58,747 nucleotides of DNA, taken from NCBI GenBank assembly GCA_004431415.1, contig QPMI01000019.1, positions 1 through 58,747 on the forward strand. The letters run 5' to 3'. This document shows, one piece after another, positions 1 through 58,747 of the stretch (its first letter is position 1; every line of letters starts with the position of its first letter). The DNA is from Cyanophora paradoxa CCMP329. Taxonomy: Eukaryota > Plantae > Glaucophyta. The notes below the pieces were generated by a model that was given only the letters and a program-made list of their open reading frames with translations, had not been told where the DNA came from and ran no database searches. Position numbers and translations under genes: made by a program.

Positions 1-691
1 GCGTGCGCGAGAGGGAAACCTCTCGGGCGCGATCAACGCTTGCAAGACCTTCGGGATCGAGTTCTTTCTGGATATCGATAGAGCGCGAGGCTCAGCGCTA
101 GCGCGGAGAAATCAATTGCAATCAAAAATCATGCTGCGCTCACCGTATGCTGCGCGCGAGAAATCAATTGCGCGCCAACAGCTTCACAACAGCGCGAAAA
201 TCGGCACTCACCTCGTACGCCTTCTTTCCCGCGGTGACACGAGTCTGCGAGGGCGCGGAGAGAGGCGTCAGCGAGACGTAGGCCAAGCACGCGTACGGGA
301 GAACAAACAGCGTCACCGGGTCCTGCGCGCGCGCGCAAAATTAGCACGCGCCGGACTTCAGATCGGGCGCGCGGGCCGGGCGCCGCACCTTCTCCGCCAT
401 CGTTGCTGAGCGCGCGCGAGTTTGCTTGCTTAAATGCAAAAACCTGTTCGAGCTCATCAGAGACGGCGCCTCGCGCCCCAACCGCGACGGCGACACGCGC
501 AGAAAATTGGGCGTCGCCTCAAGCCTTGGCGCGCGCGGGAGATCTAGAGGGCGCGGCTCATGGCGAACCTGCGAAGGGTTTTGGGTGGAGGTACCCCAGG
601 AACGAGAGCCGTCTACCCCCTGTCCGGGCTCGGAGCGTGTGGAGCCAGAGCGGAAGCGCGGTTCGGCGTACAGTTGTTTCTCGGCTGAGCG

Positions 692-3600
692 ATGCCGCCG
701 ACCGACACGGCGAGGCTCGCAAAGCTCGTGAAGAGCTTCGATCTGCCGGACGATGTGGAGCTCAAGGACGACTTCGCTTGCGCGGTTCAGGTGCGAGCTT
801 CTACGTAGAATCGACCCGCAGCTCCAGCACCCTTTCCGCGGGCGCTGGCGGCTCTTGCTTGCCGACGGCGGCCGCGCTAGCTCCTTCTGACGCCCCCGCA
901 GCTGCAGCTCCCGTTCCGCGGGCGCCTATACGTCTTCGCATCGCCCTCTGCTCCTGGGGGCTGGGTCTGCTTCAAGTCCTCTATCATCGGCGTGAGCCAC
1001 AAGGACTGCATCGCGGCGTCGGAGATCCTGCGGGTGGAGAAGGCGCTATGGGGCCTCATCCCGACTGCAATCAAGCGTGCGCGCTCTGTGCCCCTGCGCG
1101 GCGCTCCTCGCCGAACGCGCCCGACTCGCGGGGCGGGGGCAGTGGTGATGAAGGACGGGGGCGAGCACGTGTACGTGAACTTCATCTTCCGGGACGAGTG
1201 CTACGAGATGCTCGCCGCCGCCGTCGAGGCCGCCAAGCCGAAGGTCCGCTCCGCTCCGCTTTGCGCCGCGCCGCGCCTCCTCGCGGCCCGACCGGCGGCG
1301 GCGGCGGCGGCGGCAGAGCTCGAGGGGCGGCGCGGCGGCGGCCGGGGCAAAGTCCTCCTCGCGGGCGGCGCGGGCCGCACCCCGCGGGAAACGCAGCCGG
1401 ACGAGGAGGAGGCAGCGAAGGGTGCGCCGCCTCGCTCCGCCGCCGGCGCCGGCGCCGCCCCGCCGGGCGGCCCGACGAGCTGGCGGCGGCGCAGGGGCAA
1501 GCGGCACGAGCGGGCGCGGGGCGGCGGGCGCGCCTCGAGGGGCGCGGGGAAAGGGCCGGGGACGAGGAGGCGGACTGGTCGGCCCGCAGCTCGGGCTCCC
1601 GCGGCGCCCGCCGGCCCCCGAGGCCGCCGCCGACACGCGCGCGCCCCGCGCCCCCGGCCGCGGCCCCGCCGCCGAGGACGAGGAGGATGAGGAGGAGGTG
1701 GATGAGCGCCGGCCCTCGGCGCGAGACGGGTCCGAGCGGACAGCCGGGCGATCCCTGCGCGACTCGCGGAAAGCTGCGGCGGCGGCGTCGGCGGCGGCGG
1801 CGGCGGAGGAGGAGGAGGAGGAGGAGCGGAGACCGTCGGCGCGGGAAGGCAGGGAGCGGCCAGCCGGCCGGCCGCTGCGCGACTCGAAGCGAGCGGCGGC
1901 GGCGGCCGAGGAGGAAGAGGAGGAGGGGGGGGAGGCAGAGCGGGAGCCGTCAGCGCGGTCGAGCCGCCCGCTCCGTGAATCGAGGCGCCCAGCGGGGCAG
2001 GAGGAGGCGGAGGAGGAGCGGCGGCCCTCGGCGCGGGGCAGCGCAAAGGCGGAGGCCGGCGCCGGCGACGTGCGCTCCTCGCGCGGCTCTCGGCGGGCGG
2101 CGGCGGCGGAGGAGGAGGACGCGGAGGAGGCGGGGGCCAAGGGCCGCGCGGCAGCGAGGAGCCGCGGGGTGGAGGGCGGGCGGGGCCGGCGGCGGGTGAG
2201 AGGGCAGCGGGAGGAGGGTGGGAAAGGAGGCGGCGGGGGCGGCCTCCTCGTCCGCGGGGAGCAGTGCGCGGGACCTGCGCCCCGCGAGGGCCCGCCCCGC
2301 CGCCGAGCCCGCCGGCCCCGCCCCGCACCTCCCCCGCGGCGAGAGCGAGGAGGAGGAGGAGGAGCAGCCGGCCCCGCGCCCGGCAGCGGCCGGGGCCGGG
2401 CCGCCGCCGCCGCCGCTGAGAGCGGGAGCGAAGTGGAGGAGGACGATGACGAGGACGAGGAGGAGGAGGAGAGCGAGGAGGGGACGAGGCCGAGGAGGGG
2501 AGGGGAAGAGGCCGAGGAGGGGGCGCGGGGCGCGGGGCGGAGTGGCGGCTGCGGTCGCGGCGGGCGTCGGTGGAGGAGGCGGCGCGCTGCGCCCGCCGCT
2601 CCGACCCGGGGCCCTCGGTGCGCGCCCCGCCCCGCCCCGCCCCCGCGCAGCCGGGGCCGGGGCCGGGGCTGAGGGCCGGGGGGCAGAGGCGGTGCGGGTG
2701 GACCTGCAGCGGGTGACGGAGGCGCTGATGGGCAAGGAGCGGCGGCTGCAGTACTGGGAGGGGCCGGCGGCGGCGGTCCCGCTGAGCGCGGCGATGATGG
2801 CGCGCTGCCTGGCCCGCTGGACGCAGGTCCCGAGCTTCCCCGTCCGCATCGTCATCTTCTCCATGCTCAAGGTGCCCCCGGCGCGCCCCGCGCCGCCGGC
2901 CGGCCCCGGCCCTGGCCCACGGGGCGCGCAGGCGTCGGAGGCGATGGCGGCGGACAAGGCGCGGCAGGACGACGCCCTCGCCTACCTCCTCTCCAACGCG
3001 TCCGCCCGCCCCGCCCCGCCCCGCTGCCTCTCTTTCCTCCGCCCACGGGGGGCGCCCGGGGCGCAGGACGGCGCTGCACTGCCTGCTGGCGCGGGAGCGC
3101 GCGGAGATCGCGGAGGCGGCCCCCGACCCCGCCGCTCCCGTCCCCGCCGAGACACGCCTCGAGCTCTTCGACATGGCGCGCCGGGGCCCCTCCCCCGCGC
3201 CCTCCGCCGGCGCCGCTCGCCGGGGCGCTCACGGCGGCGGGGGCAGGCGATCGGGGACACGGCGACGGCGGCGCGGCGGATCTTCGCGCTGTGGGCGGGG
3301 GAGGCGGTGGCGGCTCTCACGGGCCTCGTCGCCTCTGGTATGCTGGAGGTCGCCGCCGGCCGCAGCGCCGTCCTCGCCACCTCCGCCGGCGGCGGCTCCG
3401 GCCCGCCGCCTCGCCGCCGGCCTCGCCGCCGGGCGGGGCGGGGAGACGCGGGCGGCGGCCTCGGCGCTGGCCTTCCTGGAGGACCTGCTCGGCATCTGCG
3501 GGCGCCACTTCCTGCTCCCGTCCGTCCGCTCCCAGCTCTTCCTCCAGCTCTACGCCGCCCTCGACGCCGGCCTCCTGCGCGCCCTCCTCGCCCCGGGGCG

Positions 3601-4201
3601 GCCCCTCCCGGGGCCCCTCTTCGGCTTCTCGCTGCGCATGGGCCTCAGCGAGTTCGAGGCGTGGCTCGCCGAGCGCGTCCACCCGCCGGCCCGCGGCGCC
3701 ATGTTCCCCCACCTGCGCGAAGCGAGCCAGGCGAGCGAGCGAGCGGCCCCTCCCCTGCGCCCCGCCCCCATCTCCTCCTGCCCCCTCTGAGCGCGAGGCA
3801 GGTGCTGATGCTGGAGCCGCTGGCGCTGCTCTCGGCGGAGACGCGGCGGGAGGTGTGCCCGCGCCTCCCCGCCGCCCACGTCGCCGCCCTCCTCGCCAAG
3901 CTCGCCGCCCTCGAGGGCGACGCGTGCGCCCGCCCCGCACCGCACCGCCCCGCCCCGGGCCCCTCCTCCAATCTGCGCGCGCAGGGCGCACCCGAGCGCG
4001 CGGGAGTGCCGGCAGGTGGCGGAGCGGCTGCAGAAGGAGGCGGGGGCGGGGGGCGGGGCGGCGGGGCCGTCGGTGGACCCGCGGGACCTCTTCCGCCTCG
4101 AGCTGCCCGAGGCGCGGGAGCTGCGGGCGCGCTGCCACGACGTCCCCGCCCCCGCCGCCCTCCGCGCCCTGCCCCTCCTCGCCTTCCTCTTCGAGCCCTA
4201 G
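692..4201 (+). CDS. Multi-exon protein with N-terminal GRAM domain, low-complexity acidic/basic linker and C-terminal Dilute (DIL) domain
   Basis: Spliced reading: MPPTDTARLAKLVKSFDLPDDVELKDDFACAVQ|LPFRGRLYVFAS..CFKSSIIG..EKALWGLIPTAIK|..NFIFRDECYEML (GRAM-like). Later QLFLQLYAALDAGLLRALL..LRMGLSEFEAWL..FPHLREASQ|VLML..REVCPRL (DIL-like). Stop TAG at 4199-4201. Middle exons are uncertain because of apparent indels. Confidence 0.7.
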
Positions 4202-4378
4202 GCCGCCCGCAGCCCCGCCTGCTCGGCGCCCCCTCGGACAAAGGTTCTGTCGCTGCTGCAGTGGACAGCGCTACCTGAAGAATCTATGGGGAGAGTGTAC
4301 AGGTGGGGGGGCCCCCCGGGGGTGGGGGCCGGGGCCGGGGCCCGGGCCGGGGCCGGGGCGGGGGTGGGGCCGGGGCCG

Positions 4379-7300
4379 CTACTGCGCCGGCTCCTCGGGG
4401 TCCTGGGCGTCGCGACCGGCGTCGAGCTGCAGCTTCCGCTTGACAGTGGCCATGTCCCGCATCAGCTCGTCCACCGCGTCCACTGCCCCGGGGCGAGAGT
4501 GAGGGGCGCCTCGAGCGGGGAGGGGGGGCGCGGGGGGCGCACGCTTGCGGCCGGCCTCGCGCTCGTTCGCGGCGCTCGAGTTCTTCATCAGCTCGAGGGT
4601 CGCCAGGTACTTGTCGGCCTTCTCCTCGACGGCCGCGAGGGCCCCCCGCAGCTTCTCCATGTCCTCGATGGCCCCCGCGACCTTGCTCGCCGCCTGCCGC
4701 GTGTCCGCCGCCTTGTCGCCCGTCAGCGCCTCGTTCACGCGCTCCTCGACCGCCCGGTTCAGCTCCCGCGCGTGCGCGTCCATCTGCGCGGCGTCGGCGC
4801 TCGCGCGGGGCGGGGAGGGCCGGGGCGGCGGCCGGCGCGCCTTCCCGGTGTACTCGACGAAGCGCTCGTCGAGCTGCTGCTGCAGGGCGCGCACCTCCTG
4901 CAGCGCCGCCTCCGCCCGCTCGGCGCCGGGCCCGCCCGACTGGAGCCCCGCGAGGGCCCCCTCCAGCTCCCCGAGGCGCCCCTCGAGCCTCGCCCGCTCG
5001 CCCCTCGCCTCCCGCTCCAGCGCCTCCACGCGCCCCGCCAGCGCCTCCGCCTCCGCCGCGCGGGCGCCCCCGCCCTGGAGCTCGCCGCGCAGCTGCGAGA
5101 CGGCCGCCTCGAGCTCGCTGAGCCTCGGCCCGAGGCGCTCGCCCATGTCGGCCTTGACCTTCGTCTCCATGAGCCGCCCGTCCATCTCCTCCACCCGCGG
5201 CCGCAGCGCCTGCACCGCCCCCGCCGTCAGCGCCAGGGCGGCGGGCCGGCGGGCCGGCGGGGGGGGGGGGGGGGGGGGCGGGGGGGGGGCGCACGTCGAG
5301 GTCGCGCTGTACCCCTGCAAGAACCTCGGACTGGCCGCCCGTCGCGGCCGATATCTGGCCCTCGACTCGCTGCAGGGATTCCTCCAGCGCGGCCGCCCGC
5401 CGCTCCGCCTCGGTCGCCCCGTCCCGCAGCGCCTACCGCGCCGCTGTGAGCGCGAGGGCCGGCGGGGAGAAGGGCGGACGCACGTCGAGGTCGCGCTGTA
5501 CCCCGCGAGAACCTCGGACTGGCCGCCCGTCGCGGCCGACATCTGGCCCTCCACTCGCCGCAGAGCCTCGTCGAGCGCGGCGGCGCGGCGCTCCGCCTCG
5601 GCGGCGCCGCCGCGCAGCGCCTCGACCTCCAGGGCGAGGGCCTGCAGGCCGCGCGCCGAGCCGCGCAGCTCCTCCAGGCCGGCCTCCTGCTGCGCCCGCG
5701 CCTCCCGCAGCTCCCCCACCTCGCCCCGCAGCTTCTCCAGCGTCTCCGACTGCCCGCCCGTCGCCTCGCTCAGGCCCTGCGCGATCCCCTTGACCGACTC
5801 CTCCAGTTCCCCCAGCTGCCGCTTCACGCCCTCCTGCAGCGCCCGCAGCTCCTCCGCCTGCCCGCCCGTCGCCGCCCCGAGCTCCGCCCGCAGCTCCGCC
5901 CGCAGCTGCTCGGCCTGCTTCTCCGCGAGCTCGCGGGCGCCCTGCAGGGCCTGCACGTCGGCGCGGAGCTCGGCGACCTGCTCGGCCGTGCCGCCGGCCG
6001 CCTGGCCGAGCGCCCCGCGCGCCTCGTCGAGCTCCGCCCGCAGCGCCGCCAGCTCCGCCCGCAGCGCCGCCCCGGCCTCCCGCTGGCCCTCCTCCAGCCG
6101 CGCCGCCACCCCGCCCACCAGCTCCTCCCGCACCCGCTGCTCGAGCGCCGCCGCCTCCGCCTCCCGCCTCGCCGCCTCGGCGCGCAGGTCGGCGGCCTGT
6201 GCCTCGGCGGCGTCGCGGAGGGCGCCGCGGAGGGCGTCGAGGGCGCCGCCCTCGGCCTCGAGGCGGCGCTGGAGGTCGTCGAGGTCCTCCCGCAGGCGCG
6301 CCGCCTCCCCGCCGAGGCCGCCCCCTGCTTGAGCGCCGCCACCTCCTCCCCGAGCGCCGCCACCTCCGTCCGCAGCACCGCCGCCGACGCCTCCTGCCGC
6401 CCCGCCCCGCCCCGTCAGCAGGGACGCGGGGGTGCGGGCGCGGGGCCCCGACCATGTCCGACTTGAGAGTGCGCTCGGCGTCCTCGGCCCGCTGCCGCGC
6501 CGCCGCCTCGGCCCCCGCGCCTCCTCCTCCGCCCGCCCCGCCGCCTCCCGCAGCTCCGCCGCCGCCGCCTCCAGCGACTCGCGCAGCGCGCGGGCCGCCG
6601 CCTCGGCCTCGGCGCGCAGCTTGGCGGCCTGCGCGTCGGCGCGCTGGCGGGCGGCCTCCTCGGCGCGGGCGGCGGCCTCCTCGGCGGCGGAGAGGGCGGC
6701 GCGCAGCTCGGCGACGTCGCCCTTGCGCTGCGTCGACTCGGCCATCACGTGGCCCGTCACCCCGCCAGCGCCCGGTCCACCCGGTCCCGCTCCGCGTCCG
6801 CCGCCGCCTGCGTCGCCGCCACGTCCAGCGCCCGCTGCGCGTCCAGCTCGCGCCGCGTCCGCTCCAGCTCCGCCTCGACCCGCTCCCGCAGCTGGCCCTG
6901 CTCCGCCCGCACGGCGCCCTCCAGCTCGCCGAGGCGGCGCTCGCCGGCGCGCGCCGCCGTCGCCGCCTCCTCGCGGACGGCGGAGATGCGGTCCTGCGTC
7001 TTCTTCTCGGCGGCGGCGGCGCGCTGCTTGGCGAGCTCGAGGTCCTCCCGCAGCGCCCGCTCCACCGCCGCCTGCTCGTCCAGCGTCCGGCTCACGTCGC
7101 TCTTCACGCTCCGCAGGAGGCCCGTCCAGTGCTCCCGCATCTGCGCCAGGTCGCCGTTCACGTTGTTCCCGAGCTGCAGCAGCTCGCCCCGCAGCTGCGC
7201 CTCTCCCGCCGACGCCGCCGCCGCGTTCCCGTCGACCTGCTTCTGCAGGTGCTCGCACGCCGTCCGCAGCTCCCGCACCCCCGCCTGCGCGGCAGCTCAG

Positions 7301-10300
7301 CGGCGGCGGCGGCGGCGGCGACGAAGGAGGAGGAGGAGGAGGGGGCGGGCCTCGAGCTGGCCGGCGAGGATGGCGTCGCCCTGCTCGGCCTGCGCCCGCA
7401 GCGTCGCCTCCTGCTCCCCGGCCCGCTTCTCGAAGCGCAGCTGCGCCGCCGCCAGCTCCTTCCCCGTCCGCTCCTCCACCGCCTGCAGCCGCTGCGCCGT
7501 CGCCGCCGTCGCGGCGCGCTCGCGCTCGAGGGCGGCGCGGGTCTCGGCGGCGGCGGCGTCGGCCTCGGCGCGGAGGGCGGCCTCGGAGCGGGCGAGGGCC
7601 TCGGAGAGGGCCCCGCTCGCCTCCGCCACGCGCTCCTCGGCGCGCTGGCGGCCCTCCGCGGCGGCCGAGGCGACGCGGAGCTGGAGGTCGCGCTCGACGC
7701 GGACGAGGTCGTCGCGGGAGCGGGCGAGCTCCTCCTTGAAGGCCTTCTGCAGCCGCGCGTGGTCCCGCAGCTCCGTCCACAGCTCCTTCTGCGCGTCCTC
7801 CAGCGCGTCCTCCAGCTGCCCCCGGCCCCCCTCAGAGGCGAGCGAGGGGCGAGGGTCGAGGCAGCGGAGCGCGGCGGGCCTGGGTGCGGAGGGCGTTGAC
7901 GGCCTCCTGGGCCTGCACGATGCCCTCGACGGTGGCCGCCCGGTGCCGCCCGAACTCGCCCCGCAGCTCCGCCTCCACCCGCCCCGCCGTCCGCTCCGCC
8001 TCCGCCGTCCGCTCCGTCGCCCACGCCCGCAGCTCCTCCACCGAGCCCGCCAGCTCCTTGCGCGTCCGCTCCACGCCCTCCGCCAGCTTCCCCCGCGCCG
8101 CCTCGTCCGCCGCCACGCAGTCCGCCACCGCGCGCGCCGCCTCCTCGCGTGCCGCCTGCGCCGCCGCCGCGAGCCGCCGGACGCTCGTCTCGAGCTCGGC
8201 GCGGAGGGCGCCGGCGGTGCTGGTGAGGAGCTGCTGGGTGGAGTCGGCGACGCGCTGCATGGACTGCTGGAGGGCGGCGTGCGCCGACTCGGCCTCGCGG
8301 CGCTGGAGCTCGACGGCGGCCTGGAGGCGCTGGCGGGCCTCGTCGCGCTCGGCGGCCGCCTCGGCGGCGAAGGCGGCGAGCTTGTCCCCGAACTCGCGCC
8401 GCTCCAGCGCCTGCCGCGCCGCCTCCGTCTGCATCTCCCTGCGCCCCCGGCCCGCTCGCGCCCCGGGAGGGGAGGGGCGGAGGGGGCGGGGGGCGCACGC
8501 GGCGAGCTGCTGGGAGCGGGCCTCGCAGGCGTCGATGCGGGAGAGGATGTCGAGGCGGGCCTGGCCGGCCGCCGCCGAGGTGTCCCCCGAGACGGCCGCC
8601 AGCAACTGCCGCACCGCGTCGTCCCCCACCACCCGCTCCCGGATCTCCGCCCGCAGCGCGTCCTCCAGCGTCTGCCGCTGCCCCGGGCGTCAGCTGCGCC
8701 CCGACTCGCGGGCCCCCCCAGCCAGCGCGGGCGCGCCTTGGACTCGAAGGCGTCGCGGGCCTGGTCGAGGGAGGCCATGACGCGGCCGATGGCCGTCGCC
8801 GCCTCCGCCTTGGCCTCCTCCGCCGAGCGCACCCGCCGCGCCTCGTACTCCCGCGTCTCCGCCGCGAGGTCCCGCCCGACGCGCTCGAGGCTGGCGCGCA
8901 GGTCCTCCTGCCCGGCGACGCGCTGGGAGCGCTCCTCGCGGAGGGCGCGCTCGAGGGCGTCGAGGCGCTGGGAGACGAGGTCGCGCAGGGCCGCCACCTC
9001 CTGGCCCCGCGCCCGATCCCGCGCTTCGTCCGCCGCCCCCGCCTGCCCCCCGCGTCAGGCGGGAGGGGAGGGAGGGGCGGGCGGGGCGGGCGGGCGGGCC
9101 TCGGCGAGGGCGCGGCGGCGCTCGTCGGACTCGGCGGCGAGCATGGCGGCGAGGTGCCCGACGCGCGCGTCCATGCGCGACGCGAGCTCCGCGTCCCGCG
9201 CCGCCGCCGCCTCCCGCGCCGCCTGCACCGCCTCCCGCACCTCGCTCGCCCGCGCGCGCGCCCCTGCCCCGCCCCGCCCGTCAGCGCGGCGGCGCCTCCG
9301 CCTGGCGGGGCGGGCGGGCCTCGTCGTCGGCGGAGAGGAGGCGGTCGCGGAGGCGGATGAGGTCCTCCTCGGCGGCCCGCAGGCGGCGCTCGAGCTCCGC
9401 CCGCAGGCCGCGCTCGTTCACGAGGGCCCCCTCGAGCTGCTCCCCGAGCCGCCCCTGCCCCGCCTCCAGCGCCTGCAGGCCGTACTGCAGCGCCTGCGCC
9501 CGCCCCTCCGCCGCCGCCGCTGCCTCCCCCGCCGCCAGCCGCTCCCGCTCCAGGCCCCGCCGCAGCGACCGCACCTCCTCCTCCAGCGCCGCCCCCCGCT
9601 CCGCCTCCGACTCCCGCTGCGCCCGCTCCCTGCCCCCGGACGCGGGTCGGCCGCGTCCCCCCGGGCGCCCCGGGCCTCGCCTCGCGCCCCCGGCGCACCG
9701 CTCCTCCTTGGCGCGGAACTCGCGCTGCAGGCGGTTGATGACCTGCGCGGGGCGGCTCGCCGGCTGGCCGGCGGGGCGGGGCGGGGCGGGGCGGGGCGGG
9801 CCTCGGCGTCCTCGCGGGCCTGCCGGCGGAAGCCGTCCTGCAGCTGCCCGAGCTCCGCGTCCAGCGCCCCCACCCGCTCCCGCACCTGCCCCGCCCCGCC
9901 TCAGCCCCCGCCCCCGCGCCCCGCCGCCCCGCCGCCGGCGCGCCTCCCTGACGTTGTCGTCGTCCTGCCGCACGAACTTGTCGAGCGTCGAGACGCTGCG
10001 GGGCGTGAGGGGCGGGGCGGCGGGGGGTGCGGGGCGGGGCGGGGCGGGGCGGGCACCGGGCCTGGAGCTCGGCGACGAGGGCCTGGACGCGCTCCTGCTC
10101 GATGCGGGAGAGGAGCTCGAGGCGCCCCCGCGCCTCCGCCTCCTTCCCGATCCGCTCCTCCTGCGCCCGCACCCGCGCCTCCAGCAGCCCCGCCCCGTGC
10201 TGCGCCTTGAACTCCCACTCCGCATCCCGCCCCGCCCCCGCCCCGCCCCGCGGCGGGCTCGCGCCCTCCCCGCGCCTGCGTCCGCGCCTCCACTCGGGCT

Positions 10301-10650
10301 GCGCTGCAGAGGCAGGGACCGGGGCGGCCGCACCCGCGCTTCTCGTCCCCGGAACGCGGTCTCCTCCCGCCCCGCCTGTCGTCCAGCGGAGGGCGCTCGT
10401 AGCCCGTCGGCTCCGGCTGACTGGCGATCCTCCGCCCCCCCGCCCCCGGCGCCGGCTCCCTGCATGCCTCGTCAGCGGGTGGCGCAGCCCTCGAGGCGCT
10501 TCTGGGCTACTGGGCTCACTTGTACTGGCCGAAGATGCCCCACATCTCGTTCTTCTTTTCTACGGGCTTGCCAGCGCGGGGGATGCTCTGAGCCGCCCGG
10601 TCGTCCTCGTCGCCCCAGTCATCGAAGCGGCCCCTGCCCCCAATCTGCAG
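4379..10650 (-). CDS. Long multi-exon Ala/Glu/Arg-rich coiled-coil protein, function unknown (5' end approximate)
   Basis: Heptad-like segments across several minus-strand ORFs (ELRAELGAATGGQAEELRALQEGVKRQL; LEDAQKELWTELRDHARLQKAFKEEL), separated by short introns. Stop at 4379. Confidence 0.65.
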
Positions 10651-11134
10651 ACTGCGTTACATGGCCGCCGCAATACGAAACCGGTCTCTCTGATTCTGAA
10701 ACAGGAGCTGCCACCGCTGGACGGAGTTGCGCTTCTCGAGGGGAAGCCGGAGAGCGCCAGTCTCTAGCTAATTGGTTCTAGATTCTCTAGCTACGCCTAA
10801 AACTGGCAGAGCCGGCCCTTGCCGGAGCGAGCAGGCTAGGCGTTCAGATTTGTCTGCGGGTGGGACGAGCAACCAGAGAGCAAGCGCAGCACGCACCGGG
10901 GGAAGGTAAGCCATTCTTCACCACCTCACCAAAGCTGCCCTTTGCGTTTACGCTCAAGACCTTCGTGTGCGTGTACCCCGCGACGCACTCTGTTCGATTG
11001 GAGCAGGTTCGCGCGTTGCTCCTTAGGGAGCCCAAATCAGCGACTAGAGTATTTGGAGCACATTGGCATCAGACACGAGCCATGCCCGCTTCGTCGTCAT
11101 TCCTGTCCTCACAGCTCTCTTTCTCCCGGCCAGG

Positions 11135-11491
11135 ATGGCGTTCTACAACCACCCCTTCCTGAAGTTTGCGGGCGCTGAGGCGAAGCGCATGTGGCCCTTC
11201 ACCGTCAGTGCGCACGACCATCGACCGACCACGCCTGGCGACTTCCATTGACGCGGCCGGCGCGCAGGCTTCACCTTGGTCTGGTACATGCTCGGCTTCC
11301 GCGTGGCGCAAGGCCTGACGCGTGCGGCCCGCCGTGCTGCATGATCGTGGCGCCTCGCCGACCCTCCTCCGCTTTCGCAGCCGAGCAAATCCGCAACTCG
11401 GAGTTCCTCACTGGTGCGCTCTGCCGCGCCAGCTCGCAGGGGCCGCCCTGATCGCCGCCGCACAGGCGTGCCCAACGCGAAGAAGCACTAA
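11135..11491 (+). CDS. Probable mitochondrial ATP synthase 6-kDa subunit (subunit i/j family), 4 exons, about 61 aa
   Basis: Spliced: MAFYNHPFLKFAGAEAKRMWPFTVSFTLVWYMLGFRVAQGLTPEQIRNSEFLTGVPNAKKH*. The E-x2-R-x-WPF, single TM and GLT-x-E-x3-NS-x-F pattern resembles the plant 6-kDa subunit. All three introns are GT-AG. Confidence 0.6.
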
Positions 11492-13138
11492 GCTCGTCAC
11501 CCTCGTGTCTGGGTCATGGGCATCGTAGCGTGTTGCGGCTTCTATCAAGTTGTATAAGTGTTGATAGGATATCTGGTTTCGTCTTCCCACGCCAAGGCCT
11601 CGTGGTCTCGTTTGAGTGGCGGCGAGGGTTGGGCAAGCCACCGCAGCGGCTAGTTCCCCTCCGTCCTTGCTGCAGGTCCAATCATCGCGAACGCGAGGAC
11701 CTCGGGGTCTCCTTCCTTTTCGCAGATCTTCTGTTGTCCCTGCCTGGCCTGCCCATCAAGAGTCTCTTGCTGGACAGGGTCTCTTTCTTTTTCCTTCCAA
11801 CGCTGGAGACTGTACTTCGAGAAACATGCAGGCTGCAGACAGAACGTCTACAAGCTAGACGGATCTCAACTTTGGGGCTCCAGTTCGTGGGATTGGACCA
11901 CGAGTGGCGCCCAGCCCGCCATCCACCGCCGGAGCAGCTTCGGTCGGCCGAGCACGGAAAGGCCCCCTTGAGGGAGGGAGTACGCCCCCCCCGGCACCTA
12001 GGTGGAGTGCCGAAGATTGCAGCACCGGTGGATCGGGAGGCGACGGCCCGCCGCGGGCGGAAGGTGCCCGCGGGGGGGAGCCTGCGCACGGCGGCGCGCG
12101 GCGCGCGCGCAAGGTCAGGTCACGCGCACGGGCAGGATTTGATCTCGAGATCGAGACAAGCTTCGCACCCGAGACGGCGCCACGGGAGGTGGCGCGCTGC
12201 TGAACTCGAAGCGCTGGCTCTACCGGCGCGCGCGTCCAAGGTTCGCCACGCTCATAAATGTTACTCGGTGACGGGGCCCGGCCGCCGGGCGCTCGATGAC
12301 AATAGACTCGATCCTGGAGACTGGAGGCTGCTTGGGATATCTGTCGTCTATTCTTTCGGGAGATTCTTTATCATGCACGCGGCGCCAGCAGAGGACTAGG
12401 GCGGGGCCTGCGGGGCGGCGCGGAGCGGGCACAGCATAGAGCGCTGGGAAGCGGAGGTCGTCGCGGCCGCCGGGTCAGCCGGGCGCCGCAGCACCGACGC
12501 GCGACGGGGTGAGGCGGGCCTCGGAGAGGGGAAGAGGTAACTATAGGTCTGCAGCCTGTTTGTGTTTCTCGAATCAGTTTATGTTATGAACCGTTTATGT
12601 TATGAACCGGGATCTGTGGGTCTAGATCATATAAGCCGCGAGCTCTCGCTCACTGCTAGCCGGCGGCTAGCCGGCCGCGGCGCTGGCGCCCGCAGCTGGT
12701 ACAATTTGATCCGGCGCCGCGGCCGGGCGTTCTGTATTCAGGAACGCAAATTGGCAGCAAATTTTCTCTCGGAATACGCTTTCGACAATGCAGCGTGACC
12801 CCTCTGTACGCAAGGCATGAGTTTTGAGAGCATGAGAGCCCCGGGTACAGGCACAGTTCTCGCCGCGCGATGCTGGCTCGCTCCGTTCTTAGGAAGGCCG
12901 TGCGCCGTGTATCGATCAATGGCGGTGAGTCATATGCTGCGCGGGTTCGCAAGGGTGGGTGAAGCGGCGTGCGGCGGTCAAGGATCGAGTGATTGCCGGC
13001 CGCTCGCTTTCTAGCGTTGTACAGTATCAATATAGCGTCATAAATAGCATGTGGATTCCTTCCGCCCCTTCGCGCCGGTCCCCCGTCGCCCCGGAACCAA
13101 TCGTGGCTGACCGTCGGCAGGCGCAAGCTCCGCTCGCA

Positions 13139-14665
13139 ATGCCACGGCATCGGTAGTCGTTCTTTCTTCTCCGGCCCATGTGCTCGTTCGGTACGACGGG
13201 AAAGGATCGTGCGGCACCTTCGCTGATCTTCGAATGCCACAGGCCCTCCGCCGCGAACCAGAGCATCCGCGCCCTGCATGTGTCCGCTGCCGGTTCGTGG
13301 AATCATCTCATAGTGCGCGCTACCGGCTCTCACGTCGCGACAGTCGCGCAATCCGCCGTTCCGGCGACGGAGTCGGCACCCACTACCACCCTCGTCGGCG
13401 CCCTCCTCGACGATGCCGTCAGCAAGTTCAAGCTCCGGAACGGTCTCCGCGCCGCCACGGGCCCGGATGACTACCTCCGCTGGACCTACGAGGAGTTGCA
13501 GGTCCGCGCTGGCTTCGTTCGTTCCTGCCGCCGCGTTCTCCGCCGACGTAGTGTGCGCAGCGCCACTCGAACGCGTTCGCGGTTGGCCTGCTGCACGCCG
13601 GCTTCAAGCCCGGCGACCGCCTCGTCGCGCTGGTCCGCCCCAGCGGCGAGCTGGTCCGTTCTTCCTTTCCTTGTGCTTCTTCCTCCGGCGTGAACGCCGC
13701 CGCCGCAGATTACCACCCAAATTGGCTGCGCCAAGATCGGCGTGACCATGATCGTGCCTGCCTCGGTCGAGGAGCTCAGGTGCGCCGTGGCCCCGCACCC
13801 GCCCGCGCGTTGCGCCGCTCATGCCTGCGCAGCGCCGTCCTCAAGCTGTACAAGCCGCGCGCGGTGCTGACCGACCCGGAGTACAATGGCGTCGACGTCG
13901 TCGCCCACATCGCGAAGCTCATCCCCGAGCTCGAGAACTGTGCGCGGCCGCACGCCCGCTCGCCCCGCCTGCCGCCCATTTGACGGCTTCCGCAGACACT
14001 TTCACTGACGGCCTGCCGCTGGCGACCAAGTCCTTCCCCACGCTCCGCCATCTGTGGCACACCGGCTACGACCCGCACCTCGGCGGTGGGCCCGCCCCGC
14101 GCCTCCCCTGGGGCCGCCCTGACGCCGGCGCAGGCTGGCAGCGCTTCCGCGACATGCTGCTATACAACGAGCAGGCGCACCCGCTGAGCAAGGTGGCCCC
14201 GCTGGTCTCGGAGAACGCGCCGCTGCTGGTGGAGCTCTCGAGCGCCTCGACGGGGACCGTGCTCACGGAGCGCGCCGTCGTGGCGGCCGGCTCGAGCATC
14301 GCGAAGGGGGCGAAGCTGACGCCGGAGGAGCGCCTGTGCTACTCGGCCGGCTCGCTGCCGGCGACGTCGCTCTTCCTGAGCGCGGCGGCGTCGATGAGCT
14401 CGGGGAGCATGCTGGCGGTGCCGAAGGTCTTCGCCGAGGCCAAGGCCGCGCAGGAGGCCGAGCAGTGCACCGTCGTCCTCGGCGACGCCAAGTCCCTCGC
14501 CTCCAAGCCCGGTGCGCGCGCCCCGCGCCGCCGGCCCGCGCCGCCCCGCCGCCCCGCTCACCGCCTGCCCCAGCGAACGCCCGGATATTCGACTTGACGG
14601 GGGAGACCAGCAAGCTCAAGAGCGGCCCCGTCCGCGTCGAGGAGTCCGGCCGGGTCTCCCTGTAA
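13139..14665 (+). CDS. Acyl-CoA synthetase/AMP-binding-like protein, probably mitochondrion-targeted and catalytically degenerate
   Basis: Spliced: presequence-like ..SIRALHVSAA..; WTYEELQ|RHSNAFAVGLLHAGFKPGDRL..IGCAKIG..IPELEN..FPTLRHLWHTG. No canonical TSGTTG P-loop (ELSSASTG instead) and no C-terminal subdomain. The start may lie upstream (ATG 12919). Confidence 0.65.
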
Positions 14666-15904
14666 GCCCGCCCCGGCACCCCCGACAAGCTTTTTTGCCC
14701 CCCTCCCCTGCACGGCCAACCCCCTCCCATCCCCTCGGATATTAGCCGCCCTCCACCACTCGTGCTCCCGAGCGTCCGGGGCCCCTGTCCCCCTTTCCTG
14801 CCCGTAACATAATGCTTTGAGAGGCATGTACGCGTCGAGGCATGCTCTGCTTTCCGTCCCAAGTTTGTGTACTATACGCAGCCCTCGTCCGTGTGAAATC
14901 GGAGGGCATGCGCAGCAGCTTCACGAATATCTGCAGGCCGCCTCGAGCTCCCCCAGAGGGACTCTGGGCCGGCGGGGCCCGCGGCCAGGCCCGCCGCGGC
15001 CAAGGCCTTCCGCCGGGCCGCCGCCGAGGCCCGATTCCCGAGGGCTGGAAAGTCGTGGAAATATACCGGTAATGTCAAGTTGTCAACTTGCAAGGAGCAT
15101 TGCAATTGCGGGGGATCGGCGAATCGACCTGCCAGGCTGTAAATTAGGTCCAGGGCCTCCACTGGGCCAGGCGGACCAGGCCCTGAGGGTCCAGGATTCA
15201 ATTCGAATTCATTCGAAGCTGGCGCGATGATGCGCCGCGAATGATGCGGCGAATCCCGCGATCGCGCGGCGGCGCCGCGGCGCCGGCGGCCGGCGGCGCG
15301 CGCCCCTAGGGGTGACGAACCGTCGTTGAGGTGGGCCGGTTCAAGTTGCTCCCATTGAGTTATAGGGTACCGTGCCTTCTGCAAACTTAAAGAGCCACTG
15401 CAAGCACGACGTCATCAGTTGCGCACTGCGGCAGAGACCATCGACTGCGCGGCCGCGGCCTGCGCAGGCTGCGCCGCCCTTGAGCTTCGATCAGCAGCAA
15501 GTTCGAATTCAGCTTCCCGACTTCCCGGCGTCCAGCTCATCAGGCGACAATTGCAACCGCGGTGCAACCGCTCACGGTGCAAACGCGGTGCGCGCGCACG
15601 ACGACAGTTGCAATTGCAGCTTGGCCGATCGCGCGTTGCCGCCGCTGGGCCGACTTGCCGGCGACACTGTAGGCTGTAGTACTGCACTAGTACTAGTACT
15701 AGTCGACGACTTGCGCGACCTCCCAACCCAAAATCAGCGACCAGATTCCAGAACTGACCTGCAGCAGCCCCCGCCCAGCGCTAGCCGCGGCTCGCGCGAT
15801 CGGCAGCTCGGCAGCTCGGCGCCGGCGCGCGCGGGCGCGGGGAGCGGGGAGATCTAGAGCTCCAGAGGACACCGTACCAGCTGCAGCAAGCTTTTAGCGC
15901 GAGG

Positions 15905-17848
15905 ATGCCGATGCTACGGTTTCTGCAGGAGCTGCGCCGGAGGATCAGCCCGACCAAGCAAATCGCGCCCGAGGGCGCCAGCCCTGCGCGTGCAGCGCAC
16001 GGCGCCGTTAAACCTCTGGTGCTCCGGCAGCCGCCGGAGCTCGTCGCAGCCCTCTCGGTGCGTGTGAACGACGCTAGGGCGTCCCCCAGCCGACCGATGC
16101 GTATGCCCCCCTTATGTATACGCTTCCGCCGGCAGCTCGCGGACGCCTGCGCCGAGGGCAACGCGTGTGGAGGGCCGGAGTGCCCCGTGAAGTACGAGGG
16201 ATACGAGCGCCTCTACAAGGCCATGGTCCGCCAGCTGCCGCCCCCGCGCTCCGTCCCACATGCCGGCCTTCAATCGCAATCGGCTGACCCGGCACCATGG
16301 TTCTGCAGTTCCGCGCGCTCCGGCGGACGGCCGACGTAGGGTCCGATCTGCGCCCTCTCGTAGTCTGGGCGCTGGCCCTCTCTGCGGGGCGGCGGCTGAC
16401 GCGGGGGCCCGGGGCGCGCAGGGACGAGGAGGAGGCGGCGAAGCACGCGCGGTTCGAGTTCCTGCGGGACGCCAAGGGCCGCAAGACCTCCACCAAGGCC
16501 GCCCTCGCCTCCACCATCGTCGCCCTCGCCTGTCCGCCCCCGGCCACGCGAGCTCCCCCCGGCTGCCGGCCCCGCCCCGCCCTGACTGCAGCTGGCGGCG
16601 GGCAGCGCTGTGGACGCCGGCGGAGGGGGCGGCTGGGCGGGCGTTGGACGGCGAGCGGTGCGCCGACTTCATCTACTGCCTCGCGCGGGCCATCACCCGC
16701 CCCCGCCCCGGCCGCGGCGACCGCCTCCAGCTCCTCTCCCCCAGCGGTGCCCCCGCCCCCGCTCCCTCGCGCCCCGCCCACGTCCTTGCGCCTCACGCCG
16801 CGCCCAGAGATCGTGCCGGGGTGCGCGCGGCCGCGGGGCGTCTTTGGGCGGAGCCGCTCGCTGCCGCCGGCGACGCGGCGGTCGTCGCTGGCGACGGCGC
16901 GGGCGGGCGGGGCGAGCACCTCGCTGCGGCGCGTGCGCTTCGCCATCAGCGAGGAGGTCAAGCTCTACCAGCCGCCCAGCGACGAGTCGCTGCGGGGCGC
17001 CGCCTCGCCGCCGGCGCCGGGCTCCACCTCCCTCCCGCCCCGGCCTCCTCCGCGGCCGCGGGGGCCGGCGAGGCCCCGCGCGCGCCCATCTCCCTCACGG
17101 AGGCCCTCGCCATGGAGGCGGCGATGGCGCGGGGCGCCCGCCCCGCCCCGTCCCCGCAGGAGCCGGCCCCCGTCCGCGTCTGCACCCTCATCGACGTCGA
17201 CGACGCTGCCGACCCCGACGCTGGCGCCGGCGAGGAGGAGGAGGAGGAGGATGAGGAGCGGCTCGGCGGCAGAGAGGAGCGGGGGGCGGCGGCGTGCAAC
17301 GGGCTGCCATCGGCGGCCGGCCCCGCGCGGGGGCGCGTGCAGCAGCTCCCGCCGCTGCGCGTGCGCGGGCCCGTGCACCGCTCGAGCTCGCCCCCGAGGA
17401 GAGCGGCGAGGAGGAGCTCGAGATGGCGTGCGGCGCGCGCGACGCGGCGCTGCTCGCGGGCGGCTTCCGCGCCCTCGGCCTCGGTGCGGGCGGCGGGTCG
17501 CCGGGGAGCCAGCGCTCGTGCCCTTGCCCGTCGCGCTCGGGCGGGGAGGCGGAGGGCGGGGCGGACTCGGGCTCGGAGGCGTGGGGGAGCTCGAGCGAGG
17601 CCGAGGGGCCGGCGCCCCGGCTGCGCCCGCGCTCGCACACCATGCCGGCAGGCGACGCCGCCCTCGAGCGCGCCAGGCGGATCGCCCTAATACGCGTCGC
17701 AATCGACCGCTGCCGCGACACCCTCGCCCGCTCCACCTCCGAGAACCCCGCCCCCGCCCCGGGGCCCGCCCCCGCCCTCGCCCCCGGCACCGCCTTGGAC
17801 GCCGCCGCCGTGGCCCTCGGCACCTCGTACCGCGCCATCGCCGTGTAG
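15905..17848 (+). CDS. Hypothetical multi-exon protein
   Basis: Coding-like exons (CPVKYEGYERLYK|FRALRRTAD|DEEEAAKHARFEFLRDAKGRK; RRVRFAISEEVKLY) bounded by GT/AG. No family recognised. Confidence 0.4.
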
Positions 17849-18869
17849 CGAAGGACTTTCTCCGCATCCCTCCGCCCCACGCCCCTCTCCCCTCCCCGAG
17901 GACCCTGCAGAGTATGTAGCTCCGCGCTCTCCTTTCTTGTTTTTGCTTTTCTTTCCTGCTTCAAGGCCCGGAGGCTCCTCCGAAGTTCACGTTTTCGAAC
18001 TCACGGCTCCGAGGCTCGCTGGCGAATAGGGTCCGGCCTCGGTCGATGAGCCATGCCCATGATGTGCAACATCACATATAGACGAAAATTTCAAATTTGA
18101 TCTCGCTGTCGACGCGTACCGTAGTACGTCACGAGTCACAGAAGTAGTGATAGCCGGTCGCCGCGGCGCGACAAGCCCTCTGGGCCAGATTTTCGGTCGA
18201 TCTGCCGCGCCAGTTTAAATCTTTTCGAGGCTTCTAGCTATATATAGCCTAGTAAATTCGAGCTCTCAGAGTCTAGATCTGCCAGGCTGAGATCCTCGTT
18301 AATGCTTGCTTGCCGACTCTGAATCATGCGTCTAGATCTTGCCGCAGTGCTGCGATACTCGAAATTCCTAACATATACAGCTGCAGATCTAGATAACGTT
18401 TTTGTGTGATCTCTTAAGCTCAGGTTGAGAATTGAAATTACCAGCTATAGTTAGATCCCATAGTTCGCAATATGTATATGAGTATGATCGTGATATAATG
18501 TCAACCGCCAGGCCGGTTTAGCGCTGTCCCCGTGGCCATGCAGGGCCCTAAGCCCCGCTGGCTTTGACCATACGAAAGGCAGGGGGGAAGCGGGCCTCCG
18601 CGCGTGTGCCAGCGCGCTGCAGCCCATGCTGCCCCTATGTATGCGGCCTCGCCTCGTTCCGCGAAGAGCCTCGGGTGCGCCGCCACGCTCGCCGAGTCGT
18701 GAACGGGTTGGGACTCGGGAGCTCGAGTCGGCAAGCGTCGCTGGGGCCGACCGGCTTGAACGGCGCAGGGGTGCTTGCCGCGCATGTGCGTTGCATAGAG
18801 GAGAGCGATTGATACTTATTGCATAGACAGAGACATGCGGATAGATACGAGAAGCGCGCGTGCTTGTGA

Positions 18870-19275
18870 TCAGTAGTCCCGGCTCTTGTACAATCGCGCA
18901 CGGATGGCACGAATATCTTTCTGCAAATCTGCATCGAATTGCCGCGCCTGCGAAGCCTCAGAGAGAGTTTTTCAGTCTACAGGCAGTGCGCACCGCCTCC
19001 GGCGACCCGACCAAGTGCATGACGAAGCGGGTCCCCTCGACGTGCTTCTCGCGGTGCTTCTTGATCGGGTAGGCGAGCTGCGTCACAGCTGTCGATTAGA
19101 GGGCGCAAGCGCGGACCCGCAGGCTGCGGCGCACTGTTGTGTCGGCGAGAACTTGCATGCCCATCACGACGCCGCCTTTGGACAAGAAAATCGACCCGAC
19201 CTTTGCTGCTAGCTTCGCTACTTCTGCCGGCTCCACCCGCTGGGCCGTCGTGACAAGCGCGCTGTAGACCGGCAT
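18870..19275 (-). CDS. MRPS6: Mitochondrial ribosomal protein S6 (bS6m), 3 exons
   Basis: MPVYSALV..SKGGVVMGMQVLADTT|LAYPIKKHREKHVEGTRFVMHLVGSPEA|ARQFDADLQKDIRAIRARLYKSRDY*. Shows the bS6 hallmarks MPxY, GGVV, LAYPIKK and DxRxIR. Confidence 0.75.
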
Positions 19276-19700
19276 CGCGCCGAGATGCGCGCTGAACTCG
19301 CACAAGGCGATGGACGAGGCGATGGCGATGCTGGCGGGTGTTTCTTCTGGCCGGGAGCCCTCGAGGCGCGTGGTGTGTAGATCCGGCACTACCGGGAGCC
19401 GAACCCCCGGCACACTGGAGCCCGAAATTGATCTGGGCGATCCGATGCCATGATGATCCACGCGTGTCAACCTTGCTAATCAAGTGTGTCATCGAGCGCC
19501 GGGCGGGCCTTAGTCTCCAGCAAGCGATGGCGGATGTAATCCCGCCCAAGGTCGCTCCCTGGTCCCGTCGAACCGGTCGGGGGCCGCCGTTAACGTTAGA
19601 GACGGCTGACGCCGAGGCCGCGGTCGCCGCACGCGATAGCACGGGCTTCGACGAGGAACGCCGACAGCCGAGCGAGGTTCCTGTAGCTGCGGCTCTCCAC

Positions 19701-21388
19701 ATGTACAGCGACCGCGACCGACCGGCCGCGGCGCCGCCGGGGCTAGCTGCGCATGCAGAGGATCTCGGCGGCGGGGCGCTGCACTCTCTCCCCGACGGCC
19801 TCTTAGAGCGCATTCTGCTGCTCGCGTGCCGCTGCCCCTCCGACCCCCTGTGCTCCGGCCCGCTGGAGCGCCTATGCGGCGACATGGCGCGAGACGGGTT
19901 CTTGTGCTTCCACGACCCGGCGGTCCTCGCGCGCCTACGGGGCGTCTGCCGCCGCTTCCGCCGCGTCGCCGACGACGCGGCCGCCTGCGCCTCCCCGCCG
20001 GAAGGCCTCGCCGTGCGCGCCGAGGAGCTGGGGCGCCTCCCCGACCGCGACCGCGAGCGGGGCCTCGGCGCAGTCCGCGCCCTGCGGCTGCGCTCCGGGG
20101 CCGCGGCCTCCCTGCCCGGCGTCGAGCTCGCGCTGGGGCTCTGCTCCCTCACGGAGCTCGACACCACGCTCCCGGCGTGGCCGAGCGCCCCCCTCGCGGC
20201 CCTCCTCCGCCTCCTCCCGGCGCGCTGCCCGGCCCTCCGCCGCCTGCGCCTCGCCTCGAGCTCGAGCTCGGGCGGCGGGGGCGGCGCGTCGGCGGGGGTG
20301 GACGGGGCAGCCGCCTGCCTCGCCGCGCTGCCCGAGCTGGCGGCCCTGGACCTCTCCGGCGTGGCCCTCTCCCCGTCGGGCCTGCGGGCCTGGCGCCCCT
20401 CGCCCCGCGCCTCACCGCCCTCGCCGCCCTCTGCCCCGCCGCGACCGCGCCTCCCGCCGCGGCGAGGCCGATCAGTCCGCCGCCGCCGCCGTCGCCGCCG
20501 TCTCCGCCTTCGCGTGCCTCGAGCGCCTCGCGCTCCGCCTCCGCTGGGCCGAGCCGGCCGCCGCCGCAGGGACCTGCGAAGGGCCGGAGGGCGGCCGCCA
20601 CGCGCGCCTCGCCGCCTCCTCCCTCGCCCGCCTCCCCCGCCTCCGGGGTGCCCGCCCGCCTCGCCCCCCGCGTGACGCCCCCCTCGAGGCTCACCGGCGG
20701 GGGCCAGCGCTGCACCTGGAGTGCGCGGTGGACTCGCTGCGCTTCCTCGCGCACCTCGCGGGGGAGCTGCGGCACCTCACCCTCGCCGCCTCCCCCCACG
20801 CCCGCCCCGAGCGCCCCGGCCCCGGCCCGGAGCCGCACCCGTTCGCCCTCCTGGGCGCTGGCCTCCGGTCCCTGGACCTGACGCTGCAGGGCCCCCGCCG
20901 GGCTCCGAGCCCCGGCCCTCCCTCGCCGCCTCCTGCCCCTCCTCCCTCCCTCCAGGTCCGCTTCCCCCCCCCCCCCCCCCCCACCACTCCCCCTCCCTCT
21001 CGAGGCCCCGCCGACGCGCGCCGCGCCGCGCCGTGCCCCGCGGCAGGCCCTGCGCCTCGCGGCGGGCGCGGCGGAGGTGGAGGAGCTCGTCCTCGCGCTG
21101 CCCCCGGCCCCGTCTGGCCCGCCCTCCGCTTCGCCTCCCTCCCGTACCCCTCCGCCGCCCTCCTCGCGGTGCGCGCCCCCCCCCCCCCACCCCCCCCCCC
21201 TTTTTTTTCTCCGGGGGCGGAGGAGCGCTGCGGCGCAGGGGCTGGCGGAGGCGGCGCCGGCGCTCGAGGAGCTCGAGCTGCGCGCCGAGCTCGACAAAGC
21301 GTGCCCCGTCCCCGAGCCGCCGCCCTTCACGCCCCCGCCCCTCCTCCGCCGCCTCCTCGTGCTCCCCGCGCCCAGCTGCAGGCCGTAG
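19701..21388 (+). CDS. F-box-like / LRR-like protein (exon structure uncertain)
   Basis: LHSLPDGLLERILL F-box-like motif, followed by LRR-like units (CPALRRLRL, LPELAALDLSG, LRSLDL, LEELEL). Confidence 0.5.
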
Positions 21389-21467
21389 CGAACTGTAGAC
21401 TGGATACTTCAACCTCAAACCCGCGAGGGGGGGGCTCCCGCGGATCGCCCGGCGGGGGGTGGGGCGG

Positions 21468-22612
21468 CTAGGCGTCGAGCTGGAGCGGGGGCCACCAGGG
21501 GGGGATGTGGGCGACGAGGCGGCGGCCGCCGCAGAGGAGGGGCCGGGGCCCGCCCTCGCCCAGGGCCTCCCCGACGCGCACGAGGGCGAAGCCAAGGCCT
21601 CCCGCGGAGGCCACCAGGCGCCCGACGGGCCGCCCCGCGCCCCCCTCCTCCAGCACCACCTCCGCACCGGCCTCCGCCAGAGGCGCCGGGGGCGGGGCGC
21701 CCGGGGAGGCGACGAGGGCGTCGACGGCGGCGGCGGGGGCGGCGGCGGGGCCGTCGGCGGGGAGGAGGGGGAGGAGGTGCTTGCGGACGACGCCGCGGTG
21801 GTGGGTGCGCGCGGTGAGCTCCTGGCCGAGGTAGCAGCCCTTCGTGAAGCTCACCCCGCCGCAGATGTCCAGGTTCGCCTCCAGCGGCAGCGCCTCCCCC
21901 GGCGCCTGCTCCGCCGCCCCCTCCGGCACCCCGTTCACCCAGCGCGTCGCGTCGTACGCCGCCCGCGACGCCAGCCGCACGCCCGTCGGCGCCCGAGGCT
22001 GCTCCGACGCCGGCAGCAGCGCCCGGAGGCCCAGCGCCGCGCAGCGCGGGTCCGGGAAGGCGGCGCGGGGCGGGAGCCAGCCGCGCTCGGCCGCGTCCGG
22101 CGGCAGCTGCCCGCCGAGCAGCGCCCAGGCGCGCCAGCGGGCGCTGACGTCCTCAAAGTCGGCCTTCGCGCGCAGCCGGTACTTCTTCAGGTGCTCCACG
22201 AGCTCCGCCGCCACGCGCCTGTCGCACTCGATCCGCACGCACGTCTCCGCCGTCTGCGCCGCCAGCTGCGAGGCCGGCGCCGGCAGGTTCGCGGCGTAGA
22301 CGAAGGCGTCGCATATGACGCGGCCCGTGGGGCCGAGGAAGCCGGTGAAGATCGCAGAGCCGGCCTTGAGGTTCCGTACGTCGTTCGACGTCAGGCCGTG
22401 CAGAAGCTTCAGAACGTCCTGGCCGCGCGCTTCTATGACGGCCCTGCCGTCGAGCTCCACGAGGATGGTCTGCGACGGCCCTGCGCGGGCATCGGCGGCG
22501 CCCGCAAGCGAACAGGCGGTGGCGAACCGGCAGCGGGAAGGGAGGACTTGGCAGCGGGCGCCGCCTCGGATGCGTGCGCGATGACGGTGCGGAGCACCCG
22601 GCTCGCCCTCAT
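21468..22612 (-). CDS. IBA57: IBA57/CAF17 (YgfZ family) mitochondrial [4Fe-4S] cluster maturation factor
   Basis: Signature [20 protein letters not shown], plus [30 protein letters not shown] and [13 protein letters not shown] at 22612 gives a presequence-like [13 protein letters not shown] with one inferred intron. Confidence 0.9.
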
Positions 22613-22684
22613 TAGGGAAGCTTCCCGTGTTTGCCTCTACCCCTTTCACTGCGTTCGCAAGGTGTGATCCGCTGGGCCGAGAGG

Positions 22685-23978
22685 ATGCTGGCACGGTCAG
22701 CGCTTGTTCGCGGTGCGTGCCTGCAACCTCCCTGGCTCCTGGAATCAGCGGCGGGCGCCTGATTCTTGTATCTCCAGGCGCCCGCTCGTTCTCGTCGACG
22801 CCGGCGGCGCTTTCGAAGATCTCGCTGACCATCAATGGAAAGTCGATCGAGGTGCGGCCCTTGGCCGATCCCGCCCGCCCGATGTCGTGCCCAGCTCACG
22901 CGGCGTTCCGCCCATGCCTGCAGGTCGAGAACGGCCTGACCGTGCTTCAGGCCTGCGAGAAGGCGGGCGTGGATATCCCTCGTTTCTGCTACCATGAGTC
23001 TCTTTCCATCGCCGGCAACTGCCGTGCGCCCGACTCGGCCGCGGGGCCCCGGCTTCCGTAGCTGACCACGCAGGCGCGCCGCAGGCATGTGCCTCGTCGA
23101 GGTCGAGAAGTCCCCGAAGCCAATCGCCTCCTGCGCGATGCCCGCCATGCCCAACATGGTTGTGAAGACCAATACTCCGCTCGTGAAGAAGGCGCGTGAG
23201 GGTGTCATGGAGTTCCTGCTGCTCAACCACCCCCTGGACTGCCCCATCTGCGACCAAGGAGGCGAATGCGACCTGCAGGACCAGTCCCTCGTCTACGGCT
23301 CCGACCGCGGTGTGCCTCGGCCGGTCCTTCCTTTCTCTTTGCTCCTTCCGCCCGCCGACGCGCCGCCGCAGGCCGCTTCTACGAGTACAAGCGTTCCGTG
23401 GAGGACAAGAACGTTGGGGTGCGCGGGGCCGCGCTGACGCCCGCGCTGCGCGCCGCCTGACCCTGTCGGTCCGCAGCCGCTCATCAAGACGATCATGACG
23501 CGCTGCATCCACTGCACGCGCTGCATCCGCTTCATGAAGGAGATCGCGGGCATGGAGGACATGGGCACCACCGGCCGTGGCCGCGCCACCGAGGTTCGTG
23601 GCCGCCCAATCGGTCCGCCGCCGCCGCCCCGCTCACCGCCGGCGCGCGCAGGTCGGCACCTACATCGAGAAGTCGATCACCTCTGAGCTCTCGGGCAACC
23701 TGATCGACCTCTGCCCCGTGCGCCGCCCCCCGCCGCGCACGCGACCGCCGCCGGCGCCGCTGACGCGGGGCTGGCAGGTGGGCGCGCTGACGCAGAAGGA
23801 GTACGTGTTCAAGCAGGCGGCGGGCCTGGAGGCTGCGCTCGCGAGCGACGAGGCGCACGTCTGCGGCTGCGGCCGCGCCGCCAAGCAGGGCGCCTGCTCC
23901 GCCGGCCCCCTCCCCAGCGAGGCCCCCGCCGCCCCCCGCCAGACCGCCGAGCCTTTCAAGGCCGCCGCCGCCCTGTAA
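22685..23978 (+). CDS. nad11: Complex I 75-kDa subunit (Nad11/NDUFS1), N-terminal Fe-S domain only
   Basis: Presequence [16 protein letters not shown], then [40 protein letters not shown] and DLCPVGALT, followed by a non-homologous tail and TAA at 23976-23978. Confidence 0.9.
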
Positions 23979-24071
23979 TTAGCCAGCTAGCTATCTCATA
24001 ATCCATTTCGCGTATCAGGTGCCGCTTCTTACACGAGGTATTTATAGCTCTCCTCCTCGGCGCCTGGTGGG

Positions 24072-25878
24072 TCAGGGGGCGGCGTCGAGGGAGAAGGCGC
24101 GCTCCTTCTGGCGCTCGAAGGCAGCCTCGAGCTGCTCGGCGAGCCACTCCTTGTCCCGCCGCACCCCTTCCTCCGCCCACACCGCCTCCAGCACGGAGAG
24201 GAACCGCCCCACCGCCACACACGCCCCCTGCACCTCCCGCGCCGCCCGGCACCTTGCCCCCTGCGCAAGCGACTGGGCGTGAGGGGCGCGGGGCGGGGCG
24301 GGGCGGGGCGGGGCGGGCCAGGATGGCGAGGAACTCGCGGGCGTGTGCGGCGGCGACGCTCGTGGCGAAGACCTGCGAGCGCTCCCGCGCGCCCCCGGGG
24401 AGGATCCGGAAGCAGGCTGCGGCGGGGTCAGGGAGGGGCTGGGCGGGCGGCGGGGCGGGGGGCGGACTGAGGCGGGAGGCGTCGAGGTCGGGCTCGTCGC
24501 GGTCGGGGGCGGGGGCGCCCGGGGCGTGCGCGGGGCCATCGGTGAGGAAGAGGACGTGGAAGAGGTAGGGGAGGTCGAGGGAGGAGCCCTCGCCCTCCTT
24601 CACCCGCGAGGCGCCCAGCTTGATCCCCCGCACCGCCCCGAACGCGATCGGCCGCACTGCCCCGCCCTCAGCGCCCCGCCGGCGGGGGGCGGGGCGGGCC
24701 GGGCGGGGGGCGGGCACCGTGGGCGGGGTCGGCGTCGTCGAACTTGGTGAGGGCGGGGTCGAAGCGCAGCGGCCGCCGCGTCGGCAGGAACCCCGCCCCG
24801 TCGTACGCGATCAGCGACGGCATCTGCCGCCCCCTCAGCGAGGCCGGCGAGAGGGCGCGCCGGGCGCCGCGGCGCGCCTTGTCCAGCACCCTGCGGGGGG
24901 GGCTCAGAGCGCGCCGGGCGGGGGCGGGTTGGGGGCCGGCGCCGGCCGCACCTGGCGTCGTACATGCCGCGCATGGCGTCCGCGAGGGGAAAGATGAAGA
25001 AGATCATGTAGCCTGCGGGGTGTGAGGGGGCGGGGGGGCGGGGGCGAGGGGAGGGGGCGGGGCGGGCCCTCGTAGGAGACGACGTCGAGGTTGGCGACCA
25101 TGCGGGCGCCCAGCACCAGCAGCCCCACGAACTCGACCCTGCCCCCCGCACGCTCCGCTCGCCGAGGGGCAGGCGGGGGGGTGCGTGCAGGGCGTTTGCG
25201 CACGCGCCGCAGGCCCAGGAGGCGATCATGTCGCCCTTGACGAAGGCCCAGACGGGCGGGTGGAAGCTCCCCGCCTCCTGCGAGTGCCCCGCCCCCGCCC
25301 GCCCCTCCCCGGCCCCCTTCCGCAGCAGCTCCTGCCCCGCCCCGTCAGCGCCGGCTGGGGGGGAGGGGGGGAGCGGGAGGGGCGACCAGCATCTCGTCGC
25401 GCTCCGCTTTGACGCGAAGGGCGCTGATTATGCAAGAAACGGCTACGAGGCCGGCGCAGAGGAAGATGATGATGGGGGCCACCCGCGGCGACAGGTACGG
25501 AGCCAAAAGCAGGATCCTGCACGCCGCCGGCTCGCGAGGGGGCGCGGCGGAGGCGCGGGGGGCGGGCGCACGGGAGAATGGCGATGGAGGGGAGGGAAAG
25601 GATGAGCTCCATCTGCGGCCTTTAAGAGGAAGCAGCGGGCGGGGCGGGGCCGGGGCGGCCGGGGCGGGCGGGGCGGGGAGGGGGGGGCCACCAGCCCTGA
25701 GATGAAGTGCTGCGCGGTTCGGCTCAGCGGAGGCGGCTCGAGGGCGGCGCGCGAGGGTCGCAACCTTCTTGAATCGCCCCCACCACCGCTGCAGCCGCTG
25801 CCTCACCGTGAGCTTCTGCGCGAGGACCACTTCGTCTCCCAAATCCCATAGCACGGCCTGCACGACCTCGTCGCCCAA
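24072..25878 (-). CDS. Hypothetical multi-exon membrane protein (start uncertain)
   Basis: Hydrophobic exons (VAPIIIFLCAGLVAVSCIISAL; VEFVGLLVLGA; YMIFFIFPLA). Stop at 24072, convergent with nad11. Confidence 0.45.
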
Positions 25879-26274
25879 GCAGCGTTTGAAGGCGCCTCGG
25901 ACGCCGTCTGCGCCGATCGTCAGGGGCAGCTAAGCCTTGGACGCCGATCCGAGTCAAGGTGGTTCTAGGCTCGCTAGCAGCGGCGGACGCGCGGTGGCAG
26001 GTTTAGATGTTAATCGCATACCAGGGCTCGCGGCTGAGAGGTCCAGCACGACCTGTGCAGCGTGCTGTGGCGCATCGGATCGTGCGCCATTCGAGAGCAA
26101 CTGGGCCCGGCCGCCTCCGGTCGAGGCGGACACGCTGCCCGATGGCTCCATCATTGTGCTGAAAGCGCTCGCTGCTCGGCCGCGAAACGGCCGTGCGCAG
26201 TTTCGTATGCTGAACAGGCCGGGTTGCGCTGCAGCTGGGTAGAGAAGTGTCGTTAAGGGGTTCGAATCCGTTCG

Positions 26275-29200
26275 ATGCTCCGCGCGCTGCGGGCCCTTCA
26301 GGGCACCAGCGTTAGCAATGAAGCGCTGCTTGCCATCTGCAAGGTCGGCTTGCTCGCTGCTCACTGGCCGACGAACGCTGATCCAAAACGCATCCGCAGG
26401 TGCTTCCAGCTCATCTCAGCGACCTGGGCGAGCTGGTCAGTGAGCTCAGAAGAACTATCGAAGCTGGTAACGGAGGGGATGCCGCGCTCCTTGCGCGGGC
26501 GCTCGCAAGCACCTTGGACGCCGGCCTGGTGCGCATGCGCCGGCTGCAGCGCGTGTGCGTACGCGCGCTCAACTGATAGCCTCGCGCGCAGCTGCCGGAT
26601 GAGGAAACAGCAGCAGCGATCGCGACGCTAGCGCTTGCCGGGGACGACTGGGCCGGGGGCGAGACGTCCGCAGTCGGTGCCGCCTCGCGCTGCGCCGGCG
26701 CTGCCTCTTCCCCCTCGTAGCTAACCGCTCGCAGCTCTGTCGCTCCTCGCAGCTCTTAGCCGGGCGAGCGCCGGGGGGCGGCTGCCGGGGCTCCTCGCGG
26801 CGCGGCTCCGGGCGGAGCTGCTCGAGGCCGGCGGCTCCGGCGGCGTCGTCCGCGCCGTCTGCGCCCTCGCTCCCTCCCTCCAGGCGCGCCCCGCCCCGCC
26901 CCGCCCCGCCCGCTCCGCCCCGCCCCGCCCGCGCCCTCACCCGCCGCCCCCGCAGGCGGCCGAGTTCCGTGTGGCGCTGCTCGAGAGCGGCCTCGCCGCC
27001 GCGGAGCCGGGGCGCTCTCCGCAGCAGCGGCGCGCCGCCTGGCGCCGCGTGCTTCCCGCCGCCCTCCAGGGGGACGGCCCCGCCTCCTGCCCGCCGGCTG
27101 GAGCGAGGTCCGCCCGCCCCGCCCGCCCCGCCCCGCCCCGCGAGCGTCGACCGCCGCGCGCGCAGCGGTTGTGGGCGGCGATCCGCGCGGCGGCGGGGGC
27201 GGGCCACGGGGCGGAGGCGGCGGAGGCGGCGTGCCGGTTCTTCGGGCCGCTGTGCGCCGCCTGCGCCTCCCTCCCTCCGACCCGCCCTCTGGGACCTCGT
27301 CCGCGTGCGCCCTCCCCGCGACGCCGCGCCGGCGTCCCGGCAACAGACGGCAGGGCGCGCTGGGCCCCGGGTCGGAGGCGGGGGCGCGGAAGCGGGCGGC
27401 GCACGTGGCGCGGGAGGCGGTGGGGCGGGTGGCGGCGGGGGCCCTCGAGGCGGCGTCGGGGCGGCGTGGTCCCCCGCGCAGTGGGGCCGCTACCTCGCGG
27501 CGCACGCCGTCCTCGACGAGTACGTCCTCCACCTCGTCGCCGTGCCCCCGCCCCCGCCCCCCGCCCCCCGCCCTCCCGGCCCCTCCGACGCGCCGGGGCG
27601 CAGCCCGTGTGGCGCGAGGTGCCCCGCTGCTGGCGGCGGGCCCCGGGGCGGCGGGGGCGCTGGCGTGGCTGGCGCCGCTGGCGGGGCGGGCGCTGCTGCA
27701 CCCCAACGCCCCGTGCGGCGCCTCGCCCTCGCGGCGCTCTTTGGGTGGCGGGCCCCGCGGGGGCTACGCGTGCCGGCCCTACCGGGCGCTCCTCCTGGGG
27801 CCAGCCCTCGCGGCGCTAGACGACCGCGCACTCTGGCCCGACCACGCCCTCGGCCCGCCCCCCTCGCCCCACCCCACCGCCTCGCGACGGCTGAAGGGCC
27901 GGCAGGGGAGGCCCCCGACGTCGCGGCGGAGGCGGCACCGGGCCCGCCGGCGTCGGCGGCGGCCCCGGAGCAGCGCGCCCGCCGGCCGGCGCCCCGGGCC
28001 GACGAGGAGGACGGGGACGAGGAGGAGGCGGCAGCCGGTCCCGCACAGGCGCAGGCGGCGCCGGGGGCGCGGGGCCCGCCCCTGCGGCCGGCCCTCGCCG
28101 CCTTCCTGCGGGCGCTGTGCGGGGGCCCGGGGCGGCCGCCCCCGCCCGCCTCGTCGCCGACCTCCTTGGCGCTGCCGCCGTCCGCGCCCCTGCACCCCGC
28201 CCGCTTCCCCCTGCACGACCCGACGCGGGCGCAGGAGCGGGTGCAGGACGTGCACGCGCTGCTCGGGCTCCTCCTGTGCGCCCGCCCCGCCCGCCCCCGG
28301 CCTCCCGCCTCGCCTCGAGCCGGGGCCCCGCAGGGCCCTGCGGGACGCGCTGCCCGAGGGAGCCGCCCCGCCGGGCGCGGAGGACGCGGCGGCCGCCCTC
28401 GAGGCGCTCCGCCGCGTGGCCGCCGCGCAGCGCCTCCGCACCTCCCGCCTCCTCCCCGCCGCCGCCCGCGCCGCCCTCGCCCTCGCCGCCCGCGCCGCCC
28501 CCGCGGCGCTCGCCCCGGCCCCGCCGCCTTCTTTGCCGCTGAGCTCCCCCGGTGGGGGCCATCCCGCGGGCCGCCCTTCTCGCCTGGCTGGGGCCCGAGG
28601 GCTCCGACGCCCTCGCCGCCCGCGCCGGCGAGGCGGCCGCCGCGTGCCTCGGGGCCGGCGGGGCCGGCGAGGCGGAGCTCGATGCGGCGGCGCGCCTCTG
28701 CGCGCTCCTCGACGACCCCGCGCGCCTCGCCGCCGCCCTCGCCCCCGCCTGCGCCGCCCTCGTCGACCCGTCGGCCGCCCTCGATGCCGCCCGCCTCCTC
28801 GCCGCCGCCGCCGCCGCCGCCGCGGAGGACCCCGCACCCCTGCGCGCCGCCCTGCGCCCCGCCATCCCGCCCTCCTCGCCGCCCTCGCCGCCGCCGCCGC
28901 CCGCGCGGCGCCGCTGCCCGCGGAGGCGGCGCTCCTGCGGGCGGCCCTCGCCCTCTTCCCCGACGAGTGCGGCCCCGCCGCCGCCGCCTCCGTCGCCGCC
29001 TGGCTCGGCCCGGGGCCCGCGGGGCCCTCGAGCCGCCGGCGGCGGCCGCGCTGCTGGAGGCGGCGGGGGAGGCCCTCGAGCGCGCCGGCTGCGCCCCCGC
29101 CGACCTCGAGCCGGCCGCCGCCTTCGGGCCCTCTGCGGGGCGGCCGAGGCGGCGCGCGGCGAGGCCGCCCTCGCCGCCTTCTGGCGCGCCTGCGCCGCCC

Positions 29201-31972
29201 TCCTCCGCGCCCGCCCCGCCGCGGCAGCCCTCGTGCGGCCCCGCGCCCTCGCCGCCGTCGCGGGGCCACCGCGCGGCTCCTGCCGCCCGTGCTCGAGTGC
29301 GCGCGGCTCTCGCGGGACCCGGCGGCCCTGGACCCGAAGGAGGAGGCGGCGCTGCTGGAGGAGGCGTGGGGCGCCCTCGCCGACTGCCGCCGCAAGGGCC
29401 CCGCCCTCGTCGCCGCGCTGCTGCGCGCCTGCCTCGACCCCGTGCTCCTCGCGCACCCCGACGAGGCCCTCCGCGCCGCCGTCGCCGCCCTCCTTGCCGC
29501 CTCCTCGACCTCGGCGTCGTGCGCCCGCCCGCCCGCCCGCCGGTGCCGCAGCGAGGCGCCGCGCAGGGGGCGCCGCTGGTGGCGGGGCTCCTGGCCGAGC
29601 ACCTGTGCGGGGCGTGGGCGGCCGCCCCGCCCCTCGCCCTCGCCCACCTCGACCAGGCCCGCCCTGGCCCGGAGCCTCTGGCGCGAGCTCACGGCGCGGC
29701 GCAGGTCGTGGCGCTCGCGCTGTACTGCCCACGGACCCGAGCGCGGAGGCGCCCGCGCTGCGGGAGGCGCGGGGCGAGGCGGAGGGCGACGCGCGCGCGC
29801 GCCTCAACGCGATGCTCGCCGCCGCGCTCCCGCCGGGGGCCCCGCGGGGGCCTGGGAGGCCCCGTGGGCGCTGGTTGCCGACCTGGCGGAGCGGCTGCTG
29901 GAGCTGAACGAGTCGGGGGCCCAGGCCGCCCAGGAGGCCTCCGTCAACAGCCGCGCCAACCGCGAGAAGGCACCGCCCCGCCCCCTCCGCCCCGCCCGCC
30001 CGCCCTCGCCGCTGACGGCGCGCGGGTGGCAGGTGCACGCATGGCAGACCCTCTGCCTCCTCGCCGGCGTCGCGGCGGCCGCCGCCGAGGGCGCCGCGGA
30101 CGCGGGGCTGCGGGAGGCGGCGCGGGGGTGGGTGGCGGGGGCGGCGCGCCGCGGGTGGGCGGCGCTGCGGCGGAGGAACCACGGGAACGTGCGGCACTAC
30201 GAGCAGCTCTTCCTCGCCCGCCTCCTCGCCGCCCTCGCCGCGTGGGCCCCCGCCGCCGCCCTCGCCGACGCCTCGGCCGCGCTGCGGGAGTACAACTGCG
30301 AGTACCCCGTCGCCGTCTCGACCCTCGCCGTCGCCTGCCAGCTCGTCGGGCACCTGCTGCGCCCCGCCCCGCCCCGCGCCTCCCCCGCCGCCGCCGCCGC
30401 CCGCGCCCTCTTCGCCGAGATCGTCCCCTGGAGGCGCGCAGGGCCCCGCCCCCCGCCCGCCGCCCCTTGAAGCTTGGGACCGCCCCTGACGGCCGCACCC
30501 CGGACAGCCTCTTCTTCCACCACGCCGTGCGCATCTGCGCGCAGAACCTCCTCTTCGAGGCGAGCGCCCCCCGCGGCCCCTCCACAGCTGCAGAGGCGCC
30601 TGAGCGGGCGCCAGGTCCTCTCCTCGCCGGGGGCGCGGGAGGCTCTCGGGGTGGGCGAGGGCGGGGCCGGGGCGGAGGCCGGGGCCGGGGTCGGGGAGGC
30701 GGCGCTGGGGGCGGCGCTCCGCTTCCTCCGCGACAGCAGAGACGCCGCCCGCCTCCGCGAGGCCCGCCCCGCGCCCCTGCCCCTGCCCCGCCCCCTCACC
30801 CGCCCCGCAGCGCTCCGCCACGGGCGCCGCCGCCGGCCTCGACCCCGTCGCCGAGTGCTCCTACGAGCGCCTCTTTGGGCCCGCCCCGTGCGCCCCCGCT
30901 TCTCTGCCCCGCGCGGCGCTCGGATCCGATCGGCCGGCAGGGGGCGCCTGAAGGAGGGGATCTACGAGGCGGCGCAGCGCGCCGTGCGACGCATGCAGGC
31001 CGGCTACGGCGCCCCCACCGAGGGCGCGGCGGGGCGCGGGGCGGCGAGGGCGCGGCGGGGGCGGCGGGCGGGACTACCAGCGCCGCGTGGAGGCGCCGGG
31101 CGAGGCCGGCGAGGAGGAGGACGAGGATGGCTCCGGGGACGAGGCGGGGGCGCGGGGCCGCGGGGGAGGGGCCACGGGGAGGGCCGCCTCGCCCGCATCG
31201 CCGCCCGCCGCGCCCGTGCGCCCCGCCCCGCCCCGCCCGCGGCGCCCCGGCCCACTCCGCCACGGACGACGGGGCGGGCGGGGGGCGCAGGCACGAGGTG
31301 ATCGTGGTGGGGAGCCTCATGACGAACGTCCCCAACCTCGCCGGCCTCGTCCGCCCCGCCCCCGCCCCGCCCCGCCCCCCCGGCCCCCTCCCGACCCCGC
31401 CGGCGGCGGGCAGGTGCGGACGGCGGAGATCCTGGGCTGCCGCGCCGTGGCCCTCCCCAACAAGCGCCTCGAGGCCGACCCCGCCTTCCAGGCCGTGCCC
31501 GCACCCTCCTCCCCCCGCATTTGATCCCCGCCGAGCCCTCGCGCAGGTGAGCGTGACGGCGGAGCGGTGGGTGCCGACGCTGCACGTGCCCCCCGCCGCC
31601 CTGCCCCGCTTCCTCGAGGAGCGCCGCGCCGAGGGGTACGCCATCGTCGGGGTGGAGCAGACGGCGCGGAGCGAGCGGCTGCCGCGCTTCCGCTTCCCGG
31701 GGCGGGCGGTGGTGGTGCTGGGACAGGAGCAGGCCGGCATCCCCGCCGACCTCCTCGACGCCCTCGACCACACCGTCGAGATCCCCCAGGCGCCCCCCCC
31801 GCCCCCCACCCCCCCCCCCCCCCTCCGGCCCCCTTTCTGACCCCGGGGCGCCCAGTACGGGGTGATCCGGAGCCTGAACGCGCACGTCTCGGCCGCCGTC
31901 GTCCTCTACGAGCTCGCCCGCCAGGCCTCCGAGGGCGGCGCCCCCGCCCCGCGCCCCGCGCCCCAGCGCTAG
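26275..31972 (+). CDS. TARBP1: TARBP1/Trm3-like tRNA (guanosine-18 2'-O) methyltransferase: long helical N-terminal region plus SpoU (SPOUT) domain
   Basis: C-terminal VVGSLMTNVPNLAGL|RTAEILG..VSVTAERW..GVEQT..VLGQEQAGIP..VEIPQ|YGVIRSLNAHVSAA..YE. Upstream NREK|VHAWQTL and VRHYEQLF. The start is approximate. Confidence 0.85.
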
Positions 31973-32911
31973 CCAACCCCCGTCCCCCCCCCCTCCCGGG
32001 CCCCCCCCGGGCCCCCCATCCCCACCCACCCGTTGAGCGCTCTTCATCTCCGCATCACCGGACCGGATCATCGGTTCGGAATCGCGTATTCCATTTCTCC
32101 GAGGCTCTAGATCTGCGCCTCGACTCTGAGGCTTGCAGTTGAGAACGTGGTGTTCGATCGTCTTAAATTTGCAAGGCCCCGAGGGTCCTGGCCTGAATAA
32201 GCCTTGAAGCACGGGCGCAGTGCGCGCCCGCCCGCAGTGCACGCAGGACCGCGCTCCGAGGCTCCAGGGCTCAGCATCCGAGCTCGATCGCGAGGCTCCT
32301 AGTCGCGAGTATACGAACTTCATGATCATGGCCAAATTAGAACTTACGGTGTTGAGGGTCGGTGCGCCCTGTCTATAGGCCTGGACTCCAACTTAGCTAA
32401 GGGTCCGATCCGTAATTGCAAGCGCCCTCTGAGAGCAACTTAGCTCCCGAGTCCAGCTTAGCGCCCTCCAACTCGTGATCACAATTGCAAGTTGCAAAAA
32501 TGGCAAATCGATGACCGACTTAGTGCTTTAAATGCACCACTGACACGACGCGTCCGCACAAGGATCCCGGAGCACAGCGACAGCCGCTGAGCCCCGGGGC
32601 AGGGATCCCGGGTGAAGGGCAAAATTGAAGGTTGAAAACTTGAAAGCCTGAATTCGAAGCTACATGTACAGAATCTACACTGTCGTAAATGCCTGAGAGT
32701 CTCAGTCGTCTCACTGTATATCGATTTGGGGTCCCGAGTCCGCAGCCTGGCAGCGCGTGCACGTACGCGAGTGCAATTGGTTGATCATGAATGTCGCGAC
32801 TCGGCGATGCCGCGATCGATATCATGATGGAGGTACTACGCCAGCCGCGGCCGTCCGGTCTTAGAGTCTGAGCAATCGATACCTGCATCTGCAGCTGATG
32901 AAACTAGAGGG

Positions 32912-33193
32912 TGTCGCATCCGGCATTATAGCGGATGCTCGTTTGTGAGCCGCTAGGGCTCTAGATGATGTGCGCAGCCTTCGTGCTGCTAGATCGACGG
33001 CGCCTAGGCTAGTTAGAGCGCCGCGGTCGTTTGTATCGTGTGTCGGGGTACGCCGTAGTTGGACGGGTACACCCTCAGTCTACCATCACGGTGGCTAACA
33101 GCAGCAGCACTCGCCAAACCCCGCCCTGCCGAGCTTGCACTCCGCACGGGCTTCCCGCGCGCACGATTAGACACACTAATCTCGCACGCGACA
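32912..33193 (+). repeat. 5' LTR, 282 bp
   Basis: Begins TGTCGC and ends GCGACA (terminal inverted repeat). Repeated at 58480. Confidence 0.95.
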
Positions 33194-33218
33194 GGCGCCA
33201 TTCTGCCGGAATCGAACC
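33194..33218 (+). promoter_or_regulatory. Primer-binding site complementary to a tRNA 3' half
   Basis: GGCGCCATTCTGCCGGAATCGAACC immediately after the LTR. Its reverse complement GG-TTCGATT-CCGGCAGAATGGC-G-CC contains a T-loop and the CC end. Confidence 0.85.
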
Positions 33219-33669
33219 TTCAAGGGTCGCTGGACTTCCAGGCTCTGCCCGCGCCGCGCGCCTCGCCGCGCCGCCTCGCATAAGCTTAGAGAGATCTGGG
33301 ACGAGCTTTCCGGGCGACCGCCACTTGTGGCGTGCTACGCTGCACACTTCGGCCGCGTCGCCTCTGGGCGGGCTGATTGTGCTTCGGAAGTGACTCTAGT
33401 GTCCCTCGCGGGCTTCGGTGCATCCCCAGACCGAAGCGCACGCACGAGCTCTCGCGAGAGTCTCAATCATTGTCTGTGTCCCTTCGCCGGTTGCACGCTT
33501 CGCGTCGCAAACTGTGCCCCGGAGTCTGCCAGCGGCAGTTCTCTGAGTGTCCCTGAGTCGGTTCTCGCACGCCACGAGAAGACCGTGTCCCGGATCTGCA
33601 GTGCGCTGCAGATCAAATCTTGCGCCCTGGCATTCTGTTCTCGTGGCTATACGCTGCAAAGAGAGCAAT

Positions 33670-36600
33670 ATGTCGAACACTTCTGAACTGATCAGTTCTG
33701 AAGTCCGTAGCCAGCTGTCCGCACTTGCGCACGTTGAGCCTGCGAAGGCCGAACTTGCTGTGCAGCTCGCTGGCACCGCCGCTGCGGCGGAGGATGATCC
33801 CGCGCGGATCGCCTTCCTCCCCGCGAAGCCGCGCCTCGCCGACGGTGACCGGTTCCGGAAGGATGTCCGGAACTTCCAGTCGGCTCAGCCGACGAAGTAT
33901 CTCTTTGGCCCGGACACTGCCGGCGGCCAGGAGTATACTAAGTCTGAGGCGCTTGCCGGAGTGATCGTCGGGCGCATCCGCCCCGGCGCCCTCCGCGCCG
34001 AGATTGAGCGTAAGCGCGACCTCTATGAGGCCTCTATTGCTGGCCTGGAGCGTGACCGCGCCCTGCTTGCTCGTCTCGAACTTGTCCCGGCTGATCTGCG
34101 GACTGCCGAGGATGAGGCTGCAATCTTGGCGCTGCAGCAGAGCTGCGCGCGCGATCATGCCACTATCGTGGCCGTGCGTGACTCGTACTTGCGTGCCCCC
34201 GGGCTCCTCGCGACGATCACGGCATGGATTCATGAGACGCGCCCGCACGCGGCCCGCCGGGCTCTCACTGAGCCCTACACGGGCGAGGACCCGCGCTCAT
34301 GGCATGACTGGTTCATGCCCCTAGTACAGCACACGCTGCCCCAGGGCCAGCGCCTCGCCGTGTACTATGCGGAGTGTCTGCGCACTGCGCTCGAGGCCCG
34401 CTCGACGAGCGAGGACCCGGAATATCAGAACCTCGATGTTCGGATGGCCGGGTTCGCCCAGGCGAATGAGCGCACGCTGCGCGCGTTCCTCGCCGCGCTG
34501 CAGCAGCGCATCCTTGCACAGGACGGCGCCCTGTCGCCGCTCCAGCTCGACGAGATCTTCGTCGCAGCGTGCAAGACGCACGGCTGCCGCACCGTGCTGC
34601 CCCCCACGGCCACGGCCGCGCTCGAGGCGCCGGAGGCTAAGAAGCCCCGCGTGCGCAAGCTGGCGCCGGCAGCGGCCGCCGCCAGCGACGACGACGGCGA
34701 CGAGCCCATCGAGGCCGTTCCCGTCAAGTCCGTCAATGCGGCCCCGGGCACGAAGGCCCCGCAGGGTGCGCCCGTCGCGGGTCGCCGGCACCCCGACGAG
34801 GAGCGCCTGGGGTACCCGAGCACGACCACGTCCCCATGCCCCCTGTGCATGCACGTGGAGATGCCGGCCCTCGACCGCTGCCACTTTACGTGGAACTGCG
34901 TGTGGGGCACGGCCCCCTTCCCCAATATCCCCTACTCCGAGTGGGTGAAAGGGATTGCGGAGAAGCGCGCGCGGCGCCGCGATCGGCCGGCGCGCGAGGA
35001 GGATGCCGCCGATGAGCGCAGCGAGCCCGGCCCGACCCGCGGCGGGTTCTCGCACCGCGGCGGGCACCGCCAGGAGCCGTACGCCCGCGGCGGCTACCGC
35101 ACCGACCGCGGCGGCTTCGGCCGGGACCGCGGCGGCGGCTACAGCCGGGGCGGAGCCACCCGCGCCCCCGCCTCCGGTCCGAACCAGCGCCCGCTGGGGA
35201 AGGGCAAGGAGAAGAGCGCCCAGGACGACCGTGAGCCGGGCTGCTGGACCTGCGGGTCCCTGGACCACATCCGCCGGGACTGCCCGGACGCTGAGTCCCA
35301 GGGCCGCGGTGGACGCGGCCGGGGCTACGGCCAGGACATGAACCGCGGGCAGCGGCCCCGGTTCAACCATCAATGCTTTCACTTATCAGTTTTACTATCG
35401 CTCAGTTGTTGGTGGCTTTGGCGCCTATTTAGCTCATCATCGTACCTTGTCTTCGATTTTCAACTGTACTCCAATTTCTCACCCAGCTCGTACCATGCTT
35501 TCGACCCTCACTCCTTTGCAGACCAAGCCCCATTTCCTTCAAGCATATGATGTCTTTTATGGCCTTAAGACTGTTGGTGTCTCTGATGTGGTAGACCAAT
35601 TTTTCCCGATCGAGCTTTCTTATTATCAATCTGTTCTCCGTACTGCCCCTGAGTCCTCCAATGGTGCTGGCCCCTCTGGTGCTAAGCCACCCCGCTTCCT
35701 CATTCGCCTTGGCGCCCAAGCCTTCCTGGCTGAACTCAAAACGATGGCACTTAACCTTTCCAAGCCAGATTGTGTCTTTATGTCTTCGCTTCCTGTTGAG
35801 CGTGTAGAGCTGAATTCTGAGAACACCATCCCCTTCAATCCCTTCAAACTCGCTGGCTTGGATAAGTCCATTCCTTCTCCAGTTTTTCTGGCAGCTGCTT
35901 TTACTCAGCCTGTACTTGATATGGTCGCTAAGACCACTTTCACTGGCTCTGGCTCCCGCTATGATCTTCTTTGTCGCCCTGAGCTTGGTGATTTCCCTGC
36001 TGCTCATACCGATCGTGCTCATCTTAGTCTCATTTTGAAAGTGCCCTTGGCTTCTATGCTCTTCCAGAGCCTCGAGCGTCGTACTAGTTTCATCAAGCCT
36101 CGGCCTGCTCGGCCCCTTGCTATGCGTTCCCTCATGATTCTTGGCTCGGACAACTACATTCACAAATTTTATGTGCAGACTCTTCTTCCTGAGTACTCTT
36201 CTCTTGAGTATTATTCCTCTCTTGCTCACAATGGCAAGGCTCTCGATCCTTCTTCTTACTCTTTTGCCTCCACCTCTCCTTGCTACCAGATCCCTTGCCA
36301 GGAGCCTGACAAAAATTACAGCATTCTTGATGTTGATGAGCACACCTTCTTGTACCACTTCCATCAGGATCCCATGTTTTACTTTTTGCCTGCCTCTGTG
36401 CGCCCCCGCCTCGATGCTTTTTATGATGAGGCTCGCAAGCAGCTGGCCCTTGAGAAATCGTTTTCTGATTCATTTGAGGAAGGTCAGCATCTCGATGGCA
36501 CTGGCCGTAGCCCTAGTGCTAAGCGTTCTCGCCCCTCTGATCCCTCTACTCCTTCTGGTTCTAATGACACAATTGTGTAATTTTTTTCTGTACTTCTAAT

Positions 36601-37112
36601 CTTGAATGATCGTCTTCGGTTTCCCTCTCTCCCGTCTTCCCTAACACCCTGTCTGGCCTGTTAGGGAGCAGGTCAGTTCAGGAAGTTAGGGCTTTTTCTT
36701 TGCATGGGGACCCTACGGCCCGGGTAGGGACTTTGTGCAGCTTGTCTTTCGCAGGTTCTCGAGAGCATCTCTCATCACTACCCACGCTAGTGGGTCCCTG
36801 ACAGAGCCTTGCAAGCTCCATTAGGGGCCTCTGCGGTTCTGTCATACCCAGTCTTGCTGGCGTGGGCGTGTCTTTTACTTGCTCTCTCTCTCTCTCCGGT
36901 TCAACCAAGTTCGCGCCGAGAACGAGCCCCGCTCTGACTCGCCGAACCCGGCCGCCATGGCTGCATTCTTCCAGCACCTGCAGGTGCTGCAGCAGCAGGC
37001 CGCCCTGCACGAGAGCGCGCGTGGCGCCAGCTCCTCGTCTGCCGCAGTGCAGGCGGCAACCCGAACGCTGGCGCCCCTCCGGGCGGCCCGTCCATCCGGT
37101 CGCTCTCCGTGA
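33670..37112 (+). CDS. gag: Gag-like region, interrupted by the 1.5-kb insertion (segments 33670-35369 and 36908 onward)
   Basis: CWTCGSLDHIRRDC knuckle at 35242-35283 and RGG-rich flanks. The frame resumes as ..PRFNQVRAENE.. once the insert and one TSD copy are removed. Confidence 0.85.
35370..36580 (+). CDS. C-terminal part (about 400 codons) of an unknown ORF within the insert
   Basis: The frame of ORF 35447-36580 stays open back to the 5' junction (NAFTYQFYYRSVVGGFG..). First ATG at 35495. Strong T-ending codon use. No RT or endonuclease motif recognised. Confidence 0.65.
35370..36895 (+). mobile_element. 5'-truncated retroposed insert of unknown origin with (TC)n tail
   Basis: 12-bp TSD CCGGTTCAACCA at 35358-35369 and 36896-36907, an abrupt switch to T-rich composition, and a (TC)n run at 36882-36895. 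Confidence 0.85.
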
Positions 37113-37403
37113 TGCCTGTGGGCACGGATTCCGACTCGGACGAGGCTGCGGCCGTGGCAGCGGTCCGCCAGCCGTCCGACGCCCTCGCCATGGCCGCCAA
37201 GGCGCGCGACCAGGCCGCCTTCGATGCCGCTGCGGCGGACATCTCGGCTGGCGCCCTCGACGATGCCACTCGCGAGGCTGCGTTCGAGCGGGACCTCCGC
37301 TGCGCCAACCCGGCCAGCGAGGACGGCTCCGGGGAGTCCGAGCTTGGGGAGAGCGACGCCGAGCGGCTCGACACGGACTCCGAGTCCGCCCCGAGCTCCG
37401 ACC

Positions 37404-40400
37404 ATGGTCTCTTGCATTAGCACACAACACAACTACAATGAGTTTCACATCGCCCAATAAATCTCTCCGACTAGATACTATCGAGGACCGTCGTATGCTG
37501 TGCTTTAGAAAGTACAAAATGAACGAAAGGTTTGAAGGTTTCGTGTCTAGATATCTAGCTAAGGAGGTTTCTACCTAATACTAATGATGTGGAAGCTAGC
37601 TGTATCGATTTCTAAACTAACCTAAACTCCCGGCTACGAGGTCCTATCTCTACAAAAGACTCCCAATCATGGTACGTCCGCCGCCAGCGCTGCCCAAGGG
37701 CCTCGCCGCGCCGTGTGCCAGGCTCCTCGCCAGCCCCAGTAGATTGGGCTACTGGCCGCCTCCTGCCGTCGCCTCCGCCGCCTCCAGTTGTTGGTGTTGC
37801 GTCCTCCGGCCCCGCCCCAGACCGCAATCCCCCCGTGTCTCCCTCTAGCGCGGGCGCGCCCTTTTTGTGCCCACGCCCCAAGCATACCTGTTCGTATGGT
37901 CGTACACTTGCATGGCCGCCGAAGCCCGGACCCAGCCGTAGTCGTCTGGCGGGCAGCTCAGGTGTGAGAGGGCTAGGGTTTCCCCGCCCTGGTGGCGGGA
38001 CTCGAGGGCACCGCACTCCCTGCAGCGTTCCCGCTGCCGGGCTCCGGATCCGCGCGCTTCCTGCGAGCGTTGCCAGCCGTATCGTCAGGCGGCGCGTCGG
38101 CCTCGCGGTCGCGCGCCCCAGTGCGCTTCGCCTTGGCGCGACGTTCTTTCATGACCTTCGTGATCCCGCACGCCTTCTCCCACTCCGCGTACGCCTGGCA
38201 TCTGGCGGCCCACGTTTTATGGGCCTGCTCGCCTATGGCCGTCGCCAGCTTGCGCACGACCTGGGCAGCTTTCTTGGCGTCCGGGACGGTCTCGCGGACC
38301 ATGTCGGTGAGGCCCGCCGGGGGCAGCCCCCGTAGCACGCACATCTGCGCCTGCCGTTCAGCCGCCGTGAGCGTCGGGTCGTTGACTCTCGTGACCTTCA
38401 GGGATCTGGAGAGCGCGTGTGGCACTGATCGCTTCTGCGCGCCTTCGAGGGCCTCGCTGACCGTCGCTGCGATGCGTGCTTCCGCAGCGGTGCGCGCCTC
38501 CGTCGCCACCGCGCTGGGGCAGGTGAGGACGTGCTCCAGCGTCTCCTCGGCCCAATCACAAGCCGGGGCCGGCCTTCGCCATCGATTTCCCGCGTGCTGC
38601 AGAGCGCACAGAGTCCTGCCGGGTTCACTTCGCTGTAGAGCTCGGGCGCGTCTCGCTTGCGGACGAGGGCCGTCGCCACCGTACCCATCACGAGTTTCAT
38701 GTGCGTACCCCGGAAGCAGTTGCTCTCCCGGCTCACCCCGACTCGGCGGGGCCCCATAGCCATCTGATCGTACACGGCCCCATGGTCCACTGGCAGCCGT
38801 AGCCACTCCCCGGCCTTGAGCTGGTTCGTCCACGCGAAGTGCGTGTGGTGCGCGTGAAGCACAGCGGCGTGCCGCCGGGGGTCGCCTTCGACTCGCCTGA
38901 CTATCCCGGTCGGTCCCTCGATCGTCAGCACTGCCGGCATGCTGAACTCGGGCGGCAGGAAGATGTTCTCGTCCAGTTCCTCCTGTTCCAGGTGCGCGCC
39001 TTGATCGGCCGCTCTGTCGGCGGCGTCGTTTAGCTCGTGCATATCCTCGTCGCTGTGCGCCTTGACCTTGATAACCGCAGCCGGCCGCTGCCGATCCCGT
39101 CCCATCACCAGGGCACGGAACTTGGACCACGCGTACAGCTCAGCGCTGCACGTGTTCCGGATGTAGTCTCGCATGTGCATATCGTGCGCATTCAGCACGA
39201 ACTTATCGAACCACGTGCAGACGTTCTGACTGTCCGTGTGCAGGCGCACCCCCTGCGCCGCGAGCACGTCGGCGACGATCGCAGCCTGGAGCTCAGCCTT
39301 GTTGTTCTCTTGAAGCCCGCGCAGCCTGCCAACGTACGTGCCTGCCCATTCCGGGTGGTTCGCCACGGTCCCGTCCGGGAACTCAGCCGGGCTCACGACG
39401 CCGAGGCCCGCGTGCGCCCCTTCCGTTTGACCCTTCTTCAGGCTCCCGTCCGTCCATATCCACTGCTCGAGTTTCCCCGGGCGACGGCCGAGCTTCGCGA
39501 GTTCCGCCTCTTCGATCTGCTCCCAATTTGCCAGCATGTGCTGCCAGTAAACGGTGAGGGTGACCCCTTCCTGCGCCGCCCGGGAGTCCCAGTGGCACGG
39601 CGCTCCGCCCGCGTAGTAGAGTTCGCTCTGCTCTGCTGAATCTGACACAGGTTGTGCCTCGTCCCGCGGCTCGGCGCCCGGCGTCGCCGCCGCAGCCACT
39701 TCCAGCGCGGCCTGCAGCTCAGCCTCGGCCTCCGGGCTCAGCTGTTCGCGGAGGAAGCGCTCGTCACCATCCTGTACGGCTTTCACGCGGGCCTGGAGAA
39801 GCAGCGCCCTGCGTTTCTCGTCGTCTTGCGTGCGCAGGCCCGGGTCGTAGTACTCCAAGGTCGGTCGCAGGGCGACCTGCTTGCGCCCGCGCTTCGACTT
39901 CGTCTCCTGACCCGCCGCTACCGCCGGCGTCTCCTCCGTCGGTTCGCCTTCCAAGGCGAGGAGGGTATCCTCCTCCTCCCACCAGCCCTTCCCGTGCGTC
40001 CACGAGCCGTCGCACTGACTCATTTCGGGCAGCGCGATGGAGCATTGCGCGTGCACCGGTCGTCATGGTGCCAGTACTGCTTCCCTGTCCCCTGCACCGC
40101 CGTGTACGTGCTCGTCCGCCCTCTATTTCGGGGTGCCGGCAGTGACCGTCGCACCGGCAGTAGAGTCCCTCTTTCTCCGCGTCGGGGTCCGCGCCCTTCG
40201 GCACCGGCACCCAGTGCTCCAGCAGGTACTCCGACGCTAATATGCTGCCCGTCTCGGATTTGAACGTAACGACTCGCCCCACGTGGGGCTCGGCAGATTC
40301 ATCGTGCAGTTGCTCCGCCTCAAATACGGCTACGAACGCGTCCTTTGCCCACTTCACCTTCCGGGCCCCGCCAGGGAGCGAGGCCATGGCTGACGCGCGC

Positions 40401-43400
40401 TCTCCTGCCCGCCGCATCGGGTGCCGCAGCTGCTTCCCATCAACCGCGAGCGCGTTCGCTACCTCACGCCACCACGCAGGTTCGCTCTTCTGCAGCGTCC
40501 CCTTGGGCGCGCCCATGTACAGGTCCTGCCAGGTTCGCAGGGTCTCGCCGTCCGCTGCCGTCACCGCGTCCATGGTCGTCACGCCCGCCCCGTACAGGGC
40601 AGGGGCCGCGACGCTGAAGACGGATCTTGGGATGTGCATTGCCACGACGTAGCGCCGGTCGAGGCGCTCCGGGTCAGGCCAAGGCTCCGCCCCGGGCAAG
40701 GTGCGGAACGCCGCATAGCGCGCGTGATTCGACATCAGCCGGTACTTACGGCGCTGCATTTGCGGCATGATCGCCGCCAGGGAGTTCCCGCGGGCGAGTT
40801 CGCTGGAGATGGGCGCGTTTAGGAACTCGGTCGGGAGCAGAGGCACCCCAAGCTTCTCCTGCAGTGCGCGCACCCGGTGCCGTACCCCCGAGCCAGCAGC
40901 GAGCCCTCGGGCGCGCAGAGCCGGATCTGAGCCTCTGTGATTTGCGCCTCCGCTTGCAGGTGGGCTGTTCGTTTGAGGCTGTACCCCCCGTGGCTCCAGA
41001 TTGCGTAATTCGTCGTCGAGGCGGCGAGGTTCCCGTGGTGCTTGACGACCCTCATCCAAATACGATCGAGTTCCTGGCACTGACTCTCGCTCAGGGTCAT
41101 GAGCTTCAGGCCGTACGAGATGCGGGCCTGCACTACGGCCTCGACAAGGTAGCAGGCCTCGTTCGCGGTGAGCTTCTTGCGTTCTATCAGCGCGACTGCG
41201 CCCCGCGCCTGATCGCAGATGTACTGCCACTGACGATCCCAGTTCAGGTTTGCGCTCATGTATACCCCGAGGAGCTTGAAGTGCTCTTGGGGCTGGCGGA
41301 CAAGTCCGACGGGGGTACCGTTGATCTTCGGCGGGGAGGGCTGCTTCTCCTTCTTCTTCGCGGCGGGGTGGGCCCCAGGTTTGCTCTCAACTTCGCGACG
41401 TGCGTTGTTCCACGTGAAGATCGTCTTCTTCGCGTTGACCTCGATATCGTGCAGGCGGAAGAACTCGCCGGCCACGTCGGCCTGGGCCTGTAGCCCCCGC
41501 ATGCTTCCGCTCATCCACTTCGTGTCATCGGCGTACGCCACGCCGCTGACGCGGGCCCGGCCCTCGCGTTCCGCAGCATCGGTCTCCCTCGGGTTCCCCA
41601 TCACGTACGCCGTGCCCGGCTCCTCCCAGCTCTCGGGGTGGCATAGTGCTCTATCGTCTTTGCCGTCTTCTTTCCGTGCTGGCGCTCGTGCTGATCCAGG
41701 CGCTCTTGCGCGCAGAGGAGGGCATCGTAGAAGATCAGCCAGTGCAGCGGCGACTCGACACCGCCCTGCGGCAGCCCGCACTCGAGCTCGAACTCGTCGG
41801 AGAGGCCGTGACCGGAGATTGCCCGCGCCCTGCGGCGCCGGAATATGTTCCTGTGGAGCTCGATGTACCCCTCGGGTACGTTCAGCCTCCGCATCGAGAG
41901 CTCCATGCTCTCCCACGAGACGGAGTCGTACGCTCGCCTGATATCCTGCAGCAGGATGTACAGGGGCTTCTTGAACTCCTTCGCGTCCTCGAGGACTGCG
42001 TTAAAGACGTGGAGGGCGTCGTCCGTCGAGCAACCAGGTCTGAAGCCGTAGTTGGCCCCTTTCAGGAGCCCGTTCTGATGGATTGTCCGGGACAGGCGCG
42101 CGTTCAGGAGGCCAGTGGTCAGCTTCAAGGCCACCTCCTGCAGGGTGATCGGTCGCAGGTTATTTTCGATATCCCCGTCCCACTCCCGGCTCTTAGTAAT
42201 GCCGAGAATGTTGCCCTGACACACGGCATCCGGCAGGTCCCGGAGGCGGATCGCTTCAGCCACCAGCGAGAGCAGCAGCTTCCGGCCCCAGTGTACGGGC
42301 TCCTCTTCCGTGGCCTCCTCGGCGCTCTCGTTGGCTGGGCTCGGGCCCTCCGGCGCTGGGCCACCGGCCTCGTCGCCCTTACCGTCTTTGGGCTTCGGCT
42401 TGGGCACCGGCGCCCATAGGAACTTTACCATAGCATACGAGAAGTTCGACGGCCCGGCTGCCGTGTTTCTTAGCGTTTTAATGTAGTCGCCGAGCTCGCC
42501 TTCGCTCGGCACCGACATGTCGTTTCGGAATAGTTCAGGATCCGCGTATGCTTTTGGCTCGTATTCCAACCTCCAGAAGTCGAGCAGTTCTTTCCCATGC
42601 TATCCTTCAGCGTGCTTTCCGGTATTGTCTCTGGGGTGCAGCCCACGCGTGGGCGTCGGCGCCGGCACCATTTCCGCCAGTGCTCTTTTAGGAGTCGTTT
42701 CACTTCCTCAGGCTCCGTGTAGATTTCATACGTTTTTCCGTCCTTGGACACACGCGTGATGTGCATGATCGGGCGGTTTCGCGGCTTTTCTAGCACCGCG
42801 GCTATATAGGATCCGAGCTGGCGGCCGTCCATGAACTTGTCTAGCCTCTCTTTTAATGCCCTCTCGACGTCCTCCGCCTGGAGCGCCCGGCGGATTTTCT
42901 GCAGGTCGTGCCGCGTCCGGTTTCGCCATACTTTCAGCTCCCGGAAGAAGGTCGCCCAGTCTTCTTTGAGCTGCCGCCGGTGCACCTCGGCCCAGTCCTC
43001 TTCCTGATCAGCCGGGGGGTACCTGGGGACCGGGTACGGCTGGGACCGGCGCGGGGCTACCGCTGCGCGAGCCTTGTGAGCTGTGCGAGCTCGAGTGCGC
43101 ATGTGGGATCCGGGCGGCGGTGAGCCTTGCTCAGCCCTTGCTTGGCGCCGTTCAGCCGGACGGAGCGGGAAGGGTCGGAGGCCTTCCCTGGCGGTCACGT
43201 AGTGCAGCAGCTTCTCGATCGCCTGGACCGTCAGCTCCGACGGGATCCCGCCTGGTTCCTTCCTCCAAGCAGCGAGAATGCGGGCGACTCTGGCGTCGGC
43301 CTTCGCCTGCCACGGCAGGTTGCGCGGCTTGGTCGGCTTCCCCCTCGGCCCCTCATGCATAGATGTTCCTTTGCCACCTCCTGAACAAGGCTCGCGCACG

Positions 43401-45902
43401 CAGCGTGGATGCGGCTCAGTCGTTCGAGACGCTCTTCCGGCGTGCCCTCGCCGACGGCGTCAAGGTCCGCCCCGACAGCTTCGCCGAGCTGCCTGTTTAG
43501 CTCTCTTTTCAGCTCATCTTTCTCGTTTTGTGTGCGCTTCAGGCCGTCCGGGTCAAATACTGGTGGCCCGGGTTTCGGTTCTGGCTTCGGTCCCACCGGC
43601 GCTGTCATGCCCGCCTCCTTCAGGTCGAAGTCCGCGAACGCTGGATAGTGGTCCGAGTCGTGCGGCGCATCGACCCACGCGGGCACGTGTGCGCGCTGAG
43701 GAGCACGTGATCCAGTGATTCCGAGACCAGCACTGCATCGATGCGCGCCGCGTGCCAGAGCGCATCTTTTGGTAGGTCAGCCGGCGTTTCCTCCTCTGCT
43801 TCGCGTTCCGCGTCCTCTGACTCGTCTACGCCGTCTGACGGCACAGGTGCCGCCGCCGCCCCGACCGACGCCCCTTGGCCCTTGCTTCCGTGCGGGTGCG
43901 GTGCGTGATCTCGCGTGCTCCGCAGAGAGTTCCGTCATCATGTTTCGCCGCGTGGGACATCCCGGCGTCGCGCAGGTCCCACGAGTCGATCATCGTGTGC
44001 CACCACTTCCGTTCGGCTTTGTGGCTCTGGGCCAGGGCGCCGTTTCGGATGCGCGAGCTCGACGGGACCGGGACCGAGTTCCAGTCTCCCAGGAGCAGCA
44101 GGTGCGCGTTTTCACGCTCGTAGAAGTCGTCGTACATCTTCGTCAGTTCTTCGACGACCTTCTCCTGATCCTGGCGATGCGCAGCTTTGCTCTCGGACGC
44201 GGGCATGTACACGCTCGCCACGAAGAGCTGGAGGTTCCCTTTGAAGCGGAGCTCGAATCCGATCAGCCGGCCCTGGACCTCGTACTTCGTCGTGAGGTGC
44301 TTGACCCATTGCGGCGCGACCCAGAGAGCGGCGCCGCTCCCTCGCGTTCCGTCTCCTGATTTTAGCGTGTACAGGAGCTTTCCGTGCGTTATCGCGCCTT
44401 CCGGCTGGAGCGGGTCCTCCCTCTCGACCTCAGGGCGGCGGCCATCTGGGGCCTTGTCATCGACAGCTCCTGCACGCCCGCTACATCGACGTCCCAGCGG
44501 CAGCAGAATTCTTCTAGCTGCTGCAGCTTGTAGGCGCTGGACCCTCTCGTGTTGAAGGTCATGGTCCTCAGCACCCCGTCCGGTTTCTGCTTCCTGATAG
44601 CCGGCTCGTCCCCTATGAAGTCGCCACCTTCGGGAACAGTCTGGGGGAAAGACATTCTCCAGACGGAGCGTCGCAGCCGCCGCGGGTCCCGCGCCCCGGC
44701 CTTCTTGTTCAGCTGCAGCTTGGTTGCATTTTGTTTCTTTTGGCCCGTCGGCTTGCTGCCGGACGCCTTTGTAGGTGGGGCTGCTTTTGCCGCGGCGGGG
44801 CCGCGGCCGCAGATTTAGTTTTCTTTTTCATTTAGTAACATTAGATGCGTGGACTTTTTGCATCCCAGTGCCCCCGCGGATGTGCACGGGAAAGCTATGA
44901 CCTGCGGGGCAGATACCGGTGGTGCGGTTGACAAGGCCTGAGCGGGAGGTTACAGGCAAGCTTAAGCCTGCTAGAAGTGAAGGGATTCTCATTGTCAGAG
45001 CACAGAGCACAGAGGGAGCACAAAGGGCGGTGGCTAGCGATGCTCATGATCAAATCTAGACGCCGGCTAGCGCTGCGGCAACGGCCGCTTGCTGGGGCAC
45101 GCGCATATGCAGCCGGGCGGAGCGCGGGCCAGCGACGAGGTCAAAAGGGCTTCCTCGGACAAGTCTTCGACTTGCAGGTCGTACTGGCTATGGTCTGATA
45201 GCGACGCATGCGCAGCTGGGCTGCTCTGCGCAACGAAGACGTGAACGTCAACGTGCAATCTCGAGGGCAGCAGGGATTCGTCGGCAGCACTTCTTTCAGA
45301 GACGAAGGCGGCATCCGGGCGCGGCGTGGTCGCCGGCAGGAACTGGCATGGATCGTTTGCACTGCGGGCACGACTGAGTCGCCGGAGCTTGACCCGGGGC
45401 CGGGAAAAGCTCGATCGGCGAAGAGACATTCCGAATCACGACTCGAAAGTCGGAGATCAAATTCCGTGGGCGCCCGGCGGGCCACCGAGCAACAAGCGAA
45501 ATCCCGGCGGGCCGAACGGACGTACGCGGCGGCGGCGGGGATCTAAGTCTATGTTTTAGAGGGTCTGGGCATGTGCACGCCGCCGCGAGGGAGCTTGCGC
45601 AGGCAGCGGGGGCACGAGAACTATTCAAATTTCGGGAACATGGCGCGCGCCAGAGGGCTTCCCCTGACTGAGAACAACTTCTATTCCATGGATTTGGTGG
45701 CGAAAGGTCCGATTTTAGAGCGAAACGCGAGAGGACGGCCGGCATACCTCCATCTCCGGAATTCCGTTGATGTCGATACCACCGGGCGCGCCAGGGGCTA
45801 CCGAATGCTTCTACGCTAGCCGCTGGTCCCGCCGCGCTTTTGCACGAGCAGGAAAGACGTTTTCAGGAAGCCCCCTTTTTTTGGGGTACACGAAAACTCT
45901 CC
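37404..45902 (-). mobile_element. Apparently full-length non-LTR retrotransposon (LINE) with APE, RT and RNase H, 8.5 kb
   Basis: 20-bp TSD GTCCGCCCCGAGCTCCGACC at 37384-37403 and 45903-45922. The host-element frame is restored on removal. Confidence 0.95.
37667..44831 (-). CDS. LINE polyprotein (frameshifted in this assembly): APE endonuclease, RT, RNase H, C-terminal CCHC
   Basis: APE: TFNTRG, DVAGVQE, LLGDWN, RIDAVLVS, SDH. RT: RPITLQE, YGFRPG, QDIRRAYDSV, GLPQGG, YADD, KLLGV. RNase H: WTDGS, NKAELQA, TDSQ, KVKAH, NDAAD. C-terminal CALC..ETLEHVLTC. Both ends are approximate. Confidence 0.9.
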
Positions 45903-45922
45903 GTCCGCCCCGAGCTCCGACC

Positions 45923-48900
45923 CTGGCCAGGGCTCCGCGCCCTACGCCAGCGACACCTCGAAGCCCGCCTATTTCGGGCCGTTCGGTTCTCCGGACCGCG
46001 ACGTGCCCCAGGCACCACCCCGGTGCTCCACGAAGTCGTGGGCACTGGATTACATGCCGTATGACCACGTGCCTGCCACGGACGTGGAGAAAGAGGGCGA
46101 GCGCGAGGGCGGGCCCTACCTGCCCCGCTACGTGAGCCCGGTGCTCATGCCGCTCACAAAGTGGTACGCCCACTTGACGGCCAAGCCCCGTGACCTAGAG
46201 CGCGCCGTTGGGCTGCTCTTCACGAACGGCCTCGACGACGCGAAGCAGACGCTGCTCGTTCGCGAACTCGCTCAGGAGGGCCCGAAAGGCATAGTCCTTG
46301 ACCGGTTCCTGGGGGCCTGCGGCCTGCGGCGCCCCGAGCGCCTGCTGCTGGGTCGCCTGGCGCACCGCACCGAGGCTCACTCCCTCGCCTGCGTGATCAA
46401 GGCTGCGGCGACGATCGCCAAGCTCGATTACCGCCTCCAGGAGGGCCCCGATTCGAGCATTGCGATGCTCGCAATCCGCGGTGCCCAACTCAGCCACCCC
46501 GTCACCAAGTGCTCGGGTATTGGCTCGGCGCCTGATCCTGAGGATCTTTGGCCCGACAACCCCAATGAGCTCGACGTCGCCTCGCTGAAAGCTTGGGACG
46601 ACATGCTCTTGTCGTGGGAGCGGCACGCGCCCGCCTCGAAAGTCTGGGGCCTCGCCTCAGACTCGAGCGCACTGCCGGACAGCGAGCGTCTACCGCTGCT
46701 GTCCCTGCTCGTTTCGTCGGCGTACCTGCTCGCTCAGCCGGGCCTGAAATGGCCGGGGATCCAGCACCTGCAGGTCGAACCGAACGGCAACCCGCGGTTC
46801 GACATTACGCCCGACGGGAACGTCTCCCGTACCGTGACGGGCTACCACGCCATGCGCACAGCGCTCGCTGCAGCTCGTGAACTCCTCGACGAGGATTCCG
46901 ACTTCCACGCTTACTGCGTGCAGCTTGTGCTTGCCATAATCCGATTCCGGACCCTTACGGTGCTGCCGGGCGCACTCGGATTCGAGAAGGGCAGCCTTTT
47001 CGCGTGGATTAGCCCTAAGGACGTGGCCCCGCCACTGTCGCTGTTCCAAACATACACGGAGCGGCTGACTGAGGTCGCCGGAGCCACGTGCTTCGACACG
47101 CGCGCCAAGGGCACCGTCCCCGAGCGCGTTATCGCCATGCAAAACAGCCGCCGCGCTCGCTGCATGGCCGGGGAGCCGCCGCTCGTGAACCTGTCCGAGC
47201 TGGTGCAGCACGGCTCAGACCTTGAGGGGTTCCGGGCCATCAAGTTGCTCCCCCGCGTCGCCGTGCGCCGCCTGGCCAGGATCCTCGACCTGCGCCGCCC
47301 CACGGAGTTCAGCAGCTTGCTGTTCTCCGACTGGCTCATGGGCTTGGGGACCTATCACGCCGCCCCCACGGTCGTGGTAGACAGCCCCGTCGGCCCCGGC
47401 GAAGGGCTCCGGTTCCGGGAATTCCCGAATGCCGACCCCCTCATGCTCGGACCGAGCGTTGAAGCGTTCTACGATCGCTCCTACCCGATCACTCGCCGCG
47501 GGCGGTGCTGTGACTACGATGTCATTGAGCTGCTGGCATCCCGCACTGTCCCCCGTGAGGGCCGTGGCCCGCTCCCAGGCGGCGTCCGTGACTCGAGCGA
47601 GTACTCCTGGCTCGTGAACGCCCTCCACGGCGAGTTCTCTGCCGCGAACCGCTGGGGTGAAATGCACCGTAGCATTTTCACCTGGGTTTGCTACTGCATC
47701 TCGCAGTCCGGCGTCCGCGCCGTTGCTCTGCTCGAAAAGCCGCGCGACCGCGTGCGCTTGATGCTGGGCGAGGTACGCCGCCGCTTCACGGCCAAGCGCT
47801 CGCACCGCCCGGTCTGGGATGAGTTCGATGACGACCTCCAGACCAGCGACCGCATGGCTCGCGAGGTCGCCGAGCGTGAGGCCGCCGCCGGCCGCCGTGG
47901 CCGCGGCAAGGGCAAGGTCGACGAAACGACCTCTGCCGCCAAGCCCGCTCGCCCCCGCGGCACAAGCCGCCGGCCCGCCCCCGCCAAGCCGGCAAATGCC
48001 GAGGCTGAGGGCGAAGGGGAAGCGGAAGAGGGCCCCGGCACGACGCCCGAGCGCGTCCAGTACTGCGACAAGTACTGCGTGCTGCTGCCCGACCCGCTCG
48101 GCGGCAACCCGGCCCGCAATCCGACGGCCGAGCAGTACCCGTGGGCTGCTATTCCGCGGCTCGTGCCGCTCACCCTCGGCGAGAACGGGCCGCCCGACGC
48201 GCCCTGCGTGAATGCGACTGCCCCAGTCGTCACGCGTTTCCACCCGAATGCGCTCGACGCTGATGCAGCCATGCACTGCCTTGCCTCCACGCTCATCGCA
48301 AACGTCGAGGGCCATAACCGCGGCATCCCCGCCGCGGTAATGTTGTATGGCCCGCCCGTGCCACCGGCACCGACGTCCATGCAAGGCACCGACGTTCAGG
48401 GCTTGCCCTACGTCGCGGCGATGATGGGGCTCGACGAGTCCATCATGCAGTGGGTCGCGTCGGAGCCCACCCCCGCAAACCGCCTCGATGGGCCGATCAC
48501 GCGCGCCTACTCGGTGCTGAACACCGCCCTGCACCACACGTGCCGCCAGGCGTTTGCGTACCTCGCTCGCCCGCACACGTTCGAGGCGCCCATCGGGGTC
48601 AACCGCGCCAAGCGCGGGCAGCGCTTGGTCGTGTTCCACGAGCCCCGCTTCGGCAGGGGCTTCGGCATCCGTGGCGTCGCCCAGCCCGATGCCCGGGTCC
48701 GCGGCCTCCTGCCAGGAACCCCGATCCAGACGGGCGAGAAGCACGTGAGCACTGAGCTCGACGTGAACAACGTCGATGTCATGGGCGACCCCGTCGGCAC
48801 GACTGCCACGCGCTGCTCGCTTGGTCCCGCCCACGTGGCCATGCAGCACGCCCCGCCCTCTGAGGCGCGTCGCCAGTACGACCGCCTCCCTCGGCGCGTG

Positions 48901-51450
48901 TTCGTGCTCGGGTTCGAGCGGCCCCGCCCGCTCGTCGATCCGAAGGACCGCGGGCACCGGAAATACCCGGTCGTCTGCCCGGGCGTGCAGAAGCACGGAC
49001 CCACGTGGTCCCCGTTGCCGCCCCGTGAGTTCGTCGCATCCCTGCTTGCGGGGTATGTGAACAGCATGGCTGCCTGGGTGCTGGGGCACGAGCTGCCCGA
49101 CCAGCCCCGGCCTGCGCCGGCCACGGGATTCAACCCCCAAATGCACATTGTGGGGCCGACGGCCATATACGAGTTCATGTGGTCCACCTGCTACCGCGCC
49201 GACCCGGCCACTCGTTCCGCGGCCGAGGCAGCAGCTGGGGCCCATGCACGTTCCGCTGACGGCGACGAGCTTTACGCCGTCCTGCAGCACGTCAAGAGCG
49301 GCCAGCTCGGCGAGTCGATTGACGAGTCCGCAGCTCTCGTCATCGCCTCTCAGCTCCCGCTGACCACGGCGTTCTGGCTCTCGATGCCAGACCTGCCGCG
49401 CCCCAACGCCACGCATACGTCCTGGCTGGACAATGCGGCGGACGCCAGCAAGCGCCTCTCGGACGCTCTGCTGCAGATCTGGGGCCTGCCGGCGACGAAG
49501 CAGCTGCGCGCTGTTCTCGCCAAGTACGAGCAGGAGGACGAGCCCCTCCTTTCCGTCCGCCGCCTTGAGCGCATCCTGCCCGCTCGGGTAGCGGCGCACG
49601 GCATGCGCCCGTACTGCCACGTCGAGCGCGATACGTGGGCAGCCAGGCACCTCGTTGCTGGCGCGACGCTCGCGGGCCAGGAGCCCATCGCCTCGGCTCT
49701 CCTGAACTGGGTTCAGAAGATCAATGACGTCCTCTGGCCCATCTTCACGGGCGTGAAGGCGAAGCGGATTATGGTCTCCGACCTCTATCCCGCCCCCGCC
49801 CTGGACACTGTCGCCCAGCAGGGCGCGGCGCCGTTCCCTGCGCCCCCCGAGGCCAGCGGCCTCGGCGACACGGTGGCGGCAATCACGCCGTTCCACTACC
49901 GGCTGCGCGCCGAGCTGCTCCAGAACTGGAACGGGTACACGGCAGAGGATCTGCCCCCGAGCTTGCGCGCCCAGCAGCAGGCCGACCACGCCGTGGCAGC
50001 GACCGCCCAGGCGAAGCCTGTGGCATCGTCCTCTGCCTCGGGCACCACGGGCTCTGGCTCCCGCGAGCCCAGCCCTGCCCCCAAGCGCTCGGCCACGCCC
50101 TCGCCCTCGAGGAAGCAGAGCGAGACGAAGCGCGAGCGCTCCCGCGACCGCCGCGGGCGCCGCCAGAGCCGCGAGGCCGCCGCTTCCCGCGAGCGCACCG
50201 AGTCGCCCCGGCAGGAGTCGTCGAGCTCCCCTGCCCCGACGCGCACGCAGCCGCCGGGCGCCACCGGCCAGCGCCGCGAGCGGCCGCGTATCCTGCAGGG
50301 CAGCCGCGTGACCGTTCGCGGCACCTTGCCCAGCACCTCGTCCACGGGACCTGAGTCCCTCGACCTGGCTGACATGGACGACGCCGAATTCACTGCCTAT
50401 GCCCGCCAGCATGGCCTTGAGTTCGAGCCGGACCCGGCCGAGGACACGCGCCAGCGCCTCCTCGCCGAGGCCGAGCGCCGCAGCAAGCGCGCCCGCGTTG
50501 CTGCCCAGTCCACCGCGGAACTGGCCCCCGCGCCGTTCCCGTACCCGTACCCGGCGTCGATGGGCCCGCCCCCGCCGCGCGTACCCGGTTGGGGGTTGCC
50601 GCCGCCCCCACTCTTGCCGCAAATCGCCGGCCCGCACGGCTATTACTGGCCGCACGGCCTCATGTACCCGCCTGCGGGTCCCGCGGCCAGCTCGAGCTCC
50701 GGCCAGGCACCGCCGGCCACGGACGAGAATGTGGGCAGTGCCCACTACCAGGCCGCCAAGAACTGGCGCGCGCGCCTGCGGCTCCTGCTCGAGCGCAACG
50801 CTCAGCCGGCCGTCTTGTCTGAGATGCTCGATGAGATCGCCACGGCCGCGGGCCATGATCTCACCGGCACCACCTTGCCGAGCGGCGCCTCTTGGGCGGC
50901 ACGGAACGCCGCTGCGACGGTGTGGGCCGCAAATTACCCGGGCATGGAGCAGTTCGATCGCATTGAATCTGAACTGCTGCGCCTCATCGGCCTCGCCCAG
51001 GAGGCCAAAGCCGAGGGCCGCTGCCGCCCCGCACACCGCGCCATTCTCCGTATCTACGGCGATGGTGACGATGAGGATGACTTCGCGACGCGCGCTGCAC
51101 TGCAGCCGCGGGCCATCGCCGAGCGCGCCTTGGCCTCCGCCGCTGCCGGCAGCGAGCCGACGCCCGTCATCGACGGAGCGGATCGCAAGTCCTCTGCCGC
51201 TCCGACGAGCCGCTCCGAGGGCTCCACGCCCGCTCCAGCAAGCAGCGCGCCGCGCTGCACTTCCAGGCTCCTGAGCCTGACGAACTCGTGGCTACGGCCC
51301 CGACCGCCCCACGGACCTCGCGGTCCCGGAGTCCCCGGATGGCGCGCCCGACGGCCGCCTGAACGCCCCGGTCCCGATCGCGAAAGTTATCGACGGGATC
51401 AACGGTCTCCCGCACGATTTCCGGCGCCTGCTCCTGCAGTGCCCGGGCTT
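45923..51450 (+). CDS. Large uncharacterised polyprotein region of the LTR element (about 1,850 codons; its N-terminal part is 37109-37403)
   Basis: In frame with 37109-37403 across the LINE TSD (SESAPSSD-PGQGSAPY..VPQAPP). Uninterrupted ORF with normal coding composition. Confidence 0.8.
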
Positions 51451-51460
51451 CGTCTATGCC

Positions 51461-51889
51461 TTGCATGCCGACGGCACGCTCGGCGAGAGCACGCGCGTCA
51501 AATTCATTTTTGACACTGGCGCAATGGGAGATGTTGGCGAGAAAAAGCACATGCCGCCCGGCACGCGCTACACGGGTGTGAAGGTCCTCCGGGCCTTCCT
51601 CCACCACGCCACGATCACGGCTGAGATTGCTCATGTCGTGCTGCGCTTCGGCGATGTGTACGTCTCGCGAGCGGTGTACGTCGTCCCCGACGGCTCGCTC
51701 GGCCCGAACGCCGACATGCTCCTGGGCATCGGCACGATCATGAGGATCGAGGGGCGGATTGACACCACCAGCTCGGGCTGGTGCCTGCACGCGCGCGACG
51801 CGCACTTCCGCCCCCACGTGATCCCTTTTCTGTGCCCGGACAATCAAAGGGGCCTCTCCTTGTCCGGGTGCTCCGCCCCGTCGTCCTAA
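51461..51889 (+). CDS. Retroviral-type aspartic protease domain
   Basis: KFIFDTGA active site and downstream DMLLG motif. Confidence 0.85.
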   Translation: MHADGTLGESTRVKFIFDTGAMGDVGEKKHMPPGTRYTGVKVLRAFLHHATITAEIAHVVLRFGDVYVSRAVYVVPDGSLGPNADMLLGIGTIMRIEGRIDTTSSGWCLHARDAHFRPHVIPFLCPDNQRGLSLSGCSAPSS

Positions 51890-53029
51890 AGGACGCCCGC
51901 GAATGGATGGTCCGCTGCGTGTTGGACGGCCCTGCGCCGCCAGCGGACCAGGCCCCGACGCTCGCCGTCGGGCCGGCGCCTGACTCCCTGTCAGCGCTCG
52001 GGGTACTCGCGCCCCACCAGTTGCACCGCCGGCCTGCCGAGGGCGGCAGCCTGCACGTGCGACTAGTAAACCCCGCCAATGAGCCCGTCCTGCTTCCCGC
52101 TGGGGCCATTGTAGCGGTGGCGGAGGCTAATAACCTGCCGCCCGGCGACTTTGGGTTCGACCCGCCGCCCGACGACGCGTCGGCGCGCACCGTCGCCGAC
52201 TCTTTCATTCGCACGCTGCGAGCCTTCTACCCTAAGCGAGGGCAAGGCTTCCGCGCGATGCGCCGCCGAGCCAATCGAACGGCTGCGGCTTACACGGCAG
52301 CTGAGGGCACCACGCCGCCCCAGCACCCCGCTCCAGGGCCTATTTTCGCGGCACCCGCCGCCCGGCAGTCCGAAGCGACTGTAGCCACTGAGCAGGAGCC
52401 TGCGCCGAGCGCGCCTCCCTTGTTCGTCCGCATGCTGCGCGACGACGGCAGTGAGGGCGAAGACGTCCCCATTGTCACAATGGAGGGCCTCGCGCTTTGT
52501 GACGAGCCCGTGTCCTCGGACACCGACTCTGAACGCGAGCGCGAGGACGGGTACCTTGGCTGGACCTCGCCCGAGGAGCGCGAGCGCACCAGGCCCGCCC
52601 GCCGCGCTGAACGCGCCGCACGCCGCCGCGCCCACGCGGCTCGCGCTGCACGCCAGGGGGCTAACGCAGTCCCCACCAATCCCTCCGGGGATCAAATAAA
52701 TCTCGCTGCCGAGGCAGCTGAGCCGCCGGCGCCCGCGCCGAGCGGGGCCGCTCGCCCGCCTGCACCGGCGCCAGCAGCGCTGGCAGGCCCCGGCTGCTCT
52801 GTCCGGACAACGGAAGCGCCCGCGCCCTCCGTAGCCGAGTCCTCCGCCGCGCGCGGCAAGGACAAGGGCAAGGCGCCGCTGCGAGCCGCCCCTCCGGGCC
52901 CCGCGCCTGGCCCCTCCCACGGTGGCGCCCCGCGGGCACCGCCGGAAGCGACGGGGACGTCGTCTTCCGAAGAGGAGGAGTGGAACCGTGCACGCGCGAA
53001 GATCCCGGAATGCGGCTCGCATCCGGCGA

Positions 53030-54420
53030 TGAGCGCTACGGAACGCGCCGAGCTAGAGGCTCTGCTGAAGCGCTACTCGCGCGCGTTCGCCGACTCGGTC
53101 ACGGCCACTGAGGGCACGGCCAATCTCCTCCATTACGAGCACGTGATCCGATTGACCTCACGGCTGCCCGTCTTCACGCCCCCGCGGCGTGTAAGCCCGC
53201 ACGCCGAGGCCTTCGCCCGTGACGAAATAAAGCGGCTCCTTGAGCTGGGCCTGATCCAGCCCTCGCAAGCCGCCTATGGCTCGCCGGTCGTGCTCGCTCC
53301 TAAGAAGGACGGCACCTGGCGGTTCTGCGTCGATTACCGACGCTTAAATGCGATCACCGAGCGCGATGTCTTTCCCTTGCCACGGATTGACGATCAGCTG
53401 GACCGCCTGCGGGGTCCATGATCTTCTCGACCGTCGACGCGACGGCGGGATTCTGGCAGCTGCCGCTGGACCCCGCGTCCCGGCAGTACACGGCCTTCGT
53501 GGTGCCCTGGGCCACTACGAGTGGCGCGTGACCCCGTTTGGCGTGACCAACGGGCCGGCCGCCTTCTCGCGCGCCGTGACGGCCATCCTCGGCCCCTGCT
53601 CACGACTTGCGTCACCGCGTATATCGACGATATCACGGTGTTCTCGCCAAGCGTGCCCCAGCACCTGCTGGACCTCGAGGCCCTGTTCCGCGCTATCATG
53701 CCGGCGAACTTGCGCCTGAAACCCTCCAAGTGCCGCTTCGGGGTGGCGGAGGTGGCCTTGCTCGGGCACCTCGTCTCGGCCGAAGGGATCCGCCAGGACC
53801 CCGCGAAGCTGGCGTTCATTCGCCAGTACCCGCCGCCTGCGAACGCTGACCAATTGAGGTCGTTCCTGGGCTTGGCTGGGTACTACCGGCGTTTCGTGAA
53901 CGGGTTCGCCCGTGTCACCCACCCGCTGCAGCGCCTGCTGCTTCGGGACGCCGTGTGGCAATGGACCGAGGTCCACCAAGCCGCCTTCGAGGCGCTGAAG
54001 GCCGCCCTGCTCGAGGATCTGGTACTTGGGTACCCGGATTTTGAGCGGCCCTTCATCCTGTCGACCGACGCGTCGACGTACGCCATCGGCGCGATCCTGT
54101 CGCAATCCGATGGCGGCTCGCCCGCCCGTGAGCGGCCCATCGCGTTCATCAGTCGAACGCTGGCGCCCGCTGAGCGGAACTACACCGCCACCGAGCTCGA
54201 GTGCCTGGCGGTTGTATGGGCAATAAAATACTGGCGGCACTTCCTCCTGGGAGGGCCCCAGTTCCTGGTCCGGACGGACCACCAGGCGCTCCAGTGGTTG
54301 CGCTCGCGCGAGGCGACCTCGGGAAGGCTGGGACGCTGGTCCCTCCTCCTGCAGTCCTACGACTTTGTCGTAGAGTACCGCGCGGGGCGCAACAACGGAG
54401 GGCCCGACGCCTGCTCGCGG
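53030..54420 (+). CDS. pol: Gypsy-type reverse transcriptase and RNase H (three apparent 1-nt deletions)
   Basis: SPVVLAPKKDGTWRFCVDYRRLN, FPLPRID, GFWQL, PFGVTNGP, YIDD, FLGLAGYYRRF, TDAS, ELECLA and TDHQAL. Confidence 0.95.
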
Positions 54421-55683
54421 CCCCCGCTGAACCACCCGGTTCTCGCGCCCGGCGGCGCCGACGGCAGCTCGGCTGCGCCCGACGCGTTGGCTGGCGCCAC
54501 GGGGCACGGCGTGCCCCAGCCCGGCGACCTTGACGAGCCTCTGCCGCTGTTTGCAGTCGCTCTCGCCGCCGAAGGCGCTGCGGAGGCCCGGGTAGCGGTG
54601 GAGGCCCCGCCGGGCCCCCGCCTGACCGAGCTCGCCGACGAGCCGGCCGAGGCCGCGCCGCCGCCCCCGCGTCAGCGTCCGAGCCCGCCGAGGCCGCGGC
54701 GCCCGCGCTCCGCCCAGCCGGGCGGAGATCCTCGTCGCGCGGCGACAGGCCCGCCTCCGGCGCCAGCTCGCCTTCGAGGGCGCTCCCGCCGCAAGGCGGA
54801 CGTCCAGCCCGCCCAGGGGCCGCGTCCGCGTCGGACGCGCGCGCCGCCTGAGGCTTTCCAGGAGGGCTCTGACGACGAGCCCGTCCCCCTGCCGCGCGCG
54901 CGCCCCGAGCCGCGCCGGCGCGCGCCGAGGCTGAGCCCGCGGGGCCCCGGCGCCGCCCGAGCCCCGAGCTCCTGCCGCGGGCAGGAGGCGCCCCTGCCAG
55001 CGGCGCCGGCGCTGCCGCAGGCCGGCCCGCCCACTCGGCGCGGCCAGAAGCCCACCACCTGGGCTGAAGTGCGCCAAGGGTGGACGAGTGGCACCGCCTC
55101 GCCGTCGCGCAAGGCCTGCCCCCGGCCCCGCGCTCTCCGAGCCCGCCGCCGGCGCCCGAGTCCGACCCGATGGAGCTGGGCTCCGACGGCGAGGCCGCGC
55201 CGCCTGTGCCCGAGCCTGAGACCCCGCGCCAGGCGCAGGAGCCGAGCTCGACGAGGATGGGTTCCCCGTGGCCCTCCTCGAGCACGTACGCCGCCGGCTC
55301 CCCTTGGGGCCGCGGCGCTACGAGGGGCCATCGCGCCCCTGCCGCGCGACCTGCGACCGCCTGAGGCCCCGCGCCGGGCAAGACGCCCGCAAAGCGGACA
55401 ACCCGCGCCACTGGCGCTGCGGCCCGCCGCTGTACCCTCACCAGGACGACCCTGATGAGGGGCCCGAGGCGGCGCCCCGGCGGCGTCGTCCTCCGCGGCC
55501 GCATCGACCGCCGCCGCGACGGCCGGCTCCTCTGAGCCGCCGGCCGCCTCCGAGGCGCCCTCGAGCGGCGACGCCGGCTCAAGTGGCGGCCCGGCCGCGG
55601 GCCTGGAACGAGAGGTCCTCTCGTCCAGCGCCATCGCCCCCGGCCCTGAGCTGGGCGAGGTCCGAGACCGCCGCAAGCCGCGC

Positions 55684-57335
55684 TTGCTCGAGCTGGTCCA
55701 GGACACTTGGGATTGCGCTCCGCCGCCTTCCCTCGACGGGCCCTTGCCCGAGACCCTGCGGCACATGTTCCCTGCCCGGCGAGTCAGGCTGCTCGCCGCG
55801 CAGAAGGCGGACCCGCTGTGCCGCAAGCTGTTCTCCTGGCTAGAGAACGGTGTGAACGAGGCCCGCTGCACGCGCGCCTCTTGCCACACGGGCGACTGCT
55901 ACCTCTGCAGTCAGGCCAAGGCGGCCTTCATCGGATTCGCTGGGAAATTCGACGTGGACACCGACGGCGTGCTTGTCCGCCGCCCGGTCGCGCCTCACGG
56001 CCGCTTCGTGCCCGTCCTGCCTGAGTCCTGGCAGGACCGCGTCCTGTACGCTTACCACGATGGGTGGGGCCACCGCGGCGCCTCGATCGTCGCCCGCCGG
56101 ATCCTGCTGAGGTTCTGGTGGCCGGGCATGCTCGCAGCCGTAGCCCGCTACGTGCGGAGCTGCCCCTGCTGCCAGTTCGCCAAGGCTGTGAAGCCGCGGC
56201 GAACCGCGATCGCAGTCATCGAGGCCGAGGGCCGGAATGACTTGTGGCAGGTGGACGTGTTCCACCTCGACCCGACGCCGCGCGGCAACCGCTATTTGGT
56301 CGCCTGGGTGAACGCGTGGGACAAGTACACGTGGCTGTACCCGAAGGCCGACCTGGACGGCTGGTCCATGCTCGAGATGGGCCGAGACTTCGTCTCGAAT
56401 GAGGGTGTGCCGCTGCGCCTCCTCATGGACAATGGGTCCAGCCTGAAGGGCGGCCCGTTCAACGAGTACTTCCGGAAGCTCGGGACTCGTTTCATTTACG
56501 CCGCGGCGTACCACCATTCGACGAATGGGCTGGTAGAGCGGCTGGGAGGCGTCGTGAAGACGCTGCTCCACGCGGCGTGCCGCGCCGAGCGCGAGCCGAT
56601 GCACGAGTGGGACCAGCACGTGCACGAAGTGCAGCTGGCGCTCCGCACGACCGTGCACGCGGCCACGGGCTACTCGCCCGCGCTCCTGCACCTGGGGCAC
56701 GAGCTCACGCTGCCCGCGGACGTGCGCTTCGGGGTCGAAATGCTCGACACCCTTAGCTACGCCGACTACGTCGCGACCGTAGTGCGCGCCGCGAAGAGCC
56801 GCGATGACGCGGTCCGCGAGCACCGCCGCTGGTACCGCCGCCAAATGGTGCACCGGACGGGTGACCTGCCGGACCGTCGCCGCTTCGAAGTGGGCGACAA
56901 AGTCCTGTGCTGGCTGGGCGACCGTGACAAGGGTTGTTTAACTCCTGGGTCGGCCCGTTCACCGTCATGGACGTGCACCCGGGCGGTACACGTACGTCGT
57001 GCGCGGCCTGGCCCGGCCCTACGGCGCCGTGGGCGCTGTCCGCCAGAAGGCCCGCGACACCCGCGAGACGATCGTGCACATCGATTGCATGATCCCGTTC
57101 CGCATGCACGATGCGAACGCGCCCGCGCGGCCGGCCCGAGGGCGACCGCGGGCGGCGGGCGTACCGGGAGCCGCGGCCGCAGCGCCGGCGGCCCCGGCGG
57201 GAGCAGCATGAAAAGCTGGCTCCGAGCCGCGTCCCGGCCCCACAGGAGGGCGAGGACAGAGAGCGGCCGCGCTTGCAACCGCGCAGCGCGAGAGTGATGA
57301 GCTACCCGCGGAGGGTCGAGCTGAGAAGGGCCTAG
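55684..57335 (+). CDS. Integrase (HHCC, DDE, GPF motif); no chromodomain seen
   Basis: YHDGWGH..CPCCQ, WQVDV, MDNGS, NGLVER, FEVGDKV and WVGPF (after a frameshift). Confidence 0.92.
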
Positions 57336-58155
57336 CGCCCGCCACAATCACTAAAGTCCCGGGCTGGGAAGGAGAGCCAACGGGCGGCTGACTGCCTCGA
57401 GCTATGCTCGGCTCAGTGACGGGCGGAGGGCCCTACGAAGACCTGGCCGAGCTCCGGGCGCGACTTGCGCCGGCAGAGGAGTCGGAAGGCGGCTGAGGCG
57501 CCGGATTCTGCCCCGGGCCCAGCGACAGGGGATGAGCATTCCCCCTCCTTGAGATGCAAGACCTGGTGGGTACCGGGTGCGCCAAGCACCAACGGGGTAC
57601 ACACAGGCGGTCGTGACGCCGGGTCCCGCCCCGGGTACGATGACTGGGGATGCACAATTCCCCCATACAGGGCTCCACACCGGGGACGCTCGGTGGTGGA
57701 CCGCCTGGAGGGTCGCGTCCCCTTAATGACGCGCGAGCACGGGTCGGGCAGGGTACCTCCCGCCGTACGATGGCGACGAGGGCACCTTGTGGGCGGCGTC
57801 TAGCCTTGCCCTGGAGTTCCTAGCTCCACCGCCGTTGTGGGCTTCTTAGCCCCTAATCCGACGCCGTGGCGGACCGCGAGAGCGCGGCGCATGCCTGAGC
57901 AGTGGCGCTAGACGAGCTGCTTAGCCCTACGTTTTGGGACGGGCATTGCGCTGGGGCTAGTGGGCGCTACCGCGAGCGTCACGCCCCGCGTTGCAATTGC
58001 TGTTGCAGCGTGCGCCTCTGCGGTTAACTTGCTGCGCGGCGAGGACAGGGCCTCCTCGGCTTCCTCCCTTCCGATCCGCTCGCCTTGTGCGAGTTTCCTG
58101 GGCCGCCGGCCCGAAGTTGGACCTTGCCCCCTGGGCGCTACACGCTGGAGTCGTG

Positions 58156-58310
58156 CCGGCACCTGCCGGGCGACAGTCTTTTCGATTCCCGGCAGTTGCC
58201 GGACATGGATGGGCTCGGCGCCTTTTCGATTCCCGGCAGTAGCCGGTGACGCCGAGTACGAGCGGCTCGGAGCCTTTTTCGATTCCCGGCAGTAGCCGGC
58301 GGCTCCGAGC
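58156..58310 (+). repeat. Three copies of TTTTCGATTCCCGGCAGT(A/T)GCCGG hairpin units plus one partial copy
   Basis: Copies at about 58179, 58223 and 58276. CCGGC-N4-GCCGG also occurs at 58156-58169. Confidence 0.9.
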
Positions 58311-58467
58311 GTTGTACATATTTGTAGGGCGAGATTCATGATTGGTGGCGATTTCCCAGCAGGGACCACCCTCTTTGTAAATAGTGACTAGGGCCATGAG
58401 GTTTACCCGGCCTAGTCAGCCCCTTTTTATGATGTTTTGGACGTAGACCCGCGCGGACGCGGGATCC

Positions 58468-58478
58468 GAGAGGAGGAG
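58468..58478 (+). promoter_or_regulatory. Polypurine tract
   Basis: GAGAGGAGGAG, one base before the 3' LTR. Confidence 0.9.
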
Positions 58479-58479
58479 T

Positions 58480-58747
58480 TGTCGCATCCGGCATTATAGC
58501 GGATGCTCGTTTGTGAGCCGCTAGGGCTCTAGATGATGTGCGCAGCCTTCGTGCTGCTAGATCGACGGCGCCTAGGCTAGTTAGAGCGCCGCGGTCGTTT
58601 GTATGCGTGTGTCGGGGTACGCCGTAGTTGGACGGGTACACCCTCAGTCTACCATCACGGTGGCTAACAGCAGCAGCACTCGCCAAACCCCGCCCTGCCG
58701 AGCTTGCACTCCGCACGGGCTTCCCGCGCGCACGATTAGACACACTA
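58480..58747 (+). repeat. 3' LTR (truncated by the window end)
   Basis: Matches 32912-33178 except one indel (gtatcgtg vs gtatgcgtg). Confidence 0.95.

Follow-up and report, generated by a model that had tools for sequence, protein, structure and literature searches.

The window analysed here, a 58,747-nt stretch of contig QPMI01000019.1 from the glaucophyte Cyanophora paradoxa CCMP329, carries a young Ty3/gypsy LTR retrotransposon that is split by two nested insertions and belongs to a family in which Gag and protease (PR) are joined, in a single reading frame, through a long cargo region under purifying selection. We regard as reasonably probable a scheme in which ORF1 encodes Gag-cargo-PR, the protease cuts the cargo into accessory proteins, and a -1 frameshift gives access to reverse transcriptase, RNase H and integrase (RT-RH-IN).

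Architecture of the element and its nested insertions

The hallmarks of the Metaviridae are present, namely paired TG...CA LTRs, a primer-binding site, a polypurine tract and, by Pfam, the domain order PR-RT-RH-IN with gypsy-type RT and RH and an H2C2-rve integrase. The LTR pair (32912-33178 and 58480-58747) is 99.6% identical across 268 nt; the 282-nt 5' LTR (32912-33193, plus strand, as are all features below unless stated) was recognized by this identity, its right end being inferred from a terminal CA and the tRNA-like sequence that follows. The polypurine tract and 3' LTR occupy 58465-58747, the LTR (from 58480) being clipped by the window end so that its terminus and the host target duplication lie beyond. 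The putative primer-binding site (33194-33218) is complementary to what looks like the 3' end of a tRNA, T-loop included, and an Rfam search for the primer matched no tRNA family. A 15-nt motif nearly complementary to this site occurs three times in the 3' untranslated region (58181-58292; three exact matches against 0.18 expected). The RNA genome of the element would be about 17 kb long.

Insertion 1 (35370-36907, 1,538 nt) is bounded by a 12-nt target duplication, has a (CT)n end and holds a single ORF of about 400 codons without a Pfam match. Insertion 2 (37404-45922, minus strand, 8,519 nt), flanked by a 20-nt target duplication, is a LINE with Pfam matches to RVT_1 (E 2e-15), RNase_H (E 9e-11) and the endonuclease-like Exo_endo_phos (E 0.043). 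Neither insertion is part of the element family: the empty joints (35357>36896 with 12 shared letters, 37383>45903 with 20) are present in contigs from three of three DNA-type runs, and sibling proteins run uninterrupted across both. The sequence-only reading that preceded this work had proposed that excising these two segments restores the frames and leaves some 13.6 kb of coding sequence between 33670 and 57335; contig joints and sibling proteins agree, and the remainder measures 13,609 nt.

The same reading described this coding sequence as broken by -1 shifts. The breaks exist, but most are single-base losses peculiar to the window copy or its assembly, and the shift at about 51823 is shared. 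At least nine such losses, among the indels listed, are absent from short-read contigs (51218, 51289, 53410, 53508, 53592, 55077, 55241, 56930 and 56984). A frame break at 37043-37046 is likewise missing from siblings (tblastn of sibling proteins), and the contigs show 14 gap letters in the 36908-37403 region. A stop-restart at TGATG (37110) was considered and dropped because siblings read through in frame. The window copy also lacks 1,146 nt at 48042/48043, an in-frame loss of 382 codons (block A') that is evident from the joint in contigs and from sibling proteins; the block is held by short-read contigs and by proteins P0001, P0019, P0005 and P0170.

A conserved cargo between Gag and protease

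Gag (33670-35369), delineated by Pfam and a three-subfamily alignment, comprises a presumed capsid part, which matches no Pfam family, and a CCHC zinc knuckle at 35239-35286 (zf-CCHC, E 9e-5); a C-x2-C...H-x4-C motif at 34837-34899 is kept in the three subfamilies. The end of Gag and the first ORF1 linker (36908-37403, placed by sibling tblastn) include a conserved IRSL.VMP motif at 37094-37117, which the motif alignment marks as a candidate protease site. In sibling copies Gag, the extra region and the protease all lie in one frame, giving an ORF1 of about 3,100 aa, and the subfamily-3 model P0170 is a 4,924-aa gene model with the full architecture.

From knuckle to the DTG of the protease, the siblings hold about 2,400 aa (2,434 in P0170, 2,357 in P0019). 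The initial estimate of about 2,000 aa was too small because the window copy is without block A'. Hydrophobic residue content bears out the earlier description of three globular-looking blocks, roughly where they had been placed, separated by low-complexity linkers: 28-37 hydrophobic residues per 100 in blocks A and B and 27 in C, against 10-20 in the linkers. Block A (46021-47850, about 610 aa) is 61% identical to subfamily 2 and 31% to subfamily 3, block B (48046-49950, about 635 aa) 62% and 34%, and block C (50710-51150, about 145 aa) 74% and 37-39%, while A' shows 42-44% identity between subfamilies 1 and 3. Three subfamilies thus keep the cargo even where identity falls to 31-44%, and it diverges much as Gag does (39% between subfamilies 1 and 3, where RT-RH retains 83%). 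The blocks are not repeats of one another (E 0.28-0.63; A against Gag, 0.028), resemble none of the pre-protease regions of distant Cyanophora families, and contain no transmembrane segment, the highest 19-residue hydropathy being 1.6-1.8. Three runs presumed to be RNA placed nothing but short or low-depth pieces on the cargo, which weighs neither for nor against its expression.

Comparison of the window with the contig over 45925-49026 established that the region is under purifying selection: of the 39 differences listed, 30 are synonymous and 9 non-synonymous, 28 fall at third positions, and pN/pS is 0.10 (p 3e-11). The cargo could in principle be a neutral passenger, acquired by a one-off capture or as a third nested insertion, a view favoured only by the blank database searches and by the occurrence of deletion copies. 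Its occurrence at the same place and in the same frame in three subfamilies, at 31-61% identity, together with the pN/pS value refutes capture or a third insertion and leaves the passenger view next to no probability; the concern that other copies might lack the region was not borne out, as siblings and all three subfamilies keep it. The window copy is without A', and gene model P0158 joins Gag straight to the protease linker; such internally deleted copies suggest that the cargo may not be required in cis.

Protease stop and predicted frameshift signal

The aspartic protease and ORF1 stop occupy 51290-51889 (DTG at 51512); the Asp_protease_2 match is at E 0.063 in the window, and in related families it ranges from E 5e-6 to 5e-4. 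In sibling models ORF1 terminates 125-138 aa past the DTG, and twelve ORF1 models from three subfamilies stop soon after the protease. ORF2 follows in the -1 frame (51824-57335, Pfam) with a spacer, RT and RNase H (about 53000-54420), a long spacer of low complexity and integrase (about 55900-57120); it is continuous in sibling P0034, whereas in the window it is broken by copy-specific single-base losses. With a stop closing the protease frame and RT-RH-IN encoded in the -1 frame, the element has two ORFs, not one polyprotein. Of the roughly 4,500-aa polyprotein reconstructed earlier, therefore, the giant in-frame Gag-cargo-PR stands, but RT-RH-IN is separate, behind a protease stop shared by the copies.

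A -1 ribosomal frameshift signal is predicted at 51823-51871, where the heptamer C CCU UUU, of the X XXY YYZ type, lies in protease phase and is followed by a hairpin (51832-51871). The in-phase heptamer is the sole one in 51701-51900 and one of three in the coding region; the hairpin scores z -2.7 and z -4.0 in two computations, although in this GC-rich element 11% of the 454 windows of 50 nt fold equally well. Contigs span the site without a gap, showing that the shift is common to copies; as DNA, the signal itself has been read only in subfamily 1. Frameshifting at this site would very probably be how RT, RNase H and integrase are made, in lesser amounts.

RT-RH-IN might instead be expressed from spliced RNA or by internal initiation, with splicing also yielding a shorter, cargo-less Gag and making the cargo a minor product. 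Several predicted gene models do run across the protease stop or omit parts of the cargo, and the host genome is rich in introns (PMC6704402); P0170 and P0171, for example, continue from protease into RT, which predicted introns may explain. Against this stand the ab initio nature of these models, which bridge at different places, the in-phase heptamer with its hairpin, and the retention of [IV]-P-F residues at the shift site even in families whose RT is only 48-53% identical. We therefore consider this route improbable and retain the frameshift reading.

Searches for the identity of the cargo

Pfam, PHROGs, NCBIfam and PDB sequence searches with the cargo gave no significant match, so that no described retroelement domain was recognized in the searches run, and no relatives were found by scans of IMG/VR and JGI metagenomes or by tblastn against phages. 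A phmmer search of 46021-49620 against 1.84 billion representatives returned 13 matches, 12 of them pieces of subfamilies 1 and 2 and one an unrelated repeat protein; this blank outside Cyanophora is weak evidence because phmmer also missed subfamily 3, a true relative. AlphaFold2 models of B+C (8 alignment rows, pLDDT 28) and of A' (3 rows, pLDDT 39) were meaningless.

Two leads emerged. The first is a hint of a LEM-like motif at 50365-50463, a small, apparently helical, LEM/HeH-like segment in a basic, RS-rich linker that aligns in three subfamilies. The subfamily-3 version scores 18.4 bits against PF03020 (LEM, E 0.0017), under the 24-bit cut-off, and the window and subfamily-2 versions have no PF03020 match.

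The second lead is that block A, B or both might descend from a D5-like superfamily-3 helicase captured from a DNA virus, now dead as an enzyme but retained as a ring that binds nucleic acid. Against a D5-like profile built on 89 proteins (93 loci; 87 proteins in the tool alignment), block A aligned at the Walker A site with hhalign E 0.014, a score that none of 200 column shuffles and none of 200 block shuffles attained. By their ESM Atlas features, A'+B point to DUF5906/Pox_D5/D5_N clusters at 0.90-0.92, and the host is known to have endogenised giant-virus DNA (PMC12344493). Five blocks were tried against the profile; an independent profile alignment of block A gave z 1.9, and a tool comparison gave E 0.092 at a different site. 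Block B scored E 0.4-0.6, its E 0.6 being like that of the reversed control, and its score was equalled by 10 of 100 shuffles and by 19 of 52 control windows. ESM Atlas returned no usable match for block A itself, and shuffled proteins attain 0.9 in 4-10 of 100 cases. Finally, hmmsearch for a D5-like helicase in the blocks found no match, and an intact GxxxxGK[ST] Walker A is absent from the alignments of all three subfamilies. A helicase ancestry is, in our judgement, quite unlikely.

Proposed expression and role of the cargo

Given a frameshift located past the protease, cargo and protease would be made one-to-one with Gag. The protease would then likely free the cargo at short conserved motifs within otherwise variable linkers: the conserved motifs, chosen by eye, are of the [VI][KR][ST][VL] type where capsid meets NC and where NC meets the cargo, with LHA.S ahead of the protease. 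The cargo would probably be delivered in the form of separate accessory proteins. These would act mostly outside the particle, since at 540 copies the 2,400 aa would take up about 1.7 x 10^5 nm3, over three times the space inside a Ty3-size capsid (Ty3 capsid numbers from PMC6525542).

The cargo might alternatively be structural, a scaffold or outer layer that stays with Gag in an enlarged or irregular particle and packs the roughly 17-kb RNA. One-to-one synthesis with Gag, if the frameshift reading holds, would suit such a role, as would divergence at about Gag's rate and the presence of 800-1,300 aa or more ahead of the protease in every Cyanophora RT-clade branch with a protease model. Its excess over a Ty3-size capsid interior, its position C-terminal to NC and the fact that the cargo of distant families is unrelated in sequence, unlike a conserved scaffold, make this unlikely. 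The most likely task of freed accessory proteins would be on element DNA or chromatin in the nucleus, either countering methylation-based silencing or tethering integration, in line with the LEM-like hint and with a host that methylates and silences its repeats (PMC12344493); this is the weakest step of the proposal and we advance it tentatively, as rather doubtful. A bolder version, in which the Gag-protease frame serves a glaucophyte Metaviridae clade as a cassette for interchangeable cargo made at capsid stoichiometry, filled here by a viral helicase ring and a LEM-like chromatin tether acting as a counter-silencing or integration machine, strikes us as improbable.

Comparison with known systems

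The best PDB match of RT-RH is Ty3 Gag-Pol (E 8e-104), and the family shares with Ty3 and other Metaviridae the TG...CA LTRs, primer-binding site, polypurine tract and PR-RT-RH-IN order. In a FastTree RT-RH tree with midpoint root, 26 of 106 rows, all from Cyanophora, form one long-branch clade (support 1.0), the other rows, with no Burro among them, being search matches rather than curated lineage references. In typical Metaviridae Gag is directly followed by the protease, and a frameshift, where there is one, falls between gag and pol (PMC5009743), whereas here 2,400 aa precede the protease and the shift lies behind it. Only the expression logic is like that of the alpha- and beta/deltaretroviruses, which are enveloped and without such cargo. 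In alpharetroviruses (Gag-Pro / Pol), the protease lies in frame upstream of the -1 shift and RT downstream. A frameshift at pro-pol is also described for HTLV-1 (PMC5009743). Ogre/Tat, Athila and SIRE elements, which have extra ORFs, are likewise large and encode fast-evolving accessory proteins, most without database matches (PMC6317226).

The closest architectural parallel is Burro/GYPSM1, a giant gypsy-like element of planarians with a CCHC-knuckle Gag, a long in-frame accessory region and PR-RT-RH-IN (PMC6431247). Its description in section 7 of that paper contradicts the premise that extra coding sequence in gypsy elements lies only outside gag-pol. The claim of an undescribed lineage with an in-frame accessory region holds insofar as the region is family-wide and selected and no published description of the lineage was found in the literature searched (RepBase and subscription journals being outside its scope), but not as regards a single ORF or an absence of precedent. 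Both elements place their accessory region between the Gag knuckles and the protease, and total lengths are similar (4,873-5,140 aa in Burro/GYPSM1, about 4,900 aa in the window family). Burro cargo, as described there, has recognizable SUMO-like, BCL-2, Env, MATH or midasin-like domains, whereas the window family has no SUMO-like, BCL-2, MATH or Env domain by Pfam, no membrane anchor and no ubiquitin-type tail; and Burro keeps PR-RT-RH-IN in the same ORF, where the window family has a stop and -1 change between protease and RT. The window family is a second, probably independent, case of a gypsy element in which accessory residues by the thousand separate Gag from the protease, and it differs in its unrecognizable cargo and in the frameshift behind the protease, by virtue of which cargo and capsid would be equally abundant. 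With four selected orphan blocks, three natural subfamilies, deletion copies and a culturable alga with methylated repeats, it offers a tractable system for studying the function of retrotransposon accessory proteins and the upper size limit of a Gag polyprotein.

Conservation of the cargo among Cyanophora elements

The long region that this Ty3/gypsy element carries between the Gag zinc knuckle and the protease, here called the cargo, is real and under selection. The sequence-only reading had seen in it the accessory proteins of an undescribed lineage, a view that its absence from other copies would have refuted. It is kept in three related Cyanophora subfamilies; at least 8, 10 and 4 contigs carry gene models of subfamilies 1, 2 and 3, respectively (some contigs may overlap). 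In the sibling gene-model protein P0170, Gag is followed in order by cargo blocks A, A', B and C, the protease, reverse transcriptase (RT), RNase H (RH) and integrase. Subfamilies 1 and 3 are 39% identical in Gag, 31% in A, 42–44% in A', 34% in B and 37–39% in C, vs 83% in RT-RH. Between the window copy (subfamily 1) and the majority contig over 45925–49026, 30 of the 39 differences listed are synonymous (pN/pS 0.10, p = 3e-11).

The same reading had put the extra region at about 2,000 aa, which proved too small: from zinc knuckle to catalytic DTG, P0170 has 2,434 aa and P0019 has 2,357 aa, and the window copy has itself suffered a deletion. It lacks 1,146 nt, in frame, at 48042/48043, between blocks A (46021–47850) and B (48046–49950); this stretch is present in contigs and corresponds to block A', found in sibling proteins from all three subfamilies. 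Nine single-base losses in the coding region (among the 12 of 17 indels listed) are absent from short-read contigs and the frame break at 37043–37046 is missing from siblings, so these defects are peculiar to the window copy or its assembly. In the P0158 model, Gag is joined to the protease linker, which may reflect a deletion or a predicted intron; together with the A'-less window copy, this model argues against a strict requirement for the cargo in cis.

Subfamilies 1 and 2 share 91–100% amino-acid identity over RT-RH and just 61–74% over the cargo and 85% over Gag, and contig depth at 95% likeness is doubled over RT and integrase (53000–57100 vs 46000–51200). Because RT-RH is near-identical and its depth doubled while cargo and Gag have diverged, these subfamilies have probably exchanged ORF1 and pol by recombination. 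In an RT-RH tree of 106 sequences, built without curated references, all 26 Cyanophora sequences form one clade with support of 1.0. More distant Cyanophora gypsy families (P0186, P0188, P0113, P0155, P0159, P0163 and P0190; RT 48–72% identical) also carry long regions of 800–1,300 aa or more ahead of the protease; these are related to one another at 25–34% among three families and unrelated to blocks A–C. P0190 includes a long RS-repeat tract.

Element structure and nested insertions

The element gave the Ty3/gypsy result in those tests that could be run. On the forward strand it opens with a TG at 32912 and closes with a 3' LTR, beginning at 58480, that is truncated where the window stops; over 268 nt the two LTRs are 99.6% identical. 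The surrounding DNA is GC-rich, eukaryotic and without CpG loss, and EukProt Cyanophora paradoxa proteins match the element at 98–100% identity, which makes this glaucophyte alga the host almost beyond doubt. LTR elements make up 1.77% of the C. paradoxa genome, and gypsy elements go unmentioned in the available portion of that report's main text (PMC6704402). A host SpoU rRNA methylase exon lies just upstream, at about 31530–31800 on the forward strand (E 1e-10).

The earlier dissection, in which two insertions were removed and the frames rejoined, is upheld by contigs from three DNA-type runs that bridge both sites (12 and 20 shared nt at the respective joints) and by sibling proteins that continue across both; after removal, 13,609 nt remain between 33670 and 57335. 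Insertion 1 (35370–36907) is a 1,538-nt repeat of lower GC that ends in (CT)n and is flanked by a 12-nt target duplication; its single ORF, about 400 codons long, has no match in Pfam. It is covered by long contigs from DNA runs and from one run guessed to be RNA, and is possibly a non-autonomous retroposon with an uncharacterized gene. Insertion 2 (37404–45922, reverse strand) is a LINE that encodes an RNase H (E 9e-11) and has a long 5' untranslated region; many related subfamilies occur among the contigs.

Between RNase H and integrase lies a Pro/Ala/Arg/Glu-rich spacer of about 380 codons (54450–55600), present also in related families. A 15-nt motif occurs three times in the 3' untranslated region (58181–58292) and is the reverse complement of the primer-binding site (33194–33218) plus one base; these copies could pair with that site or act as B-box-like sites. 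The primer-binding site complement has one base more than ordinary tRNAs between T-loop and 3' end and terminates in GGCGCC, features that we take to be reminiscent of selenocysteine tRNA; a search of Rfam for the primer tRNA gave no match.

Two-ORF layout and predicted frameshift

The -1 shifts had been viewed as breaks in one polyprotein of about 4,500 aa. This holds for the copy-specific losses and fails for the shift between protease and RT, which is common to the contigs and speaks against a single ORF. Contigs span 51776–52689 gap-free, the protease frame stops at 51887–51889 and RT follows in the -1 frame. In all three subfamilies, ORF1 models also stop soon after the protease (subfamily 1: P0001, P0007, P0019, P0020; subfamily 2: P0013, P0027, P0152–P0154; subfamily 3: P0156, P0161, P0175), 125–138 aa beyond the DTG (51512 in the window) where measured. 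A C CCU UUU heptamer lies at 51823 in the protease phase, and the hairpin 3' of it scores z -2.7 (72 nt) or z -4.0 (44 nt), a stability equalled by 11% of 454 50-nt windows in the element. ORF1 would thus encode Gag-cargo-protease (about 3,100 aa), and the predicted frameshift would extend it to a fusion protein of about 4,900 aa.

Identity and possible function of the cargo

Searches of the cargo against Pfam, PHROGs, NCBIfam and PDB sequences found nothing, and none of the representative-protein, phage, IMG/VR and JGI metagenome searches returned relatives outside Cyanophora, the representative-protein phmmer having missed subfamily 3 too. Two attempts at structure prediction (B+C; A') yielded no meaningful model. 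The ESM Atlas linked A'+B to clusters of D5-like (DUF5906/Pox_D5-type SF3) helicases at 0.90–0.92. Against a D5-like profile built from 89 proteins, block B had no match across repeated comparisons; block A gave a marginal match around the Walker A position (E 0.014; none of 200 shuffles reached the score), which two other tests failed to reproduce, and the cargo contains no intact Walker A. In the basic linker that follows B, a small motif chosen by eye matched LEM (E 0.0017) in its subfamily 3 version only. Neither a transmembrane segment nor a ubiquitin-type tail was found in the cargo.

With the protease inside ORF1, each Gag molecule would come with one cargo and one protease. Short motifs are kept within the variable linkers at the capsid/nucleocapsid boundary, at the nucleocapsid/cargo boundary and ahead of the protease (block C, the last of the cargo, occupies 50710–51150), and are candidate protease cleavage sites. 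The capsid of Ty3 is built from 540 subunits around an interior of about 5 x 10^4 nm3 (PMC6525542); 540 copies of 2,400 aa would fill about 1.7 x 10^5 nm3 (calculated from 110 Da for each residue and 1.21 nm3 for each kDa). Because this volume exceeds the Ty3 interior, the cargo is probably cut free to work outside the particle. Counter-silencing or integration in the nucleus is a possible, if rather doubtful, role for the cargo, weakly suggested by the basic/RS-rich linkers, the LEM-like motif and the CpG methylation of host repeats (PMC12344493).

Comparison with known elements

Within the literature accessible to our searches, no description was found of this Cyanophora family or of any gypsy element that shifts frame between protease and RT; gag/pol frameshifts appear in a survey cited by PMC5009743. 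Plant elements carry extra ORFs in separate frames (PMC6317226). The layout works like that of the planarian giant gypsy-like elements Burro/GYPSM1, whose 4,873-aa ORF places accessory domains between the Gag knuckles and the protease (PMC6431247); in contrast to these, the Cyanophora element shows neither the Burro domains nor a single ORF.
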